In this document: positions 1 through 64,000 of the stretch, piece by piece | Numbering within the stretch: position 1 is the stretch's first letter | Layout: every line of letters begins with the position of its first letter | Assembly (NCBI GenBank): GCA_001724265.1 | Contig: MEDY01000009.1 | Location: 1 to 64,000 of the forward strand | DNA length: 64,000 nt | Direction of reading: 5' to 3' | Source: Rhizaria sp. SCN 62-66 | Taxonomy: Eukaryota | Translations under genes and position numbers: made by a program | The notes under the pieces: model-generated | The model's database searches: none | What the model was told of the DNA's origin: nothing | Seen by the model: only the letters and a program-made list of their open reading frames with translations

Positions 1-315
1 TTTGAGAACCCCAACGGAAGGGACGGGGCAGGTGGTGTCGAAGAGTGCGCAACTACAATGTGAGATTGCTAACCATTTGCGCACAAACACGACGGCGATG
101 TTGTGTGATGATAGTGTTTATGAATTAAGTATGATGTATGATGAAGATATCGAAAATTATTATGACAACGAGGCTAAATGTAGTGAACATTCGGTTTGTT
201 AGAACGAAGTGGTGGTAGTGGACAACTTGTGGACTAACTGACCTTCTTTAAATGTGCATTTACACAATTCTACGACCTGCTCTTCATGCAGAAACCTCGG
301 ACTTGCCCACAGGGG

Positions 316-476
316 TTAAGTTTGTACTTTCCAAGATGGGGAAATTAGATGTAGACGTAGAATTTAAGGAAATATATGATGTTTATATGTAAGGATACCA
401 AGGAGTATGCTCAATTATATTGTGTATCGAAGACTGTATTAACGGAAAATAAAAATTAAGTTTGTACTTTCCAAGA
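316..476. repeat. 21-bp exact direct repeat TTAAGTTTGTACTTTCCAAGA (316-336 and 456-476)
   Basis: Two identical copies 140 bp apart in AT-rich sequence. Confidence 0.8.
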
Positions 477-1983
477 GTATTTGGCCGGTGTCTTCATATC
501 ATAACTAGTAAACATGTTCCATCTTGCGTTATAACTCTCGTAAGTAATTCAAGTTGGGGGTTACTCGTTCCAAGGTCTAATTTGCAATGTAAATAAAATT
601 TCAAGAATTCATAAAACATATCCATATCAGATTCAATACTAATTCTTTTGTAAAGCTCCCCAACCGGCGAAATATAACCGTCTATGTTTTGTTCACGGGA
701 AAAATACCGACAACGATAACTATCAATAAATGTACATTGCAAAATGTCGAACGTTAAGAAGAGAAACATGTTCGAAATGCATAACATTAAGAATTTCACG
801 TACGTACAGGACAGTACATGTACTGTCGTTGTTTTTTCTTATTGTTGTCGACATGTGTCAGCGTGTGTTAACGTGTGTGCGATGTACGTATGCGCTTAGT
901 CATTTTATCGTCGGCTGTTGGGGCTTCGAATTTAGTCGCTTGTCGAGCTTCCAGAATATTTTTTTCATCCAGTCCTGGGCGCCGGTAGACACGGTGGCGT
1001 ACGTCAGGAAGCTGGAAGAGTCGCTGATGTCCCGCAGGCGTGACGCTACACCACGTAGGTCCGGAACCAGTGAGTGTACAAATGCGCCGTCAGAAGGGAT
1101 ACTGCCAAAGAATGAGTCAACAATCATTTTGAGTTAAGGATCGTAATCGCAAGACGTGCAGCGTGTCTGTTCAAGTCGCCGCATTAAGTGCGTGCCGAAT
1201 GGATTGTTCATTTGGCTGCGCGCCTCTGGTTCGTTTCTGATATCATTGACGCGCGCTACATGTGACCGACGGGCACAGCGCCGCGCAACAGTCCCACCGG
1301 GCACGGCTGAAACATGAGAAACCCCAGCCGGTTCGGTGCGCGTTTCTCGTCCTTTTTGGGAACAACGCTGTTGGGATAAATCAGCACTGTACCGGCAGGG
1401 TACGTTATCTCCGCTCTCCCCAAACCAGAGCCCTCTGGCTCTGTGCAGTCGCCGTATACAATGTCGCTCTTTAAAAGCAATAGAAGTGACGTGCACGGAG
1501 TGTCTTTTTTACCATCATACAGTGTGACAAACGGAAACGGCGTTTTTGCAAGTGGTTGGCCAGGTGGCACAAAGCAGGTGTGAGGCTCATTATAACTGCA
1601 ATCACTTAGCCGGAAATGCGCGGAGTTACAGGGAAACCTTTCGTCGTCAAGCTTAATTTCAATTTCGCACCAAAAAACACACTTACTCTCATCACGCAAG
1701 CGTTCCCTTTGCCTGCTGTTGCAGTAACAAGAGTTACTACTGTTAAGGTATAATTTGTTCTGGAAAGTGCCCTGGGTTTAAAGTCACGAGATGACAGACC
1801 TTCGCTCGTTCAAATGTCAATAAATGCACTGTATTCGCGGTTGACGCTGCGTAGCGTGCTTTATATTTAAATGCTGCCAGTAAAAATGTACACAGTTCGA
1901 AACAAAGACATACTATTCCCTCACAAACAATCTAGCCGACTTCAACAGTTGTTACATGTAAAAATCAAGCCTATATCGTCGTT

Positions 1984-4900
1984 TCATCCGAAGAACGCAT
2001 TATTGATGGAGCTAACAAGGGCGTCAACCTTTTCGTCTGTCTCGTGAATACGCGCCACGGTGGCCGCCGCAGCTGCAGCATCGACCTCGACGCTCGTGGC
2101 CACCTTGCGCGCGGCCGCAGCCGCGCCAAAGAGGTCCGCGCTAGGCCGGTTCGCGCCCGCCGCACGCTCCTGCGTCACCACGGCCACGAGGTCCAGGCGC
2201 GCGTTGGCGCGGGCGAGCGCGGCGCGCAGCGCGGCAGCCTCGGCTTCGGCCTCGGTGGCGCGGCTGGCGCCTTCCGCGCGCTCGGATCGCTCGGCGGAGG
2301 TGCCAGCAGCAACAGCGGCAGCGGCGGCGGTGGCGACGGCGACGAGCGGCGCGACGGCGGGCTCCAGCAGCGGCGCCAGCAGCGCGGGCTCGGCCAGCAG
2401 CGCGCGCGCGAGCACGCCGGGCAGCGCCGGCAGCGCCGACGCGGCCAGCGCGGGTAGCCCGGCGGCGGCGCGGCGCGCGTTGAGCGCCCTGACCGGCACC
2501 CAGGCGAGCCTCGCGCCAGCGGCGGAGGCGACTGTGAGCTGCGCTGCCAGAGGCGCGGTGGCGGCCGCAGTGAGCCCGCTAGCGAGCGCCGCGGTGACGG
2601 GTTCGGAGGCGTCGGCGTCGGCGTCGGCGGCGGTGGCTGAGGCAGGCAGGGGCACGAAGGGGGCGGTGAGCGACCATGAGGCAGCAATGTTCACAGTCTC
2701 TGAGCCAGAAACAGCGCCAGCGCCGCTGACAGTGATGAGGCACCACTGCTCCGCGGTTGCGCCCGCAGACACAGTGAACACGGCGACGGGAGAGCACGCG
2801 CTCGCGGCGACAGGCCCGTCGGTGCCCAGCGGCCACGCCTCGCGCGCCGCGTCGGCTACGGTGGCTGCGGCGCTCTCGAGCGCGCGGACGCGCTCGGCGA
2901 GCTCGCTGGCCTGTCCGCTCGCCGTCGCGGACGCGGCGGTAAGGCGCGCGTTCTCGGCCTGCGCCGTCGCCACGGCCTCGCGGGCCTGCGCCAGCTCGCC
3001 CTTGGCCTTCTCGATCACGAGCTTGGCCTTCTCGAACTGCGCGGCCAGTGCGTCGCGTTCCGCCTGCGTCTGCATCAGCTCCGCGCCCGCCGCCGCCTCG
3101 CCGTTGCGCATGTTGCGCACCACCGTCTCCAGTCCCTGCACCACCTGCGACTTGGCTGCGGCCTCCGCGGTTGCCGCGGCAAGCTTCTGCGCGCTCTCGC
3201 CCAGCGCGGCCTCGGCCTGTTGCGCCGCTGCCTGCGCGGCGGCGGCGGTGCGCTCTGTCTCGGCGGCCTTAGCGCGCGCGGCGGCGAGCTCCTCGCGGGC
3301 CGCCTGAAGCGCGGTGGACGCGGCGGACCCGTTGTCCGCGGCGGCGGCCTCGAGGCGCTCGGCCCTGCTCTGCGCCGCCGCCGCATCCTTCTGAGCAGCA
3401 GCGGCGTCCGCGGCGGCGCGCGCCAGGCTCGCCTCGAGCTGCGCGGCGCGGGTCTCGGCGGCCGACGCCGACTCCGCGGCCGCGGCGGCCTTGGACTCCG
3501 CAGCGGTGCAGCGAACAACAGCCTGCTGTGTATCGGATATGGCCTCGGCAAGCTTGTTCTCGAGCTCGCTCGCCTTGGCAGCGCTCTGAGTCACCTTGGC
3601 CTCCGCCTGCGTGAGCTTGCTCTGCAGCTGCGCGGCGCTCGTCTGCAGCTCAGCCGCAGCAGCCTCTACGGCAGCAGCCTTGGCCTCAGCAGCAGCAAGC
3701 TTGTTCTCCGCAGCAGCCGTCTTGGCCTCAGCAGACACGGCGCTGGCGTCGGCATCTCTGGCGCGCGCCTCAGCGCCCTTGGCTTTGGCCTCCGCGGCGG
3801 CCGCCTTGGCCTCGGCCGCCTCGTTGCTCGCGTCGGCCGCAGCGGCCCGCGCCTCCGCGGCGTCCGCCCGCGCGCCCGCGGCCGCGGCCTGCGCCTCAGC
3901 CGTGCTCGCGCGCACCTCCAGCACCGCCACCGCCGCGGCCGACGCGGCAGTGTCAGAACCGCCGGCGTCGTCGCCACCCTTCGCGGCGGCGGCGGCAGCG
4001 GCGGCGACGGCCTCGGCCGCGGCAGCGGTGGCGGCCACGGCCTGCGCGCGCGCCGCAGCGAGGTCGGCCGTGAGCGCATCCACGCGGGCCGCGGAGGCCG
4101 TGGCGCGCGCGGTCGCCGCGCCGGCCTCCTCGGCCGCGGCGGCCAGGTCGCGCCTCAGGGCGGCGATCTCCGCCGACAGCTGCGCGCGCTCAGCAGCGCG
4201 CTCCGCGGCGGCCGCGGCGGCGGCCTCGGTGGTGGCAGCGGCGGCCGCGGCGGCTGCGGTGGCGTTGGCGGTGTTGGCCGCGGCAACGGCGGCGGTCACA
4301 GCGGCAGCCACAGCGGCGTCGACGGCAGCCTGGTCGACCACCGTCACGGTCTCGACCTTGACGGCGGGCTCAGCCGCAGCCGCAGTGGGAGCGGGAGCGG
4401 CGGCCGTGGCGGCAGACTCGGCGGCGGCAGCTGCAGCGGCGGCCTCCTTCTCAGCGAGAGCGGCGACGCGTTCGTCGAGCTTCTTCTTGACAGAGAGCAG
4501 CTTCTCCTGCCGCTTGTCCAGGTCCTCCCGGAGCGTCGCAAGCCGAGCGGCCTCGTGCTCCGCAGCGGCCTCCTTCTCCTGCAGCGCCGTCACGGCGTCC
4601 GTGGCGGCGCGCCGCTCCTCCCTGACCGCGGCGCGCAGCGCGGTGGCCTTGGCGACGGCAGAATCTGCGCTGTCCTGCCGCGCCGCCGCGTCCGCGCGCG
4701 CGCTCTCAGCCTCCGCCGCCGCTGCCGCAGCGGCGTCCTCCAGCGTCGCCACACGCGCGGCCGCGGACTCGAGCGCGGCGGCCGCGGCCTTGGCGGCGGC
4801 AGCGGGAATCGCGCCAGGTGGCACCTCCCCGCCGCCGTTGTCGCTGTTGCTGGCGGCGGCGGCGACGCGGCGAAGCTCCTCGACGAGCGCGGCGATGACC

Positions 4901-5850
4901 TCGCTTTTCTCGGCCAGTCGCTCCGCGCGCGCGTCCACAGCGCCGGGCTTGGTGGGCGCGTTGAGCAGCGCCGTGAGTTGCTGCGAGCCCTGCTCCTTGA
5001 TCGAGTCCACGAAGGCTGTCGCAGAGGAGAAGAAGGACCCGAAGCTGGCCGTCGCCGACGCCGCCGCAGCCCTGCCCATCGCCGCGCTCTGCTGCTGCGT
5101 GGCCGCAGTCGCGTTCGCGGTGGCCTCCGCGGCGGCCTCGGCGCTGGCGACCGCGGCTGCCTTAGCCTGCGCCAGCTGCCGCTTAAGCTCGCGCATCTCC
5201 TTCTCGTGTGCACTCGCGGCGGCAGCGGCGGCGGCGCTGGCGGTCGCGGCGGCGGCCTGCGCGGCGGCCAGCGCGGCGTCGGGCAACGCGCCGCTCGCTG
5301 CTGGGCTCTCAGCCGCGGTGCTGCCGGCGTTAGTGTTGTTGCTGTTATTATTGATGCCATTCGCTCCGTTGGAAGCTACGAGCTCCTCATACTTTCGCTT
5401 GATGATGAGCGCCTTCTCGCGGATGGTGTCCTTGGCGCGCTTGGCCTCCTCGGCCTCGGCGCGCGCGGCGTCCGCGTCAACCTGCACGGCCTGAACCGTG
5501 TTGCGCAGCGCCGAGACGATCTCCTCGAGCTCAGCCGCGCGCGAGGCGAAGGGCGAGAGCTTGACGACCTGGGCCTCAAGCTGTGCACCACGCTCCTGCG
5601 ACGACACGAACTCGGCCTTGAGCGCGCGGAACTTGGTCACCGCGTTCTCGAACTTGCCGCGCAGGGTGGCCAGCTCGGCGGCAGACGCGTTGCCGCTGTC
5701 GGCAGCGGCGGAAGCGGAGGACTCGCGGAGCTCGGCGTACTGGGCCTTGAGCGTCTTGAGCTTGGCGGACTGCTTGCTCAGCATTGCGATCAGCTGCTCC
5801 TTCGAGGCAGCCTCGAGCGAAGCAAGAGTGTTAGCGTCAAACTCTGACAT
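1984..5850 (-). CDS. Ala/Glu-rich long coiled-coil protein, 1288 aa, function unknown
   Basis: Single ORF from ATG 5850 to TGA 1984, flanked by AT-rich spacers. Heptad-like text (e.g. LREDLDKRQEKLLSVKKKLDERV, AEAKAAAAE repeats). No family recognised. Confidence 0.8.
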   Translation of the reverse strand: MSEFDANTLASLEAASKEQLIAMLSKQSAKLKTLKAQYAELRESSASAAADSGNASAAELATLRGKFENAVTKFRALKAEFVSSQERGAQLEAQVVKLSPFASRAAELEEIVSALRNTVQAVQVDADAARAEAEEAKRAKDTIREKALIIKRKYEELVASNGANGINNNSNNTNAGSTAAESPAASGALPDAALAAAQAAAATASAAAAAAASAHEKEMRELKRQLAQAKAAAVASAEAAAEATANATAATQQQSAAMGRAAAASATASFGSFFSSATAFVDSIKEQGSQQLTALLNAPTKPGAVDARAERLAEKSEVIAALVEELRRVAAAASNSDNGGGEVPPGAIPAAAAKAAAAALESAAARVATLEDAAAAAAAEAESARADAAARQDSADSAVAKATALRAAVREERRAATDAVTALQEKEAAAEHEAARLATLREDLDKRQEKLLSVKKKLDERVAALAEKEAAAAAAAAESAATAAAPAPTAAAAEPAVKVETVTVVDQAAVDAAVAAAVTAAVAAANTANATAAAAAAAATTEAAAAAAAERAAERAQLSAEIAALRRDLAAAAEEAGAATARATASAARVDALTADLAAARAQAVAATAAAAEAVAAAAAAAAKGGDDAGGSDTAASAAAVAVLEVRASTAEAQAAAAGARADAAEARAAAADASNEAAEAKAAAAEAKAKGAEARARDADASAVSAEAKTAAAENKLAAAEAKAAAVEAAAAELQTSAAQLQSKLTQAEAKVTQSAAKASELENKLAEAISDTQQAVVRCTAAESKAAAAAESASAAETRAAQLEASLARAAADAAAAQKDAAAAQSRAERLEAAAADNGSAASTALQAAREELAAARAKAAETERTAAAAQAAAQQAEAALGESAQKLAAATAEAAAKSQVVQGLETVVRNMRNGEAAAGAELMQTQAERDALAAQFEKAKLVIEKAKGELAQAREAVATAQAENARLTAASATASGQASELAERVRALESAAATVADAAREAWPLGTDGPVAASACSPVAVFTVSAGATAEQWCLITVSGAGAVSGSETVNIAASWSLTAPFVPLPASATAADADADASEPVTAALASGLTAAATAPLAAQLTVASAAGARLAWVPVRALNARRAAAGLPALAASALPALPGVLARALLAEPALLAPLLEPAVAPLVAVATAAAAAVAAGTSAERSERAEGASRATEAEAEAAALRAALARANARLDLVAVVTQERAAGANRPSADLFGAAAAARKVATSVEVDAAAAAATVARIHETDEKVDALVSSINNAFFG

Positions 5851-6327
5851 ATTGAGAGTGAGTTGCGCAGAAAAGCGCTGACTTTGGTATGTAGAATGTC
5901 TCTAGTGCCTCTTCTAGCGTAGTTTCGTAGTAGTGCTGCTGCAAGTGATAGGAGCAAGGGAGGGAAGATCGCAAAGAAGATACATGAGCGACAAAGATAG
6001 ACTCACATAATGTGGAATAAATATAATACGAAAACATGTTCTTAAAATACAAATTCACTTGTGTCATTTGTGCTGACGGAGTACTGGACGTAGTCTATTC
6101 TAATTGATGTTCGTAGTTGTGAACCTTAACGGTGATCACGTCTCGCCAGTCGTTCGTCGAATTGTATGCACCCCGCATTAACACATCCGTCTGCAGAGAT
6201 TTTGGTGGTTGTAGACGGTTCAGCCGAATATTTAACTATATTCATCAAATATTGTGCCTAACAATTATGTTTACCCCTCTATAGACCTACTTTACCGAAG
6301 ACCGACACGTGAGCATCCTACGCCGCC

Positions 6328-8712
6328 ATGTTCTCCCGCGCTCGCAGCCGCGCCACGCGGTTGCTGTCGACCCCTGGTCCGCTGACCTCACGCCTGCACA
6401 CTACACTCACAAACCCTAACGCGGCCGCCGTCTTGCCGCGTATCTCCCGCGCCTTCAGCAACACAGCCGCGACGCAGCAGCCAGTCGCTAAAACGAAGCC
6501 CTTTTACATCACAACACCGATCTTCTACGTCAACGGCGCGCCGCACATCGGACACCTGTACACGGCGCTGCTGGGCGACGCAATGGCGCGCTGGCACCGC
6601 GCGTGCGGCCAGCCGACGCATCTTATGGGTGGCACCGACGAGCACGGCGGCAAGGTCGCCGAGGCGGCCGAGAAGGCGGGAGCGGCGTCGGTGCAGGCCT
6701 TCTGCGACACCGTCTCTGCCTCGTTCTCGGACACGTGGCCCGTGTTCGACGTCCGCATGGCGCACTACGCGCGGACAACGGATGCGGCGCACAAGGCGCA
6801 GGTGCAGCGCTTCTGGCGCGTGTTGGCCGACCGCGGGTTTATCTACAAGGGCGCGCACGAAGGCTGGTACTGCCGTAGCGACGAGACGTTCTACCCCGAG
6901 AACCAGGTCGTCACCGCCGACGACGGCCGCAAGCTGTCGCCGACGAACCACCCCGTAGAGTGGGTGTCGGAGCCCAACTATAAGTTCCGCCTCTCGGCCT
7001 TCGAGGCGCCGCTGCGCTCGTGGCTGGTCGCGAACCCGTCCGTGGTTCAGCCCGCCGCGCGGTACAACGAGGTGATGGCCTTCCTCGACACCGGGCTGGA
7101 GGACATCTCGGTCTCGCGGCTCGCCAGCAAGGTTGCCTGGGGCGTGCCCGTGCCCGGCGACGAGGAGCACACAGTCTACGTGTGGCTCGATGCGCTATCG
7201 GTCTACCTTTCGTCCGCGTAGCACTTGGACGCGCTGAGTGCCGCAGAACCCGCGAACAGCGCGAACAGCGATGTGTTCACCGACGTCGCAGCGATTGACG
7301 CGATGGCCGCTGCTGATGCCAACGCTGCGCTGTCAAAGAGCGTTATGGAGGCTGTCAACGCAAGCCTGCGCGCCAACAGCGTCACTGCCGCCGCCGCCGT
7401 TGTCATCGACGACGGTGCGAATGCTTCGAATGAAGCTGCGCCGGCGACGGCGACGGCGACGTGGCCCGCTGACATCCAGGTGGTGGGCAAAGACATCATC
7501 AAGTTCCATGCCATCTACTGGCCGGCATTCCTGCTCGCAGCGGGGCTGCCGCTGCCGCGGCGCATCGTCGCGCACTCCCACTGGACCAACGGCGGCGTCA
7601 AAATGTCCAAGTCGCTGGGCAACGTGCTCTCGCCCGCCGACATCGCGCACGACTTCCATGGCGACACCGACGCGGTTCGCTACGGGCTGCTGCGTCACGG
7701 CCCGCTGCGCACCGACGCGTCGTACGACCTGGCGGCGCTGCATGGCGACGTGGACGCGGATCTGGCCGACGCGCTGGGCAATCTCGCCCTGCGTGCCGTG
7801 GCCCCCGCGCTGCTGCCCGGCGGCGCGCTGCCCGACCCGCTCGCGCGCCATCGGCCCTACGCACCCGCCGACACGGCCACGACGGACGCGGTACCGCTGC
7901 CGGTGCCCGCGCCGCTGGACTTGTTACTCTTCGCGGCCCACCCGCAGCAGCACGCGCACGGACACGGCCACGGACACGGTCACAGTGGCCACAGCGACGC
8001 TGCGGCTGCGGCTGCTGCTGCTGAGTCTGCAGCTGTGGCTGCCGCTGCTGCTGAGGCGGAGGTTGGCACGAGCGTGCAGTACGACGCGCTGCCCGCGTCC
8101 GTGCTCGCGTCCTCTGCGTGGTTCACGCCAGAGACGGGTCTGGCGGCCGTGGGGTGCGATGCCGCGACGGTGCGCCTGATCGGCGAGATCAACACGCTCG
8201 TCGCGGGCGTCGCGCACGAGCTGGACCGCGGCAACACCGAGGGCGCGCTCCTGCGCATCGCGGCCGTGACCCGCGGCTGCAACGTGCTCATCTCGGACTG
8301 GAAGCCGTGGGAGCTCAAGGCGCGGCCCGAGGCGCGCGCGCAACTCGACTGGTATCTTTACTGCGCGATTGAGACCGTGCGTGTTGCCGCGCTGTGTCTA
8401 CAGCCCTTCACGCCCGCCATCGCGGCGCGCCTGCTCACCGGACTGGGCGTCAAGCCCGAGCACCGCAACCCCGTGCGTTTCGGCCGCTTCGGCTACCGGC
8501 CCGACGCCGCGCCCGCCTCGGTCAAGCTGGCGTTCGCCGAGAAGCCGTTCGAGAAGCTCGCCGCGCGCAAACGGGAGGGCGAGCTGTCGCCCGCGGAGGT
8601 CAAGGCGGCGCAGCACGCCGCCAAGAAGGCGCGCAAGGAGGAGGAGAAGAAGGAGAAGCAGGACAAGAAGGACGCGGGCGCCCAGCAGCAGCAAGGCGAG
8701 ATGAAGAATTAA
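6328..8712 (+). CDS. MARS2: Mitochondrial/bacterial-type methionyl-tRNA synthetase, ~794 aa, with an in-frame TAG at 7219-7221
   Basis: Arg/Ser-rich transit-peptide-like N-terminus. FYITTPIFYVNGAPHIGH, GTDEHG, WGVPVP and YVWLDAL lie before the TAG. GKDIIKFHAIYWPAFL, KMSKSLGN and the anticodon-binding region (KPWEL) follow it in the same frame. Ends in TAA. Confidence 0.93.
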
Positions 8713-9594
8713 GGGTGAGAAAATGGATAAGAGCACCTGACAGCAGGCAGGCACCCGCTTTGACACAACTTTGGCGGCGACGAAGGCGCTTGTGTGTCTG
8801 CCGTTATCATTATATGTCAATGCGAGCCTCCATCGTCGAGTCATGTTAAGGCTTAAAGCGCGAATGCACGATTTCACGAGTATTCGCAGCACAGTGCTTA
8901 TTCGGACTGACGTAACTAGTGTGTAAACGTGCATGTGTGTATTCGTGCAGTAGCTGTGAGGGTATTTATTTATATGGACCAATCTGGACACGCTAAGCAT
9001 ATGCTCTCAACTAAATGAAAACGTATATCAAAACATGCATTCGGTCGAACAGATTGTTTGTGTGTTCACTTTGTTAGGAGCATATTTAAGGCAATGTGTC
9101 AATACATAATTTAACTGGCTGAACTAATAACGAGTATATTGGAGGATCTACAAGTGTTAGTTGTGCAAGCGAGCCTTTAAGATATTTTAAGTTGGTGAAT
9201 TTTAGGAGATTCTTGTTAAAACGTGCGTCGTAACAAGGGCGACGAACGCTTCGTCTCTGTACAGACGTACATATTTGTCAAATGCACGAAAAGTAAACCG
9301 GTAACAAACGCATTTACAAAACCAAACTCAATACGTAAAGCTTAAGTTAGTATTGCGTGATACGCGGAAATATGTCGCATTCATAATGAGAAGAGTGGCG
9401 ACAGATGCCATCTCTTTGGATGTGTGTGCGCAGAAGTTGTGTCTTTTTCAGGTGTTATTTCAATAAGATAAATGTACAGAACAGATGTTGTAATGATAAC
9501 AAATGTGGGGATGTGCTACTAACGGTTCTTATTATGGTTCTTGTGTTGTGATGTGATGAAGCCAAGACCTCGCGGTTCCTCAGGAGCTGATGAG

Positions 9595-12500
9595 TTACCG
9601 CCCCAGCTTGGCCTGCTTGAGCAGCGTCGCAAATGCAGACGTCTTCTTGAACCGCGAGAGACTGTCCTGTGACAGCAGCCGGTAGATCTCGTCCTCCGCA
9701 GCCACGAACACGGCCGGCGACAGCGTCGCGGGCGCGCCCTTGCTGTCGGACATGGCGCGCAACACGGCCGTCTGCACGTCTCCGCGCAGGTTCACCTGCT
9801 GCGGCGCGTCGTTGCGCACAAACCGCGCGCACAGCGCCTCCGCGTCGGCGTACATCGCTTCGGCGGCCGCGGCGTCGCTGGCGAAGTCCGTGAGCGGGGA
9901 GCTCGCGCTGGCGCTGTGCACGCTGCTGGCCGTCGAGCTGGCCCACGCGCGGAGGCGGAACGCGCGCGCCTCGCACCAGAACTCGTAGTTCTCGACCGAG
10001 TACTCGCGGCGCAGGTGCTCGATAAAGGCGTCGCGCGCCTGCGGCACGTGCAGCAGGTACGCGAGCGGGACCGCCTCGTCGAACTGCACCGGCTCCAGGA
10101 TGCTGGCCGGGAACGAGCCCACGCCGTAGGGCGCCACGGCGGCCGCGGCGGCGGCGGATGCGGCGCTGGGCGATGACACCGTCACCGTGGAGCCGGCGCC
10201 GCTGTTGCTGCCGCCGCTGCCGCTGCTGGTGGCGGTGGGCGAGACGTTGGTGCCGTCGCCGCCCTCGCCCGCCGCCGTGGCAATCATGCCCGCTACGGCG
10301 TGCGGCGACAAAGGGGCCGTGATGAGCTCGCCGAACCAGACGACGTCGCCGCACGGGTAGCGCGCGATGCCGGTAAGCATGTCGGCCTGCTCGGTGGACG
10401 CGGCGGCCGCGGCGGCCACGGCGGCGGCCGATGCGCTGAAGCTCGACCGCGGCTGCGCAGACAGCGACGGCGGCGACTGCGCAGAGATGGAAGCGGGCGG
10501 CGGGGGCGGCGGCGGGGGCGGTGAGCCCCCGGGGACACCGGCCCCGTTGCTGCTTGGGCTATTATCGTCGGCAGAGTCGACGCCGTCGCGCACGAGTGAC
10601 AGGCGGTGGCCCACCGTGGCAGCCGCCGCGAAAACGCGCGCGCGCGCCGCAGCGTCCTCGGCAGCGCCCGCGGAGGGAGTGGCCAGCCGGCCCGAACGCA
10701 GCGCGGCGATGGACGCCGCGGCGGGGCGCGCGGGCAGCGCGGGCGGCGGCCCACTGCCACTGCCGCTGCTGTTGGTGGGCGTGACCGCGGCGCCTGATGT
10801 GCGCGCGCCCGCGGCGGCGGCGGCGGCGGCAAGGAAGCCCGCGTGCGTGTGGCCCGCAGAGAAAGAGCCCGTGCTCACGCGCAGCGAGTGCGGGGCCGAC
10901 ACGGAGCCGGAGCCGGCGCCGCTGCCGCCGCTGTTCAGGTGCACGTTGTGAGACCCACCGGGCCCAAGGTTGAGGTTCATGCCCCCGCGGCGCACCACAG
11001 AGCTCCCGCTTTGACCGTCAGTCGTCGCACCTGCACTAGCACCGCCACCAACGGCGGCAGCGGCGGCGGCGGCAGCGGCGGCGGCGGCAGCGGCGGCGGC
11101 GGCGGCGTTGGAGCGCGCGCGGTGCAGGAACAGCGGCGACAGCGCGCGCAGCGACGCAATTGTCGAGTCAGGCGACGGCGTCAGGTCCGTGACGAGGACG
11201 TAGGCGCCGTGGGGGATGATCAGGTCGTGTCTGAGCGCGCCGCTGGCGAGCGCGGAGCGCGCCTGCGAGATGGACAGTGAGGGCGACATGGGCACAGCGG
11301 GCGCTGTCGCCAGCGAGTGCGCCGACTGTGACACCGGCGATGTGGCGCGGGACGAGTCGCCCGAGTCGGCGCCCGCGGCGGCGGCCGCGGCGGCTGACAG
11401 CATGCCCGCGGAGGCCGCGGCGGCCAGCGCGGTAACCGCGGCCCTAGCCGGGTTGAGCATGTCGGTCACCGCGAGCCCCGCGAGCGCGCCGCACGTGCAA
11501 AGCGAGGCCGGGTCCGCGACATGCACCGAGGGCGCAGTGCCCGTCGCTGTCGAGGGCGCGTCGTGGGCGCCCGAGATGGAGATAGACATCGACGCGGCGC
11601 GCGTGAGCCCCACCGGCGAACCCGTCGCGCCCACCGCCGCAGCCGTGCTCGCAGTGCCCGCCGCAGGGGCCGCCGTGGCCGCCGCGGCGACCGAGGTGCT
11701 GCGCGCGCGCGCATTGGGGGCCGCGGGGCAGTGCGGCGCGTGGTAATAGGGCAGCTGCTGCGCGGGCGTGAAGCCGCGCACGCAACGGTACACGGGCGGA
11801 ATCACCAGCGGCTTGAGCGGCTGCGGCGGCGTCGTCGTCGCCGAGCCCGCGGCCGTGGCGCCCGCGGTCGACGTCGCGCTCGCCAGCGGGGACAGCCCGT
11901 CACCGGAGTGGATCGTGCTCAGCGGCGCCGCCAACAGCGACTGTGGGACGGCGGGCGCGGAGGACGGCGCGTCCGGCGCCGCCAGCGTGCTGTGCACGAT
12001 GCCCATTGCGCCGCCGGCGCTGCTGCTGCTGCTGCCGCTGGCGTAGACGCTCGAGGTGCCGGGCTTGCCTGAGGAGAAGGCGAGCGAGAGCGCGCGCGAA
12101 ATGTCGGACCCGGCGGGCGACAGCGCGGCGGCCGCGGCGGCGGCGGCCGCGGCGGCGGCCTCGGGGTCGAAGCCCAGGTGCTCACGCCACGCGTCCGAGT
12201 CGAACGCGGCCGCCGGACAGGGCAGCAGAGCCTCCACAGGCGCAGGCTGCGGGGGTAGGCCGTGCGCGGCAACGATGGCTCCCGCAAAGCCCGCGATCTC
12301 GCCGTTGGCGTCGAGGCGCTTGACCGCGGCCGAGAGGTCGCCCGTGGCAGCGGTGAAGTCCACCGCGGCGGCGAAGGCGTCCTTGTAGCGGGTCAGCGCG
12401 CGGTCCGTGGTGCTGAGGCGCGCGCGCTCGATGGCCTCCATGCGGCGCATGAGCGCGGGCATCACGGCGCTGGTGTAGTCGCGCTGCATCGCGGCCGTGG

Positions 12501-14401
12501 CGGCAACCAGCTCCTCACACTTGGCGAACTCCTTCTGGATCTGCTGACATAGTGACGTCCGCTTCTTGTCCGCAGCCACGAGCTTGCGCTCCACGTTCTT
12601 GCGCGTCTTCTCGTCCATCACAATCACGTCGCTGCCGCCACCAACGCCGCCAGAGCCCGAGCCCGAGGCCGAGGCGGGCGACAGCGTCACGCTGTGCATC
12701 GCAGCGACCGAAGACGCGATATTACCGCTGCCGGGGATGGAGCCGAGCGCGCCAACCTCGCCGCCGCTGCTGTTGGCGTCGCCCGCACCCGCGCCCGCGG
12801 CGGCCGAGGTGGGGTACATGACGCTGAACACGCGCTGCAGCTCCCCGTCAGCCTCGACCAGCAGGCGCCACGAGGCGTAGCAGCGCTGCCGCTGCCGCGC
12901 CACCTGTTCTTTCGCCTTGAGCAGCTCCGAGGTGGCGCGCATCTCCTCGCTCACAATGCCCTTGCGGATCGAGTCGAGCTCGCGGTGCGAGGCGGTGGCC
13001 GGACCCGCGACGTCGGTGTCGAGCGCGCACGCCACGGCCTCGGCCTGCCGCGCCGTCGCCAGAGCCGTCGCTATCAGCGCGCCGTGCGCCGCGGCGTGCG
13101 ACGCGCAGCGGTCGATGCCGTGCTGTTGCAGTGCTTTCTCGCCGCTGCTCTGCTCGGCGCGCGCGTCCGCAGCCAGGTCCTTGCCGAACTCGGCCAGCCG
13201 CGCAGACATCTTTTTCGCGAACCCGGCAAGGCGCTTGAGCGAGTGCAGTCCCGCGTCGACCTGCGCGTGCACGAGGGGGAACTTATGGTCCAGCGTCCCA
13301 GGGTACGACGCGTGCTGCTGCTGCTGCTGGGAGCTCTTGTTCGAGGGGCTGATGGCGCGCCAGTTGGGCTTGCCGCTGCTTGGCGCCGCTGTGTTCACGG
13401 CCAGGCCGGCCGCCGGGCCCATCCCCGGACTAAAGTCCCCCGACGTGAAGGTCATCGTGCGCTGGCGCGCCGTCGCCGGCAGCGCAGGAGCTGCGCCAGC
13501 GGCCGTAGCGGCAGCGGGCTGGTTGCCAACCGGGCTACCACCGGCGCTCATGGCGCTCGAGCTCGCTGCGTTGGCGGTCGAGCCCGCCGATGATTGCGAG
13601 TTAAGCTGCGTGAAGGACTGCGAGAAGGACGCCGAGGACAGCGACGACGGGCCCGACGTCAGCGCGAGCGGAGTGGGCGTGAAGCCGGGCGTGCCCGGCG
13701 CGGTCGGCGCCTGGGCCTGGGCCTGGGCCTGCGACTGTAAAGGGGTCGAGGGCCCGCCGGCGGGCGGAGGCGGCGGCGGCGGCGGCGGGGCGGTCACTGT
13801 GCTGTTGTTGCGTGCGGCGCCGAGCAGCGGAGACGGAGACGAGCCGCCAGTGAGCACGCTGGAGCCCGCGCCGAGCTTGCTCGCCGTGGTCATAACGCTG
13901 CCGCTGCCGCTGCTGGTGGAGTGGGCGAACGAGGCTGAGACGCCGCGGGTCGGAGAGCCAAACAGACTCGACGCAGTGTGGCTACCGCTGGAACCCGCGC
14001 CAGCCCCCGTGCTGGAGCCGGTGACAAAGTTGGCGTTAGATGACACGGGCACGAAGGACGAGGACGACGACGACGACGACGACGAGGACGGAGGCACGTA
14101 GGTGGAGTACTGAGCCGAGGCCGAGGCGCCGGTCACGCTCGCGGCGCGCGCGGCCACGCTGGGGCCAGAGCCCGGAACGTAGAGAGAGCCGGAGCTGGAG
14201 CTGGAGCTCGAGCTTGCGGAGGTGGAGGCTGAAGCCGAGGTTGACGCGGAGCCGGTGGACGAGAATGGAGGGTGCGGCGCGGGGGACGCGGTGGTGGCCG
14301 CAGCGGCAGAGGCAGTGACTGAAGGGCGGCTGAATAGCGACGACGCGCGCGGCAGCATCACGGGCGACGGGCCCGAGGTGGTGGAGTTCGTCGCAGTCTG
14401 C

Positions 14402-14479
<78 letters not shown>

Positions 14480-14940
14480 AAGAAGCTGTTGCGAGGGAAC
14501 AGAGAGCCTGAGCTGGGCTGTGCTGACGATGACGCAGCGCCAGCGCCAATACCAGCGCATGTGCCGGCATCAGAGGCGGCGACGGAGAGGCGCTGGCCCT
14601 GCACAGCCTTGGCGATGGACGCTGCGGCGGCGGCGTTCTGCCCCGAGAAGCTGCCCGTGGCGCCCGGTGGGTGGTTTTGCTGCGAGAAGGACGCCCGCGG
14701 CGCGAGCCCGCCGGGCGGGGGACCCATCGACATGCCGGGCACGGCCGAGAGCGCGTTCACTGACAGACGCTGTGGCAGCGGCGCAGAAGTGGCGGAGCTC
14801 GAGGGCGCGGCGGAGGGTGTGACCGTGTGCAGGGGCGCTGTGGGGGCGGAGGGCAGCGGCAGTGGACGGTCCGCGGAGGGCGGGCCTGAGGTGGAGCCCG
14901 CGCGGCCAGGCGGCCACTCGGCCGAGGCGGGTTGCGACAT
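9595..14940 (-). CDS. F-BAR + fragmented SH3 + C-terminal RGS domain protein, ~1781 aa
   Basis: RGS motifs: AFIEHLRREYSVENYEFW, APQQVNL, EIYRLLSQDSLSRFKKT. F-BAR-like helices (VDAGLHSLKRLAGFAKK...MPALMRRMEAIERARL). SH3-like pieces including GSFPASILEPV. N-terminus is low complexity with polyQ. Ends in TAA. Confidence 0.8.
14404..14478 (-). repeat. Pure (CAG)25 trinucleotide tract encoding polyQ
   Basis: 25 uninterrupted CTG units on the + strand, matching Q25 in the ORF. Confidence 0.95.
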
Positions 14941-15581
14941 CACACTGCGCGGTACAGGTGAAGTGTCGTAGTAGTAATTAGTCGACAGAGCTTGTTAAGG
15001 TCGCTGCACAAGCGCATGGGGAAGTAGAATAAGAGCGTTGTGAGAGGAGGGTGGGGCTGACAGAGAAGGGGGGGCGCGCGTGCCCAAGCGCGTGTCTGAG
15101 TACAGGGACTCACAGCGCCGTTTGCAGAAAGAGATATTTTGTGTCATAACGTGTTTGCAACCAAAGTAGTATATTTCAAAAGTGTCGCTCAAATGTGCAT
15201 GTGTGTGACTTAAACCAGACACCCAAAAGATGAAATCTCTGGTCGGACTCCTTCGTCATGGTGGTTCTCAAAAATTCCGGGGCGAGGTCGAACCGTTACC
15301 ACCAAACATTACAAGCTCAATGATGTTCGCTCCTTCAGAGAGCGGCAACAAACGTGTCGTTCTAATATGTTATGTAGACATGACGCATTTATTCGGTCAT
15401 TGACTTGCATTTGCTGCTGACGGACGTCTCCCGCAGCACTACACCTAGAAAGCACTTCCTGTTTCGTTTCCTTAACAGCTCCCCCTCTTTCTTTATCAAC
15501 GCCATTTATGTGGCTGTAACTACCACTCATACGCATATTGTACAACCTCGCGTCATATTTGCTATTTTCGCTACATTGTAG

Positions 15582-17386
15582 ATGGAGTCTGACGGCACCA
15601 GCCAGCTGGCTCTCCGCGCACAGCTTGCACCCGACTTCCAGCAGACTCAACCGCGCGGCCTAGCCAAGTTCGTCTCCGACCCGGCGCCGCACATCCCCGT
15701 GGCGGGCAACAAGTTCTACGCCGACGGCGAAAGCGTTGCCCAGGCCACCTCGACGCAGCCGCGCGACGATTTCTCGCAGATGCCTCTCGATGAGGCCCGT
15801 TGGCGCGCGTCGTTCCAGCGCCAGCCCGGCGTGCAGATGGCCGCCCCGGGCTTCGTCGGCGCGCCGTTGCCTGCCGGCGACTACCGCCACGGTATCCGCA
15901 CGCATATGGGCAGCGACAAAGTCGGCGACGCGCTTAGCACTGCGTACACGTCGTCCCTGGGCGAGTACATCCATCAGCAGAACGAGGCCGTGTACGCGTC
16001 GTCGCGCTTCGAGCCGCTGGGCACCCACTACACGCGCGGCCACAAGCTCCCCGAGGGCTACTACAACGATCCCGCGTACCGCTTCGGCGTTAAGACCTCG
16101 TCCAGCGAGTCCGCCAAGACGGTTATGTACGCGCCACAGCCGCGCGCGGCGTCTTCCCGCGACGGGCCCGTCCCCCAGGGCACCGGCGTGGCCGCCGGGC
16201 TCGACGCCGAGGCCGCTAAGCTCGACCCGCAGTACGTCAGCGAGCGCGAGATCGCGCGCCAGACCACACGCCAGTACGTCTGGCCCGCCGGCTTGGACCC
16301 CACGCAGCACCGCTTCGGCCACGCCGCGCAGCATGCCGACCTGACGGCGAGCCACGGAGTGACCCCGTGCCTTAAGTTCGGCACGCCGGCGGCGCAGGAG
16401 CAGACGCGCATCGGCTCGATCCGGCCGCAGATGGTCGCTAACGTGTGGGGCAACGAGGTCGGCCGCCGGCGCCCGCTCTCGGATGCCATCGCCAAGCTGG
16501 GGCCTGACTTTGTGTTCGGCTCCCGCGGCGCGGCTGTGCAGGTGACCGCCAAGGACAGCATCTACGGCGGCTACACTGCGGATGAGCAGCGACCCGACCG
16601 CGACCTGGGCGCGTCAGTGCGCAAGAGCCAGCCGCTGTACAACGAGCCGCACTCGCTGACGCAGACCGTAGGCGGCGTCACCGTCGCCATGCCCTCTAAC
16701 CAGGTACGTAAGGAAGACTGAGTTAAAAATGATTAGATATATCGTTCTAAAGTGTTGAACTGCACATTACTTTATGCAGATGCGTATCATATTTACCTGA
16801 GATATGGTTCCAAGTCTTTTTGTTTTTGTCCATCTCATTACTAACATTGTTTTCTATTGCATGCTTTCTCTTTTGCTTTCTTCTATCTTAGGTCGCGTTT
16901 GGCGCGCCGACGATCCGGACGGATCGTTCCGAGCCCGTCAAGCGCTCTGTGGCGGACGACCGCAACTACGGCAACTAGCCCACTGCGGCGGATCTGCTCA
17001 TGCCTTCGGCCTACCTGCCCATGGGCGTCTCGCACAGCGACTTCGCGCGGCCGCGCCCCGCGTCGCAGGTGCGCGCGCTCATTAAAGCCGCCGCGCTGTT
17101 CCCCGCGGTTGTCAACAACGACGGCGCGTGGGCCGCGCTTACGGCACAGGTGGCGCCGCACTTCGCGCAGCCGGCGGGCGCGGTGGAGCCCGTCTTCTCG
17201 GTCGACGCCGCGCGCCAGGTCGCCTCGGCCATGACCAACCCCGCGCGTACGGCCCGCGTCTCGCCGGAGCAGGTGCTGCAGGTGCAGCGGCAGCCGCCCG
17301 CGCCCGAGACGGTGCCGCACAACGTGCTCAAGGAGCTCCCGCAGGAGGACAAGGTCCGCATCATTGCCTCGCGCTACCGCCGCTGA
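15582..17386 (+). CDS. EFHB: EFHB/CFAP21-like axonemal protein; exons 15582-16703 and 16892-17386; in-frame TAG at 16976-16978; ~538 aa
   Basis: Exon 1 has EAVYASSRFEPLG...LPEG...FGVKT...SAK. Exon 2 reads VAFGAPTIRTDRSEPVKRSVADDRNYGN*PTAADLLMPSAYLPMGVSHSDFARPR, matching the EFHB C-terminal motif FGxPTIRxD...NYG-[DE]-E...LLxP...DF. Ends in TGA. Confidence 0.8.
16704..16891 (+). other. Spliceosomal intron (188 nt, phase 0)
   Basis: Donor CAG|GTACGT, AT-rich body, TACTAAC branch-like site at 16839-16845, pyrimidine tract and TAG acceptor. Splicing joins in frame to the conserved motif. Confidence 0.88.
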
Positions 17387-17809
17387 ACAAACCAACGACA
17401 AGCAACTGGAAAAAAACGCCGAAGTCTCAATAGACGATTGAGGACAAGTACATGAATTGTTGTGTGCTATTTTTGTGATATGTGTTGTTCTATAGCTGAT
17501 ATTGAGAAACACACAATGTCTCGAGATAGCAATCGGGCCATGTTGAGATTAAGACCAGCTAAAGCTTGTGTTGCGCTGTCACTCCCCCACTTGCTAATTC
17601 TCATCATGCAAACAAAATAATGAATACAAAGCTCTACTAAACGATCACAAAATTAAATCTTTTGTATTTGTAATATATACACCTCAATCAAAACCCGTCA
17701 TCCCGTTTACTCTATCTATATTATGATAAATCGTTTGTTTGTTTGTTGTTTAGTGTGCGGTCAGCGTGCGAACTGAACTACACTGCTGCATATGGTGTTG
17801 GTTCGGCAC

Positions 17810-18904
17810 TTACATGAAGATGCCCTTCTCGAGCGAGTGCTCCTTAAAGCCCTTGTGGGGGCAGACGACGGCCTCGTAGAGCATGACCTCGCTGGCGACC
17901 TCGACGTCCTCGCCCAGGAAGCACTTCTCGACGTGGGCCCACTTCGCGATCTTGCTTTCCCAGCCCACGATCGAGGTCTTGACGACAGAGTGCGCGTCCA
18001 CGGTCGTGCCAGCCATGAGCGTGCAGTTGTTAAGCCGCACGCCGTCGCCGATGACGCAGCCGGGGCCGATGACGACGTCGGGGCCGATAGAACAGCCCGC
18101 GCCGACCTTGGCAGAGGGGTCGATGACGACGTTGCCTGTGATGCCGGCACCACGCGCCAGTTGCTCAGGCTTGCGGCGCGCGAGCATGGTGAGGTGCAAG
18201 TGCGTGCCGATGAGGAAGTCCTTGGGCTGGCCGACGTCCATCCAGTAGCCCGGCAGGATCATCGAGTGGACCTGTTCGTCGACGACCATGGCGGGGAAGA
18301 TCTGGCGCTCGATCGACATGGCCACGGGCTCGGTCGGGATGCGCGACAGCACGCTCTTGTTGAGCAGGTAGATGCCCGCGTTGATCTTGTTCGAGGGCAG
18401 GTTTGTGGCGCCGGGCGCGGGCTTCTCGAGGAACTGGATGATCTTGCCATCGGCGTTGGAGACGACGAGGCCGTACTTAGAGGGGTCCTCGACGGGCGTG
18501 ACGAGGATCGTGCCCTCCTTGCCGTGGTCCTTGTGATAGTTGAGCATCTCCACCAGCGGGAACTCGCAGGCGACGTCGGAGTTGAGCATGAAGAAGGGCG
18601 CGTCGTCCTCGAGCAGCTTGGCGCGGCACAGGCCGAGCGGACCGGCGGTGCCGAGGGGCGTCTCCTCGATCGAGAACACGACCTTGATCTTGTACTTGGT
18701 CTCGACGTTCTTCATGAAGTCCATCATAAGCGTGGGCATGTGGCCGACGGCAAGGATGATCTCCGTCACGCCCGCCTCGACCAGTGCCGCGATCTGGTGC
18801 TCGACGATGGCGACGTTGACGAAGGGCACGCAGGGCTTGGGCTGCGAGAAGGTGAAGGGGCGCAGACGCGTGCCGAAGCCGCCGACGAGGATAACCGCCT
18901 TCAT
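17810..18904 (-). CDS. GMPPB: Mannose-1-phosphate guanylyltransferase (GDP-mannose pyrophosphorylase beta), 364 aa
   Basis: MKAVILVGGFGTRLRPFTFSQPKP, ETPLGTAGPL, DPSKYG, FLEKP, KINAGIYLLN, SIERQIFP, GYWMDVGQPKDF and a hexapeptide-repeat C-terminus. True start is ATG 18904. Ends in TAA. Confidence 0.95.
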   Translation of the reverse strand: MKAVILVGGFGTRLRPFTFSQPKPCVPFVNVAIVEHQIAALVEAGVTEIILAVGHMPTLMMDFMKNVETKYKIKVVFSIEETPLGTAGPLGLCRAKLLEDDAPFFMLNSDVACEFPLVEMLNYHKDHGKEGTILVTPVEDPSKYGLVVSNADGKIIQFLEKPAPGATNLPSNKINAGIYLLNKSVLSRIPTEPVAMSIERQIFPAMVVDEQVHSMILPGYWMDVGQPKDFLIGTHLHLTMLARRKPEQLARGAGITGNVVIDPSAKVGAGCSIGPDVVIGPGCVIGDGVRLNNCTLMAGTTVDAHSVVKTSIVGWESKIAKWAHVEKCFLGEDVEVASEVMLYEAVVCPHKGFKEHSLEKGIFM

Positions 18905-19572
18905 GGAGAGTAAGAGAGGGTCTGTGGTAGACAAAAAAGTAGCGTGGTGATGAAGACATATGCATTCAGTGAGCGAAAAGCGCCTTGGGCGGGGTTGTAA
19001 CGGAGGACGATGATGCTGACAGTGCCGGATGGTGTGACAGCGAAAGAAGGGCTTCAGATCAGGATATAACGGCAGCTGCAAGCAAAATTATTAAGTTGCT
19101 GAAAACAACAAAAATGTTTTCAACCTGAGAAGAAATAACTGCTCTCATCAGCGGAACTCACAGTCTACAGCAAACACGGATAGATCGAGTTTCGTCGGAT
19201 GACCGATAGACCAGCAAAATGCCTTTTTTCGGTCTCGTCGGTTGTGAGCGTGGAAGAGAAAGAAGAGGTCAAAGAAGAACACTCTTGTGGTCAGGTTTTG
19301 AGTGGTCCAGATCTCATCTGTTTCACGTTGTTTTCTTATCTCGTCCAGTGTCCATATTTATTTCGATGTGTACTGCCTAAATCTTTTAGTCAGATCCCCT
19401 GAAAAGATGCACATGTCCTTGTATCTCCAGGCTGCTTGTGATGAGAGATAGGTCGTTTGAGACCCAGAGCTGTTGGCATCACCAACCTCACTTGCACTCA
19501 CTTTCTCACACCGACTCATCATTTGACCACGATTTATCACTTTGCTCCACCTCCTCATAGACAAGGGTACCC

Positions 19573-20502
19573 ATGCAGTTTCAGCAGGCACCCGTTGAGA
19601 CCTTCGAGGGTCCTTCCCAGCGCACCACGTACGTTCCCACAACCACCAACAACCTCCCTTTCTCCCACAGCCCTGCTACAGCCCCACTATATCATCCAAG
19701 CCAGCTCAAACCGCGGTATCCCCATATTTCCTACTAGATATCTTATGTTCATCTTACACCATGCTCACTACCACATCTCATCTTCACCCTCATATGCCTT
19801 GCTTTTCTATCCATCTTCGACAGCGAGCCCGTGGTTGTTGGCGCGTCCGTGCTCGCGATCACGTACAAGGACGGCGTGATGGTGATGTGCGACACGGGTG
19901 CCTCCTACGGCTCCCTCGCGCGCTTCACCAACATCGAGCGCATGAAGCAGGTCAACGCCAAGACGCTCGTCGCGGTCGGCGGTGAGCACTCGGACGCACA
20001 GTTCCTGGATCAGTTCTACCACGACGTGGAGCTGGAGGACTTCATGGCCAACGACGGCCACGTGCGCGCGCCCGAGGAGCTGCACTCGATTGCGTGCCGC
20101 GTCATGCATAACTACCGCTCGCGCGGCGACCCGCTGTGGAACCAGATCGTGACGTGTGGCATCTCTCGCCAGAACAAGCCCTTCATCGGGTACGTTGACC
20201 TCTACGGTACCAACCACGTCGATGACATCGTCGTGACGGGCTTCGGCATGCACATGGCGCTCCCGCTGCTGCGCAAGACGTGGCGGCCCGAGATGAACGA
20301 GGCCGATGCGCGCCAGGCGCTCGAGGACGCGATGCGCGTGCTCGTCTACCGCCATTGCCGCACCATCAACAAGTTCCAAGTCGGCATGGCGAAGGTCGAC
20401 GGTAGCATCACCATCTCAGAGCCCTACGCGCTCGAGACCAAGTGGGACTACAACCGCTTTGTCAACCCGCGCGCGCAGGAGGTCCCGCTGCCCCAGCTCT
20501 AA
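19573..20502 (+). CDS. PSMB4: 20S proteasome subunit beta-7 (PSMB4/PRE4); exons 19573-19628 and 19824-20502; 244 aa
   Basis: Spliced product reads MQFQQAPVETFEGPSQRTTEPVVVGASVLAITYKDGV...SYGSLARF...GGEHSDAQ...DPLWN...TGFGMHMALPLLR...RVLVYR. Ends in TAA. Confidence 0.93.
19629..19823 (+). other. Spliceosomal intron (195 nt, phase 2)
   Basis: GTACGT...CAG. Removal restores the conserved RT-x-x-P-x-V-x-G-x-SVL N-terminus of beta-7. Confidence 0.88.
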
Positions 20503-21004
20503 GAAAGCACGTGCGCCCTCAGAGCAGAGGCTGCAAACCACAGCGAGGAGCTGTGTTGCACGCCAACGCATGTGAACGTAGATTACAAAGATAAAGAATA
20601 GATTGGGTTCGTGTGAACCTGTGAATACTAGACCAACAGAAAAAGAACAGAAATAAGCTACAAAATACACAGTCAAACTTAATATCGACACTTGCATCCA
20701 TACATGGTATCTATTGTTCGGCTTTATGCCATTTCAGACACCCGCGTGACTGAGACACGTTGCAGAAGATCGGACCAAAAGCAGACTACGAGGCACATTT
20801 TAGAAACCAAGATTTCGGGTCGTGGTCATCGTCAAATAAGTTTCGGCTGCTTTGCACGGAACGCAACTTATTGTTTTCAAACGGTTATTTCTTTTATTTT
20901 GTATAAACCCCTGTTTCATAGCGATTATCTCTCCGGAAGAATATCGCTCGTTGACTGCATAATCAAGCAGGCTGTCACTTGCTCCAGCCGCGCTCTCTTA
21001 CCCC

Positions 21005-24000
21005 ATGCAGCTATTCCGCGGCATCACTAAGGCACTTGCGGGCGTCGCCGATGCGGCTACAGGTCCCTCGAACAAGTACTCCGCCGTGCACGTCGCCCCG
21101 ACCCCGCTGCAGCACTTGCCCTTCGTGGTCGACCCCCTGCACCAGCCCTCGGCGGCAATATCGTCGACAGGCTCTCCCAGCACAGCAACCGTGACCGATG
21201 CGTCGGACCCTGGGGCAGGCAAAATCCGCTGGGTGTGTGACGACGAGGTGGCGAACTGCCAGACGTGTGCGGCTCCGTTCACGGCCTTTTTCTCGCGCCG
21301 CCACCACTGCCGCGCGTGTGGCCAGGTCGTGTGCAGCGCCTGCTCCCGCGGTCGCCGCGCGCTGCCGCACCTAACCCGCTCCCGCCGACGCGAGCGCGTG
21401 TGTATTGAGTGTCAATGCGAGATTGACTGCGTGCGCCGCGGCGTGGACATCGACGCCATTTTCCACTTCATCGACCGCTACGTGGCAGAGATGCGCGGGA
21501 TCTCATCCGCCATCGCGACGCCGCCCACGGCCGCGGACGCGGCGCGCGAGTCGGCCTGGCTGCGCGCTTTCTTCGCGACGCTGCACGCGAGCTTTGCTTC
21601 TGCGGCCGCGCTTTCGGCGCACGCCCCCGACGGCGACCTCATCATCACCGAGTGCGCCGAGCCCTCGCCCTCGCATACAGCCGCCGTCGCCGCAGACGGC
21701 GCCGCGTTCCGGGCGCTCGCCGCGCCGTCGCAGGTCCGCGCCGCAGTCGCGCTTGTTACCTGGGTGCTTGCCGGCGACGACGGGCGCGCGCAGGCCGCCG
21801 CCGCAGCGGCGCAGGCACCAGCGGCCACGGCCAGTGCCAGTGCCAATGCCAGTGCGACTGGTGTCACGTCGCCGTTCACTTCGATCGCACTATCCCAGTC
21901 GGCCAGCAACGTGGCAGCGCAGCCGTCGTCGTCTCCCAACGGCGGCAACGGCGGCTCTGCGCATAGTCATTTGCTGACAGTGCTTGAGGGCCGCGCGCTG
22001 CACCGGCTGCTGTCGTCCATCTCGTCAGTCTACGTCGCCGAAGCCGTGGCCGAGTGCGTGGCCGCCGCGGCGGAGGCTTCGCTCGCTGCAGTGGCCGCGC
22101 TGCCGCCGGCGCCCACGCCCGCGCCGGCTGCCGACGACGGCGAGAGCAAAACCAACGGTGGGGAGCTGGAGAGCGACGTGACCGGACTCGACGACATCAC
22201 CTTCTCCGAAGACACTAATACTACCGACAACGGCGACGCCACGGTGGTCTACTGCACATGCCCCGAGTCTGCCGCGGGCGAGAGCGACTCTATTGGCTCT
22301 GGCCCCGGCTCCGGCTCCGGGGTGGGCTCGTGCCCCGCGTGTCGCGCGCACACCGCGCTGCTGCGGCGTCTGCAGCGCACCATGTCGCGCACCGTCGTCG
22401 CGGCCTCGCACTGCCAGCGAGCGGCGCAGACGCTGCGCGCGGGCACCGCGGGCTTCATCGGGCCCGTCGTGCTCAGCAACGACGTCGGTGCGCTCGCCGC
22501 GCCCGCCGCCAACACCCTGTGGGGAGTGCTGCATCAGGCCCCGCAGACGCGCGCCGAGGCCGCCGCCGCCGTCGCCGCCTCGGCTATGACAACGGCTGCG
22601 CCTGCTACGGATAGCTCGCTGGGTGAGAGCTCAGCAACGTTGCCTTCTGCGAGTGCGGATAACGCCGCTGCCGCGTCTGTCGCGCCGTCGTTCCCGCTGC
22701 AGCGCCTGCTGGTTGTGACGCCGGGCCACAACCCGCTCATCGTGCTCACCGGCTTCGTGCGCCCCGTCGACTTCTGCGGCGTCTATCAGACGCTGCCCCA
22801 TAGTGACGAGGCGGGGGACCCCGGCTGCGACCGCGCCATGCGCCGGCGACTGGCGCTCGTGCTAGGCGCTGAAGCATTCGCCAAGGCCGGCGCAGTGTCA
22901 CACCAGACTGCGCCGCTGATGAGCGCCCTCAAGCCGCTGCTCTCAGCCGCGTTGTGTGGTGCTCAGACCGCGAACGCTGCCGGCGCCAACGCCTACTCAG
23001 CGGGCTCCTCCGCGACGTCGCCCGTGACGGCCTCCGGCAGCAACCTCGCCCCCGCGCAGCAGCAGCAAGAGTCCGTCATGGTCGACGCCGTCGCCGACAT
23101 CGCTAGCGGCAGCACAGCGCTGGCGGCGCTCCCACGCGCGCGCGTGACGCTGGCGAACCGCCACGCGTCGCTGCTGGCCAGTCTGAGCGGCGTGGCGATC
23201 CGGTTCATCACGCCGCAGACCGGGAGCCAGGCCGCGGGTGACGACTCGGCCTCGTCGCGGTCGACCGCAGGCAGCAGCATCGGCAGCATGCTCAGCGGCG
23301 GCGGCGGCAGCGCGGGCGCGCACAAGCACCACGCTGTCGCCGTCCCGCACCGCGGCGACAGCAGCAACAACGGCAGCAGCAGTGCAAACACCACAGTGAC
23401 CTCGTGGACCGCGCCCGCGCTTGCGCTCGCGGTGCCGCCCTCGGCTGCCGCGGCCGCCGCCTCCGCTGCGGCAGCCGCGGGGGCCGAGCACGTGCCCACA
23501 GTGCCGCTGCCGACCTCCGTCTCGCACGCGGTCACCGCGCCCGGTTCGAGCCACCCGGCCACCGCGAGCGCGCTGGACTCGCCCGCGCTGGCACTGGTGT
23601 CGTCGCCCTTCTCGGCCGTGCCCGCCACCGTGGGCTTCGTCCCCAGCTCTGCCGTCCCCGCCGCGGGCTACGGCAGCGCCGGCAGCGGGGGCGACGGCAG
23701 CGGCTCCGTGTCGGTGGCCGTCGACCCTTCGGCCGCGAGCAACAGCAGCGGCAGTGGTCTGGTTGCGCCGACGCCCACCGCGGGCGCCTCGGCCCGGCGT
23801 GCGTTCGGCGGCGGCCGCAGCAGCCTCTCGGCCTCGCGCCACGGCCACGGCAGCGACGGCGCGCGCTTCATGTCCCCGCCGCAGGCCGGGCTGCGCGCGT
23901 TGCAGACGTGTGGGCTGGCCGGCTCCGTCTTCGCTTGCGCGCTCGCCGTGCCCGTCGACGTCGCCGGCGGCGTCAAGAGGCTCGACCCGCCGTCGCCGCT

Positions 24001-27000
24001 GCCGCAGGGGCCGCCCGCCGCGCCGCAGCTCGCGCGCCTGCCCGCCGCGCTGCCCATCAACAGCGTGCGTGTGGCGTCGGCCCCAGCGCCCGCGCCCGCG
24101 CCTGTGTCGACAACGGCGGTCAACAGTGGCTCAGCTGTAGCTGGCAGCGCGGTCGAGAATGGCGCCAGACTGGCGTTGTCGACAACAGTGAGCACGAGTG
24201 CGAGCTCAAGCCAGACGAGCTTTGGAAGCGCCGCCTACGTCGCGGTCAACACCAACAGCGTGACCGTGTGCGGCCGCGCCGTGCCCGTGGCCCCGCCGTC
24301 GCTCGTCTGGGGCCCGCGCAGCAGCGCCACCGCGGCTGCGCCGGTTACTGTCAACGCCCACGCCGGCCCCGTCACGGGCCCCGCGCGTGCGTACTTTACG
24401 TCGGCGCCGACGGTGCTGTTCGATGGATACACCGCGCTGGCGCACCCTACGTGGCTGCCCGCGACGGCGTCGCCCGCAGCCGTGGCGGCGTGGGAGCCCG
24501 CCAACGCGGGGCCCGCGCGCGCGCTCTCGCAGTGGCGCCAGAACGCCACCGTCGCGGAGCGCTATTACGTCGTGCGCAACGGCGGCGCGCTCCCCAGACG
24601 CGGCGTGTCGGCTTCTGCGTCTAACGTTGTGTCGGTGTCGGTATCGGCGTCGGCTAACAGCGCAAAGGTTGCGGACGCGACCACGTTTGGCCTCGCGTCG
24701 CCGCTCGCGGCTGACGAGTCTGCTTCAGACAGCGCGGTCGCAGCATTGCCTGCTGCAGCTTTGAGTGCGGGCGCTATTGTCGCTGCTGGTGACCCTGCAA
24801 CGAAAGCGACCCGTGCAGGCTCAGCCACCGCTGCCGCTCTGCTCTCTGCACCGTTCCCCAACACGCCGTGGTGCAACAGCAACACCGGCACCAGCAGCGT
24901 GTGTTCGGTGGGGCGCGACCTCGTGCTCGCACTCGCTGGCGCGCTGCCTCCGTTGCGCCCGGGCTCCCATGTTCCCTTCGCGCACGTCGACCCCTACCAG
25001 GCTGCAGCCGCCATCGCCGTACATGCCCAGCAACAACAACAGCAGCTGGGCTCCGAGGCGCCGCAAGACCGCGACCGCACGGCCGCCGGCTCCGTGTCGT
25101 TCTACGGCGTTAGCTCCAGCGTCGCCGCTGGTGCCGCCGGCGACAGCGGCGCGCGGCCGCGTGGCGTGTTCGCGTACTCCGGCCCCGTCGCGTCAACCGT
25201 GGGCGCGCCGTACCCGCCGACCGCCGCGGCCGCCGCCGCGCTCGCGCTCGCCGCGCCGACCGCCGCCGACTGCGCGCCCGTGGCCGCCGCGCTCGCCGCG
25301 CGGGGCAACGCCGACGCTCAGGCCACAGCGGGCGTCGCGGCGGCCGGGCTCGCCGCCATGCCGCCCGCGCTCGCGTGGGTCGTACTCGCTGCGGCCATCG
25401 AGAACGCCGGCTCGAACGCTGCTCTTGGCGCGATGGCCGCGAGTGATGACGTGCAGTGTGTTCTCTGGTCCCCCGCGCTCTCGGCGGCCTCGCACTTCGC
25501 TCTGCGCGCGCTTGCCGCCTCGGCGCCCTCGTCTCCCGTTGCCTCAGGCACCGGCACGAACTCCACCGCAACGGCGCTCACGGCCAACGGCGGCGTGTCT
25601 GGGCTCTCGCTGGCGGTCGCCAGCGGCGGCTCCCTGCTTTCGCTGCCTCCGCCGCCGACGCCCGTGACACCCGGCAGCTTCGCGCTGTCCTCGGTCTCCG
25701 CCGCCGCCGGCGGCGGCGCGGGCCTGTCGTCGTCTGCACTCGCGCTGCCGCAGTCCTCCTCGGCGGCCTCGGCGTCCGCGACCGCACTGACGGCGGCGCC
25801 CAGCGCGGCGCTGCGCAGCGGCGTGGAGCACGTTGTGCTCGCGCTCTGCGAGTCGGGTGGCGTGCTCTCCTGGCTCGCGCGCGCCCGTGATCGCTGCGGC
25901 TGCCCCTGCGCCGTTGAGGCGCCCGACGCTGCGCTCTGCGCCTGTTGCGGCGGCGCCGCGGGTGCCGGGCCTTGTCTCTGCGGCTGCACCGGCCACGGCG
26001 AGGACTCCTGGGCCGCGGGGCACGCGGCAGCGGTGTCTGCAGCGGCGCTCGCGCGCAGGGCCGCGCAGGCGCCGACGATGTCCACGGCCAGCGCTGGCTC
26101 TCTCGCTGCCAACGCTCCAGAGCGCTCCACGGGCGCTGCGGTCGCGGCGTGGCAACGCATCTTCCCCATGGCGCAGTACACTGGCGGCAACAACGCGCAC
26201 TCAAACGCGTATCTACTGCCCCCGGCGCCCCAGCAGCAGCTCGGGGCGACTCGCGGCAGCATGCTCGCTGTGAGCAGCAGCAGTGCCGCGGCTGCGGACG
26301 CCGCCGGTGGCGACCCGATGACTCCGCCTCGCAAGGCCGGCCGCAGCGCTGTGCGTACTGCCGCGAACACAGCTTCTGCGGCAAACGCAGCGGACGTGGA
26401 TGCCAACGCCGCCGCCGCTTGGCTGTCCGCGCCGCCGTCGCTGCCGCCCGCGCCGTACCAGAAGACGCTGCTTTCGCTACTGTACACGCACCTGCACGCA
26501 CACACGAGCCGGCTGCGCCGCGCCTGCGCCGCGCTGGCGCTGCTCGCGCGCGACGCCGCCACCACGGTCTCGGCCGCGGACCCCGCACACTGCGCGCTGC
26601 TGCACGCGCTCTGGCGCGGCTCGCTCGCGTGGACCTGCGTCGCGCCGGCGCAGGCCCTCGCCGGCGCCGCGCCCGCGCAGTCGGCCGGTTCCCTAAGTGG
26701 CGCCGTGCTGGCCGCGCGGAGGCTCGAGGCGCTGGCACCTGCGCTGGCCGTGGCGCCCGCGCTGCCGCGCGACGAGCGGTGGAAGCTTGTCGGCTTCCAG
26801 TCGGACACGCCGCTGACGGACTTCCGCGGTATGGGCCTGCTGTCGCTGCGCGCGATGGTCTACATCTGCACGCACCACCCGCGCCTCGCCGTTGCGCTCG
26901 CCGCGCTGCAGCAGCCTCCGCGCGCGCCCACGACGGTGTCCGCCGACGCCGAATCTGCGCCGGCAGACGACGCGGTGAGCGTGGCTGGCCTAGTCGCCGC

Positions 27001-28222
27001 CGTCGCGCAGCAGAGAGCGCTTGCCGCGCCCATGACCAGTGAGGCCGGTGACGACGTGGATGAAACTACCGGTGCTGACGGGTCTAGCAGCGTCGGCTCC
27101 CCTGCCTCCGCACCCGCCGCGAGCAGCAAGACTGGCTTTAACGGCGCGCGCGAGTATCCTTACGCGACGGCCGTTATCAACGTCGTCGCCGCGCTCGCCC
27201 GCATGCTCCCGCTGCCGCGCTTCACGCCCTCAGCCGGCTCCGGCGCCGCGGCCGCCGCCGACACGCTTGGCGTCCGCCGCTCGCGCGCGCCCGGCCGTGG
27301 CGGTAGCATGTGCGGGGGCGGCGCGGGCGAGTACACCGAGATCATGCTCGAGTCGCTGATGCCCGGCTCGGCGCCGTGGCTCGGCGTGGCTGACCCCGCC
27401 CACTGCGAGCCCGCGCTGCCGGAGCCCTTCGCGCCCACCGCCGCACAGGCCGCCTCCTAGGCCGCCGCGGCCGGTGGCGGCGGCGGCGGGCTGTTCGCGG
27501 AGTCGGCCGACGCGGACGCCGTGCCGGTCGGCGCGGCCGCCGTGCGCGCGACGGCCCACGCCGTGGCCGACGGCGGCGCCGCCACAGACGCCGTGCTTGA
27601 CGCCGCCTTCGCGCACTCGCCGCCGGACCTGGTGCAGTACCCGCTGTTCCGCCTCATGACGCTGCCGCGCGCGGCCCCGCGGCGCGCCCCCGCGCCGGGC
27701 ACCACGCGGCTTGTGCCGCACGTCGCGCTCTCGCCCTCGATGGTCTTCTTCGAGGTCGTCACGCAGACCGTCGCTCTCACCGACGTCATCTTCGCGCGCG
27801 TCGGCGCGGGCTACTTCACTTTCCCGCAGGTGCTCGCGGCCGCCGTCACGCGCTGCAGGCTCGCGCTTGCGCGCGCGCCCGTGACGCTCGAGGCTTTCGC
27901 CGAGATCCTGTGGGCGGACGAGGCGCCCTGGCTGCGCGCCGCCGCCGAGGTCGCAGTTTGCCCGCTGCAGAACGCGCTGTGCGTGGACTATGGCGCTGCT
28001 GCTGGCAGTGGTGGCGCCGGCAGTGGCGCGGGGGCGCCGCAGGCGGCCGTGGACGCGGTTGGCGCGTTGGCCAAGGCGCTAGCGCTGGCGGCGCCGCCCG
28101 CGGCGGAGGACTTTGCGTTCTTCCTCGAGACGGACGGGCTGGTGCAAGCGGTGGCGCCCCGGCCCGCAGTGCCGGCTTTCGTGGTGCCCACGGTTTTTGA
28201 TCTCGGCGACAGGCTGGTGTGA
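21005..28222 (+). CDS. FYVE zinc finger + ELMO/CED-12 domain protein, ~2405 aa, with an in-frame TAG at 27458-27460
   Basis: [18 protein letters not shown]....[49 protein letters not shown] and [11 protein letters not shown] before the TAG, then [30 protein letters not shown] after it in the same frame. Ends in TGA 28220-28222. Confidence 0.85.
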
Positions 28223-29045
28223 GGATTAGAGAGTGGGGGAGTTCTGCATCGGTCACAACTGCTACTGTGACGATGATGTAATCGCTCAGAAAAATCTTGA
28301 TGACGCACAGTAAATAGTACCCAGACATTTGAACGCGCAATGTAAAGAATAATCATTCGTCAATACATCCCCAAAACATTATCTTACTTACAGTGAAGAA
28401 GCTCCCTTCAACGACGAGGTGCTGAGCCTCTTCGTTGAGCATTGCGCGTCTGGAACGTGTTGCCTTTGATAGCAAAACACGATGTCAATTTTGAATGACT
28501 TGATATTCCATAGAGAACGTGTCATCAATCGTGATCTTAGTATCGATACCGAGGGTCGGACTTTAACTCGTCCAATCCATGATATTGTCGTGTTGAGAGC
28601 TTGCCAGCGTGTCTACTAGTTTGCCCTATTGGTGTGATTCCCCGCAAGCTGATCATCTGCGCGCCTCGAGTTTCACTGACGGGTGATGCAAACACAGATA
28701 CTATAGAAAAGCTGAAAATGCAACCTATACACTCCTGTCTGGACGTAAGACGTTATGGTATTCGCCTTTTATCTCTGCTGTAAAGAATTGTAGTCGTGTT
28801 ATGAAGTTGTATTTTAATCATCACAGCGCGCGTGTTTTGAATACGATTAGCATGCGCTCTCTGTTCTCTACCACTAACAATAACGTGTTTTTCTTCATTA
28901 TACAACGTGTGTACATGTTAATATATACTCGAAACTCCAATAAATCTTATTAATCACCACAGACACTCAAACTCAACCCCGTCCTGAGTCGCCAGCCGAA
29001 GCACACACGCTCGCACACGCTTGCACACTCACGCTCGCGCCGTGC

Positions 29046-30282
<1,237 letters not shown>

Positions 30283-30445
30283 TCATCCGTCTGTGAAATA
30301 ACTAGCCACGTATCGTAATTTTTCGTGTGCAAATATGTGCTGATTTTTAACTGCATGTCGACCACACTCACCTGTGGCTCTCTACACTTTTTCTTAAATC
30401 GTTTCTCCCCCTCACTACATCCACTACTCGCTGGCAACACAGTAG

Positions 30446-33033
30446 ATGGACGTTCGCGATCGATTCCACGTCCACCCGGACCTTCCGCTCCTCCTCAAGG
30501 ATTGGACGCGTGAGGTACTCCGTTACCAGCCCGAGAACGTTGTCGAGTTCTCTCGTGACTACTTCACTGCGTACGTTTCACTCTCTGCTGCCTCGAGCCC
30601 AACGTCTCTTGTTCAACTCCCTTGATTGACTGTTTATGCACCTTCAAAAGCAGTTCAGTCACCCACTGTCTATCGCCGCTATGTATCTTACGTGTCTCAA
30701 TGTTTGCGTTTTCTGCCTTCTTATTTTTGCTCCTGCACAGCCTCGCCAGCGACGGCATGGTGGGTACCGCGCAGCTCTCGCTGCTCCAGGGCCCGCGCGC
30801 CCACCTGTCGTCCTACAACAAGATGGAGCACGCCAACCGCGTTCGCAACGGGCCCCATGACGTTGCCTCCGCTGCCGCCGGCCCCCGCGGTGGTTTTTCC
30901 CACGGCGCGCACGGTGCCGCGTCCGCCTCCTCTGCGTCTCACGGCGGCGGCATCAACAACGCCACCAGTTACAGCACCAGTGGCAGCGGCAGCGCCTTCG
31001 CTGGCAACGCCACCTCCGCCGCCGCCAACGGCGACGCGTCCCCCCTTCCTGGTCACGGCGCCGACGCCTCCGCCGCGGGCGCCGGTGCGCGCGCGCCCAC
31101 GCTCGCGATCGCGGCGCCCGCGGTGTGGAGCGCAGCGTCGATTGCGCACATCGCGGGGCAGGCGCCGGCCGAGTTCGCCGCGCGCGCCGCGCTCGTGCTC
31201 GACTCTGAGGTCCCGCTGCTCACCACGCCCACGGTCGACGCGCTCGCAGTCTACGCCGCGCTCTCCGCCATCCTCGACGACTCGGACGCTGCCGGCGGTG
31301 CCAACGGCGGGAACGGGGTGCCCAGTGCGCAGGCGCTGTCGGCGGCGTCGATCGCGGCTCAGTGGCTGCGGCAGAGCGGCGCGCCGGCCGGGCTGCTTGA
31401 CGCGCGGCTGGCGGCCGAAGCCATCGCGGCCGTCACGCTTGCGGCGGGACTCTCAGCGGCCGATTTCCGGTCCGGGCTCGCCCGCGCGGAGGCGCGCGTG
31501 GCCGCGATGGGCGGCGCAGCGGGCGTCACTGCGCGCGGCGACGCGCTGCGGCCGCTCTTTGCCGCCTACGACGACGCTGGGCGCGGGCGCATTGCGCGGT
31601 ATGAGATGCTGCTGCTTTTGGAGCCCGTGCGCGCAATGCTGCCCGCCACCGCGCTCGCCGCGCTCGAGGACTACGATGACAGCGCGAACAGCTCCGACCA
31701 CGACAACGATGGCGGCAGCGACGGCGGCGTGAGCGCGCGTGTGGGCACTGCGCACGCGACTGCGCAGGAGTTCGTGCGCACGCTCTTCGAGCTCACCAGC
31801 GGGCTCGACCAGCGCGCGTTCGACCAAGGTACATGAAGCATAAATCATGCTCATATCGCTATTGACAGTAACGTGTGACTTTTGATGAACTGAATGCACT
31901 TGTATTTTATTTTATTTTTCATAACATGCTTATTTGTGCTTTGTAACTTTTTTTCTTGTTGTCTTTCTTCTTTCGCAGTCGTCGAGATGATCTCCGCGCA
32001 CATCCCGATCGCGCGCGCGTCCCTGGCGCCCCGCGCGGCGAAGCTCACCCGTCTGTACCTGCAGCTGGACTCTTCCCTGGCGGGCGCGCTGCCCGCCTCG
32101 GACCTCGCAGCTGTGATCCGTCTGCTTGCCGCGTCGGCCGCCGCGAAGCCCGCGGCGCTTAAAGCCGCGCTGCTGGCCTCTGACACGCTGGGCGCGGGCG
32201 CAGGCGCGGGCAGCGCGAGCAGTGCGGCCGTGCTGGGCGAGAGCGACGTGAGCGCGACGCGCGCGGCGCTGGCCCGCGCGGCGGACGACTTCGAGGCCGG
32301 CGTCGCGGCCGCGCTGCACCAGCTCGAGGCGCGCGGCGGGCGGCGCGTCGACCTCACGACGTTCGTGGTGACGGCGCTGCGCACGAGCGTGGGGTGCGCT
32401 GACGACGTCTTCGCACTGGGCGTCATGCGCGCGGGCCGCATGGCTGAGGAGCGCCAGGCGGCGCAGGCGCTCGTGCACGAGACAGAGGAAGCCATCGAGC
32501 GCAAGCGGGCCGAGGCCAACGAGCGCGCGGGGGCGGCGGCCGGCGTGGGCGCTGGTGCGGGCGTGGGTGCGAGCTACGAGAGCTACCAGGACGGCGACGA
32601 CGATGACGGCGACGGCGACGGTGACCAGTACCAGGACCAAGAGCAGGAGCAGGAGCAGGAGCAAGAGCCTGAGCAAGATGAGAGTGGGGTTGCGTTTGGC
32701 GTGAATCGTGATAATGACGACGACGAGAACGGCGAGCAGAACCAGGAGCAGGAGCCCGAGGACCAGCAGGAGCAGGAGCAGGAGCAGGAACTGGAGCAGG
32801 AGGCGCCTTATGCCGACTTCGCTCAGTCTGGCGACAACGGTGACGGCAACGAGGACGCGGACGCAGAGCAGCAGCAGAACCCTGACGACGAACAGTGGAG
32901 TGCGCCGGCCGAGGGTGACGCGTTTGGCGGCGATGCGGGCTTGGAGGACGCCGCGGGACTTGTTGCCGGAGACGAGAACGAGCACGAGCCTGCCGCCGCT
33001 GTGGGCGACGATGACGAGGAAGAGGAGCAGTGA
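30446..33033 (+). CDS. RIIa dimerisation/docking domain + degenerate EF-hand repeats + acidic tail; exons 30446-30570, 30741-31828 and 31979-33033; ~755 aa; radial-spoke (RSP7-like) architecture
   Basis: Exon 1 (absent from the ORF track) encodes MDVRDRFHVHPDLPLLLKDWTREVLRYQPENVVEFSRDYF, an RIIa D/D signature. EF-hand-like LFAAYDDAGRGRIARYEM and LYLQLDSSLAGALPASDL. QE/D-rich tail. Ends in TGA. Confidence 0.78.
30571..30740 (+). other. Spliceosomal intron (170 nt, phase 2)
   Basis: GTACGT...TGCACAG, T-rich, in-frame join. Confidence 0.82.
31829..31978 (+). other. Spliceosomal intron (150 nt, phase 1)
   Basis: AAG|GTACAT, very AT-rich body, long pyrimidine tract, CGCAG acceptor, in-frame join. 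Confidence 0.85.
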
Positions 33034-33946
33034 ACCGTGTGAGCTCGCGCATGCTTGGAATCGGTTCGAAAGATTGACTTGCTCTCGTGTTATGGCCCGA
33101 GCCAGAGGCCACATAGATACGTACAATACATATTGATGAATTTCACAACTGGAACTTCTGCGACTACGCTAAGTTCACACGTTGATCGTGAAATATCTCT
33201 GAAATTTTCACTTTTCGATGTAAAATTCTATAAAAATGCAAAACATTTGTTTTATTAATTAAATTGTTCATATTCTGTTCTGAAATGACTCATTCTCGGA
33301 AAATATGTATCTTCCCAAAATGTTCTTCATTTTTTGGGCGATCGCAGAAATCTAAGGTCAAGACACTTTTTTCCTGTCAAGCTTCAAACATTCATTCAAA
33401 TGCACGGGGAAAAAGGGGAGGAACAAATTGTAAATACATTCTAGCAATAGTTTGACGATTGGGGAGCACACCAGACCTGTTGTTTATAGAGTTGCAAACC
33501 TTGTTGTGACTTAAAAACTCACATTCAGCTTATGAGGCTCAGCGAATCAAGCACGGTTGATCATGGCGACAGTAAAGAAGCGGGACAAAGAGGAATACCG
33601 TGAATCGACTGACATTTTTTTTATTTCAGAGTGTCAATTCTTATAATCTTGTTTGACTTTGCTAGCTCACAGTCACTCGCCCTGGACCAGGCAGCTGCCC
33701 CCTTGGTGACTTGAAGAAGATTACTTTTGGCACGACTTTCGAGATGGATAACCCACATATGAATATGCAAGAAACTGTACTGTATTTAAAAAAGTTGCAT
33801 CCTAGAAGTTCATTTGTACCGTCTCATGAGGTCTATGTTGCATTGAGATATCTCGCGTTTTCGTTTCGAGACCCATGTCTCTCATTGTCTGACATTCATT
33901 GTGTCTCCTCACAATTCTTTCTGGCACAACATTCGTTCAGCGGCAC

Positions 33947-36900
33947 ATGTTCACATGTGCAGCTACAACTTTTGCGCGCGTTGTGGGGACGCTTTCTCTC
34001 TGTATTGCTATGATCCAGGTACTAGTACTACCGATGCTGAACGCAATGGTGATTCAGTACCTCCCAACTTCACCTCGCAACTATTTCCGTCTCTCAATCG
34101 CAGAGGTTGACCGCTGGCAGCTTCCAACTTCGTTGCTCACTGTGTTAGTTACGCCGTATTCCAGCGGGAGATCATTCGAATTTGACACGGACCGCAGCTG
34201 CGTGCTGCAAAACTCTGACGCACAGGTCGTACACTCATCACCCAATTCGATCACATTCGGCTTTCCGGGGAAGGATCCGTTTCAAATTCTTCCCACGGGG
34301 AAGGCCAGCTTTGAGCTTCGTTGCAGCTTTGCCGGACGACAATTCGAGGGGCTAAATGACGGTGTTGTAACTGCGCAAATCACAGCACTACCCTCACTGT
34401 AGGAAACCGTCTCGTTCAGCACAGTGCGAGTCACGTCAAACATCATCACATTGCCAGCCTACACCAAGACTGGACTCTACGGCGTAATGCCAGCGTGGAC
34501 AAGCTTGAGTTCGTTCTCAATTGATTTACGCATGGCGTTAAACTTCCAAAGCTCCACGCCACTTCCGAATGACTTCATAGAACTTAGCTTTCCCAGTCTA
34601 CTGAATGCAGAGTTGCTCACGTCGTGTTGGTATGCACCAGAAATGGTGCGTACACCGCGCTACCGTACCAAGTTCTTACGCGTACCGGGCGAAAATAAGA
34701 TTCGTCTCTACTTAAACCCAATGGACTCCGATCTTGAGGCGCTTGTTCGTCCGCCGTTGCGACCAGACTCGGACATCAACGGCCACCGCAGCATTATCTG
34801 CTCTGGCTTCACGGGTGGACCCGAACAGAACACAGGCTCAGTAGACTATTACCCAATTGTGAATTATTACGGAGGCAAAAATAATGTAAACCTTGCAGGT
34901 TATTACCTCCCGACACGCTTGTATTCGCTACCATGGTTCCCTCCTACGGTCTCCAGTGAAGTCAGGTCTGCCCCACTCGGCGCAGTGCACACTGTTGTTT
35001 TCACATTTATCTGCGCACAAGCCATGCTGCAACCTATAATGCGCGTTCAAACGCCGCATATCGAGCACACCGGGCTTGCATTCCTTGGATCACCAGTGTG
35101 TACTGCGGCGTTAGACCAAAGTGATGCTCCAATATCAAACATCATTACTTCTTCATATGCATTCACCGTTGACTTGCACACTGTTGCCATTGCAGGCAAC
35201 CCAACAGCGTCGCTCGTTGTTACGTGCAAGTTTCGCTTTACTGGCGCCTTTGGCTTCACACCAAAGACACTGTCATTTGACTTAAACGCGCGCCTATCCC
35301 CACAGAACGGCGGCGACAACGATGTTGTGATATCGGTCCCACTAAGCGTTACATCGCGAGCTGAGATCGGCGCAACGCCTATTGCAGCAACTCTTTCTCC
35401 TGCTCCCCTATTTGATGTGCCTGTGCAGCTCACGGTTACTGCTTCAATCAAGCGCACGTACCTTATCGACGCGCTGCCCGTGCTCGCGCTATCTGTCTCA
35501 CCTTCACGGCTGATGCCATTGAATGCAATTTGCACGCTTAAGGTGAACGACATTGTGCTTATTACATCCGAAGAGTTGAAGCTTGACGCATATGCATTGT
35601 TTGGCATGAAGCCTTCGCTGATAGGACAGGTTCCCACAGCAGGCGAGTACGTTTCCCTTGAGATACAGTGCAGTGCCGTGACGATTCCGTCAACAGTGAA
35701 CGAACACGTAATGCCCGTGGTCACCCTGCGCGTGCTGCCAGCAATAACGTTCTCCTCTGGAGTTGATTTGCAGGCTTACGAAGTCGAACGCACACTAGCT
35801 GTTATCCCATACCCGACAGTTTCAGCCTCTCCATCTCTGCTGTCAACACGAGTTTTCGCAGACAAGAATGGCGACTTTATTTTTAACGTTGAGATATCAA
35901 TTCCAGCGCTTACGACGGATTTGTACATTGTTGACATTGTTACAATTACAGTCGTGCCACAAAGCACGCGCGACTACGGCACATTTAAACGCGTAGACGT
36001 TCAAAACCCCGTGCGTATGTGCGTAGTCATGAGCACAGCAACAGGCGAGAGGTTTCGCACAGCAACACCTTTAGGGTCATCTTATGTGCTCAGCGAGCCT
36101 GTTCCAACTGCAATCACGTTTGCACTTGCCGACGACATCCCCAAAGGAACTGCGCTCACTGTGCTGTGCCCTCAGTCGCTTGAGAAAACTCGCGACAACA
36201 CGGCTGATGTCACGCGCGGCACGTTGCGCACAAACATTGTGACGTTTGCCGTGACGCGGTCAACAACGAGCATGCTAATATACACATCGTTTAAGGCAGC
36301 AGAGCCCCAACCAGCAAGCAATTTTGCGTTGATCAACACAATCCAGTTCTTGCATGATCAAGTTGGATATAGCAATGTGTTCAATGCTCTTTATCACAAC
36401 CCGTCTCAGATTAACGCACAACTTGCACCGTTGCAGCCGCTAAGCGTGCGAGTGTCTGCAACCGTTTCGTGGTTCGACCAATATAATTCAGTGCCGGTCT
36501 GCAGTCTGTTGATTAACTCTCACGAAATTGTATCCGTCAGTGTCTCGATTTTGTCTGACAAATCACTGCAAATTTTTGGAATTAACAATGCAGCGCCGCA
36601 TGTAGAAGAGGTTTTACAATACCAATGGTACGACATTTACACTGGATGCGCCATCCGCGTTCGATGCTCTGGCATTGTACTTCTTACAGCTCCAAGTCAG
36701 ATTCCGCAGTTCTCACTTGATACATTACTCCCTGCCGTAAGCACCGGGGTGTTCGAGAAAATAACTGTTGTGCGCAGCATTACCACGGCACCCCGCATGT
36801 ATATGAACATTGCCTCGCTGGCTTTACGTAAGGTAACTCTCTCAACAGTATTGCCGTTTCCAGCACTGTTTGGGTTGCACCTAGGCTCGCTTGGCATTGA

Positions 36901-39900
36901 ACTAATCAATGCGGGCACCGCACCCTTTTTATCGTGTAAGTACAACACATTCGCAGGCACCACAAGCACGAACGTTGCTGTACTTCCGATTTTAGGTCCG
37001 CTTATTACAATACCACTGGCTGCATTTATTGAGGCTGCGTCTGACTTGTACAAGGATGCTGCGATTGTGCTTCATTGCACATTATCTAATAATGTAAATA
37101 TTTCTGCAACGGGCATTGTCACCTTAAGAAGTTTCGTAAGCCCAACAACCGCAGTGACCTCTACATTCAAAAGTATTGACGGGCCCACCGGTGCGCGTAA
37201 TGTTTACATCCTGCGTGACTCTAACTACGCCGGCACAGGAGAGCCGCTACGCGCAATCATGACATCTCTTCCCACTTTTTCAGGCAGCAATGGCGCATTT
37301 ACTACGACAATTCTTCTTGACATTGGACTTCCACTCTCGCTAATGTCTCCAACAGGCTCATCCTGTACTGTGACCATCTATGATGCTGACTATAATGTTG
37401 TAGCTGAACACAGCCAGACTAACGCTGTGACGTCTATAAATTATGCGAACATCACGTTTCCAGGAGCGGTTATTGGCGGCCATGTTGCATTAACTTTCAC
37501 CGTACACCTATTCAATGGTGATTATGAGTCCCGCACAACTTCAGCCACTATTACCGCATCATTGTCCTACACCTACGTCACTGGAGGCGCAACTACAGTT
37601 GCACACATGCCCGTAGTGTCAAGAGTTATACCTGCCCGCGACACCATCCCTGCACAGAGCACGGGCTGTCCCGCAAGATTGGCGCCACAACTGCCGTACG
37701 TTAAACGCACCTCAGTTACAGACTTTGTGATCAAGCCACCTGTCTTGGCAGCCTTATCTGGCGTTGCAGTCGGAGATACTGGCGTAACAACGCTGTCAAA
37801 CACAGATCAAGTTGAGATTGATGTGGTTTCTAACTCTGTGACACTCATTCTTTGCATGTATGCAGGTAATGATACGTCATACAGCATTGCAAGTTTCGGT
37901 AGCGTCTCGGGCACTGTCACCAATGTTAAGCTCACAATTGGAGCTTTGATTCCACAAGAAAACTCGCTCACAGTCCGCTGCACAGCAACTGGAACTTCGA
38001 GTACTATGAGCCATGGCATCGCACCGCTGTCTATGAAGATCGGTCGCTATGTCGCATCTTCTTTTATGTACAATCTTGCTAGCTATACTAACGGATGCTA
38101 CAAAAACACCCTTGACATCGGTGCATACGATGCAAACAGGCCCTTTAAGGCCCGCATTCGCATTCTACCCGTCGGCTCCTCGCTTGAGATTAATGCCGAT
38201 TTACCAGTAAAATTGTTTCAAACCTCTGCTGATTACTGGCAGTTCTACTTTGCGGAGGGCGTTTACGCCACTTCTTTTAGCTTGTGCACGATGACTCAAG
38301 AAGATCCGTATGAAGTGCTCTTTGAATACCCCTCATGCTCAGCCCAAGTTTTTCCTGACAACAAAACCCTTCGCATTAGCACTGGCACCCCGTCAATAAG
38401 TCGGCCGTACACACCATATGTGCGCTGGACCACTAAAGTGACGCTTACGCTTACGACAGTGTCACCATCTCCCGCCGCACGCCCGTTTGTAACAGCACCT
38501 TCTATTGGGTTTGCATCCAATGAAGGCAACGTTTTCCTTAACGCCAACGTCGACTTGTTGTCGGTAGACCTTCTAATTGATACTAGTGTGTCAATTTGGA
38601 CTTACAGCAACACAGTAAACACAATTACTGGCTTTAAAGTAACAACATTGCTTGATGCTGTGGCGCTACCTGCTGCGTCCCAAACTCGCCAGTACACAGC
38701 TAGATACACGTTTCCCGCAAATCGCGAGTTGCAGTCCTACATTGCAAGTCGCTGCAGTTTGTCAGTGAATGCAGTAGACTACACTTTTGTCTCTGTTCCC
38801 GCTCTGCAGTTTACGTTTGCGTTGCAGGACGTGGTTACGGTTGACTTTGAACTGTTATCTGATGCTGGGCCGACAACAGGCAGCATCACGATTGTATTAA
38901 CTTGTGACACAGGTATGGCACTACCAGTTGCAATTGGCTCTGCAGTAGTCGATGTTTCTATTCTTGCTAAGCCTACTGTTGTCGACGGCGATAGCGTCAC
39001 GCTACAGGGTCAAGGGGTTACCAGCACTACTGCTCTACCAACGCAGCTGTCTGTGACAAATCCACAACTCTCGGATCCCGGCAACTCGCGAAACTCCAAT
39101 TTCTCGTTTGTCATCGACATGACAGGACGCAATGGCATTAGCATCGACGATGTATTAATGCTAACGGTAGACGCACACATTAGCAGCCTCTTTACAGTTC
39201 TTGTAACAGCAAGTTCAGGCACGCTCAGCACATCGGATACAGCGACTGGTAGCCAGATGCCTTTCTCCGCCGCGGTTAAGTTTAACACAGCACATCATTT
39301 CTCCACAGGAACTCTGCTTCTAGTTACCGGCGTTAGGGTCGCAAATCCTCCTGTCAGTGCGGCAAGCTTTGTCATCACTGCTGGTCTTTTCGACCGCAAT
39401 GGGGATGTTATTGCAACCTCCACACAGCTTACGTATAATCTCATGCATGCGACCTTAACACCATCTGCAAGTATTTCTCAGTACGTTGCTCATAACAGTG
39501 GAACATTGTCTGTCACTACATTAGTTCACTCCAACTTATACAGTGGGGACCAGCTGCAGTTTTTAATGCACTCACCCGCACTTATGCAGGCGCCGAGCAC
39601 ATGCTCCATTGAGCTCAACGGCACCACACTGGCGAGCACCATCGCCATTATTGCCACTGGTCCAATGAACAACGACCTCTTCTACCCCCGTCTACTCATC
39701 GCCGTTACAATGCAAAGCGATTACGGCGTTGCATCAACACCGGCATTGCACTTCGTTCTAATTATCTGCAACAGCTTTATTGCTCCACCAGAGTACAACG
39801 GGAGCGGACAAAACCTGGCACGTCTCGTAAATGGAGCGGGCGTTGAGCTGGCCACCACTACGTTTGATTACGGCAGCCCGATATCTCCAATGGTTTCGGA

Positions 39901-42900
39901 AAGTATTGTAAAAAGTGGAAGTAGTGTCCACGGAGCATCTACAGGCGTGCTTACCGCTGTTAGTATTGCGTCATCAACTTTTTTTAGGAACAGTGACACC
40001 GTTTCTCTTGGTCCCACATCATTGTTTACGGACACTGTTGGCGACTGTGCATGCGTCCCCGTTGGAGCTACTGTTATCACCCCAGTTACCGGCCAGACCC
40101 TCGAGTGGACTTTGTCTGGAATCACCGCCACCGGCGCTACCTTTAGCATCTTCTGTCCTTGCGCAAAAAACCCGGTTGTCGATGCATTTGCAACGGTAAC
40201 AGTGGTAGTAAAAACATTATATTCCGGTGTTATTGCACGTAGTGACGGAGTTTATGCGATTGCCCCTTCAAGTCTCGGTGCGTTTATTGTACAAAACACA
40301 CTTTCAACAACCATCATAGGACAGCAAAGTAGTATCGAGTTTATGTTTGTTGACAGCACAACCTATGCAGACTCAGACGCTACATTTGAGATGCCCAGCT
40401 TACACACTGACATGGAACCACTTACAGACTTCGAGTGTGAGTTTACTGGCACAGATTTGATCGGCCGCGCAATTACGCATGCTCTAATGGCGACATTGAC
40501 AACTGCGACAGGTTTTAACGCGACTATTCCACGCCTGACTCCAAGCACTGTACGAACAACATTTAGCTTGCAAGGAGCGACTATCACTTGCTCCCAGTTA
40601 CAGAATCCACCACTGACAACGCCTGGCGCAAACTTTACAGTGCTCCTTCTTGACCGAGACTCACATGACGCGATACTAACGGGCTTCACGACACTGCCAC
40701 CGATGACGTTGCCACCGCCACTTCTCAGTACAGTTAATGGCGAGCTTCACTTTGTAAACGCAATCGAGGGTGTAACAAGTGGCTTCTCAATTAGTTTAGT
40801 CCTCGACCCGTTTTCATTTCCCGCATTGACTACGGAAAGCGTTTACGTCGGATCTATCCCATTACCCGCGGATTTCGAGCCAATCACAAATCCATCTCAA
40901 TGCGATGCTGTATTATCTCCTCTAAGTGGCTTCACACTCACTCAACCAACATCGTCGATTGACTCCGTCACACGCATGCTCACCTTTTCGTTTAACGCAT
41001 ACGCCTTGATGGACACCACAAATTCCCGACCTATGGTCGTAATAAGCTGTGTGGCAGCGGTGATGGTTCCACTTATTATTACATCGTTGTCTTTTTCGGT
41101 TAGCTTGGTCGTAACGCCTGACATCCCAGCAACTCCGGCATGGGTCTTATCAGGAGGCGTGACAACTGGCCCCACTCTTGCTGTGAAACCAACGCCAACC
41201 CTAGTACCATCCTATTTGTGGCGCAACGATAGCGGACGCACCGCGTCATTTGCATTGCAATTCCAAGCTTTACCCATTGCGTTAGAGCAAGGCGCATCAG
41301 TACTTATTTCATCAGCCGTCTTGTTTGCATCCCCAGATTTTAACTGTAACGCGTCATCCCATGGTATTGCGCTTGCGCCGTTATCAGTCGCGACAACTAG
41401 TGATCCCACATCGGACCTAACGACTGCAGCAAATGCAGTCTCAACTATCACACTGGGGTCAACACCGAGCACCACGGTCCCCGTCGGCACAGTGCTAACG
41501 GTGACATGTTCGGGGACTGTAAATCCGTCAGCAGTGACTTTTACAGGCGCATATACACACGTTGTTGTGCTTAATGCACCAAACAATGTTGCTCTGACGC
41601 ATGATACCATCGCTAATTTTGGCCAGATTGCACCAGTTACATTGACAGGCTCACTGACGTTTTCACCAGCGCTTCTTAATATGCGCACCTTGTTTACTCT
41701 AAAAGCGCTGATTGACACTATCTTACAGCCAGGAGATACGCTGTCCATGTCCCTCCCTGCCTTTGGGAGCGTGTCAGCCGCGGATGCCACTGACTGCACA
41801 ATTGCGTATAACAACGGTGCCGCCGCACCAGCGACCGTAGGTGCTGCCAGCAATGTTGGCACTCTTGTTTTAACAGTTGCGCTGAACGCCGCACCGTCAG
41901 ACGTTGACCACAACGAGATTGTACTCTCATGTAATCTTACATCACCGCGTATAATGCCTCTGCCTAGCACAGCCACTGTGACAATATCCAACGTCTACGA
42001 GCAAATTGTGTCATCAGCTGACTTGGACTATGTTTTGACCGCACAGCCTATTCTTGTTGTTGCAACACCAGCATTACCAATTCTCAATGTGGAAAACATC
42101 TTAACACTACTTTTGGAGATCGAATTCTTCGATGGTGATCAGATCATTCTGCATTCGAATGAGGCCACGCTGACCAGCTGCTATTCAATGACGTCAGGCG
42201 TGACTGTGACTATGACAGGATCAATTGCAGCGCTGGCGTTGGCTCAGCCAATTAATAGCATTCATAGTGTCACAATTGTATGTCAGCCTGTTACGATCGC
42301 TCCTCCCATTGTGCCCAATGCAAATGCATCAGTAACTGTATCTCTTTTAGATTACAACGACAGTCAGGTGTCAACAGGCGCGGGGAGCTTTGCTGTCCAA
42401 GCGGAGTACACCGGTGTCTTTATTGACGCCGCTATCAGTTCGCCATTTGTGTATGACACAAGTCACGTGTCTCTAACAATTACAGGCAGCGACTTTGCGC
42501 TACTCGCAGGCAACGAGTTTCGCATTGCAGGCTTTCCGGCCGGGATGACGCTTAATGCTGGTGCCAGTTGCACCCTTAGTCCTGGATCTTTGACTATGCT
42601 GGCAACGCTTAGTGCGGGCACCCTTTCAATGGCGCTGCCAGATCCGACAGGCACAGTCTCCACAGTCACGTCCGGCAGCGTATTAGAATGCTCGAGTTTT
42701 ACTAACCCATCAGGTCCACTGCCAGCATCATCACTTCGTTTTACCGCAGTAAGCGGCGCTATCACAATGCTAACAGCTGGTGCTTTACTACCTGCTATAG
42801 AGTCCGGTGACATTGCCGAGTTCGCGGAACTTACATTTGCAGACTCTCGTACTTATGCAAATACGACCATGTCCATCAACTTTACCATGCCGTCGTCGTT

Positions 42901-45900
42901 GCTTATGTCCACTGACATTGAGGTTTACGTTCTACTACCAGAAGTCTACTCGTTTAGTGCGCCTTCTATTGATTGCACTGCAACAGCAGACAACATGACC
43001 GTGTTTGGCTCGACAACCCAGCCTGCTTTAGCGCCTGCACCCTTCCGCGTTGGATTTAAGCCCATTGCCCCGTTACCCACTATTACAGCAGCGCCATTCC
43101 GCGTTGTGATTTCATGCACAGCCATGAACAACGCGCGAGGAGTTTCCGCGCTGCCAAGCAAGGCCCGCATATCTTTTGTCAACACTCTCAGTGGATTTGA
43201 CCCAACGCTTTATAATGCGACATTTGGCTTTATTCCTTTGCCTTCCGTGATATCGCGTCTAATGGGTCAACACGCTGCAACGCTTACCCTTGCAAACGCG
43301 TTACCGGGAGCTGTGACCTCTGTAATCTTAAGTCTCAATGTGATCGCTGATGAAATTTCAGTGTGGCCCGGCGAGAGCATTGTCTTTGGCTTACCAGCGG
43401 AGTTTAAAGTCGCAGCCGGCGGCATGACTGAGTGCATTATGAAACACAATGGCGCCATCGTCAACGGTACAACCCAAGTTTCCAAGGCGTATAGGCGTAT
43501 TCAGTTTATGTTGCAATCACCAGCTGCGTATACATCGCCAGCGGATGAATCTGTCATCACATGTGACCATATCCTGAACCCGCCCTCTGAGACAGCTGCT
43601 GTGAGCGATCTTACCGCCGCGGTTATGACTTCGGAGGCCAATCTGATCGCAGTGACCTCCACAATGCCTCTTGCTGCTGTGAAGCCAACAGCACTTGGCC
43701 TTGATGGCAATGACATGGTGGCTGTGCGCAATGTGAATGGTCAGTATCAGTATAATGTGCGTGTAAGCCCCATGAATTGGAACTTTACAGCTGGCATGGC
43801 ACTGCGATTTGATTGGCCAACAAGCGAAGTCGTGTTAACTGCTGGCGCAAACTGCCGTGTTGTTTTTGGGAGCACGACACCGTATACGATGTCTGCAACG
43901 ACTTCTATTGACATTGCACATACGCTAGTTTTAGTGATACTGCGAGGCTCTTACGTGCAAGTACCTGCAGCCGCCAGTGATGTCATGAATGTGTGGTGTA
44001 CACCAGTTTCTGCCGTTACTGGAAACATTGGTGTCAAGATTTACGATGGTGTTACAGTACAAGGAATTGATCCTGCATCTGGCATAATCTACGCACAGTC
44101 GGTGTCAGCCGTAAAAGGAAGTCTGAGTCCTCCATCAAGTTTGATAAATCCGTGGAGTGCGTTGTTAGATTGGACTGCAAAGCTTGTCACCACACCTGTG
44201 GTTATATTTGACTCAATCGGCAATTTGATCATGAACTTTTACAGTGATACAACGGTATCACCCGGCACTGCTGTAACATTGTTTGCGCCACTGCAGGAGA
44301 AGTTGGCCAATAACGCAACATTGGAATGTCTTGTTAATGGCATGCTTGTTGAAACCCGTCGCAACACGGCTGCCACAAGCGAGTTTACTTTAGTGCTCGG
44401 TGAAGGGCTGTTTTACATTCCGAATCAAGCGATGAACATTTCGTGCACAGTAAACACTGAGATCATTATGCTGATCCCGATCCGCATAACCGACTCAGTG
44501 GGCGTTACGGTGCCAATCACGCCAAATCCTGCAGTTGCAGAGCTAGCGCAAATGGGCGAGTACGAGCTTTTGTTCTACTACAACACAACAACGCTACGTA
44601 TGCCATCGCCTATGGTGATTACTGTGCAGGCATTGAACACAATCCTGTCACCAGGAGACTATATGTTGATCAATTTACCCGACGGCTTTGACACTAGCGA
44701 AAATACGGTTTGTTCTGTCCTGATGACATATGAGTACGCTGCAGGCGCAGTAACAAACCCTGAGAGTTTCACAACGCAGCTCCAAGGCGCCACTCTCAAA
44801 CTTATCTTTGAGGGCGATAGCAACTCGTTTAACGCCACGAGCTTTGTTGGCGCCCCAGTAATTACGCGGCAGTGGGAGGCAACAGGTACACTGAGACCTG
44901 CTTATGGCGGCGCACTTGCGGCAGACGGTTACATAGGGTCGACGTGGTTTGCTGGCGATGTTGTCAGCACTGAGATCGCTTGTACCAATATCATGCGCAC
45001 GTCTTTAGCGCGGGTTCCATACAGTGACAGCCCAACACAGCAGGCTATTGGTGCCTATGTCTCAAACACTCTTGTTGCGCGCGGTAGCGCTGACGCAGTG
45101 ACGATGAATGTGCCACCAATTGCCGCTATACTTTCCGCTACAACATCCAGCTTTATTCTTTCCGGGACTACTACCCCTGTCACCGCATATAGCAGCATGG
45201 GTCTCAGCGTATTTATGCAGAACATCACCGTTTCTCCGATTGCCGGTGACGTGCTTCACTTTATGCCTTCAACTCCAGCATCAGGCACTCCGTGGGACTT
45301 GTCAAGCCCGGCTTTACAATGCACTGTGCGCGTCGATCTAGATCTTGTGCAAAATCTCCCTATAGCTGCATTTGCGATCTTTGATAGTACAACTGGCGGC
45401 ATTGCTGTGACGATTCCAGCCGGTGTTTCAGCGACTCCGTCAATACCGCCGGGGCAAGTCGACATGACATTGCTCTGTGCGCCAGTGCACGCACCTTCGG
45501 TGGCTGTGGCGGCAACCGTTATCGGGACTTCGTCGTGGCAGCTTGTTGACTCACTCAACAGACTTGTTGTGTCGAGCGCTGCAAATAGTGCAGTCGAGCC
45601 CGAGATTGTCGTGGCATCGTTGACAGACACGATTGGAGTACTTGTTTTTCCTTTTACAGCAAGCCCCATAGCCCGCCTATATACTATGTTTACTTTGAAC
45701 GCATCACAGAGTGAAGAGGCCACGTTACACCTCCCCATAAGCGTAGCTTTCCCGATAACGTTACCTGCACAGGGTTTTGAATGTTCTATTGATGAGGCTC
45801 CTCCGACTACTGCAACGATAGCTGGGACAATGCTACAATTGACTTTTAACAGTGTGCTGGTAGCTGGTGTTAATCACACTGTACGCTGCGGCGAATTCGC

Positions 45901-47065
45901 AACAGTCAATGGCGCGACTGAGACTTCGATCAATCCCGCAACGATTACTGTCGGCGGCATCATCACAGCTACCACAAGCTCGGGCTTGTTCATTAGCGGC
46001 TCCTTTGACCCTAGCGTACTCATTGCGCTTACTATAGTTTCACTTGGAAACGCGCAGCCAGACTCCCACGGAACAATTACAATCGACATAAATATCCCGT
46101 TCACTTTGCCTTCAGGTGGCGACATTACAGTAACAATGCCGTCTATCGCCTGGGACTTGACTAACTTATCCACATGCAATATCACAAGTCTTGGCATTAC
46201 AACTTCAGCTGCAGTCACCACTTTGCTTGCATTATCGACATTCACAGTGGTGTTACCCGCGTCTATAACTGGCGCCATGGAGCTTAGTTGTGACCACATG
46301 CGCACCCCTGCGGCAGAGTATACCAGTGCGGATCTCGAAATCTTGTTCCACTATAGTGCAATTCCACTTGTCACTGCGAGCGTGCCAATAAAACCGTTAC
46401 TGCTATCGTACAGTGTAGCTATTCCACTGCTAACACCGTCATCGGCGCCGCTCGCGCCGTACGAGCTTGTGGCTAGCTTCCTCATCACAGCCTATCGCAC
46501 GGCTGTGCTCTCTGGCTCTCAGCGCGACACGCTTTTGCTTAACCTGAACGCAGTGGTACACAATGCGCTAATCAAGTCTGTGCACGTTCATCGGCAGTGG
46601 CGTTTGGGGTCGCATAAGGTTGTTGTGCAAGTGATCGTGAGGCCAGAGTACGGCCCCACTATGTTGCCGGGCTCAGTAGCACCACTACTTGCCAGTATGA
46701 TTCCAATCATGTTTAAACTGCGTGTTACCAGCCCGGTCAAACTGGCGGGCACGCTTGGGATTGTGACAGATCCCGTTGAGCTGCCAATTCCGCTCACGTG
46801 CACCGACGGTGATCTCAACGACAAAGAGACAGACATTGACTGTGGTGGGCACACGTGTCGCGGCTGCGAAGACTCTAACGTTTGCGGGGCGGGCAGGGAC
46901 TGCATGTCAACGCTGTGTAACAGCGGCTCTTGCCAGTACCCACTCAACGGCATTTCTGCAGCTTCAATCAATCCAGTCAACTTAAACATGATTGTTGCAA
47001 TGACCCTACTCGCAGTAATTGTTGGATTCATGTGGGTCACGCATGAACAGCAACAACTTCAATGA
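33947..47065 (+). CDS. Giant (~4372 aa) secreted/membrane-anchored beta-rich repeat surface protein with an in-frame TAG at 34400-34402
   Basis: Hydrophobic signal-like N-terminus (MFTCAATTFARVVGTLSLCIAMIQVLVLPMLNA) in the same frame as the 4213-aa ORF. Thr/Ser/Val-rich degenerate units (GDxLxxxxP...C...C.xxxNP). Cys-rich ETDIDCGG module and hydrophobic C-terminal segment. Ends in TGA. The 5' structure is uncertain. Confidence 0.75.
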
Positions 47066-47345
47066 AGATAAATTGTCAGACATTCTGTGTCAAAGCATTT
47101 TTGCGAAATCCAATAATCTTGTTTTTATCTGACGCGACATCGTGCAATGCCAAGCACCTTGACATGCGAACAAAGTCAACTAATATTATTCACTTGCGTC
47201 TGTTAGTTGACGTGTGTGAGGCGACATCACAGTATCAACTTAGATGAGGTTCATAACAAAGAAATAAAAAAGTCATTATTCTATGTATCTGTCGCTAGTA
47301 TACACATGGTTTGTTCTAGATAATTGTAGTTCTACTTTCTTTGTG

Positions 47346-50300
47346 TCACAGTCCGTAGTTAGCGCATGCGCACCACGCCCGCGGCACGGCTGCATCGGCG
47401 CACGTCCGCTTCTCGCTCACCTGGCGCTCCATCAAACTCACCGCCCACGGCTCCGCGCGCCACACCCCGGCGCCGGCGTCAGCCCCCGCGCGCTCGGCCG
47501 CGCTCGCTTCGTCCTTCGGCAGCGCGTCAGCGGCCGCGACTCCCTGGATCCCGCCAGCAGCGGCGGCGGCTGCAGCGCCCTCGGCTGTGGCCGCGCGGCG
47601 GAAGAGCCACGGCAGCCGCTCCTCCGCGAGCGACAGGTAGTGCGTCGGTGCGTGCAGCGCTTTCGCGGCCGCCGCGCCGGCACCGCGGCCAGTCTCCGCG
47701 CCCGCGCCCGCGCCCGGCGACCACAGGGACTGGACCCCGACGGCAGCAGCAGTGGGAGCATCACTCCAACTCTCAACGGGCTCGGCGCGCGCCACCGCTG
47801 CGGTCGACGCTGCAGGAGTACCGAAAAGCTCGGTGACCGCAGCGTCAAGCTCGTCCGCCGTGATAGCACTGACGGCTGATTGCAGTGCGGCGGCGGCAGT
47901 GGCTGAGTTGGCATTGGGTACGGATGTGCTTTCGGCAGCGGCTCGCGTAGTAGCACGGCGTAACGCGAGCACGCGCAGCGCAACAGCGTCGTCAAACGGG
48001 TGCCGTTGCACGCCCGCCTTGTGCTTGCTTGCTTCAGAGTCAGGACTCAGTGGCGACGTCACCGGCGCGACTGCACGCGCGACCGCCAAGTGTCGCAGCG
48101 TCGCGTACACATCAAACGCTGTCACGAAGCGCTGCTGGTTGGCCTCCAGCGCTTCCACAGCGCCCGGCAGCTCGCGCTCAAGCCAGCGCGGCGTGAGCAC
48201 AGTGAGTAACGGCAGCTTTTGCTCCAAACGGCCGCCGGCGGTGAACTCGAACGCGGGGCCCATGTGCGAGCCATGGTCCGAGACCAGCATCACCACGGCG
48301 TCGCGCAGCCAGCCGCGCGCAACAGAGCCCGGGGACACGCCCGCGCCCGCGCTTGCACCAACGCCCGCTGCGCGGCTATCGCTGGCTGTTGATGCTGTTG
48401 TAGCTGTGGTGTTTTCAGTCACGAAGTCGCTGTCGCCGGCGGGGTAGCGCGCCCAACGTTCGGCCCAGTCCCCGCCAGCCTTGCCAACCTTGCTGTCGCC
48501 CACAGCAGCGGAGCTTTGCGTCGATAGCGTCTCAGAGTGCGACTGCGGACGCGAAAGACCCTGGCGAAGAAACGCCTCTAGGTCAGCGTCGACATACGCG
48601 ATCACTTCACTGGAGCCCTCGTGGGCCTCGGCGAACTCGACGAACGCGAGCCTCGGCTTGCGCACCTTATGTTTCGCCACGGTCTTGCTCTTGCAGATCG
48701 TCGTCGTGACAACCTCGTCGTCCTCCTCGAACTTAGAGTCCACACCCGTGCCCATCGCCGAGTCAGCCACGCCGCGCACAGTCACGCGCCCGCGCTCGCC
48801 CGGCGCGGCGCACGCCTCGTCCTTGTGCTCGCTCTCGCCGTCGGGCGGCTGCCACCCGGGCCCCGCGCTCGCAGCCGCGCGCTTACGACGAGACGCCGGG
48901 GGCAGAGGGAAGTCCAGAGGCGCACTGACAGAGGAGTCGCGGTGGGGGCTCGCGTACACCGCGGCGGAGGGGTCGGGATGCGTCAGGAACTGCCGCGTCA
49001 CCTCCAGCTCATAGGCGTGCACCGAACGGCCCGCGATGCAGCGGCGCGACATCGAGTAGGGCCCGACGAAGTTGGTCCACTGGTGGTCGTTGTTGTGCTC
49101 GGGATGGCAGAAGGGCGCGGTGACCTCAACGTCCCACGCGGCGGGCGTCCACGCCGCCTCGCGCTCCATCGATACACACCGGCCGGCGACGAAGCCCGTG
49201 GCGTAGCCCGCTGCGCGGAACGCCGCGGGCAGCGGGGCCGTGTGCTCGGCGCGGAAGCGGCCCTCGTTGTACGAGAGCAGCGGCAGCTGCAGCGGGGATG
49301 TCGAGCGCGAGAGCATCGCGCCAAGGTTGCCCACCGTGTTCTTCTCCACGACGTGGTAGTGGAAGTACTGCATCACGCGCGGCGCGGGCTCCAGCTCGTT
49401 CAGAAGCTTGACATCGGCCGCCGTTTCGTTGCGCGTCTTGCTCTTGCCGGCGGCCGCGTTGGAGCGCGCCTGCAGCTGCGAGAGCAGCGCGGCGGTGAGC
49501 GGCATGCGGCGGTGGAACATGGGCCGCGAGAGCGCGTCGATGAACAGCACCACCACGTCGGGCTGCCTCACACCGCCGGGCCACGCGTCACCACGACTCG
49601 CTTCACCCGCACCGCTGCCGCGCTGGGCGTCTTGCGCGCCGCTGCTCTGACTCGGAGGCTGAGCGGCACGGATGTGTGCGGCCTGCGCGGCCCAGTCCGC
49701 AAGCTCGGTCTCGAGCAGCCACCGCGGGGGCATCACCTCTGCATCGTCGCTGCTGCTGCTGCTGCCACTGGCGTCGCCGGTGTACACGGCCGGCGGCGCA
49801 GGCAGCCTGTGCCAGTAAAGCGGCGGCACAGGAGGCAGCAGGTGGCTGTGCGCGAGCGGCCTGCGCGCCAGCCTGCTCTGCAGCCAACCCGCGTCGCTGA
49901 CGAACTCGACCTCCTCCGCCGCGGACGCCGCGTCCACCGGCTGGGGCTCGCCCAGTGCGGCCGCGGTGGCGTTAAAGCGCGGCGACGCGCGGACGCGCCA
50001 CGCCGGGTCTGCCAGCGCGCGCAGGAAAGCGGGCACGGGCAGCTCCTCGGGGCCCGGCACGCGCGTGGCCGCGTCGTAAAGCGACGGCGCGGCGACCGGG
50101 GAGTGCGGCGGCGGCGGCAGCGTGTCGACGCCCGCGGCGTGACATAGCGCCAGGTCCCACGCGCGCGAGAGGCCCCATGACGGGGACGCGGCGGCGCACG
50201 GGTCGGAACGCAAAAATGGCGACAAGTCATTGTTCCCCCGATTGTTGTTGTTGAACATGTGGGCAAGCGGGGCGACAGGCGGCGGAAAGGCGCTTTGGCC

Positions 50301-53300
50301 CCACACGCTCGACATCTCTGTGTTCTTGACATTTGGGGCGCTTTTGCCATTCCTGTCCCCATCTTCAGTCCCATTAAGCTGCATCGCGCTGTGCTGTGCT
50401 GGTAACAAGTGTTCGTTAGACCAGAGCGGCGGTGCAGGCTGCACACGCGGCAAGTGCACGATGAAGTTCTCTGCCTCACCACAAGTCACAGAGACGTACT
50501 GTGCGTTCAGCTGGTTCAAGTCAATGCGCACCGTGTTGGCGTCGGACCACGGGCTGTCTTCAGCGCTTTGTTTGGCACCGTCTTTGCTTGCAGCGGCGTC
50601 TTCGCGCGGTGGCACGAGATCGGGCGTGTGAAAACCCAGCATCACGGGGTCCGCGCCCGCGGCAAGCCACGGCACCAGCGGCGGCCGGTCCAGCACGCCC
50701 AGCGGGCGCCACGGTGCCGCGCCGCCACCCGTGCCGGGGCTGCTCAGGGCGGCCTCCATCGCGGCGTCGTCGGCCAGCGGGAATGCGAGGTATGAGAGCA
50801 AAGCCAGGTCGCGCGCGTCCGAGTCGGCGCCGAGCGTCTCGGCCGCCAGCAGCGCGGCCTCGGGCGTCGCGACGTCGCTTTCGGTCAGGCGCGCGCGCTG
50901 CAGTAGGCCCGGCAGCGCGCGCTCGAGCGGGGCCCAGATGGACCGCGCCGGCCGCAGCCTGCCGTCTGCGCCCGCGCTCGTGTACCGCAGCCGCAAGCGC
51001 GCGATGCGGTCCGAGTCGACGCGCAGCATCGCGTCCGCGTCGGCGACTGCGCCCGCGGCCACAAAGAGCGGGTCCCGCGGCACGCGCGCGGAGACCGCGT
51101 CCCACTCGCCAAAGCGCGCGGCCACGGCGCCAGCGGCGACCGCGGCGGCGGCGGACAGAGACGCCTCGCCTCCGCGCGGCGACAACGACGCCAGCGCGGC
51201 CGCGGCGGCGGGGCAGCGACGCACCGACGGCAGCAGCAGTGCGGGCAGGATCGCCTCCGCGCGCGCCCACGCAGGGACAGATCGGATGATCTTGTCATTT
51301 TCGTCGTCTTCGCCTTTGCCCCTGCTATTGCCGACATCGGCGGTCTGGGCGCGGGTGAGCAGCGGCCGCAGCTGCGCCAGCACGGAGGCCAGCGATGGCG
51401 GCGCAAAGGGCGTGATGTCGCGCGCGTGCACCGAGTACGCGCGCGCCAGTGCGCCGCGGCGGGATAGGCCGTCTGTGCCGTCGCGCGGTGGGGCCGCGAC
51501 AGCGCCAGACTCCGTCGTCAGCGGCGCCGCAGCAACCGATACAGGTACGCGCGCAGCGCCGTCAAAGAGCGTGAGCTTGCGCACCGGCTGCGAGAGCAGA
51601 TGCGTCGGAAGCGGGTCGAATGCGGCGCGCTCAGTCACATACACAGGTGCTGACGAGGAGCTTGAGAACGTAAGCATTGCAATCATGCGTGAGAAGAAAC
51701 CGGCATCCGCAGCTGGGAGAACATTAGACTCGGGCGCGGGGTCCGCGGCCGCGGGAACAGGCGCAAACACGTGTCCGCGGCCGCGCGCGACGCCGACGCT
51801 GCCGGTGGGACCGAAAAAGTCCTCGCCGTAGCGCGGCAGCCACGCGGGCGGCGGCGCGTGCGGCGCGAGCGCGGAGCCGGGCTGCGGCGCGGGCACGGGC
51901 GCGGCGGCGGCAGCAATGCGCAGCGGCCGGAGCGCGCTGAAGGCGGCGTCCTTGCCGGCCTGCAGGGACGAGCTGCCCGAGACGGCGGGCTGCGAGGGCG
52001 CAAAGAAGAGCGCAAAGGACCGCGAGGTGCGCATGTTGCGCGGAAACGCGTGCCCACCGCGACCGGAGCGCGCGGGCTCCGCCGGCAGTGGCGCCGCGTC
52101 AAGTACGCGCCCCGAGAGGTGCGAGACGCGCTGCGGCTGCACCCGCCCCCACAACGCGGACACACTCTCCGCGGCCTGCGCCACGGTCACATGCGCGAGG
52201 TGCGACAGCGGGTGCGCTGTAGACGTCCGCGGGTTCGGACTGCGGCCGCTGCCGTCGTTACTGCCGTCGTGGTCCGCAACTCCGCTGCGGACGGCACGCG
52301 CGGTGAGCGCCGGCCAGTCGAGCGGCACGTCCGCGGGCGCGGTCACGGACACGGGCCCCAGCGAGTTGGCGATGGCGTTGCGCGGCGCGTACAGCAGGCG
52401 CGCGTCGTCGTACTGCGGCCGCGACAGGAACGGGGGGTTCACGTGCACCGTCACAGGCACGCCCCACGCCACCGCGCCCTCCGCACCGGACTGCTGGCCG
52501 ATGCTCTCGCCGCGGCCGTTATCGTTGCCGTTGCCGTGCTGCTGGCGCGGTGCGGCTGGGAACGCGTCGGTGGCAAGCCCGCGCCAGGCGCCCCCGTCCG
52601 TAGGCACACTCTCGTCCCACAGTGCCCAGTCCCCGACCGCGCCGCGCACCGCGCCGGTTACGGCGTCGTCAGTGTCTGCCAGCCACGCCAGCAGCACGGC
52701 CTCGGCGCCGCGGGAGAGGCCCGTCGCTCCGAGTAAATCATTAATACGCAAACCGACGGTGGTATCAGACTCGGGGGACGGAGCCCACCGGTCCTTGTCG
52801 AGCAGCTTTGCCTTCCCACTATTTTTATCACTCTTACTATTGTTAGACGCTAGATGAGGATGGAGCTCGAGCAAACGCGTCTCGAGTCGAGCCATTGAAC
52901 TAGCGGTCTCATCATCATTGATGTCGTCGCCGTTCGCAGCCACAGCGGCGTTAGCAGCCGCATCAGAGTCGCCAAGCCGGTTCGTCCTGAGCAAGTGCTT
53001 GCGGAGCCTCGCGGCAAGCAGCTGCGCCAGGTGGTACCGCACACGCACGGCGGCGCGCGCGCGGGCCGCGAGCAGCGTCGCGCCTGCGGCCAGCTGCGGC
53101 GCGCGCGCGGTAACCGCAGTCATCTGCCCCGGCGCCGCGGCTCCCGCGCTCGCGCCCGCGCCGCCACTGCGCGTGGCGGCCGCAGCGGTTGTTGCGGAGA
53201 GCGGGCACAGCGCGGGCGCGATGCGGAGCACGCCCTCGGTGTCGACGCGCGCGAACTGCGGCACCGCGGGGCAGCGCGGCGAGCCCGTAAAAAAGTTCCC

Positions 53301-54485
53301 CGCGCGCGCCGGCAGGTAGTGGTGCGGCGACCGCGCACCGGGCAGCGCGCACACCGAGAGCGGCTGCAGCGCCGCCCCGTTGAGCCCGGCCGCGAACGAG
53401 GTGTCAGCGGAGAGGTGCTTAGAGAGTAGCAGCGCGAGCAGCGGTAGCGCAAGCGCCAGCGCCGCCGCGGCAACCGCACGGGGCCGGCGCACGGCGAGCA
53501 GCGCGGCGCCCGCGAGCGCGAAGAGGGCGACGAAGACGAGCGTCGCGAGCGCCGTGTTGATTTGCTGCGACAGCGCAGTGGGCCGGTGCGCGGGGGCCGC
53601 GGCGAGCGCAAGGCTCCCGCACAGCACCTGAGCGGCAACGGCCGTAACGAGCACGGCGGCAAGGTGCAGCGCAGACAAAGCGCGCGGGGCGGGAAACGCC
53701 AGGAAGAGCAAGGCGACGGCGATGTAGCTGAGAGCGGAGAGTATCAGTGTGCTGATTTGCTTGCCGAACGCGGTGCCGTCTTGCGAGTATTCAAGAGACG
53801 CGCGAAAAAACCACGCGGCGGCCACAGCGAGCGCAAGCTGCGCCGCAAAAAGCAGCCAGGCGCGCGCGCGCCAAGTCGGTGGCGGGCCGGGCGGGCCGGC
53901 GAGCGACGCGCCCCAGTCGGCGCTGTTCGCTGAGCTGGTCACTGAGCCGTTAGCTGGCAGCGAGGATGGCGGAGTAGCGGCACTGCGGCGAGGAAGCAGG
54001 CGGCTCGTGACAAACGAGAAAGGTCCGCCGTCGGTCGCGTCACCGCCGTCGTTGTAGTCGCCGTGGTCGTGACTGCTCCCAATGGTGAAGACGCGGTTCG
54101 CAGCAGCATTGTTGACGGCGCCGCGGGTGTGGAGGTCGCCGCCGTGGATGTTGATGGACACAGCGCTGGCGAGCTTCTCACTGCCGTGGTCATAGTGCGG
54201 AGTAACCTTGTGTGTGTGGAGCGGTGCGCCGAGGCTGCTAGAGCTGCTGCTGACTGCGCTGCTGCTGTTGGTGCGAATCGAGCTGGTGCTCGTTGGCAGA
54301 CGGGCTCCTTGCACGGAGCCCCAGACGGAAGACACAACGGAGCCGATCGAGCTAGTGACTGTGGACGTCGGCGAAGAAGCGTCTGAAGGGGTAATTTGTT
54401 GTCGGCTTAACGTAGAAGACGCAACGGGACCCCATGGCGTAATGACAGGAGGCCGATCAGGAGGAGGTGTTCCCTTACGGTTCAT
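47346..54485 (-). CDS. Membrane protein with a DUF229-like (alkaline phosphatase/sulfatase superfamily) domain, ~2379 aa
   Basis: About five N-terminal TM segments. VVVLFIDALSR, RRCIAG, AHEGS...DADL, MLVSDHG, LEQKLP, NQQRFVTAFDVYATL and terminal RTCADAAVPRAWCAC. Ends in TGA. Confidence 0.8.
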   Translation of the reverse strand: MNRKGTPPPDRPPVITPWGPVASSTLSRQQITPSDASSPTSTVTSSIGSVVSSVWGSVQGARLPTSTSSIRTNSSSAVSSSSSSLGAPLHTHKVTPHYDHGSEKLASAVSINIHGGDLHTRGAVNNAAANRVFTIGSSHDHGDYNDGGDATDGGPFSFVTSRLLPRRSAATPPSSLPANGSVTSSANSADWGASLAGPPGPPPTWRARAWLLFAAQLALAVAAAWFFRASLEYSQDGTAFGKQISTLILSALSYIAVALLFLAFPAPRALSALHLAAVLVTAVAAQVLCGSLALAAAPAHRPTALSQQINTALATLVFVALFALAGAALLAVRRPRAVAAAALALALPLLALLLSKHLSADTSFAAGLNGAALQPLSVCALPGARSPHHYLPARAGNFFTGSPRCPAVPQFARVDTEGVLRIAPALCPLSATTAAAATRSGGAGASAGAAAPGQMTAVTARAPQLAAGATLLAARARAAVRVRYHLAQLLAARLRKHLLRTNRLGDSDAAANAAVAANGDDINDDETASSMARLETRLLELHPHLASNNSKSDKNSGKAKLLDKDRWAPSPESDTTVGLRINDLLGATGLSRGAEAVLLAWLADTDDAVTGAVRGAVGDWALWDESVPTDGGAWRGLATDAFPAAPRQQHGNGNDNGRGESIGQQSGAEGAVAWGVPVTVHVNPPFLSRPQYDDARLLYAPRNAIANSLGPVSVTAPADVPLDWPALTARAVRSGVADHDGSNDGSGRSPNPRTSTAHPLSHLAHVTVAQAAESVSALWGRVQPQRVSHLSGRVLDAAPLPAEPARSGRGGHAFPRNMRTSRSFALFFAPSQPAVSGSSSLQAGKDAAFSALRPLRIAAAAAPVPAPQPGSALAPHAPPPAWLPRYGEDFFGPTGSVGVARGRGHVFAPVPAAADPAPESNVLPAADAGFFSRMIAMLTFSSSSSAPVYVTERAAFDPLPTHLLSQPVRKLTLFDGAARVPVSVAAAPLTTESGAVAAPPRDGTDGLSRRGALARAYSVHARDITPFAPPSLASVLAQLRPLLTRAQTADVGNSRGKGEDDENDKIIRSVPAWARAEAILPALLLPSVRRCPAAAAALASLSPRGGEASLSAAAAVAAGAVAARFGEWDAVSARVPRDPLFVAAGAVADADAMLRVDSDRIARLRLRYTSAGADGRLRPARSIWAPLERALPGLLQRARLTESDVATPEAALLAAETLGADSDARDLALLSYLAFPLADDAAMEAALSSPGTGGGAAPWRPLGVLDRPPLVPWLAAGADPVMLGFHTPDLVPPREDAAASKDGAKQSAEDSPWSDANTVRIDLNQLNAQYVSVTCGEAENFIVHLPRVQPAPPLWSNEHLLPAQHSAMQLNGTEDGDRNGKSAPNVKNTEMSSVWGQSAFPPPVAPLAHMFNNNNRGNNDLSPFLRSDPCAAASPSWGLSRAWDLALCHAAGVDTLPPPPHSPVAAPSLYDAATRVPGPEELPVPAFLRALADPAWRVRASPRFNATAAALGEPQPVDAASAAEEVEFVSDAGWLQSRLARRPLAHSHLLPPVPPLYWHRLPAPPAVYTGDASGSSSSSDDAEVMPPRWLLETELADWAAQAAHIRAAQPPSQSSGAQDAQRGSGAGEASRGDAWPGGVRQPDVVVLFIDALSRPMFHRRMPLTAALLSQLQARSNAAAGKSKTRNETAADVKLLNELEPAPRVMQYFHYHVVEKNTVGNLGAMLSRSTSPLQLPLLSYNEGRFRAEHTAPLPAAFRAAGYATGFVAGRCVSMEREAAWTPAAWDVEVTAPFCHPEHNNDHQWTNFVGPYSMSRRCIAGRSVHAYELEVTRQFLTHPDPSAAVYASPHRDSSVSAPLDFPLPPASRRKRAAASAGPGWQPPDGESEHKDEACAAPGERGRVTVRGVADSAMGTGVDSKFEEDDEVVTTTICKSKTVAKHKVRKPRLAFVEFAEAHEGSSEVIAYVDADLEAFLRQGLSRPQSHSETLSTQSSAAVGDSKVGKAGGDWAERWARYPAGDSDFVTENTTATTASTASDSRAAGVGASAGAGVSPGSVARGWLRDAVVMLVSDHGSHMGPAFEFTAGGRLEQKLPLLTVLTPRWLERELPGAVEALEANQQRFVTAFDVYATLRHLAVARAVAPVTSPLSPDSEASKHKAGVQRHPFDDAVALRVLALRRATTRAAAESTSVPNANSATAAAALQSAVSAITADELDAAVTELFGTPAASTAAVARAEPVESWSDAPTAAAVGVQSLWSPGAGAGAETGRGAGAAAAKALHAPTHYLSLAEERLPWLFRRAATAEGAAAAAAAGGIQGVAAADALPKDEASAAERAGADAGAGVWRAEPWAVSLMERQVSEKRTCADAAVPRAWCACANYGL

Positions 54486-55600
54486 CGCGAAAATGAAATC
54501 CTGCGAGAAGCGAAACATACATAGTTCCAAACAGCGTAATTAAGGAACAATATCAATTAAGCGTTGGAATATCTAGGTTTTGAATTCATGCATCACTGTC
54601 GATCAAAATGTATCGATTTCATTGCCAGAGTGAATGCTGCTCGCCGCAGCATCGCTTGTCATCATCATCGTAGGGGGGGAGAAGTGACCATGTGACCACA
54701 GCGAAAAATAGTGCGTTTTCATGCGTATTAAAAGAGTTATGTTTTGTATATAGGCATGATGATGCATCAGTGGGAAAATGACACGGGTTCACTGTAGGGA
54801 AACAAAGAAATGACATAAAGGTTTGTGATAAGTCGGTCATACTGCAAATCAATTGATTCTTAGGAGGTGGCTGCAAAGCACACACACACAAAGAGAGCAA
54901 TCAAACGGAGTAGCAAATGACGATGACTGTTAACACGGTTAGATGTGGGATTGCGAGCACGTTGCCACCAACACGGCGACAAGCAAAACAGACGGTATGA
55001 CCCACAAAACAAAAGACGAAAAACACGAAAATAAAAGAAGACTGTGTGGTGATAAGGAAGCGGTAAGTGACAGCGGGCGGGCGACGAAGATATATCGATG
55101 TTGAGCTGTAGCTTGACGGATAATGGCGTCTTGAGTTACACAAACACGGCTTGACCCGAGCAATCGTGATCTCACAAAATGTCAACACAAAGCAACAACA
55201 ACAAGCGTAAGGTATCTTCATAGTTACTAAGGAGAGTGATGATTAATGAGGTTTTCGTCACTAAAATCGACACAAACAAGTATAAAAGAGAGACAAATAC
55301 ATAAAAAATTCCGCAACACACACAAAAGCTTGACTCACAAGTTGTAATGATGCCGAGGAAACGCAGAACAGCAACAGGAGCACGAACAAAAACAGATCAG
55401 GCAAAAACAGAAACTAAGGACAAGCACAAACAAACTGCTTTGTACTCGAGCAAAGCAACAAGCTTCGCTCGAAGGCGATGAATCAGAGATGAGGTAATAT
55501 AAAACCCAACACATACATTACATTAATGCTATAGCAATGATAAACAACCCCCCAAGGCAGCGCGAGCTTCGACGCGACTTAGCTTCACACCCGGCCTAAC

Positions 55601-58600
55601 TTACCGCCCGGGGCGGTCGGGGCGCGGCGGGGCCGGAATGGGGAAGTCAGGCGCGCGCTGCTGCTGCGCCTTAAGGCGCTGTTCGTGCTGCTGGATCAGC
55701 AGCTTCTGTTGCTCGGCCGGCGACGGCGGCATCGCAGACACCGGCGCCGCGGCCGCAGCGGGCGCCGCGGGCGCGGGCGCGTGCACGGGCTCGCTCAGCC
55801 GCTGCTTGGGCGTGGGCCGCGCGTCCGACACGGGCGACAGTTGCACCTCGGAAGGGCCGAACGCGTTGCCGTTGCCGTTGCCGCCGCTGCTGTGGCCGCT
55901 GCTGCGGCCGCTGCCGTTAGGGTGGCCGCCGCCGTGCGCGTTGTCGGCGTCCGAGTTGCTCACGAAGGACGGCACGGGCGGCACCGCCATTGCTGGCGGC
56001 TGCGGCTGGTACGGCTGCTGATACGGCCGCTGCGGGGGCTGCGGAGCGGTCGCCACGGTGGACTTGGAGCGCGGCGCGGCGGCGCCGTGGCGGCCCGGCG
56101 CGGGCTCCGTCGGCCCCCAGCGCCCGCTGCCGCCGGTCTTCATGCCGGGGAAGCGCACGCTCGCGCCGCGGTCATCATCATCATCGTCGTCGTCGTCGTC
56201 GCCGCCGGGACGGTAGTCCCCGCCGTCGTCGTCATCGTCGGGCGGTGGCGGCGGCGCGTCATCGTCGTCGTCATCATAGGGGTTGCCCGATGCCGCGTAC
56301 GAGGGCACCACCGGCGGCAGCGGCATCGCGGGCGGGCGCTTGCCCGCACCGCCCGTGGTGTTGAACCGCGAGGGCGTGTTGACAGCGCTAGACGTGTGCT
56401 GCATGGGCCGCAGCGGCGCCTCCAGGTTGCTGTTGCTGTTGCTGTTGTCGCCGTAGAGCCCCGCGGCGCCAAACGACGCCGAGTCGCCGTACAGCCCCGC
56501 TGTCGGGTCGGCGCCCGCGTTGTTCGCGACGCCGCCGGTGCCGGCGCCGGCGCCGTAGAGGTTCGCGGGCGGCGCCTCAGAGCGGACGGTGGAGCGCGTG
56601 TCGAACATGTTGCTGGGCATGGCGCGCGGGTCCGGCACGGCCGCGGGCTCGTAGGCAGTCGCCGCGGCCGCCAGCCCCACGCCCGAGGACGACACGTCGC
56701 CGGCACGGCGCATCGCGACACTGTCGTTGGTGCCCGGCGGGGACGCGGCGCCGCTGGAGGACGCCGCGCCCGCGCCGCCGCCAGTGCGGTTGCCGCTGGC
56801 GGTGCCGGCGTTGCCGTAGCGTGTCTTGTTGTTCTTGCCGAAGAGCGAGGTGGTGCTGCGCGGGGAAGCCATGGCCGTGGGTGAAGCGGGCGAGTTGGCG
56901 GCGGCGCCGACGACCAGCGACGCGCTGGGGTCGGCGATGATGTCACGCGAGCGGGACACGTTCGTGGGGCCAACGGTGTTCTTGTCCAGCTTCTTGTCGG
57001 CGAAGCGGGAGAAGCAGCTGCAGCCACAGTGCTTGTACATCAAGCCCGCCCAGCACTGGTAGATTTCCAGGTTGGTGCCGTAAAGCAAGAAGAGGAGAAT
57101 GCCGGGCATGGTGGTGGCGACGATGAGCGCGTCCATGAGCGTCGCAGACAGGCGCTCTGCGGGGACGACGCCGCACTCGCCGAGCATGCCGGGCGTGGTG
57201 AACTGCGTGAAGAGCAGACAGATGATGAACTCCGTGGCCGAGGCGGTCCACTTGGCGCCGTTGTCCTGCGTGATGAGCTTGTAGGCAAACATGAAGGACC
57301 AGGTGTAGACCATGATACCCATGAAGACGAGCACGCGGATATAGGGCGTCCACGGCGAGCGGTACGTCGTGCCCGACTTGCGCGACTGGTACGACGTGTA
57401 CGCCAGCTTTATGAGGATGCAGATCATGAGCACGACGCCGATGCAGCAATATACGAACATGGGCACGATCCAGAAGCCCCACGACACGTCGAACGTGGAG
57501 TTGTGGTTGCGCGCGTTAGAGAAGAGGCACCAGGGCTGCCCGATGGCGTGCGCGCCGATCTGGTCATACGCCAAACCGGCGATCGTCGGGATCAGCGGCA
57601 GGCCCCAGGCGAAGAGCTGGAAGAGGATCTCGCGGCGGACCTCAAACGTGCTGCCCGGGACGATCTTGACGCTCATCACGACCTTCATGAAGAGGTCCAC
57701 GGCCTGCACGAGCCACCACGACACGGCCGTGCCGACCAGGTACGAGAAGACGATGCCCTGGAACGCGCACCAGCCCTTCATGTGGCGCTCGTTGGTGTTA
57801 GTCGCACAGAGGCTCTCGGCCACAGTCTGGTCGCCCGTGGGCAGCTCGAAGGTGATGAAGTTGACCAGCGTGAAGATGAAGATAGACAGCGTGAGGTACA
57901 GAATATAGCGCTTCGAGCGGTGCTGCGGGAATACGAGCCAGGTAAGCGCCAAAATAAAGGAGCAGATCAGCGACGTGACAGCGACGCCGATGGCCAGTCT
58001 ATCCATGTGTTTGTACTCGTCGCGGGTCCAGATGAGCATCGGGCACGGGTCCGAGCATGCGCCGTCCATGATCGTCGGCCAGTTGGCGTCGTCGGGCTTC
58101 ACCAGCGGCGCCGGGCACTGCGCGTGCACCGCTGTCACGGCCGACGCCATGTCTGTCGTCGGCGCGCCCGCCGCGGTCCAGTTGGAGCACGTCGTGGTGA
58201 TGCCGCCGAAGTCGGTCGTCTGCGCCGTCACGGGCGGGTAGTTGGGCTGCCCCGCCGAGAGCACGGTTAACCCGTCGCACGAGAGCAGCTCGCCAAAGGT
58301 GGTCGTGGAGCAGTTGGGTGAGATGCCCGCGGCGACGAGCGCGGGCGCCGCCGCCCAGAGCGGGGCGCAGCGGGCGTTGAACGAGTCGCAAAAGGTGCCG
58401 CACGGCAAGCGCGGCAGCGGCAGCACGCGCTCGGGCGCCAGCGTCGTTTCGTCGCAGAGCAGGAAAGTGCGCGCGCAGGTAAAACCCTGCATGAAGCGGT
58501 CGCACTCGGTGGAGCGCGGGGACACGGCGAAGAGGAACTGCATCTGCTGGCCCACGGCCTCGAGCACGGCCTGCGAGAAGCCCGCGGGGACGTAGACCTT

Positions 58601-59173
58601 ACCGGGCACGTCATCACCGCAGACGGTGCCGGAGTAGGTCTCGCACGAGGGCTTAAGCACCATGGCGTCGACGACGGTGGTGGGGCCCAGCTCGCAGGTG
58701 GGGTTGGGCTGCCACTTGGTTGTGTCGGTGCAGTCGGGGAGCGTGATGCCGAACTGGGCCAGCATGCCCTGGTCAACGGCGCCAGCGCACGCGTCGGCCA
58801 CGGAGTCGCAGATAGACTTGCAGGGGAGCTCGACTGTGTTGGTGTCGACGTCGGCGCCGGCGACGCAGTGCGGGAAGGTGCTCATGCACATAGCGGGCGC
58901 GAGCGCGACGCGGCACTCCTCGGAGAGCACGGCCGATACCGTCGCCAGCTTGCCGAGGTTCACGGCTTCGACGACGGACTGACAGGAGGAGTCAGGGACG
59001 GCGACAGGATAGTTGATAATGGCGGCACAGACGGAAGGCTGCACGGGGGGAAGCGTGGCGTAATTCCCCGCGAAGATGCTCTCACAACGCACCGATTCGG
59101 CGACCCCGCTTGCGGCCAAGCAAACGAGGGCAATGAGCCCGAAGTAGGCGAACACCACACACAGGCGGCTCAT
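55601..59173 (-). CDS. Frizzled/Smoothened-like 7TM receptor with two tandem cysteine-rich (Fz) domains, ~1190 aa
   Basis: Signal peptide at ATG 59173. Two CRDs (C..MC...FPHC...PCKSIC..V..AC and TC...F..C...PCGTFC....C). CPAPL...CSDPCP linker, seven hydrophobic segments (LTWLVF, CAFQG, WGLP) and a Pro/Asp-rich tail. Ends in TAA. Confidence 0.85.
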   Translation of the reverse strand: MSRLCVVFAYFGLIALVCLAASGVAESVRCESIFAGNYATLPPVQPSVCAAIINYPVAVPDSSCQSVVEAVNLGKLATVSAVLSEECRVALAPAMCMSTFPHCVAGADVDTNTVELPCKSICDSVADACAGAVDQGMLAQFGITLPDCTDTTKWQPNPTCELGPTTVVDAMVLKPSCETYSGTVCGDDVPGKVYVPAGFSQAVLEAVGQQMQFLFAVSPRSTECDRFMQGFTCARTFLLCDETTLAPERVLPLPRLPCGTFCDSFNARCAPLWAAAPALVAAGISPNCSTTTFGELLSCDGLTVLSAGQPNYPPVTAQTTDFGGITTTCSNWTAAGAPTTDMASAVTAVHAQCPAPLVKPDDANWPTIMDGACSDPCPMLIWTRDEYKHMDRLAIGVAVTSLICSFILALTWLVFPQHRSKRYILYLTLSIFIFTLVNFITFELPTGDQTVAESLCATNTNERHMKGWCAFQGIVFSYLVGTAVSWWLVQAVDLFMKVVMSVKIVPGSTFEVRREILFQLFAWGLPLIPTIAGLAYDQIGAHAIGQPWCLFSNARNHNSTFDVSWGFWIVPMFVYCCIGVVLMICILIKLAYTSYQSRKSGTTYRSPWTPYIRVLVFMGIMVYTWSFMFAYKLITQDNGAKWTASATEFIICLLFTQFTTPGMLGECGVVPAERLSATLMDALIVATTMPGILLFLLYGTNLEIYQCWAGLMYKHCGCSCFSRFADKKLDKNTVGPTNVSRSRDIIADPSASLVVGAAANSPASPTAMASPRSTTSLFGKNNKTRYGNAGTASGNRTGGGAGAASSSGAASPPGTNDSVAMRRAGDVSSSGVGLAAAATAYEPAAVPDPRAMPSNMFDTRSTVRSEAPPANLYGAGAGTGGVANNAGADPTAGLYGDSASFGAAGLYGDNSNSNSNLEAPLRPMQHTSSAVNTPSRFNTTGGAGKRPPAMPLPPVVPSYAASGNPYDDDDDDAPPPPPDDDDDGGDYRPGGDDDDDDDDDDRGASVRFPGMKTGGSGRWGPTEPAPGRHGAAAPRSKSTVATAPQPPQRPYQQPYQPQPPAMAVPPVPSFVSNSDADNAHGGGHPNGSGRSSGHSSGGNGNGNAFGPSEVQLSPVSDARPTPKQRLSEPVHAPAPAAPAAAAAPVSAMPPSPAEQQKLLIQQHEQRLKAQQQRAPDFPIPAPPRPDRPGR

Positions 59174-60112
59174 ATAACCAAGGCTTGTCGTAAGGGCACT
59201 GTAAAATAAATGCTGCCTCCGCAACAGCTTGCTGGTTATAGAGCTGTTACGGTAAGTTATCAAAGGAGGTGGAGGGAGTGAGATAAGGGGAATTTCAAGA
59301 GACGTGGAACCAGCGCACAACGAGCCTAGACACAAAAAACAAAGCAACACAACATAAATACCCTTAGAACTAGGCACGGGCACAAACGACAATTCAACAA
59401 GACGATTGTATCCCCTCACAGACGTTCCCCGATTTCGCGCCCTTGCTATGATGTCTGTTTTGGAGGCACCCGCCCAAAACTGACTGTGGGATGTCTCTGG
59501 CCACAGTCGATCGATATTGGTCGGCTTGCCACATTTGCTTGTGGTGGCTTCTGGGGGGGGTCTGGACGTGTGCTGAAAAGATTCGAGAGCATTCACTCGT
59601 CATCCTTGGTAGACGATATGCAATTGATCTAGTATGCATTGACTTGTCTGAGACATTGCTCCGTCATCTCTATCGCTATTCGGTGCGACTGTGACCCTGT
59701 GTCGAAGCTTTTTGGAAGGCGCATGAGAGAACAATCCGTTCGAAGTCTATTGTTCACACTGCACGGATTTTCGTGCCATTGACAAATATTTGTGTCAATG
59801 AGCTTCTGATCTATATTTCTTTGAACGACGAAACATACGATGGCACGCACTATTCTTTATCTGGTGGTCATCTATATCATCTACTGCCTAGATATTCTGA
59901 AGCGCCCAGCGTGATCTCCCATCATCCCACGAATCTGCAGACTCTCACGCTCCAGACACTCTCCAAACCTGACTTTTGTTGCTTGCCCTTTAGGCTTTGG
60001 TGTAACCTAGTTGCTGCCCCGCTTAAGTTATCACCTGCCTTCGTCGACCCACCCCCTTTCAGCTTCCTGCACTACCCCCTTTTTCTGTGGAACAGATAGA
60101 TTCACCCCTACA

Positions 60113-61831
60113 ATGTCCCACAAGCCCACTTCCCCGATCACAATCAACACCGACGTCGACTCGCGCCGCATCAAGGCCCGCATGGCGCACGCCCGCGCGC
60201 GCCGCATGCGTTCCGCTGAGGCGGACGTTGACGCTGAAGACTTCGACGCCGACGCCGACGACCTTGACGACGACCTGGACGGCGACGACCAGGACCACGA
60301 CGATTTCGGCGATGACGTCGCCGGCGACTGGGTCATTTCGCCCTCGGCCCGCCTCGTCCGCGTCGAGAACGCCGACCCCATTGCGCCGCTGCACACGTAC
60401 GCTGAGTACAAGACGAGCGTGCGCGCCGCGCTCGACGCCTTCTTCGCCGCGGGCGGGCGCCAGGCCGACACCGAGTCCGTCGCAAGCCCCGGCGGCAGCG
60501 CCGCGCGCTCCCCGCTTAACGTCTTCCTCGACGCCGTGCGCCCACCCGCCAGCAGCGGCAGCGGCAGCGCCGTCGGCACCCCCGGCGCGGGCAGCCTGGC
60601 CGTGGCCGCCGCCTCTGACTCCCCCGCGGGCGACGGCAGCGGTGCCGGCTCCGCCTCTGCCGGCGACGGCAACGTCGCGCCGGGCGGCTCCCCGCTCGCC
60701 GGCGGCGCCATGGTGGCCTCGACCAGCGGCGCTAGCGGCGCGACGTCGCTGGACGACGCCATCGCCGACGCCGACAAACAGTTCTTGCAGCAGCGCAACG
60801 CGCGCTTCGTGGGCGAGCTGCCCTTCCTTATCCTGCAGCGCGCGCTGCTGGCGCAGGACGCCGAGGCGGCCCGCTGCCCTGCGCTCGTGCAGGCGCGCGA
60901 CCTGCTTTCGGCGCTGCTCGACTGCGCCTTTGTCACGCGCGCACAGGTCCTCCGCGGACTCGCGCGTGTGCAGGACTCGTTCGACGACCTGCTGCTCGAC
61001 GTGCCTCGCGCGCCCGCGCTGCTAGAGCCCGTGATCGCGTTCTTGCAGAGCGAGGGCATCGCCTCGGACAAGGACGCGCGTTTCCTGCGTCTGCGCGCTG
61101 TGCTGGCCGCGGACCCGCGCTCGCAGTGCGCAGGCTTCGACCCCGCGGCCGCCAAGCAGGCTCTGTCGCTCGCGGTCACCGACGCCCTGCGTGCGTCCAC
61201 GGTCGCCATCTCGGCCGCCATCCTCGCCGACGCCGCCGCGGCCATCGAGGTCGCCGTCGCGCAGAGCAAGGGCGACACTAGCGCCGGCTGCAGCGACGCC
61301 GCGACTGCCGCTGCTGACAGCGAGGCGCGGTCGGCCGTGGCGCGCGATTGGCTGGGCTGCGAGATCGCCAAGCAGCTCATCCGCAAGCGCGTCGAGGCCA
61401 CCGCGCCGCAGCACCAGCACTTCGCGCGGCGTGTGCTGGCGGCCGTTGGCGGCGGCAGCGCCGAGATCACGGCGCCGCCCACCGTCCACGCCAGCAGCGC
61501 CGCCGCCGTTCAGAGCGGCGCCGCAGCGGCCGCGGCCGAGAGCCACCTGACGCGGCTGCCCGCGCACGGCACCATCCTCATCTCGACGGTGCAGGCCGAG
61601 CGCGCCTTCGCGCTGCTGCTGCGCCGCTGCGACGACCTCGTGCTCGATATCCCGCGCGCCGAGCCGGCGCTGGCGCTTGCTCTCGCGTGCGCAGTCAAGG
61701 ATGAGACCGTGTCGCAGGGCTTCCTGGCCACGCTCGCGCTCGCGCCCGAGGAGGCCGCGGGCCGCGTCGTCGAGAGCGCGCGCAGGCACGTGCTCGCCCA
61801 CGGCGGCGCCAGCGTCGTCGACGACGAGTAA
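60113..61831 (+). CDS. MA3-domain (PDCD4/MRF-like) translation regulator, ~572 aa
   Basis: Two MA3 signatures: RGLARVQDSFDDLLLDVPRAPALL and RAFALLLRRCDDLVLDIPRAEPAL. Ends in TAA. Confidence 0.75.
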   Translation: MSHKPTSPITINTDVDSRRIKARMAHARARRMRSAEADVDAEDFDADADDLDDDLDGDDQDHDDFGDDVAGDWVISPSARLVRVENADPIAPLHTYAEYKTSVRAALDAFFAAGGRQADTESVASPGGSAARSPLNVFLDAVRPPASSGSGSAVGTPGAGSLAVAAASDSPAGDGSGAGSASAGDGNVAPGGSPLAGGAMVASTSGASGATSLDDAIADADKQFLQQRNARFVGELPFLILQRALLAQDAEAARCPALVQARDLLSALLDCAFVTRAQVLRGLARVQDSFDDLLLDVPRAPALLEPVIAFLQSEGIASDKDARFLRLRAVLAADPRSQCAGFDPAAAKQALSLAVTDALRASTVAISAAILADAAAAIEVAVAQSKGDTSAGCSDAATAAADSEARSAVARDWLGCEIAKQLIRKRVEATAPQHQHFARRVLAAVGGGSAEITAPPTVHASSAAAVQSGAAAAAAESHLTRLPAHGTILISTVQAERAFALLLRRCDDLVLDIPRAEPALALALACAVKDETVSQGFLATLALAPEEAAGRVVESARRHVLAHGGASVVDDE

Positions 61832-62278
61832 GCGACGAGAAAAAGAAACATAACCGCAAGAAAAATTGAGAGTTAGTGTACAGTTGTGACCTTGTTTACT
61901 GTTTGTAGTTGGTGATTGATTATTGCGAGTATGAAGATGCTCCCTGGTGTGAATATAATAATAACTAAACGAAGATGTCGTATCTCAAAATGTAAATTAA
62001 TCAGATAAGTGTTTATTATTGGTTGTTGTTGCGCGTAATCAGAGACGCTGTACACACAAAAATATGAGAAAAGAACAATGCAGTTGATTCACGTATGTTG
62101 CTTGTGCTTGTAAACGAAAAAGAAACATTACTAAGAAAAAAACACAAATTGACGTGAAAACGGATGAAATTAGAATTGGTATGGGTATTACCGAGAAAGA
62201 AACGACGCTTAATACAACAATGACTTGTTTTCCTAATTGGTAATCATGAGTTGTACTGATGAAGCACATGTGCCCATT

Positions 62279-64000
62279 TTAGAACTTAACTCCAGTCGTG
62301 GTGCTCGCGCGAGTGGGCCTGATGTCAGGCAGCGAGCTGGGGACGGCGCCGCTGCCGTTGACGCCACCGGTGGTGCTGGGGCGCGACTGCGGGGCGAACG
62401 AGCCCGATAGTGAGGGCCCGCCGCGCGAGCGGAGGTCCATGCGTGCGAGCCCCAGCGCCTGCGGGGACTGCGCGCCGCCCACACCGCCGATGGAGCTAGC
62501 GAAGCCGGCGGCGGTGCTGGGCGGCGAGAAGGCCGGGAGCTCGGAGCCGGGCAGCGGGGGCAGCGCGGCGAAGGTACGGCGGCGCAGCGCCTCGAGCTGC
62601 GTGCGCAGGAAGGCGATCTCGCGCGACTGCAGCTTGGCGAGGTCCACCAGCTGGCGCCGCATCGTCACCTCCTTCATCTTGCGGCCCTGGCCGGAGCTGG
62701 CGTGGTCGCCAATCACGTCCGTCACCGCCGCGGCCGCGGCCGCAGTCGTGCCCGCGCCGGGGGGCGCGTTGACGGTGCCTGCGGCAACGGCGGCGAGCAC
62801 GGCCTCGAGGCTCTCGGCCGCGGCGGGCTCGAGTCCCAGGTCGCCCTCGACGTCCATGGCCAGCGCGACGATGTTGGGCATGCCGCCGTCGGCGCCCTGT
62901 AGCGCCGTCGCGGTGCCCGGACGGCTGCCGCGGGACATCGGGCGCGGCGCGGCGCGCGAGGCGGGACGCGGGCCGGAGCCGGAGCGCAGAGTGGCGACGT
63001 GCGCGCGCTCCGCCACAGCCGCGGCGAGCAGCTTGACTGTCGAGATAAGTCTCGCGTTCTCGCGCTGGCGCTGGCCCGCGGCCGCGGCGAGCTGTGCCAG
63101 AGTATCCTGGCGCACGCGGAGACGGCCGCCCGCGGTCAGGCGCGCGAAGTCGACCTGGCGCTCGAGCTGCGCCTGCGTGGCGGCCTGCGCGGCTGACTGC
63201 GCGTGCGCGTCCGCCTCCTCAGTTTCAGCACGGAAGAAGGCCTCCGCGTCGCCACCCTCGGCGCCCGGCTCGCCCTTGGCGCTGGCGGCGCGCACCGCTG
63301 CCTGCAGTGACTTAGTTACGCGCAGCAGGTGCAGCTCGGCGGTCAGGTCGGCGGCGTCGGCGCGCTCAAGCTCGAGACGAACCAGGTCGCGCGCAGAGGC
63401 GGCGTTGGCAACCTTACCCTCGGCGCGCTGGCGCATGCGATTGACCTTCTCGTTGCCGGCGACGGTGACGGCGGCGTTGAGCGCGTGGACCCACTTGAGC
63501 GGGCACAGCAGAGCGTCTGAGCGGTCCGGCACCACGGCCACGGCGAGCGCGCCCAGCGCGGACGACGAGGCCTCCTCTGCGACCGTGGTGGCGCCGAAGC
63601 CCGCAGCGTCGAGCTCCACGGAGCCGTTCTGCAGCGAGATGGTGAGTTCGCAGTCGAGCGGGGAGCGCACGGTGCCGGAGACGGTGAGACCCGCAGCGAC
63701 GCAGGCCGGCGAGGGCGCCACGGCGGCCGCGAGGCGCGCGCGCGCGAGACGGCGGCGCGCGCGCTGCATCACGGCGGCGTCCTCGGAGGCCTCGGACACG
63801 GCGAGCGTGAGCGCGTCGTAGCTGTGCGCGAGCTCCATGAGGAAGTCGGCCAGACGCTGGCAGCGCAGCTCGCGCTCCCATTGAGCGCGGCGACGCCTGG
63901 CGAGCGTGCGGCGCCACTCGGACGGGCCCGTGCCGGCAGCGGCGCCAGCGGCAGCAGCGGCGACCGCGGCGGCAGCGAGGTCGTCGTCGGCCGAGTCGGA
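62279..64000 (-). CDS. CFAP43: CFAP43 (WDR96)-like cilia/flagella protein, C-terminal part; 5' end lies beyond the window
   Basis: Frame stays open to the window edge. LDCELTISLQNGSVEL, DALL...VHALN...GNEKV, LHLLRVTKSLQ and RRQLVDLAKLQSREIAFLRTQLEALRRRTFAAL resemble the CFAP43 C-terminus. Ends in TAA. Confidence 0.8.
   Translation of the reverse strand, partial: SDSADDDLAAAAVAAAAAGAAAGTGPSEWRRTLARRRRAQWERELRCQRLADFLMELAHSYDALTLAVSEASEDAAVMQRARRRLARARLAAAVAPSPACVAAGLTVSGTVRSPLDCELTISLQNGSVELDAAGFGATTVAEEASSSALGALAVAVVPDRSDALLCPLKWVHALNAAVTVAGNEKVNRMRQRAEGKVANAASARDLVRLELERADAADLTAELHLLRVTKSLQAAVRAASAKGEPGAEGGDAEAFFRAETEEADAHAQSAAQAATQAQLERQVDFARLTAGGRLRVRQDTLAQLAAAAGQRQRENARLISTVKLLAAAVAERAHVATLRSGSGPRPASRAAPRPMSRGSRPGTATALQGADGGMPNIVALAMDVEGDLGLEPAAAESLEAVLAAVAAGTVNAPPGAGTTAAAAAAVTDVIGDHASSGQGRKMKEVTMRRQLVDLAKLQSREIAFLRTQLEALRRRTFAALPPLPGSELPAFSPPSTAAGFASSIGGVGGAQSPQALGLARMDLRSRGGPSLSGSFAPQSRPSTTGGVNGSGAVPSSLPDIRPTRASTTTGVKF

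Follow-up and report, generated by a model that had tools for sequence, protein, structure and literature searches.

In nuclear genetic codes, a reassignment of UAA almost always goes together with one of UAG (PMC5304391). Among the uncoupled cases described in that source, UAG encodes Gln in Iotanema spirale and Leu in the sainouroid rhizarian exLh, and both carry in-frame UAG in conserved genes and use only UAA and UGA as bona fide terminators (PMC5304391). For phyllopharyngean ciliates, UAG has been reported as Leu or as Gln, with UAA as the preferred stop; suppressor tRNA genes are described for two genomes, and some of these codes were discovered in metagenome-derived genomes (PMC11687900). 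The combination of TAG as Gln with TAA and TGA as stops is catalogued as NCBI table 15 ("genetic code 15"; PMC9523058). In Blastocrithidia nonstop, UAR is given as Glu and UGA as Trp (PMC12153298), and in the ciliate PL0344 UAA and UAG encode different amino acids (PMC10553269).

The DNA compared with these systems here (the window, a whole stretch of 64 kb) belongs to a flagellated protist of wastewater reactors that is uncultured and GC-rich. A first-pass annotation had proposed that UAG alone is read as sense, pointing to four genes in which the frame continues behind an in-frame TAG, to the lack of any need for internal TAA or TGA and to the absence of gene models ending in TAG; all of these observations were reproduced. 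The TAG triplets at 7219-7221, 16976-16978, 27458-27460 and 34400-34402 (forward strand) were read directly from the letters, and the ORFs that hold them and continue past them span 6313-8712, 16892-17344, 20963-28222 and 33893-47065 on the same strand. Across 15 coding segments with 17,265 codons, the in-frame counts are four TAG, zero TAA and zero TGA, whereas the other frames of the same segments contain 139 TAG, 222 TAA and 539 TGA. The 14 gene ends in the window comprise eight TAA, six TGA and no TAG; four of them were checked against homologues (MetRS, GMPPB and proteasome beta with TAA, FYVE-ELMO with TGA). Codon identity is thus associated with position (four internal and no terminal TAG, against no internal and 14 terminal TAA or TGA; Fisher's exact test, p = 3.3e-4), and the probability of finding no TAG among 14 ends is 0.044 at an assumed TAG share of 20% and 0.007 at 30%. 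These figures describe four codons and 14 gene ends in one 64-kb window, so that rare or dual use of TAG is possible. UAA, which still terminates eight of the 14 genes, is uncoupled from UAG, and the overall pattern matches the one used for Iotanema and exLh (PMC5304391), which supports the proposed reassignment of UAG only.

Two neighbouring genes illustrate regular termination. The GMPPB gene (17810-19087, reverse strand; Pfam match) ends in a bona fide TAA at 17810-17812, its gene call P0123 aligning from end to end with the GMPPB of a chytrid (364 versus 360 aa). The last exon of the proteasome beta subunit gene (19824-20502, forward strand) also ends in TAA, and its alignment to a homologue runs to residue 217 of 225; the preceding intron (19629-19823, forward strand, GT..AG) is removed in a spliced joint from 19628 to 19824 seen at depth 36 in run X5.

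Each of the four TAGs lies within coding sequence. In three genes, those for MetRS, EFHB and FYVE-ELMO, this follows from homology, the TAG being aligned within conserved coding sequence, and in a giant ORF from the openness of the frame and codon usage. The first TAG (7219-7221) is the only one in the frame of a mitochondrial-type methionyl-tRNA synthetase (MetRS; 6328-8712, forward strand), which ends in TAA at 8710-8712. It occupies residue 303, within ...VYVWLDALSVYLSSA-X-HLD..., downstream of the HIGH motif and upstream of KMSKS, and is crossed by the best stretch (residues 65-305) of the Pfam match to PF09334 (E 7.8e-86). Aligned in full with P0002, a colinear one-piece relative of 688 aa, the protein shows 63% identity (73% for the best stretch found by BLASTP), and the C-termini of its relatives finish in the same region as the TAA of the window. 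In the gapless TAG column the relatives have R (P0002), L (P0003), K (P0004 and P0005) or, in the others, G; the position is therefore variable and does not indicate the residue. Of MetRS, only the part downstream of the TAG is represented in P0058, a public gene call of 495 aa. A 21-nt GT...AG stretch at 7200-7220, which ends at the TAG, was considered as a micro-intron and rejected because it encodes conserved residues, VYLSSA, identical in P0002.

The second TAG (16976-16978) lies in an EFHB/CFAP21-like gene on the forward strand. Exon 1 (15588-16703) opens with the ATG at 15588 and is followed by a GTACGT donor; a 188-nt intron (16704-16891, GTACGT...TAG), placed by the change of frame and the splice signals, precedes exon 2 (16892-17344), which holds the TAG and a C-terminal EF-hand domain (PF25325, residues 34-67) and matches FAP21 (6u42, E 2.5e-12), CFAP21A and EFHB chains. 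The 3' end of the gene is unsure; an unspliced continuation of the last exon would end in the TGA at 17384. RNA contigs from X5 and X7 span 16408-16705 of exon 1; the X5 contig maps to 16408-16701 plus 94 extra letters, with its difference at 16976 located eight letters from the contig end, a geometry that fits a 16703|16892 junction, deduced from these lengths and not read directly at the joint. The TAG falls on the Glu of an NYG[DN]E motif, and the gapless column has Glu in all five solved homologues among the alignments listed.

The third TAG (27458-27460) belongs to an Ala-rich FYVE-ELMO gene of about 2,405 codons (21005-28222, forward strand; PF01363 FYVE, PF04727 ELMO) that ends in TGA. 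Here the ELMO domain is interrupted by a variable Ala/Gly linker that contains the TAG, and the C-terminal half of the domain lies downstream of it. A colinear alignment with the relative P0245 covers query residues 34 to 639 of 640, passing the TAG and reaching the extreme C-terminus, and other ELMO proteins match the part downstream of it (for example P0287 at 477-546). GC content by codon position is 0.80/0.58/0.90 after the TAG and 0.74/0.67/0.85 before it. The TAG aligns to a G/A-rich low-complexity stretch of P0245, which makes the residue uninformative. RNA contig matches at 27458 are mixed with GC-rich repeat matches.

The fourth TAG (34400-34402) is codon 152 of a giant orphan ORF of 4,372 codons (33947-47065, forward strand) that ends in TGA and has a hydrophobic N-terminus and, at its C-terminus, a Cys-rich module and a TM helix. 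With an off-frame stop density of 5.4% per codon in this ORF, the run of 169 open codons that leads up to the TAG has a chance probability of about 1e-4. The segment before the TAG scores +0.20 bits per codon in frame, against at most -0.20 in any of the five alternative frames, and in-frame chunks of the ORF itself score down to 0.14. A search for homologues bridging the TAG returned only the ORF's own gene call, and the Atlas gave no usable match; a repeat search of the 151 aa before the TAG against the rest of the ORF yielded E >= 1.7, no better than wrong-frame controls. Viral contigs scanned with the giant protein gave no match, and neither X5 nor X7 provides RNA cover at 34400.

To compare runs, we used a 20-kb stretch containing the sites at 16976, 27458 and 34400; the site at 7219 lies outside it. 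X3, which stems from another study and was separately assembled, shows no other letters on eight listed pieces, including 15587-17760 and 27394-31318; it is also covered at 34234 and 34472, and no difference is reported at 34400. The TAGs are not assembly errors: the separate assembly reproduces those at 16976 and 27458 and does not differ at 34400. A sister strain differs at 24 places in the 20 kb, with GAG at 16976 and a retained TAG at 34400; the X4 piece 32932-35399 has seven differences, none of them at 34400. At 16976, X4, X5 and X7 have G throughout their depth versus T in X3, a change of TAG to GAG at codon position 1. Spliced mRNA contigs (X5, X7) cover this codon and all derive from the GAG strain, which is why UAG-bearing transcripts were not seen.

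The earlier description of the organism also held: the window encodes the flagellar proteins EFHB and Cfap43 and a mitochondrial-type MetRS, and its introns measure 188-195 nt, one shown by a spliced RNA contig and one inferred from contig geometry. The best named matches are oomycetes and fungi for MetRS (about 50%) and chytrids and plants for GMPPB (about 55%). A quick, unfinished MetRS tree groups the window only with unnamed sequences, its one tie to a named taxon being a weak one (68) to a rhizarian on a long branch. Scans with MetRS recovered just two distant loci among the metagenome contigs (40-43% identity) and only bacterial MAGs among the genome contigs (37-43%); the genome contigs gave no match to GMPPB.

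Taken together, UAG is likely a sense codon in this organism, with Glu as its most likely meaning and UAA and UGA remaining stops. Of the four sites, only that at 16976 has a column informative on the residue, the other three being variable or without homologue. The Glu meaning is probable because the codon at 16976 is GAG in the sister strain and the homologues carry Glu in that column; under UAG=Glu the strain change is synonymous. Judged from these sequences, UAG thus probably means Glu, unlike the Gln and Leu of the examples cited in the first-pass annotation. Pyrrolysine and selenocysteine were considered as meanings of UAG and set aside; pyrrolysine is not known to occur in eukaryotes. 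By analogy with PMC5304391, the codon would be read by a Glu-charged tRNA whose anticodon, CUA, differs by a single change from that of tRNA-Glu(CUC), and an eRF1 with poor recognition of UAG would accompany this tRNA. Changes of GAG to TAG would then be tolerated as silent.

The window resembles Iotanema and exLh in its UAG-only pattern, in coming from a flagellate or amoeboflagellate protist outside the ciliates and in the predicted tRNA(CUA) and eRF1 change (PMC5304391), and differs from them in the probable Glu and the GC-rich genome. Its four UAGs in 15 genes are far below the 384 in 71 genes of exLh and the 204 in 126 of Iotanema, densities that we estimated from the values given there (PMC5304391). 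Phyllopharyngeans likewise have UAG alone reassigned (PMC11687900), but they are ciliates, whereas the window has 60-75% GC, 190-nt introns, multi-kb genes carried on a contig at least 100 kb long, and another inferred residue. The stop set is identical to that of NCBI table 15, the residue being Gln there versus the suggested Glu here. To our knowledge, no NCBI table combines TAG=Glu with TAA and TGA as stops. In PL0344, UAG reportedly encodes Glu and UAA Lys. PL0344 and Blastocrithidia share with the window UAG as glutamate, for which GAG-to-UAG and anticodon CUC-to-CUA are each one step; in both, however, UAA is reassigned too, whereas in the window it ends eight of 14 genes. Since the UAG-only nuclear codes described in the two reports mean Leu or Gln (PMC5304391, PMC11687900), Glu would be a new variant.

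Other explanations have to be weighed against a reassigned UAG. UAG might formally still be a stop with leaky termination, read by near-cognate tRNAs or under a weak eRF1, in an ambiguous or transitional code with no dedicated tRNA. The very low in-frame density (four in 17,265 codons) would suit this, as would the C that follows TAG at two of the four sites (7222 and 16979), C after a stop codon being a readthrough-prone context, and the result that ARAGORN and Rfam found no tRNA gene, hence no tRNA(CUA), and no other RNA gene within the 64-kb window. But G follows the TAGs at 27458 and 34400, so that a common readthrough motif is not visible, none of the 14 genes ends in TAG, and an essential synthetase domain and an ORF of 4,220 codons would hang on inefficient readthrough; we consider leaky termination unlikely. 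Less probable still is a standard code in which nonsense alleles or pseudogenes, built up within a clonal reactor strain, account for the TAGs. The GAG at 16976 in a close strain fits it, since a null allele is another reading of the polymorphism, and EFHB might be dispensable. The codon usage here makes TAG the commonest nonsense outcome (60-64% of random nonsense mutations), so that "all four are TAG" by itself has p 0.13-0.17, and selection between the strains appears moderate, with purification not strong, at six synonymous versus six non-synonymous differences, too few for a selection test. Such decay, however, would take four nonsense mutations among 15 genes without a frameshift, TAA or TGA, would leave intact, conserved and codon-biased frames of 496, 253 and 4,220 codons behind the TAGs, and would break MetRS between HIGH and KMSKS; the TAG at 34400 is common to both strains, and the absence of TAG terminators stays unexplained.

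The ribosome might also never meet UAG, if base editing or removal of tiny introns corrected the mRNA. This is compatible with transcripts over 16976 that all come from the GAG strain and none from the TAG strain, and with the GT...AG stretch that ends at the MetRS TAG, yet the 21 nt encode the VYLSSA shared with P0002, introns here have 188-195 nt, and the alignments of MetRS and EFHB, gapless at the TAG, call for exactly one residue in that column. Known RNA edits of UAG would yield CAG (Gln) or UGG (Trp) rather than a codon for the Glu that EFHB should have, and correction of the mRNA is very improbable. That the window is a metagenome contig is the one point in favour of assembly or sequencing errors at the four positions, to which we assign next to no probability: X3 shows no differences over the pieces with 16976 and 27458 and has cover around 34400, X4 retains the TAG at 34400, and errors would not hit TAG four times and spare all other codon classes.

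Returning to the reassignment of UAG, both the rarity of the codon (0.23 in-frame TAG per 1000 codons, four in about 17,300, versus 553 GAG) and the GAG/TAG difference between strains fit a code with tolerated GAG-to-TAG changes. We tentatively suggest, as a possibility to be taken seriously, that an undescribed nuclear code with UAG=Glu and UAA and UGA as stops has been caught early in an uncultured, deep-branching, GC-rich lineage of wastewater flagellates. In the public gene calls for this organism, the proteins are broken up at the TAGs (P0058, P0243/P0244, P0122), so wastewater eukaryotic bins with this lineage would be mis-annotated under the standard code. Each uncoupled case shows an eRF1 and a tRNA pool able to separate UAA from UAG, which is relevant to genetic-code engineering (PMC5304391), and Glu with both other stops retained would, if true, extend the list of code variants by a new one. 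A codon at such low density, with a GAG/TAG polymorphism at one site between co-existing strains, would then offer a rare view of early codon capture, and its spread after capture could be followed at the population level.

The pattern proposed in the first-pass annotation, in which UAG alone has been reassigned to sense while UAA and UGA are still stops, is supported by the counts over the window. In-frame TAGs are present at 7219 (mitochondrial-type MetRS), 16976 (EFHB/CFAP21-like flagellar protein), 27458 (FYVE-ELMO protein) and 34400 (an orphan ORF of 4,372 codons), and the long ORF goes on past each of them; across 17,265 modelled codons, these four TAGs are accompanied by no in-frame TAA or TGA. 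TAG ends none of 14 genes, which close with eight TAA and six TGA codons (the end of EFHB is unsure), four of the 14 ends having been verified by comparison with homologues. Fisher's test of codon versus position gives p = 3.3e-4, and the probability of finding no TAG among 14 ends is 0.044 to 0.007 for an assumed TAG share of 20–30%.

The class-I synthetase domain of MetRS (Pfam PF09334, E = 7.8e-86) extends across the TAG, which falls between the HIGH motif upstream and the KMSKS motif downstream. The TAG column aligns without gaps to the relative P0002, a protein of 688 aa in one piece (identity 63% across the full alignment and 73% over the best BLASTP stretch), and is variable among relatives, being R, L, K, K or G. 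In EFHB, the TAG is found 28 codons past the start of exon 2, and all five printed alignments (Chlamydomonas FAP21, two Tetrahymena CFAP21A chains, the 8snb chain and an EFHB chain of 8i7r) place it opposite the Glu of NYG[DN]E. At 27458, Pfam recognises the ELMO domain only over its initial two thirds, upstream of the TAG. When 1.84 billion representatives were scanned in full with HMMER, the matches included the relative P0245 (632 aa), colinear with residues 34 to 639 of the 640-residue query, TAG included, and further ELMO proteins aligning to the region downstream of the TAG. The public gene calls of the contig break at the TAGs: P0058 holds only the C-terminal half of MetRS (495 aa), the FYVE-ELMO protein is called in two pieces (P0243/P0244, 2,151 and 233 aa), and the start of the giant protein P0122 is placed downstream of the TAG.

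Among 5.8 billion clustered proteins, the giant ORF (33947–47065, + strand) is matched by its own public gene call alone, and searches for Pfam domains, Atlas hits and viral-contig matches returned nothing. No stop interrupts the 169 codons upstream of its TAG, and the wrong frames of this gene meet one about every 19 codons. Scored against the ORF's own codon table, the segment of 151 codons that begins at the first ATG reaches +0.20 bits per codon; in-frame chunks of the ORF can be as low as 0.14, and none of the other five frames exceeds -0.20. Searching for repeats did not lend support to the part preceding the TAG. Because its C-terminal end consists of a Cys-rich module and a TM helix, the predicted product resembles a surface protein that is unusual in composition or foreign in origin. 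The G+C of the ORF is 0.49 and its GC3 0.48, versus a GC3 of 0.80–0.90 in every neighbouring gene.

Contigs of four runs (X3, X4, X5 and X7) were mapped onto window positions 15400–35399. X3, a DNA run from another study, does not differ from the window in any of the eight listed pieces, among them those over 16976 and 27458, nor at 34400, which has depth on either side; this separate run thus reproduces the TAGs at 16976, 27458 and 34400, and assembly error is therefore excluded at these three sites. X4, X5 and X7 represent a sister strain with 24 listed single-letter differences and two small indels over 20 kb. In all three, position 16976 is G, giving the codon GAG (Glu), while the X4 piece covering 32932–35399 has seven differences that leave TAG 34400 unaffected. 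X5 includes spliced contigs; at 16976, every RNA contig belongs to the GAG strain, and a UAG-bearing transcript is therefore not among them. Besides TAG/GAG, the coding differences between the strains are six synonymous and six non-synonymous, too few to argue selection. The two strains, the X3 strain being identical to the window, are found together across wastewater studies.

UAG is probably a sense codon in this organism. Its main rival, leaky termination at UAG without a dedicated tRNA, appears unlikely, and we give still less credence to a standard code in which the four TAGs are nonsense mutations. As a point against a sense codon, 60–64% of random nonsense mutations under the codon usage of the window would give TAG, so four out of four, taken alone, has a p of just 0.13–0.17. 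The standard code would require four nonsense hits among 15 genes without any frameshift, TAA or TGA, an essential MetRS split between its two signature motifs, intact, conserved and codon-biased frames of 496, 253 and 4,220 codons downstream of TAGs, one TAG common to two strains and TAG at no gene end. Reading UAG as sense explains all of these points. Given a sense codon, glutamate would be the best guess and somewhat favoured over the alternatives, because the sole informative alignment column is an invariant Glu at which the sister strain has GAG, a change that would be silent if UAG encodes Glu; glutamine or another residue is possible.

In the ciliate PL0344, UAG reportedly encodes Glu, with UAA reassigned as well. 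UAG is likewise Glu alongside a reassigned UAA in Blastocrithidia (PMC12153298). Nuclear codes that reassign UAG only are described for Iotanema (UAG=Gln) and the rhizarian exLh (UAG=Leu; both PMC5304391) and for several phyllopharyngean ciliates (Leu or Gln; PMC11687900). Among the nuclear codes listed in the literature searches, none combines UAG=Glu with both UAA and UGA as stops.

The window derives from a metagenome contig, and the runs containing it, DNA runs X1–X3 among them, are metagenomes of bioreactors, wastewater and activated sludge from several studies. Its genes are eukaryotic, large, mostly intron-poor and located on both strands; besides the four TAG-containing genes, they encode an RGS-domain protein, GMPPB, a proteasome beta subunit, adenylate kinase (ADK, - strand), a DUF229 protein, a Frizzled-type receptor, an MA3-domain protein and Cfap43. 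G+C varies between 49 and 75% along the 64 kb, and TAA is about as common a terminator as TGA despite genes with 60–75% G+C and a GC3 of ~0.85. The FYVE-ELMO gene (20963–28222, + strand) is enlarged by long Ala/Ser/Gly-rich low-complexity tracts and has up to 75% G+C; the tracts attract contigs of unrelated organisms in mapping and produce many false joints. Introns are 188–195 nt long with GTACG donors (16704–16891, 19629–19823 and, in ADK, near 29420–29900). The proteasome intron 19629–19823 is confirmed by an X5 spliced contig joining 19628 to 19824 (GT..AG), a second X5 contig has a geometry that appears to match the EFHB junction 16703|16892, and introns in ADK are predicted from frame changes.

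The best named matches of the window proteins are ~50–55% identical, and a quick tree of MetRS sequences places the window solely with unnamed sequences (SH-aLRT 100 and 99). The receptor at 55601–59599 (- strand) combines an Fz cysteine-rich domain with a Frizzled/Smoothened 7TM region. Since this architecture is typical of animals and amoebozoans, the receptor may be helpful for placing the flagellate lineage.

Follow-up and report, generated by a model that had tools for sequence, protein, structure and literature searches.

An in-frame TAG in a methionyl-tRNA synthetase gene suggests that UAG is a sense codon, with glutamate as its probable meaning, in an uncultured eukaryote

A gene for a mitochondrial-type methionyl-tRNA synthetase (MetRS) in a contig of an uncultured eukaryote is interrupted by a TAG codon that lies between the two halves carrying the HIGH and KMSKS motifs. 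The locus raises the question of whether this TAG ends the protein, is removed from the transcript or is translated and, if it is translated, whether this is peculiar to MetRS or reflects the genetic code of the organism. The window, i.e., the whole 64-kb stretch of DNA that was analysed, is a contig from a bioreactor metagenome, and the sequencing runs that contain the stretch come from bioreactor, wastewater and microbial-fuel-cell metagenomes. Its coding sequence has a GC3 of ~0.85, its intergenic DNA is AT-rich, and its genes, 14 of which were examined one by one, lie on both strands. The proteins closest to those of the window all come from metagenome contigs; they are 84% identical for GMPPB (P0124), 64% for MetRS (P0004) and 56% for the ELMO protein (P0246). 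Homologues from named organisms reach identities of only 42–56%, the best named matches being oomycetes and fungi for MetRS (42–53%) and chytrids and plants for GMPPB (51–56%). No relatives of GMPPB were found in the genome contigs or viral contigs searched. The features discussed below are collected in Table 1.

Table 1. Positions in the window of the genes with in-frame TAG codons, of the TAGs themselves and of MetRS landmarks.
Feature	Positions	Strand	Description and basis
Mitochondrial-type methionyl-tRNA synthetase (MetRS)	6328..8712	+	One exon, TAA end (8710-8712); PF09334, PDB MetRS, homologues
HIGH motif, residues 73-76	6544..6555	+	5' of TAG; H73, G75 and H76 invariant in alignment
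In-frame TAG, MetRS codon 298	7219..7221	+	Sequence, homologue alignment, X3 and X4 contigs
Ala-rich insertion, 79 codons directly 3' of TAG	7222..7458	+	Alignment and codon score
KMSKS motif, residues 425-429	7600..7614	+	3' of TAG; K425, S427, K428 and S429 invariant
EFHB/CFAP21/FAP21 (flagellar microtubule inner protein)	15582..17386	+	Exon 1 15582-16703, intron 16704-16891 (GTACGT..TTAG), exon 2 16892-17386, TGA end
In-frame TAG, EFHB exon 2	16976..16978	+	Aligned with invariant Glu of NYG[ND]E
FYVE/ELMO-domain gene, ~2,406 codons	21002..28222	+	TGA end
In-frame TAG within ELMO domain region	27458..27460	+	N-terminal domain half upstream, C-terminal half downstream
Repetitive surface-protein gene (giant gene), 4,372 codons	33947..47065	+	TGA end; GC3 0.485
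In-frame TAG, giant-gene codon 152	34400..34402	+	By frame only

The presence of an in-frame TAG between the two halves of MetRS, which the earlier note had reported, is confirmed by the sequence itself, by the reading frame common to both halves and by the match to a single protein family. Positions 7201–7227 read GTC TAC CTT TCG TCC GCG TAG CAC TTG right behind the codons for YVWLDALS, and the stop-to-stop open reading frames on either side of the TAG (6313–7221 and 7222–8712) are in the same frame. When the TAG is read as an undefined residue, translation that starts with the ATG at 6328 and runs until the TAA at 8710 yields a protein of 794 residues, which matches PF09334 (tRNA-synt_1g) with an E value of 7.6e-86 and solved MetRS structures with E values up to 5.5e-109, the latter in three colinear stretches that cover residues 48–754. 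Its N-terminal presequence is basic and without acidic residues, and its homologues include many named mitochondrial MetRS. The protein has the HIGH and KMSKS motifs, the Rossmann fold and the anticodon-binding domain of a class I MetRS, and these form a single chain only when translation continues past the TAG. In family, motifs and domain order, it resembles class I MetRS of the mitochondrial and bacterial type (PDB 3kfl, 4eg1 and 2x1l); it differs from them by the in-frame TAG, by the Ala-rich insertion of 79 codons, in place of which the closest homologues have ~28 residues, and by a second insertion, rich in His, Gly and Ala, near 7950–8060.

An intron that holds the TAG would be one way of restoring the protein. 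Five spliceosomal introns were found in the window. They are 100–198 nt long, have GC contents of 0.31–0.54 and pyrimidine-rich ends, and start with GTACGT, GTCCGT or GTACAT; for one of them (19629–19823), the GT..AG joint is seen in a contig of dataset X6. The earlier note had dismissed a 21-nt GT..AG pair in MetRS (7201–7221) as too short and too costly to the protein, and both arguments hold: the pair is far shorter than any of the five introns, and its removal would lose the invariant Tyr293 together with the segment VYLSSA, which is identical in P0004 and P0005. A 42-nt candidate would likewise remove invariant residues. Longer in-frame GT..AG pairs exist in MetRS (7212–7379 and 7218–7379), and their removal would shorten the loop to the length that it has in the closest homologues. 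Further in-frame pairs are present in the ELMO gene (27386–27460) and in the giant gene (34364–34402 and 34367–34402). The candidates have GC contents of 0.62–0.81 and no pyrimidine tract, those of MetRS and ELMO score as coding in frame, and none of them was accepted as an intron.

The coding score referred to here is a codon log-odds score trained on 11,399 codons from other genes of the window. With this score, undisputed exons reach +0.70 to +0.78 bits per codon, while the five real introns reach at most +0.14 in their best frame. The segment of MetRS directly behind the TAG (7222–7379) has an in-frame score of +0.85 bits per codon, against −0.88 and −1.14 in the other two frames, and the segment of the ELMO gene directly ahead of its TAG (27386–27457) scores +0.88 in frame. 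The Ala-rich insertion of MetRS, taken as a whole, gives +0.80 bits per codon when read in frame with the TAG and −0.88 and −1.15 in the two other frames. Since the sequence flanking the TAGs of MetRS and ELMO scores like exons and unlike introns, it is, in our opinion, coding sequence.

The TAG of MetRS is also retained in independent datasets. A contig of dataset X3, which comes from another study, spans 6007–7350 (1,344 bases) with no difference from the window. A contig of dataset X4, from a third study, spans 6368–7408 (1,041 bases) with three differences (6414, 6681 and 7173), all of which are at third codon positions; none affects 7219–7221, so that the TAG is kept. As the TAG is present in contigs of three studies, it cannot be put down to a mistake in a single assembly. 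It should be noted that strain differences in this gene are not all silent, as the MetRS tail of strain X4 has two first-position changes (8620 and 8644). The claim of the earlier note that the codon is translated is thus supported both by the coding character of the flanking sequence and by the conservation of the TAG across studies.

In the public protein collection, MetRS is split into P0407 and P0003, and the ELMO gene is split into P0244 and P0245. P0407 is the exact 297-residue N-terminal half of MetRS that ends at the TAG and is on record from six contigs (JGI, Logan and ENA); P0003, the C-terminal half, is on record from four. The best 120 MetRS matches listed include no full-length variant with an identity of at least 75%, and none above 73% besides the window's own half. 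A metagenome scan for MetRS, the listing of which did not include the JGI contig carrying P0407, showed only two distant loci among the matches listed (L001, 43% identity, and L002, 40%), and a short-fragment search for MetRS gave no fragment of a close relative that spans the TAG site. As for RNA, a polyA contig of dataset X8 covers 6636–7196 and thus ends before 7219; it derives from a relative that is ~8% divergent. None of the RNA contigs bridges 7219, and X6 has no listed piece there. At the positions listed, neither of the DNA runs X3 and X4 has the letters that distinguish this ~92%-identical X8 variant, and for this reason the variant is not regarded as a paralogue residing in the same genome.

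The earlier note considered translation of the TAG as a matter of MetRS. Its view that the TAG is translated stands; what it missed is that this appears to be a property of the organism, as indicated by three further in-frame TAGs, by the absence of TAG from gene ends and by a conserved Glu position with a GAG allele. In-frame TAGs number four and occur in 4 of the 14 genes examined: MetRS (7219), EFHB (16976), the ELMO gene (27458) and the giant gene (34400). Among 17,490 codons counted, there are three TAGs, no TAA and no TGA, the fourth TAG being among the initial 29 codons of EFHB exon 2, a stretch outside this count. UAG is therefore used at a rate of ~0.2 per 1,000 codons, compared with 32 per 1,000 for GAG. 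The genes end with TAA in 8 of 14 cases, with TGA in 6 and with TAG in none; if TAG made up 20–30% of stops, the probability of finding it at 0 of 14 ends would be 0.044–0.007. The ends of the MetRS, GMPPB and ELMO genes are backed by the lengths or C-termini of homologues. A screen for more sense-strand TAGs by GC3 only was swamped by the antisense frames of GC-rich genes, and models built gene by gene were used instead. The evidence base is the 64-kb window, with its four in-frame TAG codons and 14 terminators, and a scan of the same 64 kb for tRNA genes found none.

In three of the four genes, MetRS, EFHB and ELMO, homology extends across the in-frame TAG. Upstream of the TAG of the ELMO gene, the Pfam ELMO match covers model positions 3–117 of 176 only, and in the alignment obtained by the representative search the rest of the domain, including the invariant residues D461, F474, V477 and L489, follows 3′ of the TAG. 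P0246, the ELMO orthologue of a relative, has no stop across the site and shares with the window protein a C-terminal stretch of 11 residues. Searched alone against Pfam, the part of ELMO downstream of the TAG had no match, nor did the ELMO region against PDB. The protein of the giant gene starts with a segment like a signal peptide, contains a Cys-rich region and ends in a membrane anchor, and no homologue of it was found. Located 5′ of the TAG of this gene are the segment resembling a signal peptide and one module with Cys residues; the 4,220 codons on the 3′ side include the membrane anchor. The codon score of this gene is equally weak on both sides of the TAG (+0.095 and +0.089).

Taken as a pattern in sequence, these observations make it likely (at a probability of roughly 0.78) that the nuclear genes of this eukaryote use UAG as a sense codon, with UAA and UGA serving as stops. 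The translation of the MetRS TAG would then most likely be a consequence of a changed nuclear code: translation of the MetRS mRNA would continue past codon 298, and the product would be a single enzyme of 794 residues with both signature motifs, HIGH and KMSKS, and the domain that binds the anticodon. The decoding itself would presumably require a tRNA-Glu with the anticodon CUA, which is one change away from CUC, and, as the second part of the presumed mechanism, a weakened recognition of UAG by eRF1.

The amino acid is best approached through EFHB. Exon 1 of this gene aligns with residues 42–319 of Chlamydomonas FAP21 and exon 2 with residues 330–413, and the TAG is situated inside the block aligned with FAP21/CFAP21, with homology on both sides. 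The column of the TAG is the Glu of the NYG[ND]E motif in all five printed alignments, which represent four distinct proteins (FAP21, 6u42; CFAP21A, 8g3d and 8g2z; an EF-hand protein, 8snb; and EFHB, 8i7r). Moreover, position 16976 varies. The T of the window is replaced by G, giving GAG, in X4 (4.61/4.61) and X8 (4.7/4.7), both of which belong to one study, and is not replaced in X3 (0/6.55). X4 has GAG at this position yet TAG at the MetRS site. A contig of the X8 polyA library (16939–17265) reads straight through the EFHB codon in the GAG strain.

The simplest reading of the GAG/UAG difference at this one informative site is that it is silent, with UAG meaning Glu, although it could just as well be due to a nonsense allele in a flagellar gene that is dispensable. 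The other columns are different in nature. Every homologue of MetRS has a residue in the column of the TAG; it is R, L or K in those most similar to the protein of the window, and of all 238 homologues, 212 have G and one has E. In ELMO, the column is G within a low-complexity stretch. Because the columns of the MetRS, ELMO and giant-gene TAGs are variable or of low complexity, they do not indicate the amino acid. On the strength of the EFHB site, UAG probably encodes Glu, an assignment that we hold with appreciably less assurance than the sense reading itself. The rarity of UAG, together with the GAG/TAG variation among populations, suggests that the reassignment is young or weakly used.

A standard code with leaky stops in particular genes, in which readthrough by near-cognate tRNAs suffices and TAG still ends other genes, is the least improbable of the alternatives, but we consider it unlikely. 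It agrees with the very low number of in-frame UAGs (four in ~17,500 codons) and with the variable or low-complexity character of the columns at three of the four sites, and it can draw on the small size of a sample of 14 terminators. Leakiness of this kind, however, does not account for the fact that none of these 14 is TAG. Furthermore, the codons following the four TAGs (CAC, CCC, GCC and GAA) differ and offer no common context, the RNA folds 3′ of three of the TAGs are not different from those of shuffled sequences (z of −1.0, −1.8 and +1.4), and an essential single mitochondrial MetRS would have to rely on inefficient readthrough. Even less probable is the explanation that the TAGs are true nonsense mutations in pseudogenes or null alleles that are dispensable or backed by intact paralogues. 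Four of 14 genes would have been hit, all of them by TAG and with no frameshift, TAA or TGA, and the coding score is undiminished downstream of the TAGs. A GAG at 16976 in another population is indeed what would be expected of a recent G-to-T allele of EFHB; the TAG of MetRS, on the other hand, is common to contigs of three studies and to the six recorded contigs and would have to be fixed in every population seen. The differences of X4 within MetRS 6368–7408 (n=3) are confined to third positions, and the ~92%-identical variant of X8, judged by its absence from X3 and X4 at the positions listed, is not a paralogue within this genome.

Removal of the TAG from the RNA, whether by splicing of a short, GC-rich, in-frame intron or by editing such as A-to-I conversion of UAG to UGG, is in our estimate just as improbable as nonsense mutation. 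Conversion of this kind at premature UAGs is known from some filamentous fungi. In-frame GT..AG pairs do span the TAGs of MetRS, ELMO and the giant gene, and no RNA contig of a TAG strain lies over any of the four TAGs, which leaves room for such processing. Nevertheless, the candidate introns of MetRS and ELMO are coding by their scores (+0.85 and +0.88) and GC-rich, in which they are unlike the five real introns, and the exon to which the TAG at 16976 belongs is colinear with FAP21. In the GAG strain, the polyA-library contig is unbroken across this codon. Editing, for its part, would place Trp on the invariant Glu at 16976. The reading of UAG as a sense codon is compared with known codes below.

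The nuclear code has seldom changed, and a difference in meaning between UAG and UAA is even rarer. Peritrich ciliates read UAR as Glu (NCBI table 30). Blastocrithidia reads UAR as Glu and UGA as Trp, and its reassignment has been tied to AT-richness (PMC12153298). Both resemble the system proposed here in that cognate tRNAs decode a former stop as Glu; in both, however, UAA and UAG are reassigned together and the genomes are AT-rich, whereas here only UAG would be reassigned and coding sequence is strongly GC-rich. The rhizarian exLh has a nuclear reassignment restricted to UAG, which means Leu and was seen 384 times in 71 transcripts, and in a second case restricted to UAG, Iotanema spirale, it means Gln (PMC5304391). 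These two share with the window in-frame UAGs in conserved genes and the use of UAA as a stop, and in them, as in the mechanism proposed here, a tRNA with a CUA anticodon is predicted (PMC5304391). They differ from the window, in which UGA is also a stop (6 of 14 genes), the contig is GC-rich and the best named homologues are 50–56% identical. In exLh, moreover, UAG is common and means Leu; here there are four in ~17,500 codons, with one informative site that points to Glu.

Reassignment of UAG alone has also been described in phyllopharyngean ciliates (Leu or Gln), Protocruzia (Gln) and Scotinosphaera (Ser), and Oligohymenophorea sp. PL0344 reads UAA as Lys and UAG as Glu (PMC11687900). The phyllopharyngean case is similar to the present one in that UAG is reassigned by itself and was found in eukaryotic sequence derived from metagenomes (PMC11687900). 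PL0344 shares the meaning of UAG as Glu but not that of UAA, which is Lys there and ends 8 of 14 genes here. Unlike ciliate sequence, the contig combines a GC3 of ~0.85 with long genes and spliceosomal introns of 100–198 nt. The literature searched yielded neither a code that reads UAG as Glu while keeping both UAA and UGA as stops nor a case from a wastewater protist. We tentatively propose, at somewhat less than even odds, that the window belongs to a new nuclear code of this kind (UAG as Glu, UAA and UGA as stops), caught early in a GC-rich uncultured eukaryote that has no close sequenced relative and recurs in wastewater and bioreactor metagenomes.

Standard gene callers break genes at TAG, and the proteome of this organism is consequently mis-annotated at present. 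If the proposed code is true, the organism would provide a natural system for following stop-codon capture in a non-AT-rich genome. The rarity of UAG and its difference among populations would make the spread of a freed stop codon testable and may thus help to tell codon capture from an ambiguous intermediate.

The contigs of the polyA RNA run X8 that align with the mitochondrial-type methionyl-tRNA synthetase (MetRS) gene, at window positions 6636-7196 and 8128-8411, differ from the window by 45 and 26 nucleotides, respectively (about 8%). The variant letters are missing at the listed positions from X3 and X4, the DNA runs of other studies, and the listed X8 contigs that match four further window genes carry only 0-1 differences. 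For these reasons, a second organism, related to the first, is probably present in X8 as well. The MetRS itself features two low-complexity insertions, both of which are lineage-specific; the His/Gly/Ala-rich one has HAHGHGHGHGHSGHS followed by poly-Ala.

Features of the window discussed in this part
Feature	Positions	Strand	Remarks
Ala-rich MetRS insertion	7222-7458		directly 3' of the in-frame TAG
His/Gly/Ala-rich MetRS insertion	~7950-8060		ahead of the anticodon-binding domain
Intron	16704-16891
Intron	19629-19823
Intron	29412-29609	-
Intron	29793-29892	-
Intron	31829-31978
4,372-codon gene	33947-47065	+	repetitive protein, Thr/Ser/Val-rich
1,332-residue protein	55601-59599	-	Pfam PF01392, PF01534

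The five introns are 100-198 nt long, with a GC content of 0.31-0.54. Their 5' ends read GTACGT in three cases, GTCCGT in one and GTACAT in one, while the 3' ends are YAG. The last intron in the table joins the ORFs 30559-31836 and 31894-33033 into a single gene.

P0246, a relative's orthologue of the FYVE/ELMO-domain protein, was called at only 632 residues and starts at an internal point of the window's protein (~residue 1,813). The JGI contig from which it derives is 7,699 nt long and has room for a longer coding sequence; P0246 may be truncated, either because its contig breaks off or because the relative's gene has its own in-frame stop.

The product of the 4,372-codon gene combines a signal-peptide-like start and a C-terminal membrane anchor with recurring Cys-containing modules and one Cys-rich region. 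The GC3 of this gene is 0.485, compared with 0.80-0.93 in all neighbouring genes. Pfam searches with two N-terminal parts of the product returned nothing significant, the sole match being DUF3100 (E 0.0094, below the cutoff).

The 1,332-residue protein contains a Fz cysteine-rich domain (PF01392) and a Frizzled/Smoothened-type seven-helix region (PF01534). The flagellar genes EFHB and Cfap43 are also located in this 64-kb window. The Frizzled/Smoothened-type protein is an unusual receptor for a protist.

Follow-up and report, generated by a model that had tools for sequence, protein, structure and literature searches.

UAG is very probably translated as an amino acid in the uncultured eukaryote whose DNA is described here. 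Glutamate is the best reading of the codon overall, with a somewhat better than even chance of being correct, and glutamine is its main rival. The case for a sense UAG rests on the continuity of coding sequence across in-frame TAG codons, on a TAG in a MetRS gene that is common to different strains, and on the lack of genes that end with TAG. The choice of the amino acid rests on one informative alignment column, together with a polymorphism between strains at the same codon.

The window, that is, the whole 64-kb stretch of DNA that was analyzed, comes from an uncultured eukaryote and consists of G+C-rich coding blocks that alternate with AT-rich spacers and introns. By composition over the 64 kb, the coding blocks have 70-76% G+C, with third positions at 0.80-0.93. 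Besides the gene that carries the informative TAG, the window contains genes for an RGS-domain protein, a proteasome subunit, an adenylate kinase, a DUF229 protein and a GDP-mannose pyrophosphorylase (GMPP), a mitochondrial-type MetRS gene, and FYVE/ELMO, Frizzled/Fz and MA3 genes. A piece of a second cilia gene, a CFAP43 fragment (coiled coil), is also present. The closest named matches of GMPP are ~55% identical (chytrids, plants) and those of MetRS ~50% identical (oomycetes). Public runs with a matching stretch are bioreactor, wastewater and activated-sludge metagenomes.

The features that bear on the reading of UAG are collected in Table 1. The final codon of exon 1 is CAG (16701-16703), a pyrimidine tract stands 5′ of 16891, and the translation of exon 2 around the TAG reads VAFGAPTIRTDRSEPVKRSVADDRNYGN-X-PTAADLLMP..., with X at the TAG.

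Table 1. Exons, intron and in-frame TAG codons of the window, with the basis of each assignment.
Feature	Position	Strand	Basis and details
Exon 1, FAP21/CFAP21/EFHB-like gene	15582..16703	+	ORF and frame; 374 codons, ATG at 15582
Intron	16704..16891	+	188 nt, GTACGT...AG, AT-rich, G+C about 0.34-0.40
Exon 2	16892..17386	+	164 codons plus TGA stop (17384-17386), phase 0 start; EFHB_C Pfam match and FAP21 alignment
In-frame TAG, codon 29 of exon 2	16976..16978	+	GAG in contigs of runs X7, X5 and X4
In-frame TAG, mitochondrial-type MetRS gene (6328-8712, TAA stop)	7219..7221	+	Homology on both sides in one frame
In-frame TAG, FYVE/ELMO-domain gene (about 21005-28222, TGA stop)	27458..27460	+	Pfam FYVE and ELMO_CED12; composition
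In-frame TAG, codon 152 of a 4372-codon single-exon ORF (33947-47065, TGA stop)	34400..34402	+	Length of open frame

Homology on both sides of the TAG at 16976 points to a protein of the FAP21/CFAP21/EFHB family. Behind the TAG, residues 34-67 of exon 2 match the Pfam family EF-hand_EFHB_C (PF25325) with 28.4 bits against a cut-off of 27 (E=1.4e-6), in a match that spans profile positions 2-35 of 75 only; the EFHB C-terminal domain was found in all eight of the homologues scanned, with 27.6-92 bits. Exon 2 aligns with Chlamydomonas FAP21 (6u42_7K) over residues 2-86 at E=3e-12 and without a gap across X, with 8g3d_1J at E=1.1e-8, and with mammalian EFHB at 2e-6 to 2e-4. The relative P0004, which is near full-length at 544 aa, matches Chlamydomonas FAP21 over residues 36-466 at E=2.6e-31. 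Exon 1 matched no Pfam family at E<=1, and the canonical EF-hand pair that is a trait of animal EFHB was not detected in it. Among the eight homologues scanned, an EF-hand exceeded the cut-offs in P0148 and was weak in P0141 (21.5 vs 30 bits), and the other six had no match. A canonical EF-hand pair is thus not universal in the family. The assignment of the gene to the FAP21/CFAP21/EFHB family is upheld by homology. The predicted protein shares with the family members known from ciliary doublet-microtubule structures (PDB 6u42, 8g3d, 7ung, 7rro) both the C-terminal EFHB domain and the AFGxPTxRxD...NYG[DN]E block. In length and layout it is similar to Chlamydomonas FAP21 (458 aa), whereas animal EFHB is 833-879 aa long and carries the EF-hand pair; unlike the known FAP21/CFAP21/EFHB proteins, it has an Ala/Pro-rich C-terminal tail.

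The initial annotation had placed the TAG in frame within the conserved EFHB motif and had described the residue at this column as usually acidic or amide, mainly Glu, in favor of Glu or Gln. The position is borne out by homology that runs ungapped across the codon, and the column is indeed acidic. A phmmer search with exon 2 against 1.84 billion representatives gave 235 matches at E<=1e-3, and nearly all of the alignments cover query residues 2 or 3 to ~65, thus both sides of the TAG. The column was read from a query-anchored alignment of 151 sequences, made up of 149 of the best 150 of the 235 matches and two near-duplicates of P0005. At the TAG column these sequences have E (89), D (50), G (4), P (2), Q (2), S (2), A (1) and K (1), which amounts to an acidic residue in 139/151. 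E is also the residue of P0004, the nearest relative with 69% identity over exon 2 (NYGNEPTAGDLL at the motif), of P0005, the next nearest (42%), and of four others among the seven relatives that were read. The structure chains that align ungapped across X also have E at this position, in Chlamydomonas FAP21 (...NYGNEPDA...) and in Tetrahymena CFAP21A (...NYGDEKPA...).

Other strains of the organism carry a glutamate codon at the same place. Logan contigs of four public runs (X4, X5, X6, and X7) were aligned on positions 6000-25999, with the sites at 27458 and 34400 outside this range. X7 is a polyA metatranscriptome from the same study as X4, and X5 is a cDNA library from a different study. 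At 16976, the T of the window is replaced by G in X7 (4.7 of 4.7 depth), X5 (4.79 of 4.79) and X4 (4.61 of 4.61), each call being made from one contig of depth <5, with agreement among the three runs; X6 has zero cover at this position. The X4 contig that spans 16548-17420, intron included, differs from the window at only two positions, so that the X4 strain belongs to the species of the window but has GAG (Glu) at this codon. Runs X1-X3 carry the T allele and contain all sampled words; they come from two studies over three years and are possibly the window's own source. The TAG at 16976 is a strain allele and is not fixed in the species. A 128-aa ORF (P0003) that occurs on 7 contigs is no proof of this allele, since on a GAG contig, too, the same ATG might be chosen by a gene caller.

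Strains differ from one another at ~0.1-0.2% of positions, with 26 differences listed over 20 kb. Apart from the TAG/GAG site, those in coding sequence comprise 5 silent differences and 6 replacements, the latter being conservative or situated in tails and presequences. Silence is therefore not strongly favored a priori, and the silent share of strain differences, tried as a discriminator between Glu and Gln, was set aside as uninformative. The change between TAG and GAG would be silent if UAG stands for Glu, and would replace E with Q in the best-conserved motif of the protein if UAG stands for Gln. Glutamate is favored because the column is acidic, because P0004 and P0005 have E, and because sister strains have GAG, which is one transversion from TAG.

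The TAG could be removed from the message altogether if the AG at 16977-16978 were the true 3′ splice site, a caveat of the initial annotation that is sound insofar as this AG is in frame. The resulting intron would be 275 nt long and would take in the TAG together with the 28 preceding codons. Such a model is very improbable. The segment 16892-16975 is G+C-rich with a coding pattern of 0.64/0.54/0.86 and encodes the conserved AFGxPTxRxD...NYG block, and the pyrimidine tract sits before 16891. The comparison of acceptors 16891 and 16978 that had been proposed came out, by contig arithmetic, for 16891. Spliced cDNA is present in X5 and X6, both of which skip the proteasome intron at 19629-19823 (195 nt) at depth 36-42. 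In X5, record 11 (406 nt, minus strand) places its letters 95-388 on 16408-16701; with its first 94 letters on 16890-16983, position 16976 would lie 8 letters from the end, as reported. By contig arithmetic, the record fits a 16701/16890 junction with 188 nt removed, which corresponds to the intron 16704-16891 with a 2-letter ambiguity and puts the codon in spliced RNA that uses acceptor 16891. Record 27 of X7 ends at 16705 and leaves 14 letters unplaced, which is what this junction would produce, and record 28 of X7, an RNA contig at 16939-17265, begins upstream of the alternative acceptor and includes the codon. None of the RNA-derived contigs of X5 and X7 supports acceptor 16978. Acceptor 16891, not 16978, best explains the cDNA contig, with a junction that is derived from contig arithmetic; the RNA contigs that span the codon all come from GAG strains. 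The GAG of the sister strains and the fit of acceptor 16891 to RNA-derived contigs are the new observations of this analysis.

The other three in-frame TAG codons stand in the contexts that the initial annotation had quoted, namely SA*HL at 7219, AQAAS*AAA at 27458 and PSL*ETV at 34400. In the 799-residue frame of the MetRS gene, homology to solved structures covers residues 53-306 before the TAG and residues 357-510 and 621-759 after it; the matched parts are the catalytic core before the TAG and, in the same frame behind it, the KMSKS and anticodon-binding regions. The DNA around this TAG has no AT-rich or GTACGT-type intron. A contig of X4 at 6368-7408 retains the TAG and differs from the window only at 6414, 6681, and 7173, and X7, X5, and X6 have little or no cover at 7219. 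Six contigs from three sources carry an identical 297-aa MetRS fragment that ends exactly at the TAG, and four contigs carry the remaining 495 aa. The EFHB site had been described as the only one of the four at an alignable conserved column. The MetRS site is alignable as well, but its column is variable, with R in P0275 (68% identical), L in P0277 (63%), and K, K, G, and G in four others. No alignment to a relative was obtained at the other two sites, and the EFHB column is the only one of the four that is informative for the amino acid.

In the FYVE/ELMO gene, where the TAG falls within an Ala/Gly run, the 253 codons behind it keep the G+C pattern of coding sequence (0.80/0.58/0.90), and the sequence turns AT-rich only downstream of 28222; the part of the gene behind the TAG, searched alone, gave no Pfam match. 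The TAG of the giant ORF is preceded by 151 open codons (P ~10^-2.7) and followed by 4220 (P ~10^-82), at 50% G+C. An intron at 34019-34402 (GTACTA...TAG) that would remove this TAG was rejected on the grounds that its 128 codons are open, share the composition of the gene and, by eye, contain the motif that recurs in it, a cysteine flanked by hydrophobic residues. The N-terminus of the giant ORF gave no internal repeat match and, in a weak search, no homologue among proteins of 789-2250 aa.

The 15 gene ends in the window comprise 8 TAA, 7 TGA and no TAG. Had TAG normally ended 20-25% of genes, a count of 0/15 would have a P of ~0.01-0.035, an estimate from a small sample. Across ~17,250 modelled codons there are 4 in-frame TAG (~0.23 per 1000), 0 TAA and 0 TGA, where the zeros are partly a matter of construction, since TAA and TGA served as the limits of the ORFs. 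If nonsense mutations struck this codon usage at random, 61-64% of them would yield TAG, which gives a P of ~0.15 for four TAG in four; the identity of the four interruptions is thus weak evidence.

If UAG retains its standard meaning, a nonsense (null) allele, perhaps heterozygous, accounts for the TAG at 16976 and truncates the protein after 402 residues, and the other TAG codons are likewise recent nonsense alleles. The GAG of other strains, the documentation of the T mainly in runs that may be the window's own source, and the bias of random nonsense changes toward TAG are all in keeping with such an allele. Nevertheless, four nonsense alleles would be required in ~15 genes of one 64-kb window, the TAG in MetRS is common to two strains and sits on 6 contigs, 4220 codons remain open behind the TAG of the giant ORF, and no gene in the window terminates with TAG, all of which renders a standard code improbable. 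An ambiguous or leaky UAG, at which a near-cognate or weakly suppressing tRNA causes readthrough while termination still occurs in some contexts, is unlikely to a similar degree. The scarcity of in-frame TAG would suit leakiness. A C directly after a stop codon favors readthrough, and C is the next base at 7219 and 16976, with G at the other two sites. Codes that depend on context also exist (PMC4967479). Leakiness would nonetheless be costly for an essential MetRS and for a gene of 4372 codons, four of ~15 genes far exceeds the usual extent of programmed readthrough, and the absence of TAG from the gene ends speaks against its use in termination.

A sense UAG that stands for glutamine, or less likely for Leu, Tyr, Lys, or Ser, is the most serious competitor of glutamate, though on balance a doubtful one; the window strain would then carry an E-to-Q or other replacement at the codon. 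Glutamine is the most frequent outcome when eukaryotes reassign UAR or UAG (PMC11687900), and Iotanema, Protocruzia, Hartmannula and Trochilia have UAG alone reassigned to Gln (PMC5304391, PMC11687900). The step from GAG to TAG is a single one whatever TAG means. With TAG as Gln, a change from E to Q is all that would be needed at this codon. Glutamine does occur at the column, in 2/151 homologues, and replacement differences between strains are not rare (6/11). L and K among the relatives at the MetRS column leave some room for other meanings. On the other side stand the acidic residues of the column, among them the E of the nearest relatives and of the FAP21 and CFAP21A chains of known structure, and the codon of the sister strains, which is GAG and not CAG. 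Moreover, the six replacements seen are either conservative or confined to tails and presequences, whereas the TAG is in the best-conserved motif. Provided that UAG is a sense codon, glutamate is estimated to be reasonably likely as its meaning, glutamine rather unlikely, and the remaining residues together less likely still.

With glutamate as the preferred reading, the organism would translate UAG as an amino acid and terminate with UAA and UGA. The TAG at codon 29 of exon 2 would stand for glutamate, as a G-to-T variant of the GAG in sister strains that leaves the protein unchanged. Such a code would call for a tRNA with the anticodon CUA charged with Glu, and for a release factor that recognizes UAG weakly or does not recognize it. 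A tRNA(CUA) is described as reading UAG but not UAA (PMC11687900). A tRNA scan of the window found 0 tRNA genes, there were 0 Rfam matches, and eRF1 is not among the genes of the window. Searches beyond the window with MetRS returned only two distant loci among metagenome contigs (43% and 40% identity), and among genome contigs GMPP gave no match and P0277 only bacterial or archaeal MetRS; these scans thus yielded no additional contigs from the organism or its close relatives.

The comparison with known codes draws on the available portions of the cited reports. The nearest likeness is an uncultured ciliate with UAA=Lys, UAG=Glu and UGA as the sole stop (PMC10553269, PMC11687900), where UAG has a meaning separate from that of UAA and is the only one of the two that encodes glutamic acid. 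In that ciliate, however, UAA is a sense codon and UGA the only stop, whereas here UAA ends 8/15 genes and UGA 7/15; the organism here also differs in its G+C-rich exons and its introns of 188-195 nt, and its window shows no ciliate features. Peritrich ciliates, with UAR=Glu (PMC11687900), and Blastocrithidia nonstop, in which UAA and UAG are both Glu (PMC12153298), likewise read a former stop as glutamate, but they reassign UAA too, which here is a terminator. The architecture seen here, with UAG as sense and UAA and UGA as stops, is that of the codes in which UAG alone has been reassigned and UAA remains a stop: to Gln in Iotanema spirale, Protocruzia, Hartmannula and Trochilia (PMC5304391, PMC11687900), to Leu in the rhizarian exLh and phyllopharyngean MAGs, and to Ser in Scotinosphaera (PMC5304391, PMC11687900). 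According to the same portions of these reports, none of these cases uses Glu, the residue indicated here, and in comparison with them the usage of UAG in the window is very low. In the parts of the literature searched, no report was found of UAG=Glu with UAA and UGA both as stops.

Taken as a whole, it is an evenly balanced proposition that the window comes from a flagellated eukaryote outside the ciliates, uncultured and at home in wastewater and bioreactor communities, whose code has UAG=Glu with UAA and UGA as stops. Reassignments of stop codons in nuclear codes are rare, and the decoupling of UAG from UAA is rarer; both bear on the co-evolution of release factors and suppressor tRNAs. If true, a non-ciliate UAG=Glu with two working stops would be an additional independent origin. 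The reassignment may be at an early stage, with UAG rare and TAG and GAG segregating as silent alleles among strains; if so, the co-occurrence of the two alleles in one species would give an uncommon glimpse of a codon reassignment that is sparsely used and possibly young. In practical terms, standard gene callers split the genes of this organism at TAG, as can be seen in the public MetRS fragments of 297 and 495 aa.

Genes of this organism are recorded in public protein collections as split fragments (P0003, a 128-aa ORF of the FAP21/CFAP21/EFHB-like gene, and the proteins P0276 and P0279), because standard gene callers end at TAG. The mitochondrial-type methionyl-tRNA synthetase (MetRS) is present in these collections as two pieces, of 297 aa and 495 aa. 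The in-frame TAG of this gene is the first codon of an Ala-rich insertion, which makes the protein approximately 50-55 residues longer in this region than solved MetRS and the relatives P0275 and P0277. Third-position G+C also falls in the inserted segment, to 0.72 as compared with 0.88.

Features of the window, with coordinates and strand
Feature	Position	Strand	Remarks
Ala-rich insertion in MetRS	7222-7450	+	after the YVWLDAL...YLSSA block
RGS-domain gene	9595-14994	-	1799 codons
Giant ORF	33947-47065	+	single exon, 4372 codons; protein rich in Ser/Thr/Val
Frizzled/Smoothened-type 7TM receptor with Fz domain	55601-59170	-	Pfam PF01534, PF01392
CFAP43-like coiled-coil protein, C-terminal part	62279-64000	-	extends beyond window end

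The giant ORF is a strong compositional outlier, since its third-position G+C is 0.48, whereas values across all neighbouring genes range from 0.80 to 0.93. Its product has no Pfam family, and a search for homologues among proteins of 789-2250 aa found none. By eye, the protein features a start resembling a signal peptide, a Cys-rich module, and a C-terminal hydrophobic stretch.

Both confirmed introns of the window, 188 nt (at 16704) and 195 nt (at 19629) in length, begin with GTACGT and are AT-rich, in sharp contrast with the exons (~75% G+C).

The RGS-domain gene encodes long runs of poly-Gln, poly-Ala, and poly-Ser. Many public-run contigs of other organisms or repeats stack over its region (9595-14994 and 14330-14480), with depth peaks holding such contigs at 10002-10668 and 12003-12669. 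Within the GDP-mannose pyrophosphorylase gene, contigs from X5 (a cDNA library run) and X6 (another public run) feature an ‘opposite strands’ junction at 18007-18231; an artefact of the cDNA or of the assembly, arising at a short inverted repeat, could explain it.

The Frizzled/Smoothened-type receptor, found here in a protist, may aid in placing the lineage. The CFAP43-like gene is a second cilia gene of the window.
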